Shown here: in pieces, positions 1 through 51,953 of the stretch | How positions within the stretch are numbered: position 1 is the first letter of the stretch | Layout of the letters: every line of letters starts with the position of its first letter | Origin: Nanobdellota archaeon | Lineage (GTDB): Archaea; Nanobdellota; Nanobdellia; Woesearchaeales; DSVV01 | Length of the DNA stretch: 51,953 bases | NCBI GenBank assembly: GCA_051819785.1 | Contig: JBNJGV010000001.1 | Coordinates: 1-51,953 of the forward strand | Direction of reading: 5' to 3' | Position numbers and translations under genes: made by a program | The notes under the pieces: generated by a model | What the model saw: the letters and a program-made list of their open reading frames with translations, nothing else | Told to the model about the DNA's origin: nothing | Databases searched by the model: none

Positions 1-74
1 GCTTCTTTAGCAACGCTTTCTGCTCCCTGAATTTTCAAGGCTTTTATATCTCTTAATAACTTTTTAAACTCCAT
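1..74 (-). CDS. N-terminal fragment of an eIF-2B-family protein (aIF-2B / ribose-1,5-bisphosphate isomerase-like). The gene continues past the window start.
   Basis: The reverse-strand ATG at 74..72 reads MEFKKLLRDIKALKIQGAESVAKEA. The I-x-G-A-x-x-[IV]-A pattern after a short helix is the usual N-terminus of this family. Only 24 codons are visible. Confidence 0.3.
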   Translation of the reverse strand, partial: MEFKKLLRDIKALKIQGAESVAKE

Positions 75-107
75 TCTAATTCCAATAAAAAAATAATTAA
101 GAAATAA

Positions 108-389
108 TTATCTTCTTTTCGTCTTTTTCTTTGATGTTTTCTTCTTTTTTGTAGAAGAAGCTTTTTTCTTACTGCTTTGAGTCTTACCTAGCAATTGCCT
201 TTCTATCTTTTTTTCTTCTCCCAAAATAGCATCTTCTTCCTTGCTCATTTTCATAACAATCTTTTCAAGATGTAATTCCATTTTGGCCATTCTTCTTTCC
301 ATAATCAAAACATATCTCAAAGCAATAACAATCGCTGCTAAAGTACCAATCACGACAGACATTAACACTGCAAAAAACGAATCAGCCAT
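108..389 (-). CDS. Small single-pass membrane protein with a Lys-rich C-terminal tail (hypothetical)
   Basis: The track ORF is 108..398. I prefer the ATG at 389 (MADSFFAVLMSVVIGTLAAIVIAL...), which is preceded by AAAGGAGGT (reverse strand of 399..407) as a Shine-Dalgarno. It has one hydrophobic helix, then SSKKKASSTKKKKTSKKKTKRR. Confidence 0.5.
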   Translation of the reverse strand: MADSFFAVLMSVVIGTLAAIVIALRYVLIMERRMAKMELHLEKIVMKMSKEEDAILGEEKKIERQLLGKTQSSKKKASSTKKKKTSKKKTKRR

Positions 390-516
390 AACAATCAACC
401 TCCTTTTATTATTACTTAAAATGTATGAATTATTATATTTAAAAATGTTTCTATATCCAAAAAAGAAAAATAAAGTAAAGTTATTAATTATTTTTATAGG
501 AAATCAATAAAGTCTA

Positions 517-545
517 CCCCAACACACCATAATTTCTTGTGGAAC
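517..545 (-). promoter_or_regulatory. ORB-like element (Orc1/Cdc6 binding box) at the left boundary of the AT-rich region
   Basis: The reverse complement is GTTCCACAAGAAATTATGGTGTGTTGGGG. The 12-nt core TTCCACAAGAAA is identical to the ORB at 17438-17460. The G-string is displaced. Confidence 0.55.
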
Positions 546-1140
546 GAATATATTGTTACTTTTTTGTTAGTATATGAAACTTTATTTGTTAATAATTGGA
601 TCATTATAAAAAAGTAAATACTGATTAACCTAACAATAAAAATTATTAATTTATTAAAAGTAAATAATGAATAAATAAATATGTAATAGCCCCTTTAGAA
701 GTAATAAAACATACAATTATAGTAAAGTAAAAAGTTTTATTTTAATATAATATAAATTACTTTTTAGTATTCCGTTTTATATAAATCTCAAACATAAAAA
801 GTATATTTATTGTTAAGTGCAATAATTAAATTTCTTAAAGTTAAACATAAGAAATAAAATCAAATTTTTTTATATATTAACAAATTCATAATTATTAATA
901 AAAGAATTATTTTTTATAGTTATTAAGCAATATCGTTGTTTTATAAAGTAAAGACAAAAGAAAATCTCTATGTTTAAAATATTCTATTAATTAATCATTA
1001 ATCACTTATATTAACTTAAAACTAATTTTCATTACATACTTTATTTACTTAAAGTTTTATGATTAATTCTATTCATTTATTAAATACTATTTTTACTTGA
1101 TTATAAATTATTGATTATTGATTACTGTTTATTGTTTATT

Positions 1141-1172
1141 TATTTTCTATATAGAAAATATATATATATATA
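1141..1172. repeat. Perfect 20-bp palindrome followed by a (TA)n tract inside the putative unwinding region
   Basis: 1141-1160 tattttctatatagaaaata is its own reverse complement. 1158-1172 is atatatatatatata. Confidence 0.9.
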
Positions 1173-1749
1173 AATAAAAAAATAAATTTATTGAAAATCT
1201 TGAAATTAATTGAATATAGATAAATATCTGTTTCATACTTAATTTCGTTCGTAGAGTGAGATGAATCTTAATTTTAGGTTTTAGATAATTTATAAGCAAG
1301 GATATTAAAACTCAAAATATTTTTTGCGGCCAGAATTTTTTTTCTCGCGAGTTAAAAATTACTGTAGATTTTTAAACTAGGATTGCAATCAATAAACCCA
1401 AAATTTTTGTTATTTAAACTTTAACTTATATAACAAATATTTAACTTATTATAGAAAAACCAATAATAAACAAATAATAACTTACTGTTATTTTAATATT
1501 ATTTTTGTAAATATTATCTATTTAATGAAGCTCATCTTATTTATAAATAATATTTTTACATTTTTTGTATTAATATTTGTTATAATTTTTTTTAGTTAAA
1601 AGAAATTTATGTTTATTCAAGAGTTTCAACAGAGCCCTAATTAATGTAATTGCGCTTTTTTAGTTTTATTAATTAATATACTGAATAATTATTATTGAAT
1701 AAAAAAGGTAATTTTTGAAAATGTTATGGACAATTTGAAAATTTTACGG

Positions 1750-1771
1750 GTTCCACAGGAAACAAAGGGGT
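1750..1771 (+). promoter_or_regulatory. Full ORB element (origin recognition box) with G-string
   Basis: GTTCCACAGGAAACAAAGGGGT matches the archaeal ORB pattern TTCCA-N3-GAAAC...GGGG. It lies 56 nt upstream of the orc1/cdc6 ATG. Confidence 0.8.
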
Positions 1772-1804
1772 CTGATGGCAGTAAAGGATAAAAATATTTT
1801 TAAA

Positions 1805-1823
1805 CCTTTGTTTCATCTGGAAG
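1805..1823 (-). promoter_or_regulatory. Inverted mini-ORB-like element abutting the orc1/cdc6 start codon
   Basis: The reverse complement CTTCCAGATGAAACAAAGG is 16 of 18 identical to the ORB at 1751-1768 and in inverted orientation to it. It ends 4 nt before the ATG at 1827. Confidence 0.6.
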
Positions 1824-1826
1824 TGT

Positions 1827-3038
1827 ATGGCGAAAGATAAACTTAATAATTTTTTTGAATCTTTTTTAGAAAAGGAACCTGTTTTTTATGATAAGAAAAT
1901 TTTACAGCCGAATTATATACCTGATGATATTGAACATCGTGATAAAGAAATTAACCTTTTGGCAAACATACTTGCGCCTGCTTTAAGGCTTGAAAGCCCT
2001 TCGAATATATTTGTCTATGGGAAAACTGGTACAGGGAAAACATTGTGCGCAAAACATACTACAGAAAATATGTTGAATGTTGCTAGAGACAGAGACATTC
2101 CCTTAAAAGTTATTTATCTTAATTGTAAGTTAAAGAGAGTAGCGGACACAGAATACAGAATTGTGGCTCAAATTGTTAGTGAATTTGGTATAGATGTTCC
2201 AGCTACAGGATTGCCTACTGATGAGATTTATAAGATATTTTATAATGTTTTAGAAAAAAAGGAGCAATTAGTTATTTTGATTCTTGATGAGATTGATCAA
2301 TTAGTGAAAAAAACAGGAGATGGCATAATTTATAATTTAACAAGGATGAACTCGGAGTTAAAAAATAGCCAGATTAGTTTTGTGGGGGTTTCAAACGATT
2401 TGTTATTTATAGACAATATGGACCCGCGTGTAAAATCAAGCTTAAGTGAAGAAGAGGTTGTTTTCCCTCCTTATAATGCTTTGCAGTTACAAGATATTTT
2501 AAGGACAAGAACTAAAAGGGCATTTAAGGAAGGGGTTATCCAGTCAGGTGTTATAGAAAAGTGCGCAGCGTATGCGGCAAGAGAACACGGAGATGCAAGA
2601 AGAGCTCTTGAATTATTAAGAGTTGGAGGAGAGCTTTGTGAAAGAGATGGAAAACAAGAAATAACTATGGAATATCTGGATAAAGCTGAACAAAAGATTG
2701 AAAGAGACAGGATTGGAGAGATTATAAGAACCCAACCAAAGCAACATCATGCAACTCTTTATTCGATAATTACTCTTTGTGAAAAATCAAAAAATCCTGT
2801 TTCAACAGGAGAAGTTTATAATGTATATAAAGATCTTTGTGACAGAATTAATTTAAGACCCCTTACACAAAGAAGACTTTCAGATATTTTGGCAGAACTG
2901 GATATGTTTGGAGTTATTAATGCCGATATTATTTCTAAAGGCAGATTTGGAAGGACAAGGGAGATATCTCTTTCAATCCCCTCTAATGCAATTCCTAATG
3001 TAAAAAAGATGCTTAAAAAAGGTCTTGACTTGGATTAG
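1827..3038 (+). CDS. orc1: Orc1/Cdc6 replication initiator (AAA+ with C-terminal winged helix)
   Basis: Walker A is GKTGTGKT and Walker B is LILDEID. The HGDARRALELLR sensor region and the N-terminal LxPxYIPDxxxHRDxE motif are typical of archaeal Orc1/Cdc6. Confidence 0.95.
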   Translation: MAKDKLNNFFESFLEKEPVFYDKKILQPNYIPDDIEHRDKEINLLANILAPALRLESPSNIFVYGKTGTGKTLCAKHTTENMLNVARDRDIPLKVIYLNCKLKRVADTEYRIVAQIVSEFGIDVPATGLPTDEIYKIFYNVLEKKEQLVILILDEIDQLVKKTGDGIIYNLTRMNSELKNSQISFVGVSNDLLFIDNMDPRVKSSLSEEEVVFPPYNALQLQDILRTRTKRAFKEGVIQSGVIEKCAAYAAREHGDARRALELLRVGGELCERDGKQEITMEYLDKAEQKIERDRIGEIIRTQPKQHHATLYSIITLCEKSKNPVSTGEVYNVYKDLCDRINLRPLTQRRLSDILAELDMFGVINADIISKGRFGRTREISLSIPSNAIPNVKKMLKKGLDLD

Positions 3039-3045
3039 GTGAACT

Positions 3046-4605
3046 ATGCAGGCCGAAGATAAAAAAAAAATTGTATGCGATTTTATGAAAGATGGTGTTT
3101 TGGTTAATCCAAGCTTTTTTGATGATGATATCTCTGAAAATCCAAGTGGTTTTTATGATTTGGTTAATGATACAGACCTTTCAATATTAAACTGTGATGC
3201 ATATAAACTACTTTCGCAAGGAAAAGAGTTTAATTGGAGAGAGCTTGAGAGATTGTGGGTTTTATATGAAAAAAAAGGTGATAAAAAACCATATGAAGCG
3301 ATGGTCAATTGTTTATTAGGATTTAATGAGGAAAAGAAAGATGATGAGAAAGAAAAGGTAAATGTTATATTTTCTTATGAGAAAGAAAACCTAAAAAAAG
3401 ATGTTAATAATTTTGTTAGTTATTTTAATAATAGGTATAAAGCAATTGAGAACATATTAAGAAGCAGACAGGAGTTAAGCGGACTTACTAGCATTGCAAG
3501 AGTTAATTCAAAAACAGATAAAGAAAATGTATCTGTTGTTGCTCTAATAAAAGAAAAAAGCGTAACTGCAAATAATCATATTATGCTAAAAGTTGAGGAT
3601 TTAACGGGCGAAACAAATGTTTTAATAAGTAAAAACAATCCTGAACTTCACGAGATTGCAAAAGATGTTGTAAATGATGAAGTAATAGGTATTTGCGGAG
3701 TATCGGGCAAAAACATTATTTTTTGCAATAATATAATTTTTCCAGATGTTCCTTTAAACAATGAAGTAAAAAAACACCCGCAAGAGATATATGCGGTTTT
3801 TCTTTCTGATTTGCATATAGGAAGCAATACTTTTTTAGAAGAAAAATTTGAAAAGTTTCTTTCTTGGATTAATGCAGATGTTGGAAGTGACAAACAAAAG
3901 GAAATGACTAATAAAATTAAGTATGTATTTATTGCAGGTGATCTTGTGGACGGGGTAGGCATATACCCCGGCCAGGAGGAAGAGCTTGTAATCAAGGATA
4001 TCTTTGAGCAATACAGAAAATGCGCTGAATATCTTTCAAAAATACCTCCTCATATAAAAATAATTGTTTGCCCTGGTAATCATGATGCAACGCGTCTTTC
4101 AGAACCCCAGCCCCCTCTACTTAAGGATTTTACGAAACCATTGACTGACATGCCAAATCTAACGATGGTAAGTAATCCTTCGATAATTAACTTTGCTTCT
4201 AGTAAAGATTTTCCGGGGTTTAATTTGTTGCTTTATCATGGATATAGTTTTGATTATTTTGTGGCGAACGTGGACAGTATCAGAAATAGTGGTGGCTACG
4301 ACCGGGCGGATTTGATTATGCAATTTTTGTTGCAAAGAAGGCATTTGGCTCCGAGCCATTCTTCGACTCTTTATGTTCCTGATGAAGAAAATGATAATCT
4401 GGTGATTTCTAAGATTCCAGATTTTTTTGTCTCAGGTCATATACACAAAGTTGCTGTATCTTCTTACAAGGGAGTTTCTTTAATTTGTGGTTCATGTTGG
4501 CAATCAATAACATCTTTTCAGGAAAAACTGGGTCATACTCCTGAACCTGCGAGAGTTCCTATTGTTAATTTGCAGACAAGAGATACTAAAATCATGAGGT
4601 TTTAA
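3046..4605 (+). CDS. polB: DNA polymerase D (Pol II) small subunit DP1, a calcineurin-like phosphoesterase/exonuclease
   Basis: Phosphoesterase motifs DLHIGS, GDLVDG and GNHD are present, with an OB-like middle region. It lies immediately upstream of DP2, and its stop abuts the DP2 start. Confidence 0.92.
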   Translation: MQAEDKKKIVCDFMKDGVLVNPSFFDDDISENPSGFYDLVNDTDLSILNCDAYKLLSQGKEFNWRELERLWVLYEKKGDKKPYEAMVNCLLGFNEEKKDDEKEKVNVIFSYEKENLKKDVNNFVSYFNNRYKAIENILRSRQELSGLTSIARVNSKTDKENVSVVALIKEKSVTANNHIMLKVEDLTGETNVLISKNNPELHEIAKDVVNDEVIGICGVSGKNIIFCNNIIFPDVPLNNEVKKHPQEIYAVFLSDLHIGSNTFLEEKFEKFLSWINADVGSDKQKEMTNKIKYVFIAGDLVDGVGIYPGQEEELVIKDIFEQYRKCAEYLSKIPPHIKIIVCPGNHDATRLSEPQPPLLKDFTKPLTDMPNLTMVSNPSIINFASSKDFPGFNLLLYHGYSFDYFVANVDSIRNSGGYDRADLIMQFLLQRRHLAPSHSSTLYVPDEENDNLVISKIPDFFVSGHIHKVAVSSYKGVSLICGSCWQSITSFQEKLGHTPEPARVPIVNLQTRDTKIMRF

Positions 4606-7600
4606 ATGAGTAAAGAAAGAGCCGCAAGCGAGGAAATGGAAAAATATTTTGGTTTATTAGACCATGAAGTCAAAGCTTGTTATAAAATTGCTTCTAAAGC
4701 CAGGAAGATGGGGTTTGAACCTGAGCAGGATGTTGATGTAAAATTAGCAAAAAATATGGCTGAGAGAGTTGAAGGTCTTATTTCAAGTGTAGCTCCACAA
4801 TTACTTGGAAGCGGCATGACTGATAGGATTATTGAGCTTGAAGAAAAATATGGTCCTCTGGACTGGAGAGTTGCTCTTGTGATTGGAGAGGAAGTTGCGA
4901 AACAAAAATTTTGTTCTTTTGAAGACAATAAGGAGGCTATAGAAGTTGGTATAAGGGTGGGGTTTGCTTATCATACAAGCGGTATTGTGGCCGCTCCTCT
5001 TGAGGGTTTAGTAGAACTGAAGATTAAAAAGAGACATGATGGTGGGGAATTTTTTGCTCCATGTTATGCAGGACCAATTCGTGGTGCAGGCGGAACTGCT
5101 TCCACTTTTTCATTACTTCTTGTGGATTATATAAGAAAGAAGATGGGCTATAAAGCTTGGGACCCTACTGAAGCAGAAATAGGCAGGGTAAAGTCAGAAA
5201 TTGCTGATTATCATGAGCGTGTTACGAATTTGCAATATTTTCCTAGTTCAGAAGAGCTTGATTTTTTATTGAGGCATCTTCCGGTTGAAATAAGTGGGGA
5301 CCCTACCGAAAAATTTGAGGTTTCTAACCATAAAGACATTGAGCGTATTGGCTCGAATAGAATAAGGGGCGGGGTCTGCCTTGTGCTTGCTGAAGGTCTT
5401 GCGCAAAAAGCCCCTAAACTATGGAAAAGATTGGAAAAATGGGGTAAAGAGTTTGGTCTTGAGTGGGGCTGGGTTAAAGAGTTTTTGGATATTAAAAAAA
5501 AGATATTATCTAAAGGTACCGGTAAATCTGAGGGAAACGAAAAAAAACCCAAGTTGGCTCCAAATTATACATTTATTAAAGATTTGGTTGCAGGAAGGCC
5601 AGTCCTAGCATTTCCGATGAGAGAGGGCGGGTTTAGACTTCGTTATGGGAGATCAAGAATTTCCGGGTTTTCTGCTGCGTGTATTCATCCTGCTGCAATG
5701 GTTTTGATGAATAGATTTATTGTTACAGGAACACAGCTGAAAGTTGAAAGACCAGGAAAGGCAGTTTCTGTTTTACCCTGTGATGCAATAATGCCCCCTC
5801 TTGTAAAAATTGATGATGGAACAATTATGTATGTTGATTCTGTTAGCAAAGCAAATGAAATTAAAAAAAGAGTAGAGGCCATTTTATATCTAGGGGATAT
5901 CTTATTTAATTATGGTGATTTTAGTGAAAATGGTCATTCGCTTGTCCCTTGTGGATATAATGAAGAATGGTATGTAAAGGAGATTCAGAAAAAAGAGGAA
6001 AACCCTAAAGATTTAGCAGAAAAAACTGGGATAAATGAGAAAACAGCCCATGCATTATTCGAAACACCAAATGATGCAGATTTAAGTTTTTTTGAAGCTG
6101 TAAAGATTTCCAAGGCTTATGGTATTGCGCTTTACCCAAAATATACTTTTTTTTGGACATTAATAAGTACTGAGGACTTGAGGATTTTATTAAAATGGCT
6201 AAATTCGGCAAGTGTTAAAAGAGAAGACAATAAAATAAGGAAGGTTATTTTTCCATTTCAAAAAGAAGCAAAAGATATCTTGGAGAAACTTGCTGTTCCG
6301 CATGTCTTTGTCAACAATGAGTTTATTGTCTTAGAAAAAAAAGTGGCGGAAGCCTTTTTATTTACACTTGGCTTTGATGAGAACAATGCAAATAAAGAAA
6401 TTCAACTTGAAGGATTAAGTGTTCTTGAGGAGTTAAGTAACTTATGTGGAGTTGAGATAAAAGATAAAGCAGGAACTTTCATTGGAGCACGAATGGGCCG
6501 TCCTGAAAAGGCAAAACACAGGAAAATGGCAGGCTCTCCTCATACATTGTTTCCTGTTGGAGAAGAGGGCGGTAGGCTGAGAACAATGCAGGCCGCTATG
6601 GAAAAAGGCTTTGTTGAGGCTGATGCGATTTTAAGATTTTGTCCAGAGTGTAAAAAATATAGCCTTTACTATGTTTGTGAAGAATGCAATAAAAGAACAG
6701 AGCAAAGATATTATTGTCCAAAGTGTGATAAAATTATGAATTCTAAAGAGTGCGAAACACATGGGCCCTGCCAAACTTTTATGAAACAAAAGATAGACAT
6801 TAATTATTATTATGGAAAGGCCACAAAGAGAGCAGGACTCAGAAAAGGACCTGAAATAATAAAAGGTGTAAGGGGTACCAGTAACAAGGATCATGTACCA
6901 GAACACATTTCTAAAGGCATATTAAGAGCAAAACATAATCTCTTTGTGAACAAGGACGGAACTATCAGGTTTGATATGACTGAATTACCAATAACACATT
7001 TTAAACCTGTCGAGATAGGAACTTCTATTGAGAAACTTATAGAAATGGGTTATGAAACGGATTGTTATGGTAAGGATTTAGTTGAAGAGACTCAAATTAT
7101 TGAAATAAAACCTCATGATGTAATTCTTCCTGCATCTACGGATGCGCTGGATGAACAAAGTGATAATGTTCTTTTTAGAGTAGGCGAGTTTGTTGATGAA
7201 TTGTTGACAAGCCTTTACAAAACAGACCCCTACTACAATTTTAAGAAAAAAAAAGATATAGTGGGACACTTGGTTGTCGGGTTGGCTCCACATACTTCTG
7301 CAGGAACTGTTGCAAGAATTATTGGATTTACAAATACCCAGGGATTTTTGGCCCACCCGCTAATGCATGCAGCCTTTAGGAGAGATTGTGATGGTGATGA
7401 GGCGGCCGTTGTTCTATTGATGGATGCTCTGCTTAATTTTTCAAGACAGTATCTTCCTAATTCAAGGGGCGCTAAAACAATGGATGCGCCACTAGTTTTA
7501 AGTTCAAGAATAATCCCTGCAGAAGTAGATGACATGGTTCATGGTTTAGATACAGTGTGGGAATATCCTCTTGAGTTTTACGAGGCCGCCAGTCAGTTCA

Positions 7601-8142
7601 AAATGCCTTGGGAAGTTGGTGTTACACAACTAAAAAAATACCTAAATACCGAAAGGCAGTACGAAAAAATCGGGTTTACTCATGATGTTACCAACCTCAA
7701 TATGGGAATTAATGTCTCAGCTTATAAGCAGCTTCCTTCTATGAAGGAAAAGCTGGATAGTCAAATGAATCTTGCCGAAAAGATAAGGGCTGTAGACGAG
7801 ATTGAAGTTGCCCAATTTGTGATAGAGAAACACTTTTTAAAAGACACTAAAGGTAATCTACGAAAGTTTTCAATGCAACAATTCAGATGTGTAAAATGCA
7901 ACCAGAAATTCAGGCGCCCTCCTTTAATGGGTAAATGTTCGGCCTGTGGCGGGAGGTTAATTTTTACTATATCTGAAGGATCAGTTATTAAATATCTTCA
8001 GCCGAGCATTGAATTATCTGAGCGATATAATGTTTCCACTTATTTGAAACAAACTCTTGAGTTATTAAGCCAGAGGGTTGAGGAGGTTTTTGGAAAGGAT
8101 AAGGAAAAACAAGAAGCTCTTGGCAAGTGGTTCGGTGCGTGA
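4606..8142 (+). CDS. polC: DNA polymerase D (Pol II) large catalytic subunit DP2
   Basis: 1178 aa. It has the conserved DP2 blocks (GPIRGAGGTAS, GGFRLRYGRSR, GARMGRPEK, RRDCDGDE) and several CxxC zinc modules, including the C-terminal CVKCNQKFRRPPLMGKCSACGG. No intein-like insertion is visible. Confidence 0.95.
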   Translation: MSKERAASEEMEKYFGLLDHEVKACYKIASKARKMGFEPEQDVDVKLAKNMAERVEGLISSVAPQLLGSGMTDRIIELEEKYGPLDWRVALVIGEEVAKQKFCSFEDNKEAIEVGIRVGFAYHTSGIVAAPLEGLVELKIKKRHDGGEFFAPCYAGPIRGAGGTASTFSLLLVDYIRKKMGYKAWDPTEAEIGRVKSEIADYHERVTNLQYFPSSEELDFLLRHLPVEISGDPTEKFEVSNHKDIERIGSNRIRGGVCLVLAEGLAQKAPKLWKRLEKWGKEFGLEWGWVKEFLDIKKKILSKGTGKSEGNEKKPKLAPNYTFIKDLVAGRPVLAFPMREGGFRLRYGRSRISGFSAACIHPAAMVLMNRFIVTGTQLKVERPGKAVSVLPCDAIMPPLVKIDDGTIMYVDSVSKANEIKKRVEAILYLGDILFNYGDFSENGHSLVPCGYNEEWYVKEIQKKEENPKDLAEKTGINEKTAHALFETPNDADLSFFEAVKISKAYGIALYPKYTFFWTLISTEDLRILLKWLNSASVKREDNKIRKVIFPFQKEAKDILEKLAVPHVFVNNEFIVLEKKVAEAFLFTLGFDENNANKEIQLEGLSVLEELSNLCGVEIKDKAGTFIGARMGRPEKAKHRKMAGSPHTLFPVGEEGGRLRTMQAAMEKGFVEADAILRFCPECKKYSLYYVCEECNKRTEQRYYCPKCDKIMNSKECETHGPCQTFMKQKIDINYYYGKATKRAGLRKGPEIIKGVRGTSNKDHVPEHISKGILRAKHNLFVNKDGTIRFDMTELPITHFKPVEIGTSIEKLIEMGYETDCYGKDLVEETQIIEIKPHDVILPASTDALDEQSDNVLFRVGEFVDELLTSLYKTDPYYNFKKKKDIVGHLVVGLAPHTSAGTVARIIGFTNTQGFLAHPLMHAAFRRDCDGDEAAVVLLMDALLNFSRQYLPNSRGAKTMDAPLVLSSRIIPAEVDDMVHGLDTVWEYPLEFYEAASQFKMPWEVGVTQLKKYLNTERQYEKIGFTHDVTNLNMGINVSAYKQLPSMKEKLDSQMNLAEKIRAVDEIEVAQFVIEKHFLKDTKGNLRKFSMQQFRCVKCNQKFRRPPLMGKCSACGGRLIFTISEGSVIKYLQPSIELSERYNVSTYLKQTLELLSQRVEEVFGKDKEKQEALGKWFGA

Positions 8143-8431
8143 ATTACTACCATGACATATTTACTTTCTTTCATTGTTTGTTTAAACAGTGAAAAACCTC
8201 TTTTCTTCATTTTTTGCTTTTAAGTCCTGAAGCTAACAGAAAGATATATAAATGAGAAATGGTTCTATAATTGTTGTAACAACTAGCCGGTGCTAATTGT
8301 TAATAACTTGGATTCAATGAATACCATATTTTAGTAAAAAAACGTAATATTTTAATAATAGGGCTCCTTGTTTGTCCTAACATAGAGTAACGACAGGTTA
8401 CTTCTTAGGGACAAAAAGGGGGGGTGTTTAA

Positions 8432-9250
8432 ATGATTGTAAAAGAAGACTTTTTGAACAAATTGAGGAGATATTTCTCGCTGAATTTATATGAAGTAAAA
8501 ATTTGGGCAGCATTATTGTCAAGAGGGGTTTCGACCGCAGGTGAGTTGTCTGATATTGCCAACGTTCCAAGGTCAAGAAGCTATGATGTTTTGGAAAGCC
8601 TGGAAAAGAAAGGGTTTGTAGTTATGAAACTTGGGAAACCAATTAAGTATTTGGCTGTCCCTCCTTCAGAGGTTGTTGAAAGAGTTAAGAAAAATATGAA
8701 AAAGGAAGCCGACGACAAGGTAAAGAAACTTGACGACTTAAAAGATACCGAGGTTCTTAATGAGTTAAACTCTCTTCATTCACAGGGTGTTGAACTGGTT
8801 GAGCCTACTGATTTATCTGGCTCTTTAAGAGGAAGGCACAATCTTTACAACCATCTTGAGTTAACAATCAGAAATGCTGAAGATAATGTTGTTATAATGA
8901 GTACAACCAAGGGGCTTATGAGAAAGATTGAAGGCTTGAAAGGGGCTTTTGAGAAGATAAAGAAGAGAGGAGTAAAAATAAGGATTGCTGCTCCTATTAC
9001 TAAGGAAGCAAAAGACGCCGTTAACGAAATAAAAGATGTTGCCGAAGTAAGGCATACTGAGTCTAAAGCAAGATTTGCAGTTGTTGACGGAAAAGAGATT
9101 ATTTTTATGGTTACTGATGATGCGGAGATTCATCCAACTTATGATATAGGAATTTGGGTAAATACTCCTTTCTTTGCAAATGCAATGTCTGAATTGTTTG
9201 AACTTGCTTGGAAAGCCATGAAGCCTGCAGAAAAAGTAATCAAGCTTTAA
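8432..9250 (+). CDS. TrmB-family transcriptional regulator
   Basis: The N-terminal wHTH is LNLYEVKIWAALLSRGVSTAGELSDIANVPRSRSYDVLESLEKKGFV, followed by a C-terminal TrmB-type effector-like domain. A strong SD (GGGGGGTG) precedes the ATG. Confidence 0.8.
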   Translation: MIVKEDFLNKLRRYFSLNLYEVKIWAALLSRGVSTAGELSDIANVPRSRSYDVLESLEKKGFVVMKLGKPIKYLAVPPSEVVERVKKNMKKEADDKVKKLDDLKDTEVLNELNSLHSQGVELVEPTDLSGSLRGRHNLYNHLELTIRNAEDNVVIMSTTKGLMRKIEGLKGAFEKIKKRGVKIRIAAPITKEAKDAVNEIKDVAEVRHTESKARFAVVDGKEIIFMVTDDAEIHPTYDIGIWVNTPFFANAMSELFELAWKAMKPAEKVIKL

Positions 9251-9621
9251 TTTTTTTAATTTATTTTCTTATCCCTTAACATATAATTTTTATTTTTGTA
9301 GCTTTTTATAAATTTGGAGAGGATAGATAGGCTGTTTTTTCTGACTAGTTTTGTTTTTTCTAGCGTGATTGTCAAAGATTAAACAGAAATTTAACAGAAA
9401 ATTGGTTTAAAGATGAAAATTATTGGTGCTGTTACGGAAACTTTTTGTTTTTCTAGAGAGAATTTTTTTAAAACCAACTTGTGTTGTATCTATAATGCAA
9501 GATTGACAGAGATAAAGACACAATAAGAAAGGGCTTAATCAATTTTTGTAAAGAGAACCTGAATACTTTCTTGCGAGTTGAAGTAAATTAATGATAGCGA
9601 TAGCTATGTAAAATGTGACAG

Positions 9622-10998
9622 GTGCTTGAAATTAATCAAAATGAAACTGATGAAGTCTTATCAGCAAATACATATAAGAAAATTTGTTTAGATAAATCTT
9701 CAAATAAAACACATCCTGTTGCTCATGAGACACAGGAAAGTTCCAGTTTGGAATTTTCAACTTTTAGAGCAATAAGTAAAAAATTTGCGTTAGGGAGGTA
9801 TTCTTCATTTTTTACAACTGCAAATAATTTGCCGTATATAATTGATGCAGATTCTGAAGTTCTTGATAATAAAGGAGATGGGCTAAATTTTGTAGAAAAT
9901 AAGCTAGAAGAGCAAGATGAGAATTGTAAAGGAAGGTTAGAGGAACTCGTAAAAAACGAACAACTAAATTTAAATCTTATTTTATCTATACCCCGGGCAG
10001 GTTCAACAATATTAAGGCATGTTGTAGGAACAAGCTCAAGTATTTCGAGTTCTGTTCACGAGCCTTTTATTGATTATGGTTACAGGAGCGGAAGGATTGA
10101 AGAAGGCTACAACGCTATTTTTGAAAAATATTATCATGAAAAAAACAGCTCCAAAGTAAATCTGTTAATAAAAGAAATGGGCCACTTTATCACTAGAAAT
10201 GGGGCGTATGATAATATTTTTGATTTAGTTAATTCTCCTGTTATTTTAAATGTGCGACACCCGTATCTTGCTGCAGAGTCAAGGATTAGAAAAGTCCTCG
10301 AAACCACACCTGATAAAGCTAGAATAAATACACAAAATTGGTTGTTTGATTATGCCGAACGGTTTTGTAACATTGGTTCAAAAATAAATGCGGAACCAAC
10401 ACCTGATGTCTTCTGTTTTGATTACAGAAAAGAATGGCTTTCTGAGGGCAAAAGATTGGCTGACAAGGAAGTTCAGCAAAAACTACTAGATTTTTATTCA
10501 AAAACAAAGGGGTACGGCTCTTGGAACGAAATGTTTGATTATGCTTTGGAAAATCATGATTATAGGTCTTTTACAGATCTTTTGGAAAGTCTGCAAGATA
10601 AACGGTTCCATGAAAGTGGTTTTGGATGGCAAGCAATGGGTGAAATATTGGACTATGTAAAAGTAAACGATATTGATGCAATTGTTATTGATAATACTGA
10701 TTTTAGAGAGCAGCCGGAAAATTTCGTAAAAGAGATCTCGAAAAGGACGGGGCTTGAATTTGATTGCAGGATGCTCTATTGGGAGAAAGGGTGTGTTGAC
10801 ACTGGCAATCAAACAAGAGAACATGAGAAAAAGTGGTATGACCAGGTTAACAATTCATGTAGGGTGGAGCCGGAAAAAAATTATTTTCCAGAGCGCATTA
10901 GATTTCCTGACTTTGTTCAAAGATATCTTGATAAAACTGCCATGCCTGTGTACAGAAAATTTCTTAAGAGTTCCAATAGGTTATTAAACTCTAATTAA
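9622..10998 (+). CDS. Sulfotransferase-fold protein (putative), paralog of the N-terminal domain of the next gene
   Basis: LILSIPRAGSTILRH resembles the sulfotransferase 5'-phosphosulfate-binding loop. NVRHPYLAAESRIRK resembles the 3'-phosphate-binding RxPxxxxxS motif. Both motifs recur in 11044..12852. It has a GTG start, and no in-frame ATG occurs before the domain. Confidence 0.4.
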   Translation: MLEINQNETDEVLSANTYKKICLDKSSNKTHPVAHETQESSSLEFSTFRAISKKFALGRYSSFFTTANNLPYIIDADSEVLDNKGDGLNFVENKLEEQDENCKGRLEELVKNEQLNLNLILSIPRAGSTILRHVVGTSSSISSSVHEPFIDYGYRSGRIEEGYNAIFEKYYHEKNSSKVNLLIKEMGHFITRNGAYDNIFDLVNSPVILNVRHPYLAAESRIRKVLETTPDKARINTQNWLFDYAERFCNIGSKINAEPTPDVFCFDYRKEWLSEGKRLADKEVQQKLLDFYSKTKGYGSWNEMFDYALENHDYRSFTDLLESLQDKRFHESGFGWQAMGEILDYVKVNDIDAIVIDNTDFREQPENFVKEISKRTGLEFDCRMLYWEKGCVDTGNQTREHEKKWYDQVNNSCRVEPEKNYFPERIRFPDFVQRYLDKTAMPVYRKFLKSSNRLLNSN

Positions 10999-11043
10999 TT
11001 TAAATTGCACATGTTGTATTCACAAAAAAATTAATTATTAAAA

Positions 11044-12852
11044 ATGAAAAACCAAAACAAGTTAAAAAAGAAAAAATCAATTTTTATTGTTATTTCGCCT
11101 CCTAGGTGTGGTTCTACTCTACTTGGAAAGTCGCTTTCTTTTGCTCCAATAATGAAACACTATTTCCACGAACCATGTTTTAATCTTAAATATAAAAACA
11201 AAAATAAGCTGGCTGTGTTTGATTCAATTCTTAATTTTAAAGATGAAAACGTTGTTGTTAAAGAGATGGCCCAGTGGGCAAATATTAGCGAAGCGTATAA
11301 AGAACTCTTTGCCATGACAAAAAACCCTGTATTGTTCTTGATAAGAAATCCATTCATAGCCGCAGAATCAAAAATAAGAAGAGCAATCTTAACTTACGAT
11401 AAGAGAGAAAAAACCCCGTTGAAGAATTTTCTTAAATCTTATTTTGGAAATGTTCATGACAATTCAACTCAAAACGAACTTCTTGATTTGTTTGCAAAGG
11501 GAAAGGGTTTTTCGTCTTGGGTCAAACTGGTAAACCATATTTTAAAAGAAAGAGACTATAAATATGTTGGGAAAATTATTGAAACGGATACAATTTTTTC
11601 TTTGTTTGATTTAGGTTGGGAATCTTTGGAAAAACAAATTGATTATTGCAAAAAGAAACAAATTGATTATAAAATAATCGATAATACTGACCTTCTTTTG
11701 TTTCCTGAAACCATTGCTAAATCAATATGCAACGATTTAAAAATAGATTATAGTCCAAATATGATTAATTGGGGGTCTAAAACTGAAGAGCTGCAAACTT
11801 CCGGCCAGGGGAAAAATTATCAGGTAATATGGTATGACACATTAAAAAAATCAAATCGGATTCTTGAACCTTCGGAAATCCCTCTGCCCTTGGATAATTT
11901 TCCTGATAAAATTAAATATTATCTTTTGGAAACTGCCCTCCCAATTTATGTTAGATGTTCAAATGATAAAATGAGGATTCGTTTAACTTCAAAAATCTCA
12001 ATTGATGAAAAAAAAGTTACTATTCCTTTGAACAAGCTTGCAATAAAAAGACTAAAAGAGGTTGGTACAATCTCATGTGATAATTATCTAGATGAATTGA
12101 AGGGGAAAAAAATATTTAAAGAAAAAGAGGAATTTAAGGAATTAATTTTTGATATTGATGAAAAAGATTCCGATGGAGTGGTTATGCCGATGATTGACAT
12201 GGATCCTGTTTTTTGTTCAATTAGAAATGAAAAACTTCTGTATAATCTGGCCTTTTTAGGGAAGAATCCTTCTTATAGTACCATATTTAATAGTATAAAG
12301 GAGATGGGGTCTGAAGAAAAAATAGATGTTTTAGATTATAATGGCAAACAGATTGGAATTAACAAAAAAAGGTCCGAAATCCATAGAGGTGGATTATGGC
12401 ATTGGGCTGTCCATGTTTGGATTGTTAATTCTAAAAATCAATTTTTAATACAAAAAAGAAGTAAAAATGTTGAAACTAGTTCTGGATATTGGACAATAAG
12501 TGTTTCCGGCCACGTTAAATCTGGTCAGAGAATTTTAAATGCTGCCAAAGAGGAGCTTAATGAAGAACTTGGAATAAATGTAAAAGAAACTGAACTTGAG
12601 TTTTTTTCAGAGTACAAAAAATCAAAATATCATCCTGAAACGGATATAACTGATAACGAATTTAATCACATATATATATTGAAAAAAGATGTCGAATCTG
12701 ATTGTTTTAATCTGGATTCAAATGAGGTTGAACAAGTAAGATTTGTTTGTAGCAAAGAATTGAAAAAAATGATTAAAAATAAATCGATAAATTTTAGGCC
12801 AGATAACCCCAAATATCATGAACTACTTTTTGATTTTTTTGAAAATTCCTGA
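11044..12852 (+). CDS. Fusion protein: sulfotransferase-fold domain plus C-terminal Nudix hydrolase domain
   Basis: The N-terminal part has FIVISPPRCGSTLLGK and LIRNPFIAAESKIRR. The C-terminal roughly 170 aa has the Nudix box GHVKSGQRILNAAKEELNEELGI, preceded by GGLWHWAVHVWIVNSKNQFLIQKRS (IDI/Nudix-like). Confidence 0.55.
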   Translation: MKNQNKLKKKKSIFIVISPPRCGSTLLGKSLSFAPIMKHYFHEPCFNLKYKNKNKLAVFDSILNFKDENVVVKEMAQWANISEAYKELFAMTKNPVLFLIRNPFIAAESKIRRAILTYDKREKTPLKNFLKSYFGNVHDNSTQNELLDLFAKGKGFSSWVKLVNHILKERDYKYVGKIIETDTIFSLFDLGWESLEKQIDYCKKKQIDYKIIDNTDLLLFPETIAKSICNDLKIDYSPNMINWGSKTEELQTSGQGKNYQVIWYDTLKKSNRILEPSEIPLPLDNFPDKIKYYLLETALPIYVRCSNDKMRIRLTSKISIDEKKVTIPLNKLAIKRLKEVGTISCDNYLDELKGKKIFKEKEEFKELIFDIDEKDSDGVVMPMIDMDPVFCSIRNEKLLYNLAFLGKNPSYSTIFNSIKEMGSEEKIDVLDYNGKQIGINKKRSEIHRGGLWHWAVHVWIVNSKNQFLIQKRSKNVETSSGYWTISVSGHVKSGQRILNAAKEELNEELGINVKETELEFFSEYKKSKYHPETDITDNEFNHIYILKKDVESDCFNLDSNEVEQVRFVCSKELKKMIKNKSINFRPDNPKYHELLFDFFENS

Positions 12853-12944
12853 TTTTTATTATATATAAAACACCAGGGTTGTTTACAATATATATTCAAA
12901 ACATTTATATATTATTTTGTGGGTGACAAGAAAAAGGGTTTAAA

Positions 12945-13109
12945 ATGACAAAAAAGAAACTTGATCTTTATTTTGGAATTGTTTTGATTATACTTGCGTT
13001 ATTTCAATTGCTAGGGATTTTTAGTATGTTTGGCGTGGGCTTAAGCCAAAGATTTTTCTATATTTTATTGGCTGTAACCGGAGTTTATCTTATCTTTAAA
13101 GGAAAATAG
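12945..13109 (+). CDS. Small (54 aa) two-helix membrane protein, hypothetical (not in the ORF track)
   Basis: The ATG at 12945 is preceded by AAAAAGGG and a TATA-like ttatatatt. The protein is MTKKKLDLYFGIVLIILALFQLLGIFSMFGVGLSQRFFYILLAVTGVYLIFKGK, with a TAG stop at 13107-13109. Confidence 0.4.
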   Translation: MTKKKLDLYFGIVLIILALFQLLGIFSMFGVGLSQRFFYILLAVTGVYLIFKGK

Positions 13110-13129
13110 AATTAAAATATGTAAAAAAA

Positions 13130-13537
13130 TTATTCTTTTTTTGTAGTTTTTTTGTCTTCTGTAGATGATGCAGGCTTTTCTTCTTTTTCTTGAATTGGTT
13201 CCTGTTTCTTTTCCTTTCCTTTCTCTTTTTTAGCCTTGGCAAGCTTTTCTTTCTGTTTTTTTTCCTTTACTGGTTTTTTTTCAGCACTTTTAGCTTTGCC
13301 TTTTTCTTTGACTATAATTCCTTCTTTTTTAAGAACATCTACAATTTCATTTTGGTCTGCGTCTTCAGCAATCTTTGCCTTCTTCTGTGTTGGTTCAAGA
13401 TGGCTTGTGTTTACTTCTCTTCTTCTCGTCTGGCCGTCTATAAGCACTTTGTTATTTTCAGTTTGCTTTACAATTACACAATACTTTCCTGCATCTCTTC
13501 CTGCTGTTTTAACACATATTCTTCCTGTTGTAAACAT
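13130..13537 (-). CDS. rpl14e: Ribosomal protein L14e (KOW domain) with a long Lys/Glu-rich C-terminal extension
   Basis: MFTTGRICVKTAGRDAGKYCVIVK is the L14e KOW signature. I prefer the start at 13537, which is preceded by GAGGTGA, over the longer track start at 13606, which would overlap L34e. Confidence 0.85.
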   Translation of the reverse strand: MFTTGRICVKTAGRDAGKYCVIVKQTENNKVLIDGQTRRREVNTSHLEPTQKKAKIAEDADQNEIVDVLKKEGIIVKEKGKAKSAEKKPVKEKKQKEKLAKAKKEKGKEKKQEPIQEKEEKPASSTEDKKTTKKE

Positions 13538-13547
13538 TGTGGTCACC

Positions 13548-13817
13548 TCAGATTTCTCTGGCTTTTTCTGTATGCTTTTTTCTTGAGCATCTGCTGCACA
13601 AGACACCGCCGAAGGCTCTTTCCGGCCTTTTTGACGACTTGCTCATGTTTTTCATCTTTGATGGAACTTCTCTAGCTGTTCCAGGCAATGGTTTTTTACA
13701 TTGGCTGCAGACGTGCTTTGACGGTTTTCTCCTTTTGAAAACTGTTTTATTTACTCCACCTGGAGTAGTTACTTTAATCCTTCTTAAACTTCTTGATCTG
13801 AATCTTGGTTCTGGCAT
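13548..13817 (-). CDS. rpl34e: Ribosomal protein L34e
   Basis: RSRSLRRIKVTTPGGVNKTVFKRRKPSKHVCSQCKKPLPG is the typical L34e N-terminal block with a Cys pair. Confidence 0.9.
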   Translation of the reverse strand: MPEPRFRSRSLRRIKVTTPGGVNKTVFKRRKPSKHVCSQCKKPLPGTAREVPSKMKNMSKSSKRPERAFGGVLCSRCSRKKHTEKAREI

Positions 13818-13902
13818 TTTGAATCAATCCTATAATCTTTAATTTTTTATGATGGTATATGCTATGTACGCAGAACTAATAGCTTATTTAAAAAGTTTGT
13901 TG

Positions 13903-14628
13903 CTAATCTAATAGTTTTAGCTTTCCTGGCCGAATTTCAAATGCTTCTCCATCCATTAGAAGATTATTGATTATATTTTCAACTTCTTTTTCATCAATCC
14001 CTGTTTTTTCTATTATTTCTTCCATATCTGCGCCTTCTCCTGTGTCAATCTCTTTAATAGTTTTTATTACCAAATCAAATGTATTTTTTGTGTTTTCTTT
14101 ATTTGTATTCTCTTCTTCTATGGGTTCTTTTGTATTACTTTCAATTTTTTCTTCTTTCGCGTTTTCTTCAATCCCAGGGATATTCTCTTCATTTATAACG
14201 GGGGTTTCAGACGGCACTTCTCTTTTTAAGCCTTTATAGAGTTTTTCAAGCTCTAGTTTTCTTAGTTCAGCCCATGCCTCTTTATTCTTTTCAATTGCTT
14301 TTATTATCTCGGGGACAATGTATATCTCTTCTGAGAATTCCCTTGGTCTTCCAACCAATAAAATAACCTCTCCCATTTTTGGAGGATAATTAAGTTCTTC
14401 GAAGCTTCTTACAGTAATTTGGCCGCTGCCGTCATCAATTGAAAAACTATTTCCTTCACTTTCACTGATGACACTTCCGATCACGTTAACTCTTGAGGCC
14501 TTTGTATTATAGGGCGTGAGGATGTAATTTGGCTCCCAATCCCCATTAGCCTTTATATACCTAGATTCCTTTATGTCCTGCACTTTTATTTTTACAGCTG
14601 TTTGTCTTTTAAAGCCATCATTTACCAT
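13903..14628 (-). CDS. OB-fold ssDNA-binding protein, RPA32/Rpa2-like, with a C-terminal winged-helix domain
   Basis: RVNVIGSVISESEGNSFSIDDGSGQITVRSFE is the RPA32/Stn1-type OB signature (V-x-G-x-V ... DDG[ST]G-x-I). The acidic linker leads to a C-terminal wH-like segment IIEKTGIDEKEVENIINNLLMDGEAFE. It lies directly downstream of mcm. Confidence 0.5.
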   Translation of the reverse strand: MVNDGFKRQTAVKIKVQDIKESRYIKANGDWEPNYILTPYNTKASRVNVIGSVISESEGNSFSIDDGSGQITVRSFEELNYPPKMGEVILLVGRPREFSEEIYIVPEIIKAIEKNKEAWAELRKLELEKLYKGLKREVPSETPVINEENIPGIEENAKEEKIESNTKEPIEEENTNKENTKNTFDLVIKTIKEIDTGEGADMEEIIEKTGIDEKEVENIINNLLMDGEAFEIRPGKLKLLD

Positions 14629-14666
14629 ATTCTCACTGAAATACTAATTTATTAATAAGTTTGTTC

Positions 14667-16709
14667 CTAAATTTTTGAGATGTAACCCCTTTTAGGTTCA
14701 AAAAGGTCTCCTGAACGTTTAAGTTTTTCTATCGTTTCTTCTATATCTTCTTCAGATAATCCTTTTTCTTCCCCTTCGGAGATAATGTTCTCAATTGATA
14801 TAGTTTTTCCTTCTTGCTGTTCAAGGTTGTTAATTATCTCCTTTACAACAACTATTTTACTCCTTTCAGAGGTGGTTATTCCTGTAGTTATCCTATCGAT
14901 GTCAATTTTTCCTGTATCTGGATCTAGGCCTACTTGCTCAAGACAGTATTGTAAAAGGGATATAGCAATTTTTGCATCCTTTTTGGTAACCTTTTCAGAG
15001 AGTCTTACCTTTGCTGAAGCTTCTGCAAGCCTTACTAGTGCTTCAAGCTGTCTTGCGGTGATAGGGACAGATTTCATAGAAGAGGCTTCGTCGCTTCCAG
15101 GAGAACGCATTTTTACATAATAGTTTTGAAGCTCTGTGATTGCTGCTTTTGTGAGAACGGGGCGTATCTTCTGTCTACAATATACAAAGTACTTTCTTAG
15201 CAAATCAGTATCAACAAAGTCTTCATTTTTATTGCTATTGTCTTTTCCTTCCATTGTTTCTTGGTGCCTGCTTAAAAGAAAATTTGCAAGCTTGCTGTCG
15301 GTATCCTCGTCAGGCAAGTCTTTGATGGTGAAAATCATATCAAACCTGTTTATAAGTGTGGGGGGAAGGTCGATTTGCTTGAAAATGGTTTCATACGGGT
15401 CGAATCTTCCAAATTTTGGGTTTGCTGCAGCAAGAACTGTAGTCTCGCACCTAAGTGTTGCCTGAATGTTCGCCTTTGAAATACTTATAGTTTGTTGCTC
15501 GAGACCTTCATGCATACTACTTCTATCTTCTTTATCCATCTTGTCAAGCTCGTCAACCATCAAAATGCCCCTGTTTGCAAGCACCAATGCTCCAGCTTCT
15601 AAGCTCCACCCAGATAGAAACTCGTCTTTTACTACGCTCGCGGTCAAGCCAGCACCAGATGTTCCTTTTCCTGAAACATATCTTGATTTTGGAGCAACAA
15701 CACTTGCCCTTTTGAGCAATTGGGATTTTCCTGCTCCCGGGTCCCCGATTAAAAGCATGTGTATGTCTCCCCTGCTTGAAACGCCATCTTTACTTAGTTT
15801 TTTTGAGCCACCGCAGAATTGAAGAACAATGGCTTCTTTAATCCTGTCATGTCCGTAAATTCCAGGCGCTAGGCTTGTTGCCAATTTTTTTAAAGGATTT
15901 TTTTCTTTAGCTATTTCTTCAATCTGTTCTTCATCTTCTTCAGTAATAACTATGTTTGTGTAGTCTTCCTCCATTCCTTCAGCATAATTGCCTTCAATCA
16001 TAAGATCGTATTTAGTTGACTGCCCCCCCGTTCTCAAGACAATTGGTATTTCTTTGACAATTCCAACAAGTCTCACGTTGCTTCCAGGGTTTGTCTTTTT
16101 TTCTGACATTGGCTTTACTAAATCACCTTTAAGAAGGACTTTCATTCTTTTTGGTTGTTCTCCTCCTTCAAGGTCTTTTGAAGCTTCTTCGAGAAACATG
16201 CCTTGTGCATCAATAAGCTCTTTGTCGACTAACCTGAATTTCCCTTTCCTACCACACCCACACCTTGTAGGCTCTTTGAATTTTTGGTCAAGTTGCAACA
16301 CATTTATTATATTTCCACAACTAGGGCATTCAAATTTTGCAGATGTTACTTGTGGCCTGACATCTGATTTTTGCCTGACTGTTCCTTCAACAGTAATCAG
16401 CTTATTTATGTGTTCTGCGCGGATATTACGAATAAGTATTTTTTGGTCTTCAGGCAAGTTAATGAGCCTTGCCTTAATGTTTTTAGTTTCATTTGGTAAA
16501 TCTATATTTGTTATTGCTATGTCTGCCGCTTTTAAGACTTCTTCTGGCTCTTCAAGAAGGAGCTCGCTAAGCTCCGGACTGAAGCTCGCCAATTCCATGA
16601 AATCAAAGACTATAGAACTTTCGCCTTTTCTTGCGATTTCCATCAGTTCGGCATAGTAATATCCTTTTATGAACTCTTCAAAGTTTTTTATCTGCTCACC
16701 GACTTCCAT
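14667..16709 (-). CDS. mcm: MCM replicative helicase
   Basis: The Zn finger is CPSCGN...CGCG, Walker A is GDPGAGKSQLL, Walker B is DELDKM, and the arginine-finger region is LINRFDMIF, with a C-terminal wH. I prefer the start at the ATG at 16709 (MEVGEQIKNF). The track start at 16739 adds 10 poorly supported residues. Confidence 0.95.
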   Translation of the reverse strand: MEVGEQIKNFEEFIKGYYYAELMEIARKGESSIVFDFMELASFSPELSELLLEEPEEVLKAADIAITNIDLPNETKNIKARLINLPEDQKILIRNIRAEHINKLITVEGTVRQKSDVRPQVTSAKFECPSCGNIINVLQLDQKFKEPTRCGCGRKGKFRLVDKELIDAQGMFLEEASKDLEGGEQPKRMKVLLKGDLVKPMSEKKTNPGSNVRLVGIVKEIPIVLRTGGQSTKYDLMIEGNYAEGMEEDYTNIVITEEDEEQIEEIAKEKNPLKKLATSLAPGIYGHDRIKEAIVLQFCGGSKKLSKDGVSSRGDIHMLLIGDPGAGKSQLLKRASVVAPKSRYVSGKGTSGAGLTASVVKDEFLSGWSLEAGALVLANRGILMVDELDKMDKEDRSSMHEGLEQQTISISKANIQATLRCETTVLAAANPKFGRFDPYETIFKQIDLPPTLINRFDMIFTIKDLPDEDTDSKLANFLLSRHQETMEGKDNSNKNEDFVDTDLLRKYFVYCRQKIRPVLTKAAITELQNYYVKMRSPGSDEASSMKSVPITARQLEALVRLAEASAKVRLSEKVTKKDAKIAISLLQYCLEQVGLDPDTGKIDIDRITTGITTSERSKIVVVKEIINNLEQQEGKTISIENIISEGEEKGLSEEDIEETIEKLKRSGDLFEPKRGYISKI

Positions 16710-16760
16710 TTTACAACATAGCAAGAGCAAGTTTAACAATAATAATATAAAAAAAAGCTA

Positions 16761-17327
16761 TTATTTTGTCCTAACCTTTTTTAGGTTTGCAATAAGTGTT
16801 TCAAGTGCAGAGTGCACTTCTTCTTCGTTTTTTGTTCCTGTGCACACAATTTTTCCATTTGAAAAAAGCAAAAATGTAGCTTTAGCATTTGGAAGCTTAT
16901 AGACTAGGCCAGGAAATTGCTCAGGCTCGTATTCTGTATTTTCAAGTTTCATAGCCAGAACGTTAAGATTTAAATCCATACCAATCCCGCCGCTCGCAAC
17001 GATGTTTTGGATTTTGATTTTTGGCTTGATTGTTATTTCGATCCCTATTTTTTTAAGGCTCTCAATAATTTTGCTTATGGATTCTTCAACCTTTTCAAGT
17101 GTTCTTGCGCCTGTACAAACCACCTTCCCACTTGAGAAAATAAGAGCAGATGTTTTTGGCTCCTTGATTCTAATCACAAGTCCTGGAAACTGTTCCGGAT
17201 TGTATTCTGTGTTGCTTAAAGTGGCTGCCATTTTTTCCAGAGGAATATCATGCTCTAGAGAAGTAGACACCACAATATTAACTACTTGGACTTCTTTTTT
17301 CATATCAGTATTTTTTTTGTTGGTCAT
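16761..17327 (-). CDS. tbp: TATA-box binding protein
   Basis: It has two direct repeats, each with the EQFPGL signature (YNPEQFPGLVIRI, YEPEQFPGLVYKL) and SGK[IV]VCTG. A strong SD (GGGGGGTG) is present. Confidence 0.95.
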   Translation of the reverse strand: MTNKKNTDMKKEVQVVNIVVSTSLEHDIPLEKMAATLSNTEYNPEQFPGLVIRIKEPKTSALIFSSGKVVCTGARTLEKVEESISKIIESLKKIGIEITIKPKIKIQNIVASGGIGMDLNLNVLAMKLENTEYEPEQFPGLVYKLPNAKATFLLFSNGKIVCTGTKNEEEVHSALETLIANLKKVRTK

Positions 17328-17437
17328 CTAAACACCCCCCAACGATGTATTTATAAACTATTTAAAAACATAACTTATTTATAAATACTTTCATTTTTAA
17401 ATGAAAATTTTACTAAATTTATATTATTGCAGTGAGA

Positions 17438-17460
17438 CCACCCCTTTGTTTCTTGTGGAA
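17438..17460 (-). promoter_or_regulatory. Isolated full ORB element in the intergenic region upstream of tbp-mcm (divergent with 17506 ORF)
   Basis: The reverse complement TTCCACAAGAAACAAAGGGGTGG is 19 of 20 identical to the oriC ORB at 1751-1770, including the G-string. Confidence 0.7.
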
Positions 17461-17505
17461 AATTTGGATAATTTTTTATAGTTTTTCATTGTTCTTAGGG
17501 AAGAT

Positions 17506-17862
17506 ATGCAAAAAAAAGCTGAGAATCTTATGGATAATTTTGAAGTTCAAACAAATAATTGGTGTGGTTGTAAGGATTTATTGGAGGAAATTTTGGATTC
17601 TTATAATTCTGCCAATAAGCAAGAGACCTTTTGTCAGGCAAATAATTTGAAAGGAAATGGTTTGTATCGTTCTTTGGATCCATTGTATGATGCGAGTGGT
17701 CTTGGGTATGATAAAACTGGCAAACCATTATGCCCAATTCACAAAACTCCTATGAATGTTTTTGGAATGTATGCAACGAAAGAAGGGGATTTTGATATTC
17801 TGGGCTGCTCGAGGGGCAGTTGTGGGGAGAAATACTTCCGAAAAAATTCATATAAAAAATGA
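17506..17862 (+). CDS. Small Cys-containing hypothetical protein, translationally coupled to the ThiI-like gene
   Basis: 118 aa with scattered Cys/His (WCGCKD, CPIHK, GCSRGSCGEKY). Its stop overlaps the next start (ATGA at 17859-17862). I recognise no family. Confidence 0.45.
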   Translation: MQKKAENLMDNFEVQTNNWCGCKDLLEEILDSYNSANKQETFCQANNLKGNGLYRSLDPLYDASGLGYDKTGKPLCPIHKTPMNVFGMYATKEGDFDILGCSRGSCGEKYFRKNSYKK

Positions 17863-18728
17863 TTCAGCCGGTTGGCGTTGTGAGAACAAGCGAAATTTCT
17901 TTGAAGGGCAAAAATAGGCATATCTTTGAAAAGAGGCTTGTTTCAAATTTAAAAAAGTCTCTTAAGGCAAAAGGTCTTTCTTTTCAGGCAATAAAGAGGC
18001 TTAGAGGGAGGATTTTGCTTTATTTTGATTCTTTGGAAGTTTTAGACCAAGCAGAGAAAGTTTTTAGTGTAGTTTTTGGTGTTGCCAGTTTTAGTAGTGG
18101 GGTTTTGTGTGTAAATAATTTAGATGAAATAAAAAAGGCACTCGATTTGTTGCCAAATCAGGAATCTCGCACATTCAGAGTAAGTTGTAAGCGCCAAGAC
18201 AAAAGCTTTTTCATGAGTTCTCCTGCTGTCGAAAAAGAACTTGGCGAATTTCTTGTAAAAAAACATTCTAAAATTGTTGATTTGAAAAATTATGAAGAAG
18301 AGTTTTTAATTGAAATTTGTGAGGAGGGGTCAATTGTCTCCAAGGGCAGCTTTTCTGGTCCAGGGGGGCTTCCAGTGGGCTCCTCTGCAAGGGTTGGAAT
18401 TTTTACAGACTATCAATTTGCTGAGTTGGCGGGAGTTTATATGTTAAAAAGAGGTTGTGAGGTTGTTTTTTTGGGTGAAATTGAAACAAGTTTTATCGAC
18501 GTATTTAACAATTTTAGAAAACCAATTAGTGCTGCGCCTACTGATTCTTCGGGAGTTTTAGGCACTATGGATAAATTCTCTTTGAAAGCTTTAGTAGCGG
18601 GCGGAGATATTAGGGATTTTCTGGAACTTAAAAGAAATTTTCCTGGATGCCTTGTTCTTTCTCCTTTGGTTGGGCTCTCTCGAGGAGAAATTGATAAAAA
18701 ACAAAAATTTCTTGCAAAAAATATTTAA
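17859..18728 (+). CDS. ThiI-like THUMP-domain protein with a degenerate/shortened PP-loop domain
   Basis: The N-terminus VVRTSEISLKGKNRHIFEKRLVSNLKKSL and FRVSCKRQDKSF match the ThiI ferredoxin-like and THUMP domains. The expected PP-loop SGGxDS is replaced by IFTDYQFAE. The later blocks VAGGD and LSPLVGLSRGEI are retained. Confidence 0.6.
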   Translation: MIQPVGVVRTSEISLKGKNRHIFEKRLVSNLKKSLKAKGLSFQAIKRLRGRILLYFDSLEVLDQAEKVFSVVFGVASFSSGVLCVNNLDEIKKALDLLPNQESRTFRVSCKRQDKSFFMSSPAVEKELGEFLVKKHSKIVDLKNYEEEFLIEICEEGSIVSKGSFSGPGGLPVGSSARVGIFTDYQFAELAGVYMLKRGCEVVFLGEIETSFIDVFNNFRKPISAAPTDSSGVLGTMDKFSLKALVAGGDIRDFLELKRNFPGCLVLSPLVGLSRGEIDKKQKFLAKNI

Positions 18729-18752
18729 CTTGTGTTATTAATCCTTCGCTTT

Positions 18753-19394
18753 ATGTACTATGATGTTGTGTGCCCTAATGGGAATGAAAGAGAATTTATA
18801 GAAATGGCTAAAAGGCTAGGGTATGGTGGTATTTGTTTTCTTTATGAAGAAAAAATTCCTACAAATCAAATTTCAGATGAAAGGGTTGTTATTTTTTCAG
18901 CTGTTATTGCCAGAGATTCACGAAAAGCTGAAAGAAAAGCAGATTTATTTTTTGCAAAAGAAGTAACGAGCATTAGGAATTTAATAGAAAAAGGTTTTTC
19001 AGGTATCATTTTAGGCGCAGAAAACCAAAAAAGAAAGGACTTTATTCATCAAAGAAATTCGGGTGTTGATCATATTATATGTGAGTTTGCAAAAAAAAAA
19101 GGGACGGCTTTTGGCTTTTCTTTTAATGATTTAATAACTCCTCCAGGTTCACGCTTTGTGGGGAGAGTTATTCAAAATATAAGGCTGTTTCAAAAATATA
19201 ATTTAGATGCTGTGATATGTTCTTTGGCCCAAAAACCTTATGAAATGCGCAATCCAAGGGATTTAATTTCTTTGTATGGCTGGCTCGGCTTAATTTCACC
19301 AAAATTAGCTTTGAGCAATCTTGGTAAGCTTGTGAAAACGTATAAGAAAAAAAGCAAGGATAAAATCTCTGAAGGAATTGAGGTGGTTGAGTGA
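18753..19394 (+). CDS. rnp3: RNase P protein component 3 (Rpp30)
   Basis: GVDHIICEFAKKKGTAFGFSF ... RNPRDLISLYGWLG closely matches the conserved C-terminal blocks of archaeal Rpp30 (GIDH..., R-x-PRDLISL). I prefer the ATG at 18753 (MYYDVV) over the GTG at 18732. Confidence 0.8.
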   Translation: MYYDVVCPNGNEREFIEMAKRLGYGGICFLYEEKIPTNQISDERVVIFSAVIARDSRKAERKADLFFAKEVTSIRNLIEKGFSGIILGAENQKRKDFIHQRNSGVDHIICEFAKKKGTAFGFSFNDLITPPGSRFVGRVIQNIRLFQKYNLDAVICSLAQKPYEMRNPRDLISLYGWLGLISPKLALSNLGKLVKTYKKKSKDKISEGIEVVE

Positions 19395-20386
19395 TTATAT
19401 ATAATCTCTCATTGTTTTTTATTGGTCTTTTTTTAGGGATAATTACTTCATATACAGATTATTATTTAGGCAAGATTAGAAATAAACATTTAGCTGTTTC
19501 TTTTTTTTTAATGTTGATAATCATCTTTTTACAATATTTTATTTCTGCTCTTCCAAGAGAAGAGTATGCGTTTTTAGTAATTAATCTTTTATTAACAACT
19601 ATTGCTTCAGTGATGTTATGGATTTTTGGGTTTTGGACTCCAGGGGATGCAAAATTGTTTATTGTTTTTTCCTTTTTACTTTCTAGTATTTTTCCAACCT
19701 CTAAATTTTCCGGTTTAGCTTGCATAAGTTTTTCCTTTTGTGTCTTTATCCCTTTATTTTTAGGTCTTGTATTAATGTCTCTTTTTAAGTTAAGTTTTGA
19801 GGATTTTAAGAAAGGGCTTAAATCGTCTTTAGATAAGAAATTTTTATTTTCAATCCCCGGGGTTTTTATAATTCATTGGTTTTTTTCTTTAGGTGTTCTC
19901 AAGTCTCTTGTTATTATTTTGATTTTGGCGCTTGTTTACTTTTTTTTCAATCGTTTTATTACTTACGCGATACTCTGCCTTGTTTTTTTGAGGTTTTTAT
20001 TAGACAAAGAAATTTTTTCGTTTTTTTATTTGAATTATTTTTTAATATTGATTTTTTTAATTTTTATATTCAGGTTTTTTATATGTGAAATTTTCTTTGA
20101 TGTTTTTTGTAAAGAGACCAAAATTAAGTCACTCAAGAAAGGTATGGTTCCAGCAGAAAAAATTGTTAAAAAAGGTTCAGAATACATCAAAGTGCCTATG
20201 AAAGGGAAGCTTTCAAAATCTTCTGAGTTTTTTAAGCCCCGGCCAGAGGGCTTGAACAGAACAGAAATTCTTAAGTTAAAACGAAACAAATCCGGAATTT
20301 CTTGTATAAAAATTTACAGGACAATTCCTTTTGCACCCTTTATATTTTTAGGGTATTTGTTATTTGTTTTCATCTCAATTAGCTAA
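19391..20386 (+). CDS. Polytopic membrane protein, A24-family type IV prepilin/preflagellin peptidase-like
   Basis: It has multiple TM helices. The first candidate catalytic Asp lies in SYTDYYLGKIRNKHL (D-x5-I-x-N pattern). The second lies in FWTPGDAKLFIVF (G-x-GD-x-KL pattern). The GTG start overlaps the Rpp30 stop. Confidence 0.6.
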   Translation: MIIYNLSLFFIGLFLGIITSYTDYYLGKIRNKHLAVSFFLMLIIIFLQYFISALPREEYAFLVINLLLTTIASVMLWIFGFWTPGDAKLFIVFSFLLSSIFPTSKFSGLACISFSFCVFIPLFLGLVLMSLFKLSFEDFKKGLKSSLDKKFLFSIPGVFIIHWFFSLGVLKSLVIILILALVYFFFNRFITYAILCLVFLRFLLDKEIFSFFYLNYFLILIFLIFIFRFFICEIFFDVFCKETKIKSLKKGMVPAEKIVKKGSEYIKVPMKGKLSKSSEFFKPRPEGLNRTEILKLKRNKSGISCIKIYRTIPFAPFIFLGYLLFVFISIS

Positions 20387-21107
20387 AAAAATTCTTTGGC
20401 ATATAGACAGTTCTACTAAAGCAGGAAAGGTCTGGTAATTTGTTTTCTTTTATGAAGTGGGTATTTCCGATAACTATTATTTTTTCTTCTATTTGTTTGT
20501 GGGTTATTATATAATAATCTTTTTTGCATTTTTTCCCGCAACTCTGCGGGTCGAAATTTTCATCAACCTTTTTATTATCAAATCCGACCATGCACCTCCT
20601 GCCTGTCGAAAGAAACATATAGGGGAAGTAAATAGAATAGGATAAAGAGTCGTCGCAAAGAATTTTTTCAGTGTTACTATTGTTGCTTATTTCACAGCGA
20701 AATATATTTTTTGATTTGAAAAAAGAGAGCGCTTCATTAGAGTTAGGTCTTAAATCAGGCAAGCCTTTTGTTAAGTGGTTTCCTATGATTCTTCCTAAGA
20801 CCGGGGTTATATTTTTAAAATCTGAAACTAGGTCAAGTACACCAAAATCATTTATAATAACCTCTGTATCATTAAACTCTGAGTCTAAGAAAGTAAACCT
20901 TTTTTTGAGTTTTTCAAGACCTTTTTCGGTGACATAGGGCGTTACAAAACTAAAATTTTTATTTTTGTCAAGTACATATTCAATTTTTTTCTTCAGTGTT
21001 TCTTCAGTATCAATTAGATTTTCACAAAATTCATTTCCTATGTATACTCTGTCATAATCATCAATCTTGTGTTTGAAAGGATCGTGGCAAAGAATTGTTT
21101 TTTCCAT
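20379..21107 (-). CDS. U32-related small partner protein (UbiV/YhbV-like), hypothetical
   Basis: RVYIGNEFCENLI resembles the U32 N-terminal block (VY-x-G-x-E-x-C). It lies 1 nt downstream of the U32 gene. C-terminal Cys residues (CMVG, CGKKCKKD) may bind metal. Confidence 0.35.
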   Translation of the reverse strand: MEKTILCHDPFKHKIDDYDRVYIGNEFCENLIDTEETLKKKIEYVLDKNKNFSFVTPYVTEKGLEKLKKRFTFLDSEFNDTEVIINDFGVLDLVSDFKNITPVLGRIIGNHLTKGLPDLRPNSNEALSFFKSKNIFRCEISNNSNTEKILCDDSLSYSIYFPYMFLSTGRRCMVGFDNKKVDENFDPQSCGKKCKKDYYIITHKQIEEKIIVIGNTHFIKENKLPDLSCFSRTVYMPKNFFS

Positions 21108-21108
21108 T

Positions 21109-22008
21109 TTAATAAAGGAGTTTTATTGTTTTTGCTTTGCATGAAAACACAAAGTTTTTCTTAGAGGGATTTGTGTTTAGTTTATCTTTCATATGCTTGG
21201 CGATTTTTATGTTTTTAATTTTTTGTTTAGTTGGTTCTTCCCTGTTGCCTAGTTTTATGCAGTTTACTCCTACTTTCCAATAATCATATATTGCTCCAAA
21301 AGGGTCTTGGTGGACAGGATACGAAAATATTCTTTTTGCTACGAGGCTGGATTTTTTCTTTTTCTCGGAGAAATGCTGTATTTTTTTAATGTTATCACAT
21401 GCATCAAGTGGGATTTCTCCTTTCCAGAGCTGTTTGTTATACGTGTAAAAACAAAACCCGTCAATATTTCTGCAATAATTTGTTCCAAAAAAAAACACTT
21501 CTGTTTTAATGTCAACCTTTTTTTTAATCTTTTTAATCTCGTCTGGGTAGAGATGTTGTGGAACAACAAATCTTTTTATTCCTCTATTTTTAAAGTAATT
21601 GGCTGCACTTGAGTTTAGGCAAGGCGTGACGCTGCTTAGCGTTAGGTCAGCTTTTAAGTTAATTTTTACTTTTTTAAGGGCTTCAATTAAAACAAGGTCA
21701 GAAATAATAAATCCATCAATTCCAATAGAATCAATTTTTTTAAGAACCTCTATGAATCTTTTTAAAGAAGAGAAAATACATCCAACTTCATTTATTACTA
21801 GGTTAATCTTTTTTTTGTATTTATGGGTTATCTTAATTGCCTTTCCCAATTCCTCTAAGTCTTTTAGGTTCATTGAAGAAGAATTTGGTCTGTGGTTTAT
21901 TGTTGGAAGTTGTTTGGTTTTCAAAAGTCCACAATAAACTTCATCAGCACCATTTTTAATAATGCTTTCTAACTCTTCTAAGTTTGAAAATGCGGCAACT
22001 ATTTGCAT
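21109..22008 (-). CDS. Peptidase U32-family protein (the family now known mainly as Fe-S RNA/quinone hydroxylases)
   Basis: The N-terminus VAAFSNLEELESIIKNGADEVYCGL ... LEELGKAIKITHKYKKKINLVINE follows the U32 consensus (APAG-x-LE-x-L-x-AI-x-GADAVY-x-G ... H-x-x-G-x-K-x-Y-x-x-x-N). Confidence 0.6.
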   Translation of the reverse strand: MQIVAAFSNLEELESIIKNGADEVYCGLLKTKQLPTINHRPNSSSMNLKDLEELGKAIKITHKYKKKINLVINEVGCIFSSLKRFIEVLKKIDSIGIDGFIISDLVLIEALKKVKINLKADLTLSSVTPCLNSSAANYFKNRGIKRFVVPQHLYPDEIKKIKKKVDIKTEVFFFGTNYCRNIDGFCFYTYNKQLWKGEIPLDACDNIKKIQHFSEKKKKSSLVAKRIFSYPVHQDPFGAIYDYWKVGVNCIKLGNREEPTKQKIKNIKIAKHMKDKLNTNPSKKNFVFSCKAKTIKLLY

Positions 22009-22114
22009 AATAGAGGTTATTTACTTGTATATTAAAATATTTTTATCTTTTTTTAAATCAATAAAACGAGGTTATAATCAGTTCTCAAATAATGTGTGAG
22101 GGTTTCTGGCGAAC

Positions 22115-22130
22115 AGAAAAATATATAAAT
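22115..22130 (+). promoter_or_regulatory. BRE/TATA-like promoter element for the His-Xaa-Ser-tailed protein gene
   Basis: AGAAAAATATATAAAT ends 21 nt before the ATG at 22152, which implies a leaderless or near-leaderless mRNA. The identical 16-mer occurs at 40343-40358. Confidence 0.45.
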
Positions 22131-22151
22131 CATCTTATCTATGAAAGGTTT

Positions 22152-22475
22152 ATGGATTTACCCAAGGTTAAAAAAAAAGTTAATGGTTTTCTCTTGAACG
22201 AAGATGGGAAAATATCTAAGCAGGCTGCAGTTACAGTAGGTGGTGCCTTGGGTGTTTTTGTTGGTTCTTCTCTTATAGATTTTAGTTTTGCAGATTCTAT
22301 CAAACATTCACCAAAGGCGGATTGTGATCCTGTAGTAAAAGGTAATAGTGATAGTTCTGGGCATTGTTGGGCGCATAATAATAATATAATTAATGATTTT
22401 AAGCAAGATGCAGTAAAAAGTCAACACCAGCACCATTATAATCATACCAGCCATAGCAGCCATGGCTCCTATTAA
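22152..22475 (+). CDS. Small TM/signal-anchored protein with a C-terminal His-rich His-Xaa-Ser repeat tail (HxsA-like candidate precursor)
   Basis: The 107-aa product from the ATG at 22152 is MDLPKVKKKVNGFLL...AAVTVGGALGVFVGSSLIDF...KSQHQHHYNHTSHSSHGSY. The last 10 residues contain HTS-HSS-HGS. It overlaps the next gene's start by 14 nt. The track start at 22092 lies upstream of the TATA element, so I disfavour it. Confidence 0.5.
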   Translation: MDLPKVKKKVNGFLLNEDGKISKQAAVTVGGALGVFVGSSLIDFSFADSIKHSPKADCDPVVKGNSDSSGHCWAHNNNIINDFKQDAVKSQHQHHYNHTSHSSHGSY

Positions 22476-24234
22476 AAAGGAAAAAGTTAAATACAAAAAC
22501 CAAGGCGTAGCTTTGATGACAAAAAGATTCTTAGATTTGGGCTTGAAAAACAATAATAAAAATTCTTTTTTTGGAAAAGGGAAAAGTCGTAAATTTGATA
22601 ATATTGTTGATGAAATCGAAGGATTTAATTCATGGGATTCTGTTGTAATCTTTGGTAGTGAACCAACTGCAAGAAACGATTTTTTTAAAATTATTTCAAA
22701 ACTTAAGATAAAGGGTATTAACAAAATTTCCCTCATTACAAACGCCCGAGCATTTAATTATTCGAGTTTTGTAGAAAGATTAAGAGGTATAAAAGAATTG
22801 AAGGTTTTTGTTGAGCTCATGGCCCCAACTTTTGAAATGCACGACAAGATTACTGGCACTCCTGGAAGCTTTACACAAACGATAAAAGGCATTGAGAAGT
22901 TGATTGAAAAGGAATTCGATCTTTCATTAATCTTTCCAGTAGTTAAAGATAATTCAGATTTGATTTCAGGGATGGGTGAACTTTCATCTGTTTATGATAT
23001 TAAAAATATAGTTGTTTTTAACCCTCCTGAAAAACTCTTGAATAGATTAATTGATGCTGGCAAGAGGCATCCTCTCTTATTTAGTGTAGTTGGTTTAAAG
23101 CCCGAATTAGTTCGCTCGCCTTTGGATTTTTGTTTAGATCTTACTGATTTGGAAGAACTAGACCTAGAAAATGAGCCTTTTTTAAGAGTTTTAAGAGCAC
23201 TTGAACGCTTTCATAATAATAGCTTGATATATGTTTCACCTGATGAGGTTTATTATATGTTTCATAAATTTTCAAAGGGATATGAATTTCTTGATTTTGC
23301 TCATGATTTTGGATTTCCTGTGCCTGTTTTGATGCACCTGTTTAGGGAGCTTGAAAAGGAAAGAATTGTGACAATTGATGGGAAAAGGATAAAGCTTGAA
23401 ATTGAGCCGTTGGTTATAGAAAATTCAAAAAGTTTTAGAGAACAAAGACTTGAAGAGATTCCTTCTATATGTCAATTGAGAGTTGATGAGGTTGCACTTT
23501 TGAAAAGAGCAGACTTTGTCACAGAAAGGTCCTTAGGGAGCAGCAGGATTGCAATTCTTGGAGACGATGATTTTTTTTCACTGATTCTGGCAAGCAAAAA
23601 GGTTTTTCAGGAGATTTTCGTCTTTGAGCTTGATGAACGGATATGTGAGAAAATCAAAAGTATTGCTGAAAAAGAAAATTATAATATAAGGGTTGTCAAG
23701 CAGGACTTGAGAAAAGAATTCAGTCCCGAACTTATTGGCAAATTTGATGTTTTTTATACTGATTGTCCTTATTCTGTTAATGGCTTTACTCTTTTCTTTT
23801 CCAGGGGGTTGCAGCTATTGAAAAAAGAAAGGAAAAAAAGAGGATTTATGTCTTTTTCACCGAATCTTCCCATTGAGAGTGTAGAGATGGGTGTTCAAAA
23901 AGTGATAAATGATTCCGGAGTTTTTATTGAAAAGAAGCATCTGGGCGCAATTAATGAAATGCCTGATTATATTAGGCAAAAATATGATGATTTTAGTGCC
24001 TTGAAGAAAAATCTTGATGATTATGAAAGCATCCCTCTAGATGATAGTTGGTTTCTCTCAAGTCTGGGAAGAGAAGAGCAGTTGTTTTCTTTTTTGACTA
24101 CAAGTATGACACGCCCCCTGATTAGGGGTAAATTCGACGGCGAAATATATTATGGTGAGAACCCTCTTGCTTATTATACCGATAAAGAAAGCATAAAGAA
24201 AAGCAAATCAGAGAATGACATGTTCAAGTATTAA
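22462..24234 (+). CDS. Fusion: Cys-less (degenerate) radical-SAM-like HxsC-type domain + winged-helix-like linker + BpsA/DUF43 aminopropyltransferase-like domain
   Basis: The N-terminal half aligns with the radical SAM protein at 31124..31957 (VVIFGSEPTA / VVLSGGEPTL, ITNARAFNYS / LSNARAFSNK, HDKITGTPGSFTQTIKGIEKLIEK / HDAMTRTKKSFKQAVTGLKKLISK). Where the partner has KCNNNCLCC this protein has LKNNNKNSFF, and there is no Cys in the first roughly 215 aa. The C-terminal half has ILGDDDFFSLILA and GKFDVFYTDCPYSVNGFTLFFSRG, which match the DUF43/BpsA motifs (GDDDLTS, DPPYT...G...F.SRG). Confidence 0.6.
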   Translation: MAPIKKEKVKYKNQGVALMTKRFLDLGLKNNNKNSFFGKGKSRKFDNIVDEIEGFNSWDSVVIFGSEPTARNDFFKIISKLKIKGINKISLITNARAFNYSSFVERLRGIKELKVFVELMAPTFEMHDKITGTPGSFTQTIKGIEKLIEKEFDLSLIFPVVKDNSDLISGMGELSSVYDIKNIVVFNPPEKLLNRLIDAGKRHPLLFSVVGLKPELVRSPLDFCLDLTDLEELDLENEPFLRVLRALERFHNNSLIYVSPDEVYYMFHKFSKGYEFLDFAHDFGFPVPVLMHLFRELEKERIVTIDGKRIKLEIEPLVIENSKSFREQRLEEIPSICQLRVDEVALLKRADFVTERSLGSSRIAILGDDDFFSLILASKKVFQEIFVFELDERICEKIKSIAEKENYNIRVVKQDLRKEFSPELIGKFDVFYTDCPYSVNGFTLFFSRGLQLLKKERKKRGFMSFSPNLPIESVEMGVQKVINDSGVFIEKKHLGAINEMPDYIRQKYDDFSALKKNLDDYESIPLDDSWFLSSLGREEQLFSFLTTSMTRPLIRGKFDGEIYYGENPLAYYTDKESIKKSKSENDMFKY

Positions 24235-25304
24235 GGTATTATTTCACACCCATTATATTTTGTGTATTCAAAATCATCTATGGAGACTACGCCTTTTTCT
24301 ATCATGTCTTGGATTTTTGGCTTTATTTCAATCAATTTATCTATAAGGTTTTTTACGGTTTCACATACCAGGTTAAAACCCTCCTCGCCCCATGGCTTTG
24401 TAAGGTTTGCGACAAGGCATCTCCCACCGCATAATCCATAATAGCTACATGAAGTACAAGGGGTTTTTACAAACAAGGAGTTTTCTAATTCAAAGGGTGT
24501 TTTTTGGAAGATTGTTCCTAGGATGAAATCTTTATCTCTTAGATTTGTGCAAGGGGCAATTGATCCATCGGTAAGTATATTAAAAAAGTTTCTTCCTGCG
24601 CCACATCGAAGCAAAGTATTTTGTTCTTTTATAATATTCTGCATGACTCCAATAAATGGATAAATTTTTTTCACATTCCCTCTTTCAATTTTTTCTAACC
24701 ATTCATCTACAAGCTTTCTTATTCCTGGGTTATATTTTTCATAAACCCATTTTTCTGGATTTTTCCATGTCTCTTTATCAAAAAAGCACATGTTAAGTTG
24801 CCAGTGAATAGAATCAAAAATTCCTACCCTTAATAGGTGATTAACTTGTTTATGTATGTCTGTTTTTTCATCAATTGTCATCCTTGCTATTAATTCACCT
24901 TCGAAGCCGTTTTGTTTTATCTGTTTTGCATTATTTATGACGGATTTGTAAGTTCCTATTCCTCTGTAATAATCCGTTAATATCTCGTCACCATCTATGG
25001 AAATGAGTATGGTATGCAACCTATTGATATAATTTCTTTTTATTTCTTTTAGAAGAATGCCATTTGTCTGTAGCATAAATTTTTTCGCATGTACACAATC
25101 CATTATTTTTTTGATTTGATTCTTGTTAATGAGGGGTTCTCCTCCATAAAAAGTAATATTGCACTCAGCGTCTTTTTCAAGGAATGATTTAAGATCTTCT
25201 AGATTATATGACGGGAAAAAAGGAAATCTTCTCCTTACTTTGTTATCTGCACAATATTTGCATTTCAGATTACAATTCATGGTTGTAAATATATTATAAT
25301 TCAT
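24231..25304 (-). CDS. Radical SAM enzyme with C-terminal SPASM-type Cys-rich domain (peptide-maturase-like)
   Basis: The CX3CX2C motif is at TMNCNLKCKYC, followed by FYGGEPL and QTNG. The C-terminal Cys cluster is CGAGRN...APC...CTSCSYYGLCGGRC. Confidence 0.85.
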   Translation of the reverse strand: MNYNIFTTMNCNLKCKYCADNKVRRRFPFFPSYNLEDLKSFLEKDAECNITFYGGEPLINKNQIKKIMDCVHAKKFMLQTNGILLKEIKRNYINRLHTILISIDGDEILTDYYRGIGTYKSVINNAKQIKQNGFEGELIARMTIDEKTDIHKQVNHLLRVGIFDSIHWQLNMCFFDKETWKNPEKWVYEKYNPGIRKLVDEWLEKIERGNVKKIYPFIGVMQNIIKEQNTLLRCGAGRNFFNILTDGSIAPCTNLRDKDFILGTIFQKTPFELENSLFVKTPCTSCSYYGLCGGRCLVANLTKPWGEEGFNLVCETVKNLIDKLIEIKPKIQDMIEKGVVSIDDFEYTKYNGCEIIP

Positions 25305-25347
25305 TCCAATAAGAAAAATTTAAATTATATTAAAATTAGGCGGTTTT

Positions 25348-26946
25348 ATGAAAAAATCATTCCTGAAAGTTTGTGATAAAAGCAATAATAAAAACACCTT
25401 TTTTGAAAATAACAGCATCTTATCTTTTAAAGATATATGTGAAAGCCATAATGTTGTAATATGCGGGGGAGAACCCACCTTGTTTTCGGGGTTTTTCAAT
25501 CTGATATCTAAATTATCTGGTTGCAGGAGCATTTCTGTGATAACAAATGCAAGGGCTTTTTCTTATTCTTGGTTTTCCAGAAAAATTGATGGCAATTCTT
25601 TTAATGCCTATGTTGAAATTCTTTCTTACGATGAATCTAGGCATGATTCACTTACGGGAACTCCTGGAAGCTTTAAGCAAACTATTGAAGGCGCCAGAAA
25701 TCTCTTAGATTCATCAATACAGCTCAACTTTGTAATGCCTTTTATTGGACAGGATAAAAACGAGATTATATTAACTAAAAAATTAGCTCATGACCTGGGA
25801 GCAAAAAGATTTGTGATTAAGAATTGCACCAATCGTAATTATCCTCCTTTTTTCTTCAAGGAGCTTTCAGACGATTTCCCTTTTGATATTGAAGCAATAG
25901 ATTTTGAAGATTTTAATTTGCCTTCCAAAATGAAATTATGTTTTGAAATTCAGGATCTTAACCTGATAACTGGCTCTACAAGAATAAAATTATTGAGGAT
26001 AATTAGGGATTTGATTTATCCAGTCCCTTTTTCTAATCCTGATGATCTTTATAATTGTTTTCATAATATAAATGAATCCATATTGGATTCAAGCGAAAAG
26101 ACTGGTCTGGGAATAGAGTCCATTTATGATATAAATTCTCTCGTTAAAAGGGAAGGGCTGGTTCAATTGCCTCAACCACCCTGTATAGGCAAATTGCCGG
26201 GCCCGGAATCTGATAATAATCCCAATCTTTGCCAATTGAGCCTTAATAAAGAACATTTAATGCATAGATTAAATTATCTTTTGAAAATAATGGTTCCAGG
26301 AAGCGATCTGGTTTTATTGGGTGATGAAGATAATATTTCAATTGAACTTGCCAAGACAGGGCACTTCAAATCAATTACTGTTTTTGAGTATGATTCTGAT
26401 ACAGTCAAAGAATTAAAAAAAAAAGGGAAAGATTACCCAATATTTGTTTATGAGCATGATTTGAGGAAAAAAATTCCTTGTAAATTTAATGGTGTTTTTG
26501 CTTATATGTATTGCGCACCCCCTCATAATCCTGAAGGGTTTAGGCTTTTTGTTTCAAGAGGCGTTAAGCTGCTAAGGGGTGTGTTTGCAAAAAAGGCCTT
26601 TGTTTCTTTTGACATGTCTTTTTTAGATAAGGCCCATGAAATAAAAATCAATAAGATTATAAACGAGATGGGCTTGTTATCAAAAAATATTGGTCTTGAA
26701 TGTGTGCCTGAATTTCCTAAATATTTGCATAGAAGGTACTCTGACCCTAAATATTTACGTGGTGCAATAACTGATCCCTTTCATATCAATAAGAATGATT
26801 TATGGCATTTATCAAAGACCGGAAGAGCTGAATCATGCTTTGAACTAATTGTTCCGACCGATTGCAAGCCGGCAGTTGAATCTGATATACATGAAAATGT
26901 ATGCTATGATGAAGATATTTTTGAAAAACTTAGTTATTTGGAATGA
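25348..26946 (+). CDS. Second fusion paralog: degenerate radical-SAM-like domain + BpsA/DUF43-like domain
   Basis: CGGEPTL, ITNARAFSYS and HDSLTGTPGSFKQTIEGARNLL are retained. The cluster-binding site reads VCDKSNNKNTFF, with no CX3CX2C. The C-terminal half has VLLGDEDNISIELA and FAYMYCAPPHNPEGFRLFVSRG (DUF43-like with an altered DPPYT). Confidence 0.6.
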   Translation: MKKSFLKVCDKSNNKNTFFENNSILSFKDICESHNVVICGGEPTLFSGFFNLISKLSGCRSISVITNARAFSYSWFSRKIDGNSFNAYVEILSYDESRHDSLTGTPGSFKQTIEGARNLLDSSIQLNFVMPFIGQDKNEIILTKKLAHDLGAKRFVIKNCTNRNYPPFFFKELSDDFPFDIEAIDFEDFNLPSKMKLCFEIQDLNLITGSTRIKLLRIIRDLIYPVPFSNPDDLYNCFHNINESILDSSEKTGLGIESIYDINSLVKREGLVQLPQPPCIGKLPGPESDNNPNLCQLSLNKEHLMHRLNYLLKIMVPGSDLVLLGDEDNISIELAKTGHFKSITVFEYDSDTVKELKKKGKDYPIFVYEHDLRKKIPCKFNGVFAYMYCAPPHNPEGFRLFVSRGVKLLRGVFAKKAFVSFDMSFLDKAHEIKINKIINEMGLLSKNIGLECVPEFPKYLHRRYSDPKYLRGAITDPFHINKNDLWHLSKTGRAESCFELIVPTDCKPAVESDIHENVCYDEDIFEKLSYLE

Positions 26947-26983
26947 TAGGAAGTTTTTTATTTACTAATCTATCACTTATTGT

Positions 26984-28009
26984 ATGAAAAATAGGTTTCT
27001 TGAAAAAGCAATGACCAAAAATGAAATACGTGTATTTAATCATGTTGTTTTCAACAATTTTCTTGATATCTCAGAATTGAGGGCTGAATTTAAGGAGTCT
27101 TTGGAAAATCTTGAAAAAAAAGGTATTTTGATAAAGAAAAATAATTTTTATTTTTTAGATAATCCTTCAAAGGTTTTTAAAAACCTAAATAAGATTCTTA
27201 AAAACAGTTCAATCGATAAGATAATAGATGAAAAGACAACCCACCAACATATTGAAGTGACAAAAATGGGCGATGAGTTTCTCTTAGAATTAAACAGTAA
27301 CCCGCAGGTTTGTTCTATTGATGAAGAAGAATATCACTTTTGTATTGGAACTGTTCCATGTTGCTTAGCAAAAAAATTAAATCGTGTTCTTATTCTTGGG
27401 GGTGGTGATCTTTTAGCTGCACGCAATGTCTTGCAATTTAATGAAGTTGATGAAGTTATTCTTGTTGAACTTGATAAAAGGATACTTGATATTTTTTGTA
27501 ATTTGAATTTTCTTGCTGATTGTAACAAGTTTGCTTTTTCTGATTCCAGATTGAAAATAATTAACGGGGATGCATTTAAATGGCTAAATGAGGACAGTGG
27601 GAATTTTGATGTAATTATTTATGACTGTGAAGAAACGTTTACTAATCAGGGTGAAGAATTCAACATGGTTTCATACCTTGGGTTTTATGAACTGATGTTT
27701 AATAAATTGTCAGAGGGTGGGATACTCACCTTTAATTGTTCCAATGATCCTGAAGAAGAAGAATATTTTGATTATATGTTTGAAAAAAATATCAAAAAAA
27801 ATCTCCCTACCCATATTAGTAATATTATTGAAAAGAAAAAAAAGATGCATCAAAAACAATGGCTGTTGCATAAATTTAATCACAAGAATGTTGTGCGCAT
27901 CGACCTGACTTCACCTGTTGTAGGGTTCCATTCAAATTGGTATTTTTCTAATGAAAAAATAACCCAAAGGCGTGGGAATCAATCCTTAGATAATTTTTTC
28001 ATAAGATAA
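26984..28009 (+). CDS. Spermidine-synthase-fold (aminopropyl/methyl-transferase class I) protein with an N-terminal wHTH-like domain
   Basis: RVLILGGGDLLAARNVLQFNEVDEVILVELDKRILD and NGDAFKWL...FDVIIYD follow the SpeE pattern (GGGDGG ... E-x-D ... GD-x-x-x-[FW]L ... [FY]DVII-x-D). Confidence 0.55.
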   Translation: MKNRFLEKAMTKNEIRVFNHVVFNNFLDISELRAEFKESLENLEKKGILIKKNNFYFLDNPSKVFKNLNKILKNSSIDKIIDEKTTHQHIEVTKMGDEFLLELNSNPQVCSIDEEEYHFCIGTVPCCLAKKLNRVLILGGGDLLAARNVLQFNEVDEVILVELDKRILDIFCNLNFLADCNKFAFSDSRLKIINGDAFKWLNEDSGNFDVIIYDCEETFTNQGEEFNMVSYLGFYELMFNKLSEGGILTFNCSNDPEEEEYFDYMFEKNIKKNLPTHISNIIEKKKKMHQKQWLLHKFNHKNVVRIDLTSPVVGFHSNWYFSNEKITQRRGNQSLDNFFIR

Positions 28010-29007
28010 AGGCAGTTTTCTTGCCCTGCATGCCTATCAAAGGTGCCCGTCTTTACTAATTTATCTGATACTGCAATTAACCTGCAACCTCCTTTGCATA
28101 TATTAAAATATTCACATGAAGCGCAGGGTTCTTTTATCTTGTCAAAATTAATCAAGTTGTTTTTTATATTGATGTTTTTACCATCGAAATTTCCTATGCT
28201 GAACTCATCTACTGCTGACATACAAGGACAAGGGAAAATTTTCATATCCTCCAGACGTATTGCAATATGATTTTTGCCTGCATTGCAATAATGGTTCTTA
28301 AGAGGAGGTGCGAAAAACCAGCATTTTCTTTTATTTTCAGGGTTGTCTGGACCCCAGATTGAATCCAACTCAATAGTAAATGAATATTTTCCATAGTTTT
28401 CTTTTATTTTTTTATATATCTCATATCTTTCTTTTCCGGTTAAAATAGAATCTTCTCCAAGATTTTTTTTGGCATTTCCTGAATAGCATAATGGGATGAG
28501 CTCAACAAAATTAATAGGTAGGTTTTTCTCAGCGAAATCAAGCATATCTTTAATGTGGTTTTTGTTTTTTTTGTTTACTACGAAGTTTACACCGATAGTT
28601 TGTATATGGTCTCTGTGGCTTTTTTTTATGTAATTGACAATCTTGTTGAAATCATTTTTGCCACTTGAATATTTATGCAGTTTTTGATTATGTCCATGAA
28701 GGCTTATGACAATATTTGTCTTAAGTGAGTTCATGTATCTCAAGTCTTTCTCATCCGGAGAAAATTCTGGATTGATGTTAAGCCATTCGGGGTTGCTTCT
28801 TTCAAATTGCTTTGTTTTTCTAAATATTTCTATGGATTCATGATTTATATTAAAATCAAACAGATGAACAAAGTATCCTTGTTTTTTTAGAATCTTGACT
28901 ATTTGGGAGATCTTTTTGTATCCAACCGGAGAAGACCCTCCATAACAGCAAATATTGCAGTTACGTTGGCAATTCTTGTGAACAAGAGTAATTGTTTTAA
29001 TTTCCAT
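27979..29007 (-). CDS. Radical SAM enzyme with SPASM-like C-terminal Cys cluster
   Basis: The CX3CX2C motif is at KNCQRNCNICC. The C-terminal Cys cluster is CNAGKNH...FPCPC...EPCASCEYFNICKGGCRL. Its 3' end overlaps the convergent gene by 31 nt. Confidence 0.8.
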   Translation of the reverse strand: MEIKTITLVHKNCQRNCNICCYGGSSPVGYKKISQIVKILKKQGYFVHLFDFNINHESIEIFRKTKQFERSNPEWLNINPEFSPDEKDLRYMNSLKTNIVISLHGHNQKLHKYSSGKNDFNKIVNYIKKSHRDHIQTIGVNFVVNKKNKNHIKDMLDFAEKNLPINFVELIPLCYSGNAKKNLGEDSILTGKERYEIYKKIKENYGKYSFTIELDSIWGPDNPENKRKCWFFAPPLKNHYCNAGKNHIAIRLEDMKIFPCPCMSAVDEFSIGNFDGKNINIKNNLINFDKIKEPCASCEYFNICKGGCRLIAVSDKLVKTGTFDRHAGQENCLYLMKKLSKD

Positions 29008-29052
29008 TTTTTTTCGAAAAGTATTAATATTATATTAAATTTTAGGAGGCGT

Positions 29053-30180
29053 ATGGAAAAAAAACTTTTTGATTTTCAGGCATTGCTTGATAATTTCTCT
29101 GTGCTTGATAAAAAGTGGGACATTTCTTTAAAGAGTGTAGATGACCTTTCAAAGGTTAAAGTTACAAAAAGAAATGATATACATAGGTTCTCAATTAATT
29201 CTTGCCCTGAAAAACCAGTTTATGTTATGAATACCTCGGGAACTCTTGGGACGCCCACGTTATTTTTCATTTCAAAGGGTGCCTATGAAACACATATAAA
29301 AAGGGTTGAAACCATGTTCAAAATATCCGGATACAATCCGCATGAAGTTGTAGTTAACATGACAGAAGACCCAATTGCAAATAGTGCTTTTGTTCGTGGC
29401 GGGCATACATTTATTCATACTGGAATGCTGATTGAACAAAACGCAGAAATAATTGCCCAGAAGATTTTACAGACGAGACCCACTTATATGTATACATATC
29501 TTTCATTGGCATATGATTTATTCAAGATGATAAATAAGAAAGGTGTTGTGAAAAATATCGTTGGTGTTGGTTCTCTTGTTACTAAAGACTTTAAAAATTC
29601 TATTAAGGAGCTTACTGGTGCAGATTTTAAGATGATGTATGGGACACAGGAGTTTGGTGCTCTTGGCATCCAGGAAAATGAAGATGACGAATATTATTCT
29701 CTGATTGATGATGGTCTTTATACTGAGGTCATGAATAAATCTGGTGAAATCTCCGAAAACGGTAGTGGGGCTCTTCTTATTACAGATTACAATAATTTTT
29801 CATCGCCTTTTATAAGATATTTTGTAGGTGATGAAGTTGAGCTGATGAGAAAAGATGGCAAAACTTATCTTAAAGTTTTAGGCAGATGTGATAATTTTAT
29901 AAAACTCCAAGGGGATGTCGATTCAAAGGAAGGCATAATTTCAATTATGCAAGGTATTCTAAAACATGATAATTTTTTGATAGAGGTTACAAATGATACT
30001 GGATTAAATGACTATATGACCATTTTAGTACCTTCAAAGGATTTAGAAAAAAGAAAACTTATTTCAGAAAAAATGATGGAGTTTTACCAAGTACCTTGTG
30101 TTGTTAAAGCTTTAAATTCTCCTGTACCAAAGACACAATCTGGTAAAAGAATTAATATCAATGATAAACGATTTAGCTAG
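29053..30180 (+). CDS. Adenylate-forming ligase, PaaK/CapK/F390-synthetase-like
   Basis: MNTSGTLGTPTLFF matches the AMP-binding motif (SSGTTGKPT). LKVLGRCDNFIKLQGDV matches the GR-x-DD-x-I-x-x-x-G block. I prefer the ATG at 29053, preceded by AGGAGG at 29044-29049. The track start at 28903 would overlap the divergent radical SAM gene. Confidence 0.6.
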   Translation: MEKKLFDFQALLDNFSVLDKKWDISLKSVDDLSKVKVTKRNDIHRFSINSCPEKPVYVMNTSGTLGTPTLFFISKGAYETHIKRVETMFKISGYNPHEVVVNMTEDPIANSAFVRGGHTFIHTGMLIEQNAEIIAQKILQTRPTYMYTYLSLAYDLFKMINKKGVVKNIVGVGSLVTKDFKNSIKELTGADFKMMYGTQEFGALGIQENEDDEYYSLIDDGLYTEVMNKSGEISENGSGALLITDYNNFSSPFIRYFVGDEVELMRKDGKTYLKVLGRCDNFIKLQGDVDSKEGIISIMQGILKHDNFLIEVTNDTGLNDYMTILVPSKDLEKRKLISEKMMEFYQVPCVVKALNSPVPKTQSGKRININDKRFS

Positions 30181-30193
30181 TTTTTTCTATATT

Positions 30194-31084
30194 TCAAATT
30201 GTTTCATTACATTTTTCTTTGATTATATTTTTATATCTTAAATAATCTTGTTTTGTTATTGTTTCGCATATTTCAGAATCAGGGGAGGGTAATGACCCAC
30301 ACATACTGGCATTACCTGTTTTGAAAGCATTAAAAAAAACAGAAATCTCTATACATGTGTTATAATTATTAAAATCATCATTGCTTTTGAAGTAATCACA
30401 ATATGTTGTGTTTTTTTCTGATATTGCTTTGCAATATGTTTTAGGAACTGCTTCCATGGAATCGCAGCTTGTTTTTTTTTTAAATAATAATTTACAAAGG
30501 CTCTTTTGTTCTTCTTTTCCAATTTTATTACACAATTTCTCGTCTTTATCTTTAAGCGCTTTTGAAGAGAAATAGACTGCTTTACAATAATCTTTTTCTT
30601 CTTTATTATCAATTTTATTGCAAAAATCAGGGTTGTTTTCAAATAGGGCAATAATAATAGGATCTTTATTCTCTTCATAACACTTCTGGATTTCCTCTTC
30701 AACAAACCTTTTGTTCCTTTCTCTGGTAAGTTCGTCCATTTCTTCATTTGTTAATTTTGTTTCTTTCTCTTCATTTATTTCTTCTTTCTCTTCAGGTGTA
30801 TCTTCTGTTGTGTCTGTGTTATTAGGTTCTTCTGAGTTAATTAGTAATAAAAACATTCCGACAATTAAAAGAACAATCATAATGACTGCAAAAATATATA
30901 CTTTGCCTGTATTATGTATTTTGTATTTTTCTTGCTGAAGGGGTTGATTTTTCTCGGCCTCTTTAAAGGCAAAATTAATTTTTTCTTTGTTATATCCTGC
31001 CTCAACTAGAATTTTTGTAATTTTTTCATCAGAGAAGCCCCTTTGCTTTTCTCTTAAGATATAGTTGGCTAATTGTTCGACCAT
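30194..31084 (-). CDS. Single-pass membrane protein with acidic linker and Cys-rich extracytoplasmic domain (hypothetical)
   Basis: The N-terminal soluble segment is ANYILREKQRGFSDEKITKILVEAGYNKEKI, and the TM helix is VYIFAVIMIVLLIVGMFLLLI. About 16 Cys follow in recurring C-[NK]-K-[IA] / K-x-x-C spacing. Confidence 0.5.
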   Translation of the reverse strand: MVEQLANYILREKQRGFSDEKITKILVEAGYNKEKINFAFKEAEKNQPLQQEKYKIHNTGKVYIFAVIMIVLLIVGMFLLLINSEEPNNTDTTEDTPEEKEEINEEKETKLTNEEMDELTRERNKRFVEEEIQKCYEENKDPIIIALFENNPDFCNKIDNKEEKDYCKAVYFSSKALKDKDEKLCNKIGKEEQKSLCKLLFKKKTSCDSMEAVPKTYCKAISEKNTTYCDYFKSNDDFNNYNTCIEISVFFNAFKTGNASMCGSLPSPDSEICETITKQDYLRYKNIIKEKCNETI

Positions 31085-31123
31085 CTTTTTATAATTGACC
31101 CCTTTCTTTATATTTTTTGTTAT

Positions 31124-31957
31124 TTACTTTACGGTGGTTGTAAAAGGTACGGGTTTTTCTCCTGAATGCTCAATGTAACCTTTCCAGAAACCGCAGCATT
31201 TTGATTTTTTTTCACACCTCCTGCATTCATTTGGGAAATATATGTCTTCTTCAGGCGCAGTTTTTCCTTTGGTATGCTTATGAAGTTCTTTTGGAAGAAA
31301 ACAAAGCGGCAGGTGTAAAATTATAGGCTTTATATTAGTTTTTTTTATAACCTTTGTTGCATTTTTTATTGGTTCTATTGTTTTTTTATAGCTAATAAAC
31401 AAATTGTTAATGTTACTTAATGCTTCACCATCAATTTTCATTTGTATAAATACAATCCTTTTAGCACCCTGAAACTCTTTTTTTATAAATTGAGAAATCT
31501 TTTCAAGTTTACTATAGTTAAGTTTTGTTATTATTATTCGTACTTCTGCGTTATATCCTTTAGATATTAGTTTTTTTAATCCAGTAACGGCTTGTTTGAA
31601 GCTTTTTTTGGTTCTAGTCATAGCATCATGTTCTGGCTCATTATCTGAATAAAGAGCTGTTGCTATTATGAATCTTTCTTTATTAATATTACAAGATTCA
31701 AATTTTTCAAAGAAATTTTTGTTTGAGAAAGCCCTTGCATTGCTGAGTATTAACCCAGATGAACCTGAATTATTAACGTCTTTTATTGCTTTGAAGAAAT
31801 TTTTAGAAAGCGTAGGTTCTCCACCCGAAAGAACAACCATCTTTTCTTTATCTTTTATTTTTGGGTAACTATCTCTTACTTCTTTTTCTCTTAACTTTTT
31901 CTCGGCAACACAGCATAGGCAGTTGTTATTGCATTTTGTTGTAAGTGTAATATGCAT
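31124..31957 (-). CDS. Radical SAM enzyme, HxsC-like (second maturase of a His-Xaa-Ser-type pair)
   Basis: The CX3CX2C motif is at TTKCNNNCLCC, with GGEPTL and NARAF blocks. The C-terminal Cys cluster is CRRCEKKSKCCGFW. It lies immediately downstream of the HxsB-like gene. Confidence 0.5.
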   Translation of the reverse strand: MHITLTTKCNNNCLCCVAEKKLREKEVRDSYPKIKDKEKMVVLSGGEPTLSKNFFKAIKDVNNSGSSGLILSNARAFSNKNFFEKFESCNINKERFIIATALYSDNEPEHDAMTRTKKSFKQAVTGLKKLISKGYNAEVRIIITKLNYSKLEKISQFIKKEFQGAKRIVFIQMKIDGEALSNINNLFISYKKTIEPIKNATKVIKKTNIKPIILHLPLCFLPKELHKHTKGKTAPEEDIYFPNECRRCEKKSKCCGFWKGYIEHSGEKPVPFTTTVK

Positions 31958-31988
31958 CTACATCACTTTGTGCTATGTTCTGTAAAGA

Positions 31989-33392
31989 TTAATCATAAAA
32001 TTTTATCCATTTTTCAAACACTTCTTTAGCAGACTCATCAAAAAGATATTTTTCAAAAATATAATCAAATTGTGCTTTAAATATCTGGCAATATGTTGTT
32101 TGTGGAACGTTTGCAACAATGCTGCCCTGTTCTGCGTAGTTAACTACTGGACAAAGCCCACAATATGGTTTATAGGGGCAATACTCACATATATCTGTGT
32201 CGTTAATTGATGAGGATATCAAAGAAGTACTTTCTTCGCAAGAAATAACTTCTTTAAATTTTTGATTCTTGACTGACCCAATTTTAAAAATCTCTTCTTC
32301 GAACATTCTCCCTTCATCACAGCAAAAAATGTCTCCTTTATGATTATATGCCATCTGACCGATGACTGCGCCACAGGGGCTTCGCATATCAAGAAACCCT
32401 GGGTCAACTTTCTGTAAAATCTTTTGAAGAATAATTGTTGTTCCTCTTTCTCTGAAAAAGATACCTTCTTTATTCTTTTTTATTATGTAATCAAGGCTTT
32501 TTTTCCAAAACTTAATAAACTCCTCAGGTGAATATTCTATCTTATCCTTGTTTTTATTTGCGTAACCCAACTTGTTAAAATATCTTAAATGAATTCCTTT
32601 TAATCCAAGGCCAAGATATTCATCTATGATTTCTTTAGGATATTTAATTGATTCTTTTGTAATTGTAACAAGAGCGTTCATTTGTGCATTTAGTTCTTTT
32701 TTTTTGTATTCTTGCTGGATTTTTTTAATCCAGCCCGTTACCAACTCATGGCTGGATTTTTTATATGGTCTGTTAAAGTCATGGAGTTTTTTTGGCCCAT
32801 CTAAGGAGGTACATATATCAATCTGATTTTTTATGCAGTATTCAAGTATTTCATCAGTCATTTTTGTAAGATTGGTAACCATAACAAAACGAAGATTCTT
32901 GTTATATTTTTTATTCACATTCTTGGCATAGTTTGTAATTTTTTTTATTATTTCGAAATTTAATAAAGGCTCTCCCCCCTGGAATTCTATTGTTACTTGT
33001 TTAGAAGGGCTCTGGAAAATATAATCAACTGTTTGTTCAGCTGTTTTCTCGTCCATATCGTAGCCTTTAGCATCTTTTTGAGTAGAAGAAGTCTGACAAT
33101 ATAGGCATTTTTGATTGCATCTTAATGTTATCGCTACAATGTGAAGAGAAGTGCCCTGCCTGAGAAAATTATATCTTGTATTATAATCGTTTTTTATTTC
33201 TTCTTTGTTGTTTTTTGTTAGAATTATCCCCTTTGATTCGAGTTTTTTGAAAAGGTTTTCTTCTTTAATGTTATCATACTGGAGATGTTCAAACTCTTCT
33301 TTGTTCAAAGCAATCCAATTGCCATGACTTGTTGTTACAAGATATTTGTCATTTATCTTTTTGAATCTGAAAGGATTTATAAGGTATTTCAT
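31989..33392 (-). CDS. Radical SAM/SPASM enzyme, HxsB-like
   Basis: 467 aa. The N-terminal PFRFKKINDKYLVTTSHGNWIALNKEEFEHL resembles the HxsB leader-binding-type N-terminus. The CX3CX2C motif is at LRCNQKCLYC, with FQGGEPLL. The SPASM-like tail is CGA...CCDEGR...CEYCPYKPYCGLCPV. Confidence 0.6.
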   Translation of the reverse strand: MKYLINPFRFKKINDKYLVTTSHGNWIALNKEEFEHLQYDNIKEENLFKKLESKGIILTKNNKEEIKNDYNTRYNFLRQGTSLHIVAITLRCNQKCLYCQTSSTQKDAKGYDMDEKTAEQTVDYIFQSPSKQVTIEFQGGEPLLNFEIIKKITNYAKNVNKKYNKNLRFVMVTNLTKMTDEILEYCIKNQIDICTSLDGPKKLHDFNRPYKKSSHELVTGWIKKIQQEYKKKELNAQMNALVTITKESIKYPKEIIDEYLGLGLKGIHLRYFNKLGYANKNKDKIEYSPEEFIKFWKKSLDYIIKKNKEGIFFRERGTTIILQKILQKVDPGFLDMRSPCGAVIGQMAYNHKGDIFCCDEGRMFEEEIFKIGSVKNQKFKEVISCEESTSLISSSINDTDICEYCPYKPYCGLCPVVNYAEQGSIVANVPQTTYCQIFKAQFDYIFEKYLFDESAKEVFEKWIKFYD

Positions 33393-33598
33393 TTTAGTAT
33401 TTTGGTCATTCCAAGCGTATAATTTTTGAACTCTTTAATTGTTTCTTCGGGGTTTTCTCTTTTGGTTTTCAGTTTAACTTTATGGGTTTCTTTATCTTCT
33501 TTTAAGTCCCCTTCGACAAAATCTTTAAAATCATTAATGGCTGCAAGGATTGCGTTTTTAGAGTATAATTCCTTTTCGAACCTAACTGTTTTCTCCAT
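33389..33598 (-). CDS. HxsD-like small protein, short paralog (69 aa)
   Basis: VRFEKELYSKNAILAAINDF...IKEFKNYTLGM aligns with the neighbouring 139-aa protein (FLDKELYPKDVLHTTAYVF...SKEFKNQLINYAHHM). Its stop overlaps the HxsB-like start (ATGA). Confidence 0.4.
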   Translation of the reverse strand: MEKTVRFEKELYSKNAILAAINDFKDFVEGDLKEDKETHKVKLKTKRENPEETIKEFKNYTLGMTKILK

Positions 33599-34001
33599 TT
33601 TTGTTATATTTTTCCTCCCACGGGACGAGAATTCCTTCAGGGTCTTCTATATCATCTTCCTGCTCAAAGTCGAATTCAAAACTCTCCTCTTCGTTATCGA
33701 TAAAATTGTATGCGAAAATCTCTTGGAGAAGCTTTTTCTTAACTTCTTTGTTTTTTTCATTCATTTGCATATGGTGGGCATAATTTATTAGTTGGTTTTT
33801 GAATTCTTTTGAAAGTTGTTTTGCGTCTTTGTTGTTTTTTGGCTCGAGTTCAACGATAATTTCGTTATCTTTACCCTTTTTCAAAAAGATATAGGCCTTT
33901 TCAAGGAAAACATATGCTGTTGTGTGAAGCACATCTTTTGGGTAGAGCTCTTTGTCAAGAAAGATTTCAACCTTTTCTTTCTCTGAGTTGGTCTTTTCCA
34001 T
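33582..34001 (-). CDS. HxsD-like small protein with acidic C-terminal tail (139 aa)
   Basis: EFKNQLINYAHHMQMNEKNKEVKKKLLQEIF resembles the LLNDYxLRE-type motif region that defines HxsD. I prefer the ATG at 34001 (MEKTNSEKEK) over the TTG at 34022. Confidence 0.4.
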   Translation of the reverse strand: MEKTNSEKEKVEIFLDKELYPKDVLHTTAYVFLEKAYIFLKKGKDNEIIVELEPKNNKDAKQLSKEFKNQLINYAHHMQMNEKNKEVKKKLLQEIFAYNFIDNEEESFEFDFEQEDDIEDPEGILVPWEEKYNKNGENS

Positions 34002-34071
34002 ACTTGCTTTGACTGGGGGCAAGATATTTAAATGTTACTAATCTTTCTAAAATGCAAATCCAGTAAAAAGC

Positions 34072-34090
34072 AAAAATTTATATAAAATTT
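34072..34090. promoter_or_regulatory. AT-rich TATA-like element in the divergent intergenic region (serves 34118 + gene; a second TATA-like atttaaatat at 34025-34034 faces the Hxs-like operon)
   Basis: AAAAATTTATATAAAATTT lies 28-46 nt upstream of the ATG at 34118, which also has a GAGGT SD at 34110-34114. Confidence 0.35.
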
Positions 34091-34117
34091 AATCCCAAAT
34101 TTTTAAAAAGAGGTACA

Positions 34118-37100
34118 ATGGTAAAAGGAAAGTATGTCTTGTTATTTTTAGTATTGGTTTTTTTAGTAGTTTTTGCGACTTCTGTTTTTGCAGGAGGTCT
34201 TGATACTGGATACGCAGATGATGAGACTGTAGCAATTGGTGGCGGTGAAGGTGGTGAAGATGATGAAGAAACAGGCATGAAAGGCAAAACTACAAATCTT
34301 TATATGAAAATTGGTCTGGCTTGTGTTCAAAACGAAAGGGATGCTACAGGCGGAACACCTACTACTGATTCTTCTTCTTTTACTTGGTTTGATGGTTGTG
34401 ATAATGTTGATGATGATAAGCCTGAAGGAAAGATAGGTTATTCTTTTGCCCAAAGATGGGTATATAATTCTGATGGAAGGATGAATTTTAACCCGTATGA
34501 ATGGAGCGAATATAAAAAAGCTGGTTATGAGCCATTTATAGAACTTGATTTGAATTGGAGTGACCCCCGCGAAATTAGATATGAAGGGGATTGTAAGGTG
34601 TATGTTTATTCAGCAAATACCAAGTACCCTGGCCAGTCCGAAGATAGCGATAAAAAATCCAAAGGGGGAAAATTTACCTATTACATTGGGAAAAACCAGG
34701 ATCCTGGGCCCGGGGAAAAGAAAAAGGTTTATGATTTTGATAGAAATATTAATTGGGATGCTAATAAGGCGGATTGTGAGCTTATAGGCGGGGAGTGGCT
34801 TGATGATGAAGTTGACAACCCTGAAACTTATGAGCACGGAACAAGGGGCTCTTATAGGTGCTGTGGAGACGATTGGATTTGGCTTTATAATAGGCCTATA
34901 AATTATGACTCGTCCATTGATAGAACAAACCCAAAAATTATAGAAAAAGTTGACAACCAAGAGCTTTGCCTCTATAATTTGAATAATTATGGAACACCAG
35001 TAGATGTTGAAGGGTTAAGTACAGAAAATCCTAATTATAGATGTCATAAGGCCTATGGCGGAGATGGGAATTCTCATGTTGCTTATGATCCTACTCTTGA
35101 GTTGGATGAGTTAACAAGAGAAGACCCAAATAGGGACGGCGTAATGGCTCGATCAGACGATAATTTTTTCTTTGCAGGTCCTTTAAGCTCGAGCTATGAA
35201 ACAGATATTGGCAAATGGTCTAATAATGACGCAAGCCAAGCAATGTTTTGTTATCATCAATTCAATACTTCTTCAGAAAATGGAGAGGATTTTTCATGGA
35301 TTTCTATTGAAAAAGCAGCCCAAAAAAATCAGCTTATATGTGAGGCATATTTAGGCTATAACTGGACTGGCAGTAATTGTTGTTTTGATGATATGACTTA
35401 TAATGATTCAGAAACCAGTTGTAATTCTAAGGAAATAATTTATGGTCTAAGTCCTGAGTTTTCTAGTCCGGAGTTTGAAGAGGACTTTTTTGAGGAATGC
35501 GATCTTGCAAGCTTCAGGAATCCTGCATGTTTAGAAGGAAGTTCTGTTGAAAACAATACTGCAGTAATCAGTAACGAGAGTAAAAGGGAAGTTTATAATC
35601 TAAATGGTGAATTATTCTTTTGTAACCGCACTCAAGGCAACCAGATTTATGAGGACTTTGAGCATGTCCCAAAATGCGCTCTTAAGGGTCCTGAAGAATA
35701 TCCTTTTATCTGCGCTTATCATAATGATTCTTGGTATGATACTTACAACGCGAATCAGCTTCTAGGGTGGCAGGACAATGGTTCCACGGGAGAACAGATT
35801 GAAAATGGCCTTGGTGTAAGCAGTCTTCCTGAATTTGAAAGTTTTCCTGATAATCTCGATCCTGATGTACAGCAAAAGGAATGTTGTTATTTTGGTTCAT
35901 GTTGGAACGGCACAAAATGCGTTAGCGCTCAAACTAACAATGGCTTTTACCAGGTAGTTGATAACCAGTGGGGCCCTATGATGGGCGGTGTTACTGAGGA
36001 CAAAAAAAACTTTATGTGTTTTAAAGGAGAGTGGCTGGAGCGTTCTCCTGAGTTTAATTGGTATTATGATACAAGCCCCCAAAGGGTTTCTTTATGCCCC
36101 GACACACATTCTTGCGCTTGCAGTGGTGGAGAAACAGCAGGGTATGATTATAGTTGTGGCGAGGAGAATGTAAACGAATTTGGATGCACGATTGAGGAAA
36201 ATTTTTACAAAGAAGACCATTTTTGTGAGGCGACATATGATGATTCAGATGAAGTTAAGGATTCAAGATGGACCTCAAGGACAAAGCTTATTGCCCTGCA
36301 GCTTAAAAGGCTTGCCCAGGGAAGCGACAACTATACTTTGTTTTGTGATGATATTGATTATGCTGTAAATTCACCCGGAAAATTAAAAACAGAGGCAATG
36401 CCTTATGATATTAATAAGGTGTGTGTTATTGAGTTTGATGGTAAAACGGCAATGGGGCTTTCTTTTAATGCAGATAAAGATTCTGAAAATCCTGTTGATA
36501 GTTTCCTTTTTGGTAATGGTGATGTTAATAATGGCTTTGCAAGAGTTGTAGAAAACAATCTCGAAGTGAACGGATGTGATTTTGGTGAGCCAAGCGATTC
36601 ATCAAGTGGAACTTACAAAAAATGTATTGGGGGAAACAACAAAATTTGGGCAAATAGTAAGACAAATTCAATCATATATTCAAAAGAAGGATTAAATATT
36701 GGCGATGGACAATTACCAAAACCTAGCCAAAACGGATTTGATAATTTGGTTCAAGAAATTGTGGATGTTGTTCAAAATAATGATGATTCTGATTTGCCTG
36801 AAGCAGCCTATCTTATCACTACAGCCTCTAATTTTAATAGGCTTTATATGTTAAAAAAAGGAGAAAAGGAGGCATTTGGCTTTATAGAAACGAGAAGGGA
36901 TCCTGCAATAAGTGCAGATGATGACACACCTCTTAGGAATTTTGTTGCAGTTAAATACAGTGGATTTACTAATGTCTGCAATGATATTAGCTTTGTAAGG
37001 GAAAGAGACGATATTCTTCTTTATTGTAATGAACAAGGAGGGGAGAATTTTGTGCTTGGCAGAAGCAGAGATGCTCATCCAGATTATTGGAAAAACCTGG

Positions 37101-37123
37101 CTCCGAAAATAAGGGTTATTTAG
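34118..37123 (+). CDS. Large secreted Cys-rich protein (1001 aa), hypothetical surface/adhesion protein
   Basis: The N-terminal signal is MVKGKYVLLFLVLVFLVVFATSVFA-GG. Many Cys are present, including CC doublets (YRCCGDDW, SNCCFDD, KECCYFGSCWNG). There is no C-terminal anchor. Confidence 0.75.
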   Translation: MVKGKYVLLFLVLVFLVVFATSVFAGGLDTGYADDETVAIGGGEGGEDDEETGMKGKTTNLYMKIGLACVQNERDATGGTPTTDSSSFTWFDGCDNVDDDKPEGKIGYSFAQRWVYNSDGRMNFNPYEWSEYKKAGYEPFIELDLNWSDPREIRYEGDCKVYVYSANTKYPGQSEDSDKKSKGGKFTYYIGKNQDPGPGEKKKVYDFDRNINWDANKADCELIGGEWLDDEVDNPETYEHGTRGSYRCCGDDWIWLYNRPINYDSSIDRTNPKIIEKVDNQELCLYNLNNYGTPVDVEGLSTENPNYRCHKAYGGDGNSHVAYDPTLELDELTREDPNRDGVMARSDDNFFFAGPLSSSYETDIGKWSNNDASQAMFCYHQFNTSSENGEDFSWISIEKAAQKNQLICEAYLGYNWTGSNCCFDDMTYNDSETSCNSKEIIYGLSPEFSSPEFEEDFFEECDLASFRNPACLEGSSVENNTAVISNESKREVYNLNGELFFCNRTQGNQIYEDFEHVPKCALKGPEEYPFICAYHNDSWYDTYNANQLLGWQDNGSTGEQIENGLGVSSLPEFESFPDNLDPDVQQKECCYFGSCWNGTKCVSAQTNNGFYQVVDNQWGPMMGGVTEDKKNFMCFKGEWLERSPEFNWYYDTSPQRVSLCPDTHSCACSGGETAGYDYSCGEENVNEFGCTIEENFYKEDHFCEATYDDSDEVKDSRWTSRTKLIALQLKRLAQGSDNYTLFCDDIDYAVNSPGKLKTEAMPYDINKVCVIEFDGKTAMGLSFNADKDSENPVDSFLFGNGDVNNGFARVVENNLEVNGCDFGEPSDSSSGTYKKCIGGNNKIWANSKTNSIIYSKEGLNIGDGQLPKPSQNGFDNLVQEIVDVVQNNDDSDLPEAAYLITTASNFNRLYMLKKGEKEAFGFIETRRDPAISADDDTPLRNFVAVKYSGFTNVCNDISFVRERDDILLYCNEQGGENFVLGRSRDAHPDYWKNLAPKIRVI

Positions 37124-37146
37124 TCAAGCTCTTTTTACTGATTAAA

Positions 37147-40100
37147 ATGAGATTAAAAAAGGGCCAAGTTATGATTTTTGTAATAATGGGGATGGTGGTT
37201 CTTTTAATTTTTGGTTTTCTTTATTCATTCATAAGTTCACTAAAAAAAGAAGGTCTTGAAAGTCAGCAAGAGGAAAAGGCCCGTGCACTTAAAATAAAAA
37301 ATGAATTTAAAAACTATGTGGGTTCTTGTTTTGATAATGCTGCTAAAGAAGGTTTGCTCTTAGTGGGCAGACAAGGCGGAGTTATATATGATTATCAAGC
37401 CGATAATGCTGCTAGATACAGGGGGCCGCCTAAACGTCCATATGGCGAATATATTCTCCCTTTTCTTGACAAGCAAGAAGATGTTATTTATAACGTTAGT
37501 TATGGAATTACAAAACCCTCCTTTGATGAAACACATCCTTCGCCACCATTATACCCTTACGGGCCCACAAAACTTGTTGAAGACCCAACTAAATATAGCT
37601 CTTCATATGTAAATGTTTTAGGAAACTATCCTCCTCCGGGCCCATTTGTTCCTCTTTGTGATTATAATGGAAGAAATGCTCCTGGCAAGGCTTCAATTGC
37701 GCACTCTTGTGAAACTTATGATAGCAGAAATGCTTTTATACACAACTCTCTTCAGGAATATCTTGAATTTTATGTGGAGAATAAAACTACTGCGTGTGTT
37801 AAACAAAATGCTTTTAGAGCATTAAATTCTACAGTTAATGTTACAAACGTCAACGCTTCTGTGATGTTTTCTAATGAAAAGGTTTATTTTGATTTAGATT
37901 TTCCTGCAAAAATACATACAGAGGGTGAAATAATAAACTCTGATTTTAAAAGGTTCAGCATTGTTGTGGAAAACAGATTGAAGCTTGTACATGAGTTGGC
38001 GTCCCGCTTAATAAAAGAAGATGTAAACAACATTTTTTTTGATATAGTTAAAGACGCTTATACATTAAACAGCTGTAGGGAATGGGGGCGCGATGGTAAG
38101 GTTTGTCTTAAAGAAGGAATGACTATAGAAAAAATCAGGAACCACTGTAAAAAAACAGAGGAGTTAAATTGTCCAAGTGGTGCCGATTATGATGATTTGC
38201 TTGTTATAAGAGATCAAGATTCTTTTTTGTATGGGGAACCCTTTGAGTTCTATTTTGCAATTGAAAACAGGCCGCCGGCTCTTGACTTGATACTTCAACA
38301 GAAAGGTAAAGTGGGCTTTATGTACGACTTTGTCTCCTTTGTTGGCGATGAAATTTTAATAGAACCGAAAGCCTATGACCCTGACGAGAGTTTTCATGGA
38401 AATAACAGGTATATGCAAAAAGGCTATGATTATGGGATGTGGAAGGAAGATTATGATGAAGCATATAATAAGTTTTTTTGCAGTGTGAATCCTGAAGAAT
38501 GTATTAGTGACCCTGGTGGAAAGGCAACGGTGAAACAACCTTCTTACAAACCCAATGCTTGGTCTTCATCCTCAGAATTTGAGAAAACAGAGCGAGCGGC
38601 AAATTATGTAACTCAAAAAAAAGATTGGGGAGCACATGAGGTAAAAGTAAAAGCATGCGATGATGAAGGCCTTTGTGATTATCAGAAGGTTACAATTTTT
38701 GTTGGTAATATATTTGAGAATCAAAGCTTTAATCCTTATTCAGATATTTCAAATAATTTTGCTTCAATTGAAGACCCTTACACAATTGTTTTTCCTAAAG
38801 TTGATTCTGGCTCTGAACCTGCTAAATATGAGATAAAATTAGATTCGCCTTCAGGAGAGAATATTTTGACCCAGAAAGATTCAGAAAGATTCCTTAATAT
38901 ACCATTAGTTGATACAATCGGCGAATTGTCTCCTTCCGAGTTAAGGAACAAGGTTGAAGAAGTTTTTTCTGACAAAGGGGTTTACAATATCGGATTTGAA
39001 TCATTTGATGCTTCCGATAATTTATTGTACTCTTCAGATAACAATGAATTAGAAGTTAAGGAATGCCTGCCGCATGATTCGGAAAATCCTCCGTATCCCT
39101 TTACCAAAGAGAATTACTTACAGGCAGACCATGCTTGTTGCTTGGGGGATGAAAACAATCCTTCAGGAAGCTTTTGGGGAACCTTTGCCGATAGTTCAAC
39201 TGTTTGTTATTCAAAAAAAACAGAGGGGTGTTTTGCTAATTTTTCTGTTCCTGAAGGTGTTGATTATAGTCTTCCTTCCCCTCCGACAGGCATGGATGCG
39301 AAAGATGTTTATGAATTTGACCTTGAAGTAAAATGCTCTGGAAATGAAGGGGTCAGTTGTACGGGTGACACTTCAGGGTCTGTAGAAAAAATACAAGAAT
39401 GCGGCCCTTGTCAGACATGCAAGGCTGGAAGCTCTGAATGCATAAATATGCCTTCGTATGACTTTGTCTGCAATCCTTCTTACGAGTGTTCGCTTGGTGA
39501 ATTTAAGCAATATAATGTAGGTGGGAACTACTCTTGCCAAGCTGCTTGTGATGAGGAAGGGAAATGTAATATTGCAATAAATTGTAGTTGTGATGCGCAG
39601 CATTGTTCTGCGGAATGCGACGATGGCTGGTATCAATGGGTTGGGAATGTTTGTAATTTTAACTGTAGTAACAATTGTGCCTTCCAAGAAAAAGATAGCA
39701 CTATTTGTTCAGCTCCCTCTTCTCCATCTAATTCATATGACTTTGGAAGTGGCTCTATTTTATTGGGTGAAGAAAGTGTGGGTTCCATCTTACAAAACGA
39801 TATAGAATTTGATGATACAAACTATGGATCTGTCTGTGTTCATAACAACAAGTGCCATGTATCCTCGTGTTATGAAGATGGTGTTGGTGAATATGAAGGA
39901 GATGATTGTTATCCTCCTGGTGTTGCCCAAGGCGAGAGGTGTTATACCTCGCCTGGCCCTGAATGCAATCTAGACGCTGAATGTACCAGTTATGATGTTT
40001 TGTCTTTTTATGGAAACAATCCATCAGGGAATACTTGCTATTATAATATTACTTGCCTTGATTCAGGATGGGATTATGAAATAGATACAAGCAAACCTTC

Positions 40101-40329
40101 TGGACACTACAAGGATGGGGGAAAATGCTATTATGGCTCCTTTTGCCATTCCTCTGAGGGTTGGAAAAAGCATTCGGACAGTACTAAACCCTCTCCAAGT
40201 GCAAGTGGAGGTGTGTGCCATTATGGCTCTTCTTGTACGAATTCAGGATGGTCCTATGCTTCTTCAGACAGCACCCAGGTTCCTGACTGCACTAACAAGT
40301 GTACAAATACTGGATGGAAGTGTATATAA
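37147..40329 (+). CDS. Giant pilin-like protein (1060 aa): class III signal peptide fused to a Cys-rich extracellular region; candidate pilus-tip adhesin
   Basis: I prefer the ATG at 37147, which gives MRLKKG-QVMIFVIMGMVVLLIFGFLYSFI (a basic stretch, G, Q at +1, then a roughly 22-aa hydrophobic helix). It has a PKD-like block (HEVKVKACDDEGLCDYQKVTIFV), a CC motif (HACCLGDENN) and C-terminal C-x3-[ST]GW repeats. Confidence 0.7.
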   Translation: MRLKKGQVMIFVIMGMVVLLIFGFLYSFISSLKKEGLESQQEEKARALKIKNEFKNYVGSCFDNAAKEGLLLVGRQGGVIYDYQADNAARYRGPPKRPYGEYILPFLDKQEDVIYNVSYGITKPSFDETHPSPPLYPYGPTKLVEDPTKYSSSYVNVLGNYPPPGPFVPLCDYNGRNAPGKASIAHSCETYDSRNAFIHNSLQEYLEFYVENKTTACVKQNAFRALNSTVNVTNVNASVMFSNEKVYFDLDFPAKIHTEGEIINSDFKRFSIVVENRLKLVHELASRLIKEDVNNIFFDIVKDAYTLNSCREWGRDGKVCLKEGMTIEKIRNHCKKTEELNCPSGADYDDLLVIRDQDSFLYGEPFEFYFAIENRPPALDLILQQKGKVGFMYDFVSFVGDEILIEPKAYDPDESFHGNNRYMQKGYDYGMWKEDYDEAYNKFFCSVNPEECISDPGGKATVKQPSYKPNAWSSSSEFEKTERAANYVTQKKDWGAHEVKVKACDDEGLCDYQKVTIFVGNIFENQSFNPYSDISNNFASIEDPYTIVFPKVDSGSEPAKYEIKLDSPSGENILTQKDSERFLNIPLVDTIGELSPSELRNKVEEVFSDKGVYNIGFESFDASDNLLYSSDNNELEVKECLPHDSENPPYPFTKENYLQADHACCLGDENNPSGSFWGTFADSSTVCYSKKTEGCFANFSVPEGVDYSLPSPPTGMDAKDVYEFDLEVKCSGNEGVSCTGDTSGSVEKIQECGPCQTCKAGSSECINMPSYDFVCNPSYECSLGEFKQYNVGGNYSCQAACDEEGKCNIAINCSCDAQHCSAECDDGWYQWVGNVCNFNCSNNCAFQEKDSTICSAPSSPSNSYDFGSGSILLGEESVGSILQNDIEFDDTNYGSVCVHNNKCHVSSCYEDGVGEYEGDDCYPPGVAQGERCYTSPGPECNLDAECTSYDVLSFYGNNPSGNTCYYNITCLDSGWDYEIDTSKPSGHYKDGGKCYYGSFCHSSEGWKKHSDSTKPSPSASGGVCHYGSSCTNSGWSYASSDSTQVPDCTNKCTNTGWKCI

Positions 40330-40342
40330 CTCTAATTACATT

Positions 40343-40358
40343 AGAAAAATATATAAAT
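40343..40358 (+). promoter_or_regulatory. BRE/TATA-like promoter element upstream of the 2070-aa surface protein gene
   Basis: AGAAAAATATATAAAT lies 34-49 nt upstream of the ATG at 40392 and is identical to 22115-22130. Confidence 0.4.
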
Positions 40359-40391
40359 TAATTATGGTGGTATTATGGTTGTTAGGATAAA

Positions 40392-43300
40392 ATGCTGATT
40401 AAAAAGAGGGTAATATGTAGTTTTTTGTTGTTTTTTGTTGTAGTTTTGTCTATTTCTAGCTATGCTGTAGAAGAAACAGGATATTGCTCAAATCCAATTA
40501 TTCAGTCTGTTTGCTCTGACGATTCTGTTTTAATTACTGAGTGCTGTCCTGAAAATTTTGAAGGATATGGGGGAGCTGGATATCCTAGTGGTGTTGAAGA
40601 TTGCAAAAATAATTATTTTGCTGCAGATTCAATTGATAATATTGAAAACTGTGAAAAGGGCAGTTGCTTTATTGATGGAGAAGCTAATTGTCTTAAGGGC
40701 GCGTATATAGCAACATGTTATTATGAAGGGGGAACGCCTTCAACGACTTCTTGGGATGAAAACCCTCAGTGTATGGAAGGTTGTTGTTGCTATGAGGAAG
40801 ATAGTGTCCAGGAGTCCTTGATAAGTACACAAGGGTATTGTGGTAATAATCCTTCTTCAACATTTTATTCAGAAATTGAAGACTCTGATGCATGTTCTGC
40901 TGAATGCAGTGCTTCTGACCCTGGTGAAGGCGAGCCCGGGGGGGACGATGATGACGACGAAACTCCAAGTGAAACTTCAGAATGCGGTAATATGCCCTAT
41001 TGTGAGATAGAAGGACCACTGGCAGGATCTTGCTGCTGTGATGGAGAGGTTTGCGAAAATGGAGAGTTCTGTTGTGAAGGATCTTGTTTTTCTGTTCCAT
41101 GTGATGAGGTATGTGAAAGATCTGAGCCGTGTGGAACTACAGATGAAAACGGCTGCCCTCTCTTTAAAAAATGCTTTCCTAATGGCTCACTTGCTAAAGA
41201 GTGTACTCCAAGGCCTTCTTGTACAAGTGGTTTTGAAGTCTGTGACACCCCTGAAGATGATGATGGGGATGGCAAAATAAATTGCCAAGAAGCTTTTTGT
41301 GATGGAATGGTTTGCGCTGAAACAGAAGCTGAAAAATCAGAAAATTGTCCGGATAATTCTTATTATGATGCATCAGAAGGTGTTTATAGGTGTTGCTTTG
41401 GTCTTGACCTTAATGATTGTGATGGGGAAGATGGCCCGGACACCTGTGGTGAGTGTAATTGTCTGGAGAACCCACGTTCACCTGTTCTTGACCCAATAGA
41501 GGTGGTTAGAGGGCAGAGAGGAGTGGACATAAGGTGGCACCTTAATTGTGAAGGCGTAAATTATAGGTTAATGAGATGCGAGGGAGAAGAAAATTGTGAT
41601 AATAATGTTTTTAACTTAAGGACGCAAACTTCTAAGTCTACTTTCTATGATGAGGGAATTAAAGAAAATACAAAATATTGTTATTATGTAAAAGCAATTT
41701 ACCCTAATGCAGGGGCAGAAGGCATGGTCATTAAAAAATCAGATGAGAAATGTTTTACTTCTGGAGATAGTGTTTGCATGGAAGTTTCAGGAAGTAGTTT
41801 TTGTCTGGATGAAACAGAGGGCTTTGCAGATAAGCTGGTTTTGAGAGCAACTTGTACACAGGAGAATGTTCTTTCCGTCCAAGAGAATTGTATTCAAAGC
41901 CATGACGAAAATTATGTATGTAGGGGGCCTTTCCCGCCATATGGACAAACGGATTGTGTTTACCAGTCCCCTTGCGAAGAATGCGGGAATCCTTTTGGTG
42001 TTTTTGCTGATTATGATGAGAGTTCTACTTCATTAGGGGAAGGAGGAGAGGGTTTTTGTAAAAATGCACAAACTTGTTATTTTGATTATACTCCTACTTC
42101 TATAGATAATTTTCAAAAGTGCAGCCAAGTTCAGACATGCTATGATTACAAAAGTAAGTCTGCTTGTGAAGGCCAGGCAAGTAAAGCCGAGGAGCAGGGT
42201 GGCCTTGGTTCAAATAATAAATGCCTGCCAAGAGATTGTAAATGGAAAGATTTTGAGGACCTTTCGACAGGAGGTATTTGTGTAGAAAAATCTGACGAAT
42301 TCAGAGATTGTCAAAGCTGCAATGAGGCCGAGTACAACGATATTTTTGGTGCTTGCAATGTTGATATGTGCTCTCTTTTTGGGGATTGTTATTTGAGGAA
42401 CGCCGATTATAAATGTGTTTCTAAAGATAAAATAAGCTGTAAGGATTACCAAACACCTGAGGAGTGCATGGGCGGCTCAGAGCTTCAAGTTGATGTAGAA
42501 TATGAAGAAGGTAGCCGGGTTTCCGGCACAAATAATATTGAGCAACAAAGCGGCGATACTCTGGGTTTTGGTGTGTGTAGATGGGACGATAGCAAAAATC
42601 CCTCATGCTTTAAAGATGCAGATTTTAATTCATTTAAGGATCCTTCTCCTGGCGGCTCGTCTTTTGATATGACTCCTCCTAATACAACAATTCTTTCAGG
42701 AAGATACACTAAGGATCTCAACTTGAGCTTTGAAGTGACAGATTTTAATCCAGATGGTTCAAAAGGCTCTGGTGTTGAGCATTGGGATGTTTTCTTTTGC
42801 AAAACCAAAAAAGGAGAAGCCCCTTGTTATCCAAATAGCTATCCTGAAAAATTAGATAACGGTAAAGGATGGGTTTATCTGGGGGGCGGCACAGGCGTCT
42901 ATGAGGTCTATTATTATTCCATGGATAAAGCGCACAACCTTGAAAAAGTTAAGAAAAAGGAGTTTGAAATTGATATGTCTGCTCCAGAGATTGAAATCTC
43001 TTCTTTTGTTAATGAAGATTTGTCTGAGTTTATAAATAGTGAGATAATGTTTTTTGTTAATACAAGCGAAAGCACCCATTGTTGGGATTATTTTGAACAG
43101 ACAACCGACTCGCAAATAACTGGTGATACTTGGGGGGATAAATGGACCACTAAATATTCTGGCCTTACCGATGGAACTTATGAGTATAAGGTTGTTTGCG
43201 AAGACAGAGCAGGTAACAGAAACCAGGAAGTTGTTTCAGTAAGAGTTAATGCTGATTCATTTATAGATAACACTTTACCTGAAGGAAAAATAGATTATTC

Positions 43301-46300
43301 AGATATTACTCTGATGGCTGAAACATTAAAGGATACCAATTGTAAATGGGGCCCTACTCCTAAGGATTATAATAAATTGCCATATACTTTTTCTAAAATG
43401 AAGGAAGTTGATGGGTATTTTCAACATACTTCTTCTCCTGATGTAGTTAGTGAAAGCAAAACATATTCATTTGATGTTAAATGCATGGATGGGGACAGGG
43501 TTTCTGATGACGAGATACAATTTGTCTATGATAATAAATCACCTGTCACAACGGTTGTTGATTCAAACAATAAACCAATTGATTTTTCTTCTTGGTATTC
43601 TGGCGCAGCAGCAAAAAATAAGTTTTTCCTCGCATGCAATGATTCACCTGAAAACGGGTTTGGCTGCGATGAAACATTTTATTGTATAGATTATAACAAT
43701 GATGTGTGTGTTCCTAATAAAAAAATCTCTCCTGATCAACCCCTTCCTCTTGATTTTTCTAATTCTGATTCTTTCAGGCTTTGCTATAAATCAACAGAAA
43801 ATGTTTTAAATGAAATGGGCGGAAAATCCGAGACCGCAGTTTGTAAAGAAATACAAATAGATACTAATCCTCCTGTTGTAGTGGTTGATTCTCTAAATGC
43901 ATATAAAGATCCTTCGAAACCAAAACAAATTAACACTCCTTCTTATACTTTAGAGGGTGAGGTTATTGACCCGGATGTTGTTAATGATGTTTCAGAAAAT
44001 TTTGTTGATATTGTTGTGGAACATAAAAAATCAGGTAATACTAGTGTGTATGATGATATTCCTGCCAATCCTGATTTTTTAAAAGATATAAGGATAGAAG
44101 AAGAGCTAAATGTTATTACTCTTTTTGCGACAGACAGGTCTGGAGCTAAATCTGGTTCGGTGAAGTATTATTTGTATTATACACCTTACGAAGGTGAGAT
44201 GATCTCTTTGAGCAGGCCTGCTTTTGGTGTTTCTGCTTCGAAAGAATTTGTTTTTGAAGTTGAAACCTATAGTAGCGCAGATTGCAGATATTCTTTGACA
44301 GGGCAAAAAAACGAAGCAATTGATATGGTTTCTTATACAGATAGTGGTAAGTTTTTACATAAAACTAAAAAGGATCTTGATTTGAGCTGGCTGAGTGAGA
44401 ATGTAAAGCATCCAGTGACGGTTTTTTGCAGTTTTGGGGGCAGAGAATTTGAAAAGGAATTTCAGATTTCATGGGACACAACACGTCCAGATATTACAGA
44501 TGTTTATCTTGAGAGAGTAAGAGAAGGAAATCCTCCTGCTTTGATAGAATTCCCTCTTGAATCAAATTTAGTTGTTAAAACAGATGATAAAGCAATATGT
44601 AAATATACAGAAGACCCTTCTTTAGAATACTACAACACTGGACAAAACACCTTTCCTGGTTATTATGATTCAAACTTTTCTAAAGTCAATAAGATTCTAT
44701 TAGATGATTTAGTTGATGGTAATTCTTATACGTTTTATGTACAATGTGAAAACGCAGTAACTGATGAATCAATTACTTTAAGTCCCAGAAAGACTTATAG
44801 GTTCAAAGTTGATACTTCTTTAAGTACTGGGATTGTTTTGGTTTCCCCGAAAGATCCTGTTTCAACTACTTCAATAGAGTTAAAAATAAGAACTACCAAA
44901 TCTGCCTCCTGGTGTGAAGCAGAGTATAATGGTGAAACAAAAAATATGTCTTCCTCAGGCGAGGAAGAGTTCTCTGCAACCTTTGAGAATGTTGCATTGG
45001 GTGAAAATGATTTCGATGTTTCTTGCCTTACTGCTGGCGAAATGGCCGAAGACCACTATAATATTCTTGTTGATACAACACCTCCTTCATCGCCTTCAAT
45101 TAATGATGGAAATGTATCTTCAAATTTGGAATCCCTGAGCGCCAGCTGGCATGCGAGCGACAACGAAACTGACGTGGTGCAATATAAATATGCAATAGGC
45201 AGTATGCCCGGCAGCGCTGATGTTTTAGGTTGGAAAAATACTTCTGATGATAATGCTGTAGCCGGAGGCTTGAATCTTACTAAAATGGAAACTTATTATT
45301 GGATGGTTAAGGCTAAAAATGAAGTAGGCTTGTGGGGTGATTCAAGTGTAAGTGATGGTGTGCTTTTGAATCCTGATTCAGACGATATCTCAAATAAGGG
45401 CTCTTCTGGAGATACAGGGCATTGTTCAAATGGAATACTTGATGAAGACGAAAGTGATGTAGATTGTGGTGGCAAAGATTGTCCGTCTTGCTCTTTTAAT
45501 TCAACTTGTGTATTAGACTCAGATTGTGCAAGCACCAATTGCGTTTCCGGCAAATGCGCAAAGCCAACCTGTGATGATAATATAACTAACCAGGACGAAA
45601 GTGATGTGGACTGTGGCGGGAATTGCAGTCCTTGTTCAAATGGAAAAGGCTGTAGTGTTGATAAAGATTGTGTCTCTGGTTTTTGTGATTATGGGACATG
45701 TTTCGAGCCAAATTGTAATGATGGTGTCAAAAACGGTGGCGAAGAAGGGGTAGATTGTGGTGGCCCCTGTAACAATTCATGTGAATCCATGCAACCTTCT
45801 ACTTGTGAAATAGATGGCAAAAAGGATACTGATTGTGATGGCATTCCTGATGAATGGGAGCTTAAGTATAGCGAGCACCTTGATATGCATAACGCTCAAG
45901 ACGCGAATTTGGATCCAGATGGGGACGGAAGAACCAATTTGGAAGAGTATATGGACGGCACAAACCCAACAAAAGCTGAAAAAAGCCAAGAAAAATCAAG
46001 TTATTGGCTTTTGATTTTGCTGATAATCCTTATTTTGCTTGGCTTTATTGTGGTTTGTGTTTTATCATACAAATATTTTTATTATAAAATTCCGCCTAAA
46101 TACAGGAAATATCTTGATGTGGTTGTGCAGCCAATTGCTAGTAGTATTAACAGAGCATTTGAGAAAATAAAGCCATTTTTGAATCGTGCTAAAACATTTT
46201 GTTCAAATATGCTTGAAAAATCTGGCCTTGCTCCATTTTTAAGAAAATATGGTATTTATTCTGATGCAAAAGGCAAGGCGCCTTATTCTTCTCCTGCTCC

Positions 46301-46604
46301 ATCACCTAAAATTACAAAAAAGTCTGTAGCATTTACTAAGGATGCCCAGAAACAAAAAGGTGCTTCTAAAGTGCCGGCAAAAGGACAAAAAACTAATCCA
46401 AATTTAGGAAATGATTATAAAGATACAGCGTCTACTAAAGAGATGATTCAACAAATCAGAAAAAAGCGCCAGGCAGAAAAACAAAAACAGAGACAAGAGG
46501 TGTTTTCGGAGTTTGACGAGAGTACGAAAGAAAAGCAAAAACCTAGAAAAAGGGGGCTTTTTGATAGAGTAAAAAAGGAATTTGATAAATATTCAAAAAA
46601 ATAA
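40392..46604 (+). CDS. Giant (2070 aa) type I membrane-anchored surface protein: Cys-rich N-terminal region, Fn3/Ig-like modules, tandem Cys-knot-like repeats, Ca-binding TSP3-like motif, TM helix, Lys-rich cytoplasmic tail
   Basis: The signal peptide is MLIKKRVICSFLLFFVVVLSISSYA-VEE. CC/CCC motifs include TECCPENF, EGCCCYEED, GSCCCDGEVCENGEFCCEG and YRCCFGLD. At least six module boundaries have the form D-x-[ST]-x-P (DMTPPNTT, DMSAPEIE, DNKSPVTT, DTNPPVVV, DTTRPDIT, DTTPPSSP). The TSP3-like motif is DTDCDGIPDEWE...DPDGDGRTNLEEYMDGTNP, the TM helix is YWLLILLIILILLGFIVVCVL, and the tail is about 190 aa and basic. Confidence 0.85.
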   Translation: MLIKKRVICSFLLFFVVVLSISSYAVEETGYCSNPIIQSVCSDDSVLITECCPENFEGYGGAGYPSGVEDCKNNYFAADSIDNIENCEKGSCFIDGEANCLKGAYIATCYYEGGTPSTTSWDENPQCMEGCCCYEEDSVQESLISTQGYCGNNPSSTFYSEIEDSDACSAECSASDPGEGEPGGDDDDDETPSETSECGNMPYCEIEGPLAGSCCCDGEVCENGEFCCEGSCFSVPCDEVCERSEPCGTTDENGCPLFKKCFPNGSLAKECTPRPSCTSGFEVCDTPEDDDGDGKINCQEAFCDGMVCAETEAEKSENCPDNSYYDASEGVYRCCFGLDLNDCDGEDGPDTCGECNCLENPRSPVLDPIEVVRGQRGVDIRWHLNCEGVNYRLMRCEGEENCDNNVFNLRTQTSKSTFYDEGIKENTKYCYYVKAIYPNAGAEGMVIKKSDEKCFTSGDSVCMEVSGSSFCLDETEGFADKLVLRATCTQENVLSVQENCIQSHDENYVCRGPFPPYGQTDCVYQSPCEECGNPFGVFADYDESSTSLGEGGEGFCKNAQTCYFDYTPTSIDNFQKCSQVQTCYDYKSKSACEGQASKAEEQGGLGSNNKCLPRDCKWKDFEDLSTGGICVEKSDEFRDCQSCNEAEYNDIFGACNVDMCSLFGDCYLRNADYKCVSKDKISCKDYQTPEECMGGSELQVDVEYEEGSRVSGTNNIEQQSGDTLGFGVCRWDDSKNPSCFKDADFNSFKDPSPGGSSFDMTPPNTTILSGRYTKDLNLSFEVTDFNPDGSKGSGVEHWDVFFCKTKKGEAPCYPNSYPEKLDNGKGWVYLGGGTGVYEVYYYSMDKAHNLEKVKKKEFEIDMSAPEIEISSFVNEDLSEFINSEIMFFVNTSESTHCWDYFEQTTDSQITGDTWGDKWTTKYSGLTDGTYEYKVVCEDRAGNRNQEVVSVRVNADSFIDNTLPEGKIDYSDITLMAETLKDTNCKWGPTPKDYNKLPYTFSKMKEVDGYFQHTSSPDVVSESKTYSFDVKCMDGDRVSDDEIQFVYDNKSPVTTVVDSNNKPIDFSSWYSGAAAKNKFFLACNDSPENGFGCDETFYCIDYNNDVCVPNKKISPDQPLPLDFSNSDSFRLCYKSTENVLNEMGGKSETAVCKEIQIDTNPPVVVVDSLNAYKDPSKPKQINTPSYTLEGEVIDPDVVNDVSENFVDIVVEHKKSGNTSVYDDIPANPDFLKDIRIEEELNVITLFATDRSGAKSGSVKYYLYYTPYEGEMISLSRPAFGVSASKEFVFEVETYSSADCRYSLTGQKNEAIDMVSYTDSGKFLHKTKKDLDLSWLSENVKHPVTVFCSFGGREFEKEFQISWDTTRPDITDVYLERVREGNPPALIEFPLESNLVVKTDDKAICKYTEDPSLEYYNTGQNTFPGYYDSNFSKVNKILLDDLVDGNSYTFYVQCENAVTDESITLSPRKTYRFKVDTSLSTGIVLVSPKDPVSTTSIELKIRTTKSASWCEAEYNGETKNMSSSGEEEFSATFENVALGENDFDVSCLTAGEMAEDHYNILVDTTPPSSPSINDGNVSSNLESLSASWHASDNETDVVQYKYAIGSMPGSADVLGWKNTSDDNAVAGGLNLTKMETYYWMVKAKNEVGLWGDSSVSDGVLLNPDSDDISNKGSSGDTGHCSNGILDEDESDVDCGGKDCPSCSFNSTCVLDSDCASTNCVSGKCAKPTCDDNITNQDESDVDCGGNCSPCSNGKGCSVDKDCVSGFCDYGTCFEPNCNDGVKNGGEEGVDCGGPCNNSCESMQPSTCEIDGKKDTDCDGIPDEWELKYSEHLDMHNAQDANLDPDGDGRTNLEEYMDGTNPTKAEKSQEKSSYWLLILLIILILLGFIVVCVLSYKYFYYKIPPKYRKYLDVVVQPIASSINRAFEKIKPFLNRAKTFCSNMLEKSGLAPFLRKYGIYSDAKGKAPYSSPAPSPKITKKSVAFTKDAQKQKGASKVPAKGQKTNPNLGNDYKDTASTKEMIQQIRKKRQAEKQKQRQEVFSEFDESTKEKQKPRKRGLFDRVKKEFDKYSKK
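45423..45785 (+). repeat. Three tandem Cys-rich repeats at protein level within the giant surface protein
   Basis: The repeats are CSNGILDEDESDVDCGGKDCPSCSFNSTCVLDSDCASTNCVSGKC, CDDNITNQDESDVDCGGNCSPCSNGKGCSVDKDCVSGFCDYGTC and CNDGVKNGGEEGVDCGGPCNNSC (the third is truncated). Confidence 0.85.
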
Positions 46605-46613
46605 GTGATAATT

Positions 46614-47117
46614 ATGTCTAAAGCCCAAATACCATCACAGATGTTTACATACATTTTAACTTTGCTTGTAATAGGGATGATGCTTTTTTTAGGGGTCAAA
46701 TGGCTGGGCTCTCTTATGGATAAAAGCGAAGACATTTCTATGGCAAAAACCAAGGTTGAGATGGAATCTGCATTTGAGAAGATAAAAACTAATTTTGGAA
46801 GCTGGGAATATAAGGAATTCAGGATTCCTTCTGAAGCAACAAGGGTATGTTTTCTTGATAGAAATTATGCAAAGAACGGAGATTATAAAAGCACCGGCAT
46901 TTGTACTGAAGGCAATAGTGATTATAACCCTATTATCTGCGAAGCATGGGGAGCAGAGACACAAAGTATAGTTTTTGAACCAATGGATGCAATGGAAATG
47001 ACTGTAGATGTTAATTATGTTGAGGTAGAAGGTGGATATATTTGCTTTAAAAACGAAAATGGTGTAATTAGGGTTAAGCTTACTGGTAAGGGCAACGCTG
47101 TTAAGGTTTCAGAATAA
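46614..47117 (+). CDS. Type IV pilin-like protein (class III signal peptide), candidate minor pilin
   Basis: MSKA-QIPSQMFTYILTLLVIGMMLFLGV. It starts 10 nt after the upstream stop. A GTG at 46605 is an alternative start. Confidence 0.6.
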   Translation: MSKAQIPSQMFTYILTLLVIGMMLFLGVKWLGSLMDKSEDISMAKTKVEMESAFEKIKTNFGSWEYKEFRIPSEATRVCFLDRNYAKNGDYKSTGICTEGNSDYNPIICEAWGAETQSIVFEPMDAMEMTVDVNYVEVEGGYICFKNENGVIRVKLTGKGNAVKVSE

Positions 47118-47118
47118 A

Positions 47119-48216
47119 ATGTTTTCTAAGAAAGGTTCAGTAGAGATACAATTTAACTGGGTTTTTATAATTATTGCAGGCTCGGTCCTGTTAATGTTTT
47201 TTGTGAAGGTGGCCGGCAATTACAAGTCATCTTCAGAGATGGAGATTGCTACAGAAGTCCTTGATAAAGTTGGTTCAATTGCTTCTATGGGCCAACTCAG
47301 TTCAAAATCGTCAAGCGTTATTACTGTGAAAGATTTAGAGTTGAGGACGCAATGCATTGCAAGCTCTTGCAATGAGTATGGCTGTGATGTTGATTTTGAT
47401 TTTCAAGATATGGGGCTCCCTTCGCCTGTGTGGATGGAAATGGAACCTGTGTTTTCCTCTAAGCATATTAAAGGTGGTGAGCTAATTATGTGGTCTCTTG
47501 ATTGGACAGCTCCTTATAAAGTATCCAATTTTTTGTACCTTACAAGCAATGGCCATAAATTTGTGTTTGTTTATGATCAAGATTCTACTGGTTCAGAATC
47601 TTTTGCAAGAAAAGCCTACCAAAAGTTTTCAGAAAATGAGTATGTAGATGCAGTATTGGTTGAAGAAAGCCAATTATCAACTGTTCCATATAATGCGGAA
47701 TATCTTGTAAAATTTTTACTCTTTTTTGACCCTTCTGAGAGCCTTTCACCCGACCCAGAAATTTTAAGACATCATTGGGACGTTGAATTTTTTCAAGGAG
47801 ATATGAAGTCAGGGACAGTTTGGTTCAGTAAGGACGAAGCCGATACAAAAGTCAGGGGAAAAAGCTATTCTTATTATGGCGCGCCTATGTTAATGGGAGC
47901 AATTTTTAGTGATAGTTATGAAGACTATAAATGTAATGTCAGAAAGGCAATGCTTAAATTTATCAAAATGAATTCTGTTTATTATAATCGAGCAGATAGA
48001 CTATATGATCATTTTTCTTCGATGGATTCAGCCAATCCTTCATCCCTTTGCCAGAACTATTTTGGCGCAGAATTGAAAAATTATATAATAGGAATTAACT
48101 CTTCAATAAATTCAAGCTATGACTTAGACGATGTTAGCGCGCTTGAGTCAAACCAAGACTATATTGAAGAAAAAAACCAACAAGCCTTGCAAAAGGATTG
48201 CCCGAGAATATATTAA
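47119..48216 (+). CDS. Type IV pilin-like protein (365 aa), candidate minor pilin
   Basis: MFSKKG-SVEIQFNWVFIIIAGSVLLMFFV. It starts 2 nt after the upstream stop. Confidence 0.6.
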   Translation: MFSKKGSVEIQFNWVFIIIAGSVLLMFFVKVAGNYKSSSEMEIATEVLDKVGSIASMGQLSSKSSSVITVKDLELRTQCIASSCNEYGCDVDFDFQDMGLPSPVWMEMEPVFSSKHIKGGELIMWSLDWTAPYKVSNFLYLTSNGHKFVFVYDQDSTGSESFARKAYQKFSENEYVDAVLVEESQLSTVPYNAEYLVKFLLFFDPSESLSPDPEILRHHWDVEFFQGDMKSGTVWFSKDEADTKVRGKSYSYYGAPMLMGAIFSDSYEDYKCNVRKAMLKFIKMNSVYYNRADRLYDHFSSMDSANPSSLCQNYFGAELKNYIIGINSSINSSYDLDDVSALESNQDYIEEKNQQALQKDCPRIY

Positions 48217-48217
48217 A

Positions 48218-48700
48218 ATGTTAAATAAGGCACAAATGAAGTCTCTTGAAACGATTTTTGTATTGTTCATTTTTTTTTTTATGTTAGTTTTTGGGTTTAT
48301 TTTTTATGCGGGTTTTTCTCAGCGGCAGGCTGGTGAAGATTATGAAAAAAAGGTGGCCTTGCAGGCGCTTGAATCTGCCCAGAGGGTACAATATTTACCT
48401 GAGTTACAATGTACAAAAGACGGGAAATATGTGGAAGCAGATTGCATTGATTTGTATAAATTAGAAGCATTTCAGGAACTAAAGGGCGTTTATAAAGATA
48501 CATATTCAAAGTATTTTCCAAATACGCTTATTACAATTAATCTAGTTTATCCGTGGAATAAGCATAAGGAATGGGTGGTTTATAATTATACAATAAATAC
48601 TTCAAAGAGTGGAACAAGATATCACATTCCTGTAAGCCTTTATAATGTAACCTCTGATAATTATTATTTTGGTTATGTAATGGTGGAGGCCAGATATTGA
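48218..48700 (+). CDS. Type IV pilin-like protein (160 aa), candidate minor pilin
   Basis: I prefer the ATG at 48218, which gives MLNKA-QMKSLETIFVLFIFFFMLVFGFIF. The track start at 48131 lies inside the upstream gene. Confidence 0.6.
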   Translation: MLNKAQMKSLETIFVLFIFFFMLVFGFIFYAGFSQRQAGEDYEKKVALQALESAQRVQYLPELQCTKDGKYVEADCIDLYKLEAFQELKGVYKDTYSKYFPNTLITINLVYPWNKHKEWVVYNYTINTSKSGTRYHIPVSLYNVTSDNYYFGYVMVEARY

Positions 48701-49233
48701 TGCAAAAAAAAGCTCAATCAGAGATTGTCGGTCTCTTGGTAATAGTTTTAATTATTTCGTTTATTCTTTTATTTGTTTTAAATTCTGTGGTTTTTGATGA
48801 GCCCGAATCAGTAAAAGGGATAAAAAATGAAAAATTGGCCTCTAGTATGATAAGTGCCATGCTTAATACTGATACCAACTGCACTCCCAATTCAAAGGTA
48901 AAAGATCTTCTTATTGATTGCGGCAAGTGGCATGCAATAGGTGCGACAGATTTAAGGTGTTATGATGGGAGAACCAGTTGTGAATATTTAAATGAGACAG
49001 GCGGAGTATTTGAAGTAATGCTTAATAAAACACTTGGAGAATGGTCCAGAACATATGAGTTTATAGTCACAGAGCCTCAAAACTTACACAATAAAATAAT
49101 CCACAAGACTGGCGGGAATTTAAGCGCTGTTGCTAGTGGAGGGCAAGCTGCTAACCAACCCTTGCCAGTTGGAAGAGGGTACGGGACAATGGTTATCTGG
49201 CTTTGTATGGGTGGATGTGGTGAGATAGCATAA
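48700..49233 (+). CDS. Type IV pilin-like protein (177 aa), candidate minor pilin
   Basis: MQKKA-QSEIVGLLVIVLIISFILLFVL. The ATG overlaps the upstream TGA (ATGA at 48698-48702 region). Confidence 0.6.
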   Translation: MQKKAQSEIVGLLVIVLIISFILLFVLNSVVFDEPESVKGIKNEKLASSMISAMLNTDTNCTPNSKVKDLLIDCGKWHAIGATDLRCYDGRTSCEYLNETGGVFEVMLNKTLGEWSRTYEFIVTEPQNLHNKIIHKTGGNLSAVASGGQAANQPLPVGRGYGTMVIWLCMGGCGEIA

Positions 49234-49286
49234 GTTTTATATATTAGTTTTAAGAATAGAGTAATATAATAGATGAGGTGATTTTA

Positions 49287-49523
49287 TTGGCAAAAGCACA
49301 AGGTTTATCACTTAATACGATAGTAATCGCGGCTTTGGTAGTTTTAGTTTTTGTAATTCTTGCAGCAGTTTTTATGGGCAGGATGAGCGTCTTTACAGGA
49401 CAGATAAGTGATTGTAAAGGGGTTTGCAGGGACGACCGTTGTGAACAGGGTGAATATGAGATTAGCGGTTCCTGTGGCGAAGACTATGAAGTATGCTGCG
49501 CAGAACTAGACAGTAATCGGTGA
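49287..49523 (+). CDS. Very small pilin-like protein with Cys-rich head (candidate major pilin)
   Basis: The TTG at 49287 is preceded by GAGGTGA (49275-49281) and gives MAKA-QGLSLNTIVIAALVVLVFVILAAVF, then DCKGVCRDDRCEQGEYEISGSCGEDYEVCCAEL. A GTG at 49278 is an alternative start. Confidence 0.6.
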   Translation: MAKAQGLSLNTIVIAALVVLVFVILAAVFMGRMSVFTGQISDCKGVCRDDRCEQGEYEISGSCGEDYEVCCAELDSNR

Positions 49524-49525
49524 AA

Positions 49526-49783
49526 ATGATTAATAACAAGAGCGCAGCAGAGATGTCTTTGAATGTTATTGTTGTAGCAGCGATAGTATTGATTGTTTTG
49601 GTTGTGTTAACTATCGCTTTTACTACAAAGTTCGGCGAGTTTAACAAACAGGTTGATGACTGTAATGCCAAAGGCGGCAAGGAAATGACTAAACAAGAAT
49701 GTCTTTCTGAAGGCGGGATTGTGATGTTTAGAATTTACAACGAAGAAGGCGATTCTACAAAGATGTATTGTTGTTCTACCTAA
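49526..49783 (+). CDS. Very small pilin-like protein with Cys-containing head (paralog of the previous gene)
   Basis: MINNKSA-AEMSLNVIVVAAIVLIVLVVLTIAF, then DDCNAKGG...QECLSEGG...MYCCST. A GTG at 49520 is an alternative start. Confidence 0.55.
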   Translation: MINNKSAAEMSLNVIVVAAIVLIVLVVLTIAFTTKFGEFNKQVDDCNAKGGKEMTKQECLSEGGIVMFRIYNEEGDSTKMYCCST

Positions 49784-49816
49784 AAATTTATAAAGCATTT
49801 TTTTTATAATTTGATT

Positions 49817-49945
49817 ATGTACAATAATACAGCAGCTATAAAAATGCCCCTTAATGTATTGATTGTTATAATATTTGTTATATTATTCCTTGTTTTTTTT
49901 GGAATCAGGTTCAGCCAAACCTTAAGCAAAATATTGAGTATTTAA
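49817..49945 (+). CDS. 42-aa pilin-like stub (signal peptide plus hydrophobic helix only; not in the ORF track)
   Basis: MYNNTAAIKMPLNVLIVIIFVILFLVFFGIRFSQTLSKILSI is paralogous to the N-terminus of 49526..49783 (NNKSAAEMSLNVIVVAAIVLIVLVVL). Its stop lies 1 nt before the next ATG. Confidence 0.35.
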   Translation: MYNNTAAIKMPLNVLIVIIFVILFLVFFGIRFSQTLSKILSI

Positions 49946-49946
49946 T

Positions 49947-50801
49947 ATGGGAAAAAAGAAAGGAATGGAGCAATCGGTTCTTGTAAAATTGATAGGTGTT
50001 GTGGCTTCCCTTATTGTTTTGGGTCTTTTGTTCAGGAATGTCTTTGATATAACATATGGAGAGACTGCTGAAAATATTTGCAGAATGTCTGTTATTAGTC
50101 ACTCCAAAACCCAGGTTGCCGGCTCGCCTATAATGAATCTTAAATGTCCCAGAAAATTTATCTTAATCGATAACGAAGGGTATAAAATATATTATGCAGA
50201 TGATTTACCTATAGATAAAGAAAAGCTTTCTTATAAAATCAAGTTTAATGAAAAAACGAGCTTTAAAAAGCAATTTTATGAACTTTTAGCAAATGAAATG
50301 GCCGAGTGCTGGTATAAATTGGGAGAGGGGAATTTAGATATTTTCCAGGAAGATATTTTTTTTACCAAATCTTCTTGCGTCATGTGTTCAGAGATTGGCT
50401 TTTCAAAGGAATTTGAGAAGTCAAGAGATATTGGTAATATTGGCGAGTTTAATGAATATTTAAAAACACATAATTTCACTAAATATGGTATTAATACTAG
50501 ATATGCCAACTTTTTATACAAAAATTATGACGCTTCTTTTTCCTTTTCTCATTTAGCTTATTTTATACAAGAAGACAGCATAAGTGTTTTATTTGATGAT
50601 GAAACTGGCTTTCAAACTGATGAATCATACTTAATCTATTTTAAGGGTTATAAGTTTGACAAAATTACCAAATCCTATAAATGGATTGGGGAAAAGATTA
50701 GTGGAGAAAAAATAGAAAAAATTTTTCCAAATGATAGGTATTTTGTGTTTTTTAGCGAACAGTCTGATGTTACTAAGGCTTGTTATATGATGGTGAATTG
50801 A
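49947..50801 (+). CDS. Pilin-like protein (284 aa)
   Basis: MGKKKG-MEQSVLVKLIGVVASLIVLGLLF. It shares ICRMSV, CP and W-x-x-[LM]GEG-x-x-[DE][IL]F blocks with the next gene. Confidence 0.6.
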   Translation: MGKKKGMEQSVLVKLIGVVASLIVLGLLFRNVFDITYGETAENICRMSVISHSKTQVAGSPIMNLKCPRKFILIDNEGYKIYYADDLPIDKEKLSYKIKFNEKTSFKKQFYELLANEMAECWYKLGEGNLDIFQEDIFFTKSSCVMCSEIGFSKEFEKSRDIGNIGEFNEYLKTHNFTKYGINTRYANFLYKNYDASFSFSHLAYFIQEDSISVLFDDETGFQTDESYLIYFKGYKFDKITKSYKWIGEKISGEKIEKIFPNDRYFVFFSEQSDVTKACYMMVN

Positions 50802-50803
50802 AA

Positions 50804-51700
50804 ATGGCAGAGCTTAACAGCACACTTGTGAAGTTTGTGATAGGAACTGTGGTGTTGTTTTCTCTAATCTTTCTTGTTACTAAGGAAGCCAATGTTTATG
50901 ATGATTCTATGGATAAGCAGATATGCAAGCAGGCGGTAAAGTCTATGGCGATAACTAATGTTGAAGGAAAGAATGCTCTTGAAATATTTAATAAAAGAGG
51001 AAATAAACAAGTGCAATGCCCAATCATTGAAAAATCAATTAAATCTTCAGAAAAAGATGTTATAAAAGAGAAACTTGCTCAGTATATGTATGATTCATGG
51101 GATATGATGGGTGAAGGAAGGTTTGAATTGTTTCCTAGTGAGGGTAGCGAAACTTACTGTATCTTGACTCACCACATAAAGTTTGAAGATGACGCAAAGA
51201 ATGTGGGTAAGGTTGAGGGGTTTGTTGATTATTTGATGAGCCATAAAATCAAGGGAGAAAGCAGGAAAAAAAGTTATTTTGATTATTTGAAATGCTATAA
51301 TACTCCTGAGATGAAAACCAAGACAAAAGATTTTGGTGGTGGTGTTAATGTTATCGAAACTACAAACGACTACGGGGTTATGTTTATTTATTCAAAAAAA
51401 GAGCATTTGCATAAAGTCTGGGCAGGTATGGAAGGAACCAAATATGGTACCTTAGCCGGTGGCCTTGCGAGTGTAGGTACTTTTTTAGTTCTTTTCCCTG
51501 AGCCTACAATGTCAACGAAAGTTGTAGGGAGCGCACTTTTAATAGGCGCAGGCGCAATTACTGGTGGAGTCGCGGGCTACACCACAGGTAGTGAGGTTTC
51601 TGCTGACTGGTCAGCTTGTACTATCTTGTTCCCGTATACAAAAGAATATCTTGATAAATTTCAGTGTACATATATGCCGGGTGTTCAGGGATCAAGGTAG
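50804..51700 (+). CDS. Paralog of the preceding pilin-like protein, with an extra Gly-rich hydrophobic C-terminal region
   Basis: I prefer the ATG at 50804: MAELNSTLVKFVIGTVVLFSLIFLV. It has ICKQAV, QCP and WDMMGEGRFELF blocks, and a C-terminal GTLAGGLASVGTFLVLFPEP...LLIGAGAITGGVAGY. Confidence 0.55.
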   Translation: MAELNSTLVKFVIGTVVLFSLIFLVTKEANVYDDSMDKQICKQAVKSMAITNVEGKNALEIFNKRGNKQVQCPIIEKSIKSSEKDVIKEKLAQYMYDSWDMMGEGRFELFPSEGSETYCILTHHIKFEDDAKNVGKVEGFVDYLMSHKIKGESRKKSYFDYLKCYNTPEMKTKTKDFGGGVNVIETTNDYGVMFIYSKKEHLHKVWAGMEGTKYGTLAGGLASVGTFLVLFPEPTMSTKVVGSALLIGAGAITGGVAGYTTGSEVSADWSACTILFPYTKEYLDKFQCTYMPGVQGSR

Positions 51701-51741
51701 AAACCGTAAATGTTTTAAATCCTGAAAAGCAAAGTAATCTT

Positions 51742-51888
51742 ATGGGTTTTGAGAAAAAGGCAGATATAGGTTTTTGGCTGGTTAAGCTTATTATTGCTCT
51801 AGTTACGCTTTTTATAATCATTATGATAATTTCACAGGCGAACTCGTCAAATATGGATTTTTTGAATTGGTTGAGGGATATCTTATGA
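51742..51888 (+). CDS. 48-aa pilin-like mini-protein
   Basis: I prefer the ATG at 51742: MGFEKKA-DIGFWLVKLIIALVTLFIIIMIISQ.... The track start at 51664 lies inside the upstream gene. Confidence 0.4.
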   Translation: MGFEKKADIGFWLVKLIIALVTLFIIIMIISQANSSNMDFLNWLRDIL

Positions 51889-51953
51889 AAAAAGGGTTTG
51901 TGATGAATAGCAAAATCATTGGGTTGGTGCTAGCCTTGCTTTTGTTGATTCTG
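51885..51953 (+). CDS. 5' fragment of a further pilin-like gene, continuing beyond the window end
   Basis: The ATG at 51885 overlaps the upstream TGA (ATGA). It reads MKKG-FVMNSKIIGLVLALLLLIL.... Confidence 0.4.
   Translation, partial: MKKGFVMNSKIIGLVLALLLLIL

Follow-up and report, generated by a model that had tools for sequence, protein, structure and literature searches.

The locus

The window, the whole 51,953-nucleotide stretch of DNA analysed here, belongs to a Woesearchaeota (DPANN) archaeon and carries three consecutive giant ORFs, A, B and C (Table 1), as the initial annotation had claimed. For B the longest ORF opens at TTG 37087, upstream of the ATG from which the protein is counted. 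The intergenic gaps are 23 nt (A-B), 62 nt (B-C) and 0-9 nt from C to the downstream genes. The best reading of this layout is that A, B and C form the leading, co-transcribed part of a long pilin-like cluster. The unusual Cys richness of the trio was also borne out (3.5% in A, 4.9% in B and 5.65% in C), compared with about 0.7-2.5% in most other ORFs of the window, of which the radical-SAM enzymes alone reach 3-4%.

The proposed physical joining to a pilin operon is supported, the operon being pilin-like: at least nine small pilin-like ORFs lie directly downstream of C, and the operon continues beyond the window edge. In each product a hydrophobic helix comes after an initial K-[AGS]-x, and the class III assignment of these proteins is by this sequence pattern alone. 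None of them matched Pfam or any known pilin family. Export had been claimed for all three large proteins, and the N-termini agree with it, fitting Sec signals in A and C and a class III signal in B, with a second hydrophobic span in C; the signal types were read from the sequence itself, from what the orthologues conserve and from the helix in the AlphaFold model.

Table 1. Positions of the genes and protein regions of the cluster in the window
Feature	Position	Strand	Basis or detail
Protein A ORF	34118..37123	+	1001 aa, 35 Cys
A-CTD, C-terminal domain of A, residues ~560-1001 (~420 aa)	35795..37120	+	Profile search, Cys conservation
Protein B ORF	37147..40329	+	1060 aa counted from ATG, 52 Cys
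B N-terminal part, residues 1-75: predicted class III-type signal and long alpha-helix	37147..37371	+	Orthologue consensus, AlphaFold
B conserved core, residues ~76-520	37372..38706	+	Invariant columns in 36-sequence alignment
B Cys-rich beta-strand distal half, residues ~640-1060	39064..40326	+	Cys density, AlphaFold all-beta
Protein C ORF	40392..46604	+	2070 aa, 117 Cys
C Cys-rich N-terminal region, residues ~26-745, about 70 Cys	40467..42626	+	Cys density, invariant columns
C array of about nine ~100-aa Ig-like/FN3-like beta-sandwich modules, residues ~758-1668	42663..45395	+	Big_13, hhalign
C three tandem ~45-aa modules, residues ~1677-1795	45420..45776	+	Read from sequence
C TM anchor, residues 1867-1898, and Lys-rich predicted cytoplasmic tail, 1899-2070	45990..46601	+	Hydropathy, alignment
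Nine consecutive small ORFs (51-365 aa), pilin-like (class III-type)	46605..51888	+	Translations

Anatomy and relationships of the three proteins

According to hydropathy, A starts with a Sec-type n-h-c signal (MVKGKYVLLFLVLVFLVVFATSVFA before GG) and has no TM segment beyond it. Thirteen homologues (28-62% identity) were detected, and 30 of the 35 Cys are invariant among them, including all three CC doublets. A had no match in Pfam, NCBIfam or the PDB sequences. A profile search against 1.84 billion representatives detected 828 clusters at E<=1e-3; in the majority the alignment is confined to profile positions ~450/570-973, and in most A-CTD sits at the C-terminus of 600-2800-aa proteins, mostly with a Sec-type N-terminus. 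The few named clusters come from Nanoarchaeota or Woesearchaeota. The motifs ECCxxxxCWNG, DHYCExGxWTSRTK, YTLFCD, NNxCVL and WxDLTxKLR are conserved in A-CTD, and 15 Cys are at least 95% conserved across 44 diverse members. No Pfam family covers A-CTD in five distant members, in two of which PKD and GLUG matches fall outside it. A-CTD is an unannotated domain. Structure models were usable for B and for the better-modelled C-terminal half of A (per-10-residue pLDDT mostly 60-90), not for the N-terminal half of A or for C; the A model gave no PDB match in Foldseek at E<0.02.

The N-terminus of B (MRLKKG followed by QVMIFVIMGMVVLLIFGF, that is, MRLKKGQ and then a hydrophobic stretch) fits the class III pattern of a short basic start, G/A/S at -1 and a ~20-residue hydrophobic stretch, on visual comparison with the FlaFind-type pattern. 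In the orthologues this start reads K-[GSA]-Q-[VI]-T-x-F-[IV]-[IV], with the consensus K-x-Q-x-T-x-F-I-I-x-G-I-V. In the AlphaFold model (mean pLDDT 82.7) a helix spans residues 6-75 (block pLDDT 56-96) and is followed by all-beta domains. The conserved core, which even the most remote homologues keep, carries the motifs QGGVIYDYQA, YPYG, ENRPPALD and DPDED. Among the 35 homologues, the distant ones (650-1365 aa) align to residues 1 to ~390-550 only, and the distal half is missing from the homologues in L008 (526 aa) and L016 (720 aa). The distal half concentrates the Cys (38 of 52 in residues 601-1060; 22 of the 30 that are invariant in the close family) and ends with four C-x-[YK]-x(3)-C-x(3,4)-GW mini-repeats.

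Foldseek with the B model detected tandem Ig/FN3-type proteins, led by GhpA fragments (E 3e-8 to 7e-7), with further matches to contactin, complement MG domains, the Sap S-layer protein, SGBP-B and an ice-binding adhesin. Since the TM-scores are low (0.07-0.11 on the query), we describe this part of B only as a string of Ig-like domains. From sequence and model, B appears as a giant modular pilin-like protein with a helix, a beta-sandwich chain and a Cys-rich distal half. The model thus described supports pilin-like anatomy fused to a long Ig-like stalk, an architecture typical of surface and adhesive proteins.

C also has a Sec-type n-h-c signal (hydropathy; hydrophobic segment within residues 1-29). 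Its eight full-length orthologues are 35-63% identical and share about 85 invariant Cys. The CC and CCC motifs fall in the Cys-rich N-terminal region (~720 aa), which had no Pfam match when searched in 200-aa segments; residues ~407-745 are part of the core that is still recognisable in distant C-like proteins. Most of the following Ig-like modules have a conserved Cys pair (for instance, C897/C936, C984/C1031, C1298/C1346, C1403/C1452 and C1508/C1545), and five are interrelated by hhalign with 81-96% probability. Big_13 (PF19077; gathering threshold 27) scored 22.1 bits on the whole protein and 27.5 bits when segment 740-960 was searched alone, matching about residues 909-952. The ~45-aa modules follow the pattern CxxGxxxxxExxVDCGGxCxxC and are succeeded by TSP3-like DxDxDG calcium-type motifs to about residue 1865. 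The IPPxxRxYxD motif is conserved in the tail, and W1872, Y1893 and K2032 are invariant in the orthologue alignment of the anchor and tail region. The sequence of C thus supports an array of Ig-like modules carried by a membrane anchor, which is likewise typical of surface and adhesive proteins.

Partial matches spanning 4-9% of C were to MopE-related and TSP3-repeat proteins, TSP3_bac matched weakly, and the Amuc_1099 pilus-like system family stayed below threshold (25.3 bits, cut-off 50). The MopE-type copper-binding repeat (PF11617) is annotated on some of the partially matching proteins, not on C, which gave no match to it, whole or as segment 1670-1890, at E<=1.

The initial annotation had derived a shared disulfide-rich domain family from recurring CC motifs. 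The quoted motif strings are all present, but CC does not mark a common domain. BLASTP among A, B and C found nothing significant (best E-value 0.17), hhalign between the family profiles gave probabilities of 11%, 1.7% and 4.5%, and a deeper profile of A-CTD gave 0.2% against B and 0.1% against C. CC doublets number 3, 1 and 7 in A, B and C, compared with 1.2, 2.5 and 6.6 expected from 5000 residue shuffles per protein (P(>=observed) = 0.12, 0.92 and 0.50), so they are not enriched. The motif is therefore a by-product of composition, and acidic residues after CC are expected because D+E make up 15-17% of these proteins. A single Cys-rich family for the trio is not supported on these grounds, and A, B and C are, by sequence comparison, three unrelated families. 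Inside each family Cys is strongly conserved. The archaeon is probably anaerobic, a point that we set against the disulfide formation proposed below.

Conservation of the cluster in relatives

The A-B-C order recurs elsewhere in Woesearchaeota, in seven or more further genomes or metagenome contigs, where the genes are intact. With conserved Cys and intact genes, neither of the outcomes that the initial annotation had named as refuting its proposal was seen. The trio occurs together with small pilin-like genes in L001/L012, L003/L010 (OY970338.1), L005, L007, L008, L011, L013 and a JGI contig, and the identity of A in syntenic relatives goes as low as 29-31%. The B-C pair is retained in L014, L015 and L016, with B 26-28% identical. 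These comparisons point to the trio as a conserved, uncharacterised and lineage-specific predicted cell-surface module. Against the closest relative, identity is 58-62% for the trio and mostly 46-80% for the flanking genes, two of which stand at 31-33%. No accelerated divergence of the trio relative to the neighbour genes was seen in this comparison, and we count this against the adhesion module proposed below.

The downstream pilin-like orthologues are collinear in L012, L013 and L008. L012 has at least 17 pilin-like genes after C, and its operon ends with an NlpC/P60 hydrolase whose N-terminus is likewise of the pilin-like type. Neither the window nor the 10 kb that follow in L012 yielded an assembly ATPase, a platform protein or a prepilin peptidase; in L014 the cluster is preceded, 2 kb upstream, by a gene with a weak match to Peptidase_A24 (prepilin peptidase).

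Proposed role and alternatives

We suggest, at about even odds (roughly 0.5), that the trio is a surface/adhesion module tied to a type-IV-filament (pilin-like) cluster of Woesearchaeota. A prepilin peptidase would cleave the class III signal of B, and its hydrophobic N-terminal helix would enter the membrane or a pilus-like fibre made of the small downstream pilin-like proteins, displaying a ~1000-residue beta-sandwich chain with a disulfide-locked distal half. C would be exported by Sec and held by its C-terminal TM helix, with the Ig-like stalk and the 720-residue Cys-rich head outward and the conserved basic tail in the cytoplasm. A would be Sec-secreted and probably held to B, C or the envelope via its Cys-rich C-terminal domain; such contacts among the three proteins are predicted by the proposal. 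The conserved Cys would form structural disulfides. The most likely job of the module would be adhesion to another cell (host) or to a surface. Against the proposal count the failure to detect a lectin, vWA or PilY1-like binding domain, the negative searches for assembly genes and known pilin families described above, and the low TM-scores of B.

Bacterial modular type IV pilins (e.g. Streptococcus sanguinis PilB and PilC, or large tip minor pilins like TcpB and CofB) combine a pilin N-terminal module with displayed functional domains. B shares with them a predicted N-terminal module (class III signal and alpha-1 helix) fused to extra domains; unlike them, it is much larger, archaeal and Cys-rich, has no recognisable vWA or lectin module, and is a putative filament component. 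B also differs from GhpA, which is not known to have a pilin-type N-terminus.

In archaeal T4P loci (Thermoproteales subclades 4B/4E/4G), genes for several small minor pilins accompany those for two large proteins, one "S-layer-like" with a C-terminal TM anchor and one with a signal peptide, read as an "adhesin or minor pilin"; conserved Cys are numerous, and disulfides between them are expected (Makarova et al. 2016, PMC4858521). The locus logic is the same. The trio cluster differs in having three large proteins, not two, with a pilin-like one of 1060 aa, in lacking an ATPase or TadC platform in cis, and in its lineage, Woesearchaeota as against the hyperthermophilic Thermoproteota. A 2026 preprint likens adhesin-like, Ig-rich proteins from TFF loci of archaea to the Aureispira grappling-hook protein GhpA (bioRxiv 10.64898/2026.04.22.720090). 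Such proteins of TFF subsystem 4G (arCOG05616) and GhpA are among the closest known systems, and the best structural matches of B are GhpA fragments (PDB 9fls, 9flv, 9flu). This likeness is of the beta-sandwich chain only (TM-score 0.09 on the query, 0.18-0.21 on the target). A GhpA-like grappling hook was rejected for B, with no global similarity (rmsd >33 A) and no hook-forming region identified. Searches detected no sequence relationship of the trio to Pfam, NCBIfam or PDB families, and its likeness to the arCOG families of these papers is by description. The best reading by analogy is that the trio is akin to the large adhesin-like and S-layer-like proteins that earlier work described for pilus loci of archaea.

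A structural role in the envelope is possible, though rather unlikely. C would be an S-layer or stalk protein held in the membrane in the manner of SlaB or other archaeal S-layer proteins with a C-terminal anchor, A and B would be structural envelope partners, the pilin-like genes would aid envelope or filament assembly, and the module would be housekeeping, not adhesive. S-layer proteins are usually Cys-poor and lie outside pilin operons, which speaks against it. C does match S-layer-type anatomy, kept in its orthologues (Sec signal, very large Ig-rich ectodomain, C-terminal TM helix, short tail), the module is conserved at its neighbours' rate without hypervariability, and Sap is among the B matches; analogous C-terminally anchored large T4P-locus proteins are also taken as S-layer-like in PMC4858521. 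The C-like proteins, however, range from 2000 to >6000 aa among relatives, unusual for a lattice protein, and their strict association with a giant pilin points to a specialised apparatus.

We consider it unlikely that the class III signal merely tethers large proteins to a short membrane pseudopilus, as for Sulfolobus sugar-binding proteins, with the module capturing or processing polymers or nutrients instead of attaching to cells. It is established that non-pilin proteins can carry class III signals, and the many pilin-like genes with no obvious major pilin, the operon-closing hydrolase in L012 and the match of B to SGBP-B, a glycan-binding surface protein, would suit such a bindosome (discussed in PMC4858521); yet searches of A, B and C revealed no domain for catalysis or for binding substrates or carbohydrates, and no ABC transporter is adjacent in the window or in L012.

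It is very improbable that the Cys serve as metal/redox ligands (MopE-like copper sites) or as sites at which the radical SAM/SPASM (Hxs) maturases encoded nearby would introduce thioether cross-links: the C-terminal repeats of C partially match MopE-related proteins, SPASM maturases act on Cys-rich peptides according to the family names matched, and an HxsB orthologue adjoins the trio in five different genomes, the distant L014 among them, but the MopE Pfam model gives C no score, a separate candidate substrate of the Hxs system is encoded at 22092-22475 (C-terminal HTSHSSHGSY), no Hxs genes lie beside the cluster in L013, L015 and L016, and one Cys pair per Ig-like module in C is typical disulfide spacing.

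For the adhesion module, a further comparison is with the giant surface proteins of DPANN/CPR episymbionts (e.g. SPEARE of Nanohaloarchaeum antarcticus), which have been proposed to act in host contact. They are likewise very large extracellular proteins of ultra-small archaea, the likeness being by description; the trio differs in being a constant set of three genes linked to pilin-like genes and in having none of the enzymatic domains that have been reported in them. One trio carrier has a 1.84-Mb chromosome, which we judge to be large for an obligate episymbiont.

Anatomy of the three giant proteins

The window encodes PolD DP1 and DP2, Cdc6, MCM and TBP, which marks its archaeal origin, and the relatives of the focal genes are Candidatus Woesearchaeota MAGs, including the 1.84-Mb chromosome OY970338.1. 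The three ORFs claimed for 34118-46604 by the initial annotation, here A, B and C, were found there on the plus strand, with all the quoted motif strings in their translations. The start of B was assigned by orthologue support. The trio is separated by gaps of 23 and 62 nt, and 0-9 nt lie between C and the following gene. Cys content is 3.5% (A), 4.9% (B) and 5.65% (C), compared with about 0.7-2.5% in most other ORFs of the window. By hydropathy and sequence, A and C carry Sec-type n-h-c signals and B a class III-type start (K-G↓Q, then hydrophobic), in agreement with the export routes proposed earlier. G+C is 0.36-0.40 over the giant genes (34001-46000) versus 0.29-0.33 over the 16 kb before them (18001-34000); a likelier cause than recent transfer is the amino-acid composition (Gly, Cys, Asp, Glu), because relatives keep the synteny.

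Features of the window and of related loci (L012, locus of the closest relative; L003 and L013, loci with the trio; L014-L016, distant loci)
Feature	Location	Strand	Remarks
Non-coding region	1-1826		22% G+C
Mini-ORB-like element	1751-1763	+	TTCCACAGGAAAC
Mini-ORB-like element	1810-1822	-	TTCCAGATGAAAC
cdc6	1827-3038
Candidate precursor HxsA	22092-22475	+	ends QHQHHYNHTSHSSHGSY (HTSHSSHGSY)
Radical-SAM + BpsA C-terminal domain fusions (two)	22462-24234, 25348-26946
SPASM enzymes (two)	24231-25304, 27979-29007
Spermidine-synthase-like gene	26984-28009
HxsC-like gene	31124-31957	-	below own cut-off
HxsB	31989-33392	-	TIGR03978, 490 bits (cut-off 370)
HxsD	33582-34022	-	53 bits (cut-off 50)
A	34118-37123	+	1001 aa
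B	37147-40329	+	1060 aa; ATG 37147; longest ORF from TTG 37087
C	40392-46604	+	2070 aa
Small pilin-like ORFs (nine)	46605-51888		start K-[AGS]-x, then hydrophobic helix
420-aa ORF, 14% Cys	L003 303-1565
1130-aa ORF, 9.8% Cys	L013 2439-5831
NlpC/P60 protein	L012 25193-26162		766 aa; runs off locus; class III-type start MKNKKGQHIFSVLLVF
C-like partner	L014 13370-22327		2985 aa
C-like partner	L015 14276-24098		6274 aa
C-like partner	L016 12491-20323		2610 aa

The initial annotation had read recurring CC motifs as the mark of one disulfide-rich family shared by the trio, a tempting link that our analysis corrects. CC doublets number 3, 1 and 7 in A, B and C, against 1.2, 2.5 and 6.6 expected from residue shuffling (P = 0.12, 0.92 and 0.50), and the acidic residues that follow them are unremarkable because the proteins contain 15-17% Asp+Glu. 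Mutual BLASTP gave a best E of 0.17, the probabilities from aligning their family profiles with one another were 11%, 1.7% and 4.5%, and a deeper 44-sequence profile of the Cys-rich C-terminal domain of A (A-CTD, residues ~560-1001) scored 0.2% against B and 0.1% against C. The trio thus represents three Cys-rich families that are not related to one another. No NCBIfam model scored above its cut-off for any of them, and PDB sequence-profile searches with the family alignments returned no match at E<0.08.

The AlphaFold model of A is poor at residues 1-470 and moderate at 470-990, and Foldseek returned nothing for it at E<0.02, so no fold was assigned. An exhaustive profile search with A detected 828 clusters at E<=1e-3, 214 of them at E<=1e-30. 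Most of the matches listed cover only the last ~420 residues; among these listed matches A-CTD sits C-terminally in proteins of 600-2800 aa, mostly with a Sec-type N-terminus. Over 44 diverse members, conservation is at least 95% for 15 Cys, the ECC doublet C589-C590 among them, and no Pfam model covers the domain. On this sequence evidence A-CTD is an undescribed, predicted extracellular domain, whose few named members so far all come from Nanoarchaeota or Woesearchaeota. With ~420 aa, 15 conserved Cys and more than 800 clusters, it merits definition as a family and structure determination.

The model of B (36 sequences, mean pLDDT 82.7) consists of a single long helix, residues 6-75, followed by beta-rich domains up to the C-terminus. 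Foldseek against the PDB gave 149 matches at E<=1e-3, every one of tandem Ig/FN3 type, including three fragments of the Aureispira grappling-hook protein GhpA (E 3e-8 to 7e-7), contactin, complement MG arrays, the Bacillus Sap S-layer protein, Bacteroides SGBP-B and an ice-binding adhesin; as TM-scores are low, these give the domain class, not the family. Distant homologues have only residues 1 to ~390-550 in common with B, and the protein is only 526 aa long in L008 and 720 aa in L016, both related loci, which identifies the Cys-rich distal half as an add-on. As modelled, B is built like a modular pilin.

In C, the signal peptide is followed by a 720-aa region with ~70 Cys, in which no family was detectable, and by about nine modules of ~100 aa (residues 758-1668), most with a conserved Cys pair. 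Five modules are mutually related (hhalign 81-96%), and one reaches the Big_13 threshold if scanned alone (27.5 bits vs 27); Pfam searches with the whole proteins and ten 200-aa segments of C gave nothing beyond this marginal match. Three CGGxCxxC modules of ~45 aa come next, then Asp-rich motifs of TSP3-like type, and this part has partial matches on MopE-related and TSP3 proteins; C itself has no match to the MopE or TSP3 Pfam models. The protein ends with one predicted TM helix (residues 1867-1898 by hydropathy) and a conserved, Lys-rich, predicted cytoplasmic tail.

Conservation and synteny of the module

Word searches detected 13 homologues of A at 28-62% identity, with 30 of its 35 Cys invariant, all three CC pairs among them. 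For B, 35 homologues were found, and 30 Cys are invariant across the 20 closest; C has eight full-length orthologues with ~85 invariant Cys. Gene order (A-B-C, then small genes) is shared by L001/L012, L003/L010, L005, L007, L008, L011, L013 and one JGI contig, and is kept at A identities as low as 29-31%. The initial annotation had named well-known adhesin or S-layer domains with non-conserved Cys, and absence or pseudogenisation in close relatives, as findings that would count against its proposal; neither was observed, the Cys being strongly conserved and the genes intact in relatives. Four trio-bearing MAG contigs (L006, L008, L009, L011) are titled 'uncultured Methanosarcinales archaeon', labels that look unreliable because these contigs agree in gene content with the Woesearchaeota loci.

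The module is most deeply conserved in its B-C pair, which is kept in three distant loci (L014, L015, L016) with B at only 26-28% identity; of C, the large C-like partners there keep just the part corresponding to residues ~407-1200. A large upstream gene in L014 is weakly similar to A by BLASTP (E = 4e-6) and was not recovered by the A profile.

Downstream of C lie the nine pilin-like ORFs of the window; in L012, at least 17 genes with such an N-terminus follow C. These small proteins matched no Pfam pilin family, and neither an assembly ATPase nor a platform protein or a prepilin peptidase was found in the window; a weak Peptidase_A24 match lies beside the distant cluster in L014. The last visible gene of the train in L012 encodes a protein of the NlpC/P60 cell-wall peptidase family, and a wall hydrolase with a pilin-like tag would be noteworthy in a DPANN archaeon.

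In L003 and L013, the trio is preceded at a distance of a few kb by a further, extremely Cys-rich ORF, suggesting that exported proteins with many Cys are typical of these relatives' genomes in general.

Proposed function and comparison with archaeal filament loci

Archaeal T4P loci have been described in which one large, S-layer-like protein with a C-terminal anchor stands together with a large adhesin or minor pilin bearing a signal peptide and with small minor pilins, conserved Cys being numerous (Makarova et al. 2016, PMC4858521), and Ig-rich adhesin-like proteins resembling GhpA occur in archaeal TFF loci (2026 preprint, 10.64898/2026.04.22.720090). The present module follows a similar locus logic, but differs from those loci in its families without Pfam, NCBIfam or PDB relative, its 1060-aa pilin and third, secreted partner, the absence of the machinery in cis and its Woesearchaeota lineage. 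Our literature searches found this triad described nowhere.

The analysis shows the anatomy, the conservation, the synteny and the fold class; the reading best supported by them is an adhesive surface module tied to a type-IV-filament system, with the Cys as structural disulfides, and to this reading we assign a probability of about 0.5. It would entail processing, assembly and interaction of the proteins: a fibre of the small pilin-like proteins would display B, through the pilin helix of B, either on the fibre itself or at its base, C would use an Ig-like stalk to extend away from the membrane, and secreted A would be held back via its Cys-rich domain, the function of the whole being adhesion.

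An envelope or S-layer structural role of C and its partners is conceivable, although we consider it rather unlikely, and a bindosome-like tether for capturing nutrients seems unlikely. Non-disulfide roles of the Cys are highly improbable.

Within the adhesive reading, host attachment, the role favoured by the initial annotation, is put forward as a hypothesis, whose likelihood the data leave unmoved, save that no hypervariability was seen and that one carrier has a fairly large genome. Hypervariability, as a signature of host interaction, was sought by comparing the trio (58-62% identity to the closest relative) with its flanking genes (mostly 46-80%, two lower at 31-33%) and was not found; the trio is no more diverged than most of its flanks and thus gives no sign of diversifying evolution. 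A Woesearchaeota-specific host-capture organelle, in which a B-tipped pilus-like fibre would dock with secreted A, anchored C would couple it to the cell and enzymes with a class III tag, for example the NlpC/P60 protein, would breach the partner's wall, appears quite doubtful.

To our knowledge, Woesearchaeota have not been cultivated. The analysis defines a concrete conserved gene set (giant modular pilin, anchored Ig-rich giant, secreted partner and pilin-like gene train) that can be traced in enrichments by metatranscriptomics, proteomics and cryo-ET.

Flanking genes and the start of the window

A divergent His-Xaa-Ser radical-SAM (Hxs) system lies upstream of the trio, and its HxsB orthologue adjoins the trio in five different Woesearchaeota genomes. 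The Hxs cluster as modifier of the giant proteins was set aside: it has its own candidate HxS-repeat substrate, HxsA, whose ending is kept in L001, and several loci lack Hxs, so it is treated as a neighbour and not as part of the module. Radical-SAM genes are densely packed in 22462-29007, among them two fusions to the C-terminal domain of the branched-chain polyamine synthase BpsA.

The window opens with a 1.8-kb non-coding region directly upstream of cdc6 and the PolD genes. Just before the cdc6 start it contains an inverted pair of mini-ORB-like elements 47 bp apart, called by the ORB consensus, and judged by its sequence the region is probably the replication origin.

Follow-up and report, generated by a model that had tools for sequence, protein, structure and literature searches.

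The operon described here most likely specifies the components of an attachment structure resembling a type IV pilus, one that is conserved throughout an uncultured archaeal lineage. It lies in a 51,953-nucleotide stretch of DNA (the window) from a tiny symbiotic DPANN archaeon of the Nanobdellota/Woesearchaeota, and it encodes, together with giant cysteine-rich surface proteins, some twelve proteins that lack annotation and begin with a pilin-type N-terminus. We consider it probable that these are the structural subunits of a type IV filament system specific to the Woesearchaeota, whose logic most nearly matches that of the methanogen Epd/EppA pili. The original prediction of a filament operon is supported, with the cleavage of the subunits and their assembly into a filament being what we infer.

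Organization and conservation of the operon

From position 37147 to the window end there are ten genes with clear class III (prepilin-type) N-termini and two, I42 and K298, in which the signal is degenerate; the exception is B2070, which has a Sec signal (Table 1). The earlier count of at least 11 class III proteins holds only if the two degenerate cases are included. Nor does the operon start at 37147, as had been proposed: It begins with U1001, a gene outside the coordinates originally considered, and extends past the window end. The neighbor upstream of U1001 is on the opposite strand, and a TATA-box-like element and a GAGGT motif in front of U1001 may tentatively represent the operon promoter and a ribosome-binding site. 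Intergenic gaps from U1001 to the partial gene are 23, 62, 9, 1, 1, -1, 44, 2, 33, 1, 2, 41 and -4 nt, such that the predicted spacing of 0-10 nt or overlap applies to most junctions but not to those of 23, 62, 44, 33 and 41 nt. The NCBI gene calls (ACQESF_00165 to 00220) have identical starts for eight operon genes, and all carry the product name 'hypothetical protein'.

Table 1. Operon features and the peptidase gene, with a slash at the predicted processing site
Feature	Coordinates	Strand	N-terminus or sequence	Description
Divergent A24-family prepilin peptidase	19391..20386	+		331 aa, polytopic; identified by homology and catalytic Asp
TATA-box-like element	34077..34084	+	TTTATATA	34 nt 5' of first gene U1001; tentative operon promoter
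GAGGT	34110-34114	+	GAGGT	tentative ribosome-binding site of U1001; read directly from sequence
U1001	34118..37123	+	MVKGKYVLLFLVLVFLVVFATSVFA/GG	ORF; Sec-signal secreted protein, 35 Cys
A1060	37147..40329	+	MRLKKG/QVMIF	large modular pilin-like protein; hydrophobic helix, 1000-aa domain
B2070	40392..46604	+		giant surface protein, 2070 aa, 117 Cys; Sec signal, C-terminal TM, basic tail
C167	46614..47117	+	MSKA/QIPSQ (SKA/QIPSQMFTYIL)	pilin-like protein 1 of core
D365	47119..48216	+	MFSKKG/SVEIQ (KKG/SVEIQFNW)	pilin-like protein 2, largest of core
E160	48218..48700	+	MLNKA/QMKSLE (NKA/QMKSLETIFV)	pilin-like protein 3 of core
F177	48700..49233	+	MQKKA/QSEIVG (KKA/QSEIVGL)	pilin-like protein 4 of core
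G81	49278..49523	+	..LAKA/QGLSLN (AKA/QGLSLNTIVIAAL)	small pilin, 6-Cys knob; exact start codon uncertain
H85	49526..49783	+	MINNKSA/AEMSLN (NNKSA/AEMSLNVIVVAAI)	G paralogue; candidate second major or alternative pilin
I42	49817..49945	+	NNTAA/IKMPLN	truncated degenerate H paralogue; helix only, no basic -2 residue
J284	49947..50801	+	MGKKKG/MEQSV (KKKG/MEQSVLV)	J/K-family pilin-like protein
K298	50804..51700	+	MA/ELNST	J paralogue (24% identity, E = 4e-8); minimal leader, no basic -2 residue; NCBI start identical; class III assignment uncertain
L48	51742..51888	+	MGFEKKA/DIGFW (EKKA/DIGFWLVKLII)	tiny pilin-like or membrane protein
Next pilin-like gene	51885..51953	+	MKKG/FVMNS (MKKG/FVMNSKIIGLVL)	cut by window end

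As had been claimed, the operon proteins belong to no family on record: Searches of Pfam, NCBIfam and PDB gave no family match for any pilin-like or giant protein, including U1001 (Pfam) and A1060 (Pfam and PDB), apart from a weak Big_13 hit that is the sole Pfam match of B2070, a protein likewise lacking a PDB match. Sequence similarity to pilin families of known type was not found either, nor did G81 match any of the Pfam pilin families.

The U1001 family occurs in 13 loci, and its orthologue heads the syntenic locus of a relative that is 70% identical (L001). The A family occurs in 29 loci, with Gln at +1 in 21/21 members and S/G/A at -1, and the C-terminal part of the A1060 domain is Cys-rich. 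Of 80 loci, 70 have a B-family gene, placed directly 5' of C. In B2070 itself, a C-terminal TM helix at about residue 1878 is followed by a 174-aa K/R-rich cytoplasmic tail, an arrangement that, under a strict threshold, 42 of 71 members share. By this predicted topology, B2070 is a membrane-anchored type I protein, and because of its C-terminal anchor the view that it is a free, PilY1-like detachable tip adhesin is ruled out. Cysteine counts are even in every ectodomain of the operon proteins.

The giant and the four genes that follow it form the most conserved part of the locus, in the fixed order giant-C-D-E-F-G, which bears out the minor-pilin-operon layout first suggested. This giant-C-D-E-F core was detected in 164 species genomes (the same figure as for D365), nearly all labeled Woesearchaeota, Nanoarchaeota/Nanoarchaeia or, oddly, uncultured Methanosarcinales. 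D365 is 100% identical to ACQESF_00180 of a Nanobdellota archaeon, and its family comprises about 2,004 cluster representatives. An AF2 model of D365 (pLDDT 86) has a single helix at residues 5-60 (56 residues) and, beyond it, one alpha/beta and one helical domain. The globular part is unlike any solved pilin: Foldseek against PDB returned no structural neighbor, pilin-like or otherwise (best E = 0.011, TM 0.15). This result counts against the filament reading, as does the F177 model, which is too poor for use (pLDDT 52).

Downstream of the core, the original candidates for major pilins were the 42- and 48-aa proteins; G81 and H85 are the likely majors instead. In 51 loci the G family totals 96 copies, frequently arranged in tandem, with N at +6 in 88/96 and a conserved C-terminal CC, and H85 is alignable with it (41% identity to G81 over the N-terminal 46 aa, E = 4e-9). 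I42 is related to H85 (E = 8e-6), and an orthologue of 40 aa is retained in L001, where the L48 orthologue has 46 aa; another, of 53 aa, is encoded downstream of the ATPase in L125. J/K proteins number 68 copies in 43 loci. In L001 the operon runs on for nine further pilin-like genes: the orthologue (210 aa) of the gene cut by the window end, and then eight more with class III-type N-termini (sizes listed: 91, 90, 209, 294, 184, 172 and 766 aa), the last of which fuses such an N-terminus to an NlpC/P60 hydrolase domain that is not conserved in other loci. Including this continuation, the whole operon holds about 19-20 pilin-like genes, many of them large (284-1060 aa).

A conserved processing junction and a candidate peptidase

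Under the published rule for archaeal prepilins (PMC4371748), -1 is G/A/S and -2 is charged, and the operon N-termini fit this rule across hundreds of orthologues with variable leaders. In each of the ten clear cases, about 20 hydrophobic residues follow the junction. That the class III N-termini are real is borne out by a simple detector (K/R and a small residue ahead of an uncharged hydrophobic stretch of 18-19 aa), which was positive for 9/12 operon genes versus 0/27 upstream housekeeping genes in the window (Fisher p = 1e-6). Moreover, profile-profile comparison indicated that the operon families share a homologous N-terminal module (probability 80-95%).

Across orthologue families delimited by BLAST in about 80 genomes, conservation of the junction is strict (K/R at -2/-3, G/A/S at -1) while leader length varies, from 2 to 28 residues among D orthologues and from 2 to more than 28 overall. 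The D family has G/A at -1 in 113/122 members, K/R at -2 in 115/122, and E at +3 and W at +8 in all 122. In the C family (60 loci), A/S/G occupies -1 in 59, Q occupies +1 in 52 and +5 in 54; in the E family, A/S/G at -1, Q at +1 and E at +6 are each present in 72/72 loci; and in the F family (67 loci), a small -1 residue and Q at +1 each occur in 66, with E at +3 and G at +6 in all. Only five of the window genes (A, C, E, F and G) carry the Gln at +1 that had been put forward as a hallmark; among orthologues, all or almost all members of A, C, E and F have it, and in G it is more frequent there than any other residue. The motif K-[GAS]-Q-[IVM] matches the Epd/EppA sites of M. maripaludis (KGQV, KGQI and RAQI; PMC4371748). 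Two features of the junction count against the filament reading: Ser at -1 is frequent (about 30-45% in the C, E and F families) and less typical of characterized archaeal substrates, and the acidic residue near the mature N-terminus is at +3 or +6, not +5.

The A24 prepilin-peptidase-like gene noted upstream has proved sound. Although its direct Pfam match is weak (Arc_PepC only, E = 0.07), it has 75 full-length homologues (best E ~1e-30 to 4e-30, about 30-35% identity), many with PF01478 (Peptidase_A24) and/or PF06819 (Arc_PepC) and some named prepilin peptidase, and their alignment shows no variation at the catalytic residues D23 and D86 (in GDAKLF). Its product is a candidate processing enzyme for the operon proteins.

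Assembly genes, a possible mechanism and its alternatives

No assembly ATPase or platform gene was found within the window, as had been stated for it. A T2SSE/FlaI-like ATPase gene adjoins the operon in L053 and L036, in the latter with an A-family gene directly 3' of it, and is nearby in only 2 of 80 D loci. In none of 80 ATPase loci is any of C, D, E or F encoded less than 10 kb from the ATPase. This separation weighs against the filament reading, as do the lack of assembly genes in the window, the lack of similarity to known pilin families and the membrane anchor of B. The ATPase in relatives is of the FlaI/TadA type and also scores against the model of the bindosome ATPase BasE (E = 7e-18). 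In 34 of 37 ATPase loci, a 650-760-aa protein is encoded directly after the ATPase (the one member examined, from L125, is polytopic with eight predicted TM segments), and in 14 of the 37 a run of at least four class III-type genes lies downstream. Family HMMs match such downstream genes: in 13 loci, J/K homologues (E to 2e-61) come immediately after the ATPase and platform genes, and in 15, G homologues lie downstream of the pair (E to 6e-14). Several further families also have homologues behind the ATPase and polytopic protein; the two with the best support, f184 (8e-34) and f294 (4e-21), are present only in the relative's operon continuation. Synteny links L125 to the distal half of the L001 operon and includes a flanking RPA-like gene.

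If the operon encodes filament subunits, the precursors would insert in the membrane with the leader on the cytoplasmic side, and the peptidase would cleave after the small -1 residue. An ATPase and platform encoded elsewhere in the genome would then extract the mature subunits and polymerize them via their N-terminal helices. The multi-copy G/H proteins, which have the most conserved helix, would build the filament shaft, and the invariably co-ordered C, D, E and F would form a complex of low copy number for initiation or at the tip. Together with the giant Cys-rich U and B and the modular pilin A, this complex may attach to a surface or to another cell, whether partner or host.

A less probable, though not negligible, alternative is that class III processing is the same and the product is a short pseudopilus or bindosome-like surface scaffold rather than a long pilus, holding large functional proteins (A1060, J/K, the relative's NlpC/P60 enzyme and the anchored B) at the cell surface or a host-contact site. 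The sheer number and size of distinct pilin-like proteins, the hydrolase fusion in L001, the membrane anchor and basic cytoplasmic tail of B, and the BasE score of the ATPase all favor it, and class III signals on non-pilin proteins have precedent (PMC4858521; bioRxiv 10.64898/2026.04.22.720090). However, G/H are multi-copy and very conserved with a minimal head, and so resemble a shaft subunit; no substrate-binding-protein domains were detected in the operon proteins; and the NlpC/P60 domain is not conserved elsewhere.

Two further explanations dispense with type IV machinery or with class III processing. If the N-termini were uncleaved signal anchors, the operon would encode bitopic (type II) proteins that form, with the giants, a cell-envelope or S-layer-anchoring complex. 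The positive-inside rule by itself accounts for basic leaders, the ATPase and platform are absent from the window and from beside C-F in most genomes, the globular fold of D is not pilin-like, and much of the lineage retains the D family, as would be expected for a core envelope component. But an anchor needs no invariant small residue at a fixed site, no invariant Gln directly after it, and no conservation of an acidic or polar residue at a depth of 3-6 positions in the helix, all maintained in hundreds of divergent orthologues whose leaders differ in length; moreover, paralogous G, J/K, f184 and f294 are embedded in ATPase-platform operons, and a peptidase with intact catalytic Asp is present. 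We therefore judge this explanation improbable. It is harder still to credit that these are ordinary Sec signal peptides, cleaved by signal peptidase I to yield soluble secreted proteins. A basic N-region followed by a hydrophobic region is the Sec pattern too, and U1001, whose signal is truly Sec, was likewise picked up by the detector; but here the hydrophobic segments are sequence-conserved in orthologues, with invariant W, G and F positions, and extend into a long helix, whereas those of cleaved Sec signals lack such conservation. Furthermore, no conserved AxA-type site follows these segments, and the conserved junction precedes rather than follows them.

Comparison with known filament systems

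Bacterial minor-pilin sets (FimU-PilVWX-PilY1 of T4aP; GspH-I-J-K of T2SS) likewise consist of four co-ordered pilin-like genes, one much larger (here D, 365 aa, versus about 160-177 aa for the others), that adjoin genes for a small major subunit and for a surface protein that is very large and not a pilin, and they too have a conserved acidic residue near the mature N-terminus. The operon proteins, however, have no sequence or fold similarity to them; B, with its anchor and basic tail, has no PilY1/DUF2341 domain; and because the archaeal host has a single membrane, there is no secretin. Modular type IV pilins (Streptococcus sanguinis PilB, PMC8179133) and Sulfolobus bindosome substrates also have a class III N-terminus grafted onto large modules, as in A1060 and the NlpC/P60 protein of L001. 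Here the modules, whose incorporation into a filament would be hypothetical, have that one NlpC/P60 as their sole recognized domain, and sugar-binding domains are absent.

From the same group of organisms, Makarova, Wolf and Koonin (2019, PMC6393860, Fig. 2A) described DPANN 'dark matter' pilin islands beside FlaI/TadC, in which runs of unannotated small signal-peptide proteins next to T4P ATPase and TadC genes were predicted to be diverse pilins. These islands are the counterpart of the ATPase-linked module in L108, L125, L131 and others. Theirs was a general prediction from few genomes, and as far as its text shows, the giant-C-D-E-F core, its spread over 164 genomes, the junction motifs and the separation from the ATPase are not described there.

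The closest likeness is to the Epd pili of M. maripaludis (archaeal TFF 'system 1', clade 1), whose pilins are cut by the dedicated peptidase EppA; system 1 has been reported in some DPANN (bioRxiv 10.64898/2026.04.22.720090). The Woesearchaeota system differs in showing no detectable sequence similarity to Epd pilins or the DUF361/Class_IIIsignal family, in the position of its acidic residue and its frequent Ser at -1, in an ATPase that in relatives has about 760 aa and is followed by one polytopic protein of ~710 aa rather than two platform genes, in having far more pilin-like genes (about 19), and in its membrane-anchored giant partner. Both share the motif K/R-[G/A]-Q-[I/V/L] with conserved Gln at +1 (PMC4371748), both have pilin operons of many genes that include several minor pilins along with large proteins resembling adhesins (PMC4858521), and in both some pilin genes are unlinked to the ATPase. 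We read the operon as a putative lineage-specific, Epd/EppA-like operon for type IV filament subunits and adhesins.

Extent of the operon and its surroundings

The gene content of the window is archaeal (Orc1/Cdc6, the small and large PolD subunits, MCM, TBP, an RPA-like protein and RNase P p30 at 1.8-19.4 kb), and scans for tRNAs and Rfam families in it came back empty. The open reading frames and N-termini of the operon genes, which we letter U and A to L followed by their length in amino acids, are as the original prediction gave them, and of ten sequences compared with the NCBI gene calls, eight have the same start codon there. D365 is 100% identical to 'hypothetical protein ACQESF_00180 [Nanobdellota archaeon]' of a 73,666-bp MAG contig at NCBI, and all operon genes looked up there (ACQESF_00165 to 00220) are annotated as hypothetical.

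Coordinates of features in the window (nt)
Feature	Length (aa)	Start	End	Remark
Probable replication origin		1	1826	21.7% GC
Mini-ORB-like element		1751	1763	TTCCACAGGAAAC
Mini-ORB-like element		1810	1822	TTCCAGATGAAAC
orc1/cdc6		1827	3038
A24 peptidase candidate	331	19391	20386
Polyamine and radical-SAM/SPASM cluster		22462	33392
Radical-SAM/BpsA fusion	590	22462	24234
Second BpsA_C protein		25348	26946
Spermidine synthase		26984	28009
U1001	1001	34118		Sec signal
A1060	1060	37147
B2070	2070	40392	46604	Sec signal
C167	167	46614
D365	365	47119	48216
E160	160	48218
F177	177	48700
G81	81	49278
H85	85	49526
G and H pilin genes together		49278	49783	Cys-rich head
I42	42	49817
J284	284	49947
K298	298	50804
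L48	48	51742
Cut gene		51885		MKKGF..., interrupted by window end

The operon very probably starts with U1001, since the upstream neighbour lies on the opposite strand and a TTTATATA box and GAGGT stand ahead of the ATG. Successive intergenic gaps measure 23, 62, 9, 1, 1, -1, 44, 2, 33, 1, 2, 41 and -4 nt: The tight coupling of genes that had been described holds for most junctions but is not uniform, with gaps of up to 62 nt. GC content is 33-40% and uniform along the operon. An origin in a mobile element or virus is unsupported, because composition is uniform and the locus is conserved in chromosomes of the lineage.

A 70%-identical relative (L001; ENA ERZ10759744 NODE_12, 187 kb) is fully syntenic with the window operon and continues, beyond the orthologue of L, with genes of 210, 91, 90, 209, 294, 184, 172 and 766 aa, each of which begins with KKG or KKA and a hydrophobic helix, and then with an RPA-like gene. 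By this continuation, the full operon comprises about 21 genes, about 19 of them of class III type, and no ATPase. In the last operon gene of the relative (L001:18502-20802), the class III-type N-terminus is fused to an NlpC/P60 cell-wall hydrolase domain (E = 4e-12). We rejected NlpC/P60 as a conserved part of the operon, as other lineages share no more of the gene than its N-terminal ~100-190 aa; the window's own counterpart, if any, would sit past 51953.

Two further regions of the window deserve mention. Directly upstream of orc1/cdc6, which is followed by the PolD genes, lies a 1.8-kb stretch with no long open reading frame that is probably the chromosomal replication origin; two inverted mini-ORB-like elements enclose 46 nt immediately ahead of cdc6, although the statistics are weak (three matches in the window vs. 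0.75 expected). The second region is a cluster of polyamine enzymes and many radical-SAM/SPASM proteins, which includes a spermidine synthase, two proteins with the C-terminal domain of the branched-chain polyamine synthase BpsA and, as one of these two, an unusual fusion of this domain to a radical-SAM domain.

The conserved core and its class III junctions

Searched against 1.84 billion proteins, a profile of the D family retrieved 2,004 cluster representatives at E <= 1e-3 and still 851 when the threshold was E <= 1e-30, and relatives of D are present in 164 species-representative genomes. In the 80 loci that we fetched, D occurs in 80, E in 72, the giant B in 70, F in 67, C in 60 and A in 29, and the order giant-C-D-E-F-(G) is fixed. 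Other families are multi-copy (small G, 96 copies in 51 loci; J/K, 68 copies in 43 loci), and several further class III-type families recur near D. All families found in at least 10 loci are either of class III type or a giant Sec protein, with the exception of one neighbour family of different character (about 10 loci) that has no class III N-terminus. The giant protein just upstream of C usually ends in a C-terminal TM helix followed by a tail of 125-330 aa with 20-34% K/R (B, L001, L008, L009, L036 and others), so B is a type I membrane protein. In all ectodomains of the operon proteins the number of cysteines is even.

Nearly all of the 80 loci kept carry the label Woesearchaeota, Nanoarchaeota/Nanoarchaeia or 'uncultured Methanosarcinales'. 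Many TPA MAG assemblies carrying the operon (within L007-L086) bear the title 'uncultured Methanosarcinales archaeon', and a few others have bacterial names (Dehalococcoidales, Binatia); these titles look like mis-binning or placeholder taxonomy and not like real hosts of the operon.

Ten genes of the window (A, C, D, E, F, G, H, J, L and the cut gene) are clear cases of a basic leader, a small residue and a hydrophobic helix, and two (I42, a degenerate paralogue of H, and K298, one of J) fail the leader rule, i.e., a charged residue at -2 and G/A/S at -1. A simple detector found the pattern in 9 of 12 operon genes vs. 0 of 27 upstream housekeeping genes (Fisher p = 1e-6). Orthologue families were set by BLAST clustering over the 80 loci, not by motif, and residues were then counted around the predicted site, where -1 is the last residue of the leader and +1 the first of the predicted mature protein.

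Residues around the predicted class III junction (number of sequences carrying each)
Family	Sequences	Position -1	Positions -2/-3	Mature side	Leader (residues)
D	122	G 68, A 45	K/R 115/110	E(+3) 122, Q(+5) 116, W(+8) 122	2-28
C	60	A/S/G 59		Q(+1) 52
E	72	A/S/G 72		Q(+1) 72, E(+6) 72
F	67	small 66		Q(+1) 66, E(+3) 67, G(+6) 67
G	96	G/A/S 87		Q(+1) 58, N(+6) 88
A	21			Q(+1) 21

A short leader with a charged -2 and G/A/S at -1, ahead of a hydrophobic domain, characterizes both the window N-termini and families D, C, E, F, G, J/K and A, in agreement with the same rule as published for archaeal prepilins (PMC4371748). The Epd pilins of M. maripaludis that are processed by EppA have the site K-[GA]-Q-[IVL] (e.g., KGQV, KGQI, RAQI; PMC4371748). 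Gln at +1, which the original prediction had taken as the hallmark of EppA-type archaeal pilins, is found in A, C, E, F and G of the window but not in D, H, J, K or L.

In uncleaved membrane anchors there would be no need for a small residue and a Gln that stay invariant in fixed places while the leader differs greatly in length, and this points to processing. Nor do they resemble a discarded Sec signal, given that the hydrophobic segment of ~20 aa is strongly conserved (by hydropathy and column conservation). On these sequence grounds, we consider it quite likely that the operon proteins are processed at the class III junction.

The candidate for the processing enzyme is the 331-aa protein that had been called A24 prepilin-peptidase-like. 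Its direct Pfam match is to Arc_PepC alone and is weak (E = 0.07), with no direct match to PF01478 in Pfam and none in NCBIfam, and the family profile did not reach FlaK when searched against the PDB. As such, A24 membership rests on transitive homology and on catalytic residues: There are 75 homologues over its full length (best E = 4e-30), and many of these, at E = 1e-20 to 1e-30, carry Peptidase_A24 (PF01478) and/or the archaeal C-terminal domain PF06819, some being named prepilin peptidase; and the catalytic aspartates D23 and D86 (GDAKLF) are invariant among 12 homologues of this polytopic protein.

Structure searches and the assembly ATPase

The original prediction held that the proteins match no known family, and this was borne out: For all operon proteins and 35 members of the G family, scans of Pfam (E up to 10) and NCBIfam (E up to 1) gave no pilin family (Class_IIIsignal, archaeal Pilin_N, N_methyl or the NCBIfam pilin models). 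Sequence searches of the PDB with A, B, F, G and the G-family profile yielded no significant match, and a PDB profile search reached pilin- or flagellin-like chains only at E = 1.7-3.9; weak matches to defensin-like chains and TM helices were dismissed as compositional. The head of the G/H pilins is a knob of ~40 residues with 4-6 Cys that ends in CC, and a few family members have weak defensin-like Pfam matches below cut-offs (best E = 2e-4), which probably reflect a shared disulfide-rich composition only.

By profile-profile comparison, the families share a homologous N-terminal module of ~30-50 residues at a probability of 80-95%, scores that TM composition inflates. D gave the only confident AF2 model (pLDDT 86, pTM 0.82), with a single N-terminal helix at 5-60 that starts with the conserved hydrophobic segment, a beta-rich or alpha-beta middle and a helical C-terminal domain. 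Foldseek found no neighbour of this model in the PDB (best E = 0.011, TM about 0.15), and we regard its Rossmann-like matches (E above 0.01, TM about 0.15) as noise. The model of F, built from four sequences, had a pLDDT of 52 and was left unused. Because D is without a PDB neighbour and the F model is poor, the models do not confirm a pilin fold of the head domains, and the only structural feature that suggests a pilin nature of the operon proteins is the long predicted N-terminal helix.

As had been stated originally, the window has no assembly ATPase: Searches of its 52 kb for a T2SSE ATPase were empty. Across the 80 loci with D, a Walker-A scan (GxxGSGK[ST][ST]) returned SMC-like proteins only, and a looser P-loop scan recovered a true ATPase in L053. 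The ATPase adjoins the operon in two of these loci: In L053, a 766-aa T2SSE protein (E = 9e-14) comes just after F, and in L036 the same ATPase is directly followed by an A-family gene. With this ATPase as query we fetched 80 metagenomic loci, of which 37 had enough downstream sequence. The ATPase matches T2SSE (E = 1e-15), FlaI (best, E = 4e-38), TadA and BasE.

A protein of 650-760 aa follows the ATPase in 34 of the 37 loci, and a run of at least four class III-type genes lies behind it in 14. The one such protein examined (716 aa, from locus L125) is polytopic, with eight predicted TM segments and no match in Pfam or NCBIfam, including T2SSF/FlaJ; this ~710-aa polytopic protein is a candidate platform. 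Among the genes behind the ATPase, family HMMs matched J/K in 13 loci (to 2e-61), G in 15 (6e-14) and two families otherwise seen only in the relative's operon past the window end, f184 (7 loci, 8e-34) and f294 (7 loci, 4e-21), and those of C, D, E and F matched none. In L125 the order is ATPase, 716-aa protein, J, L-like, M-like, G, G, ..., RPA-like, which is the distal half of the operon in L001. From these loci, the window operon looks like a fusion of two modules, i.e., an ATPase-independent U/A/B/C-F module and a pilin set that elsewhere stands behind ATPase and platform. In the lineage of the window, the motor genes may be placed somewhere else in the genome.

The FlaI/TadA-like ATPase has an N-terminal extension of ~400 aa, and two small coiled-coil proteins (~127 and ~205 aa) adjoin it in unrelated loci (L125:8902-9883, L053:14743-15727), with three tandem membrane proteins of ~175 aa further upstream. 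These are possible extra components of the machine.

Proposed mechanism and comparison with known systems

The mechanism that we propose builds on four observations: the motif, the degree to which it is conserved, the presence of a peptidase homologue and the linkage of paralogous families to the ATPase. Precursors would be inserted in the membrane with the leader inside the cell, cleaved after the small residue, and extracted and polymerised by an unlinked FlaI/TadA-like ATPase and its platform. The shaft would be built of G/H, and C-F would together make a stoichiometric complex for initiation or at the tip, which may cooperate with the giant Cys-rich proteins in adhesion to a partner cell or surface. 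The large proteins with pilin N-termini, i.e., A, J/K and the NlpC/P60 enzyme of the relative, could be modular pilins.

Alternatively, giant-C-D-E-F might not be an accessory pilus tip but the core of a host-contact or envelope organelle across much of the Woesearchaeota, in which C-F couple the giant to a type IV filament motor and which displays up to about 20 pilin-fused modules. Such an organelle could include the long basic cytoplasmic tail of the giant, the fold of D, which has no known relatives, and, in some lineages, a cell-wall hydrolase module. Taken as a whole, we think this reading unlikely; if true, the organelle would be a type IV filament repurposed as an attachment or feeding apparatus of episymbionts.

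The Woesearchaeota and related Nanobdellota, ultra-small archaea that are abundant and uncultured, are thought to be attached to other cells. Specific candidates offered by the locus are one family of small major pilins, four invariant families resembling minor pilins, and giant surface proteins. Current annotation calls all of them hypothetical and neither Pfam nor NCBIfam includes them, although well over a hundred genomes at species level have them. The families could be addressed directly by cryo-ET labelling, metatranscriptomics and heterologous cleavage assays, and their junctions supply a simple annotation rule: K/R-K/R-[GAS]|Q followed, a few residues further on, by a fixed E, N or Q.

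For DPANN archaea, the dark-matter genes that neighbour FlaI/TadC have already been predicted to encode diverse pilins (Makarova et al. 2019, PMC6393860), and a study of 2016 was unable to identify the pilins that belong to nanoarchaeal pilus ATPases (PMC4858521). Apparently new are the conserved giant-C-D-E-F core and the breadth of its occurrence across Woesearchaeota, together with the junction motifs as defined here, the fold of D and the membrane-anchored giant partner. The likeness to bacterial minor-pilin and tip-adhesin operons that the original prediction noted survives as an analogy of gene order, with no match in Pfam, NCBIfam or Foldseek; likewise, what the window shares with bacterial minor pilins and PilY1, or with GspHIJK, is organisation only. 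Of known systems, the Epd/EppA pilus (TFF system 1) comes closest. The operon has motif and operon logic in common with it but no detectable homology of its proteins (DUF361 is unmatched in Pfam), and the Glu at +5 of Epd pilins is absent here, in that the families have E at +3 (D, F) or +6 (E family), or N at +6 (G). Nothing is overturned by these comparisons; rather, a known machinery is extended into a poorly charted lineage.
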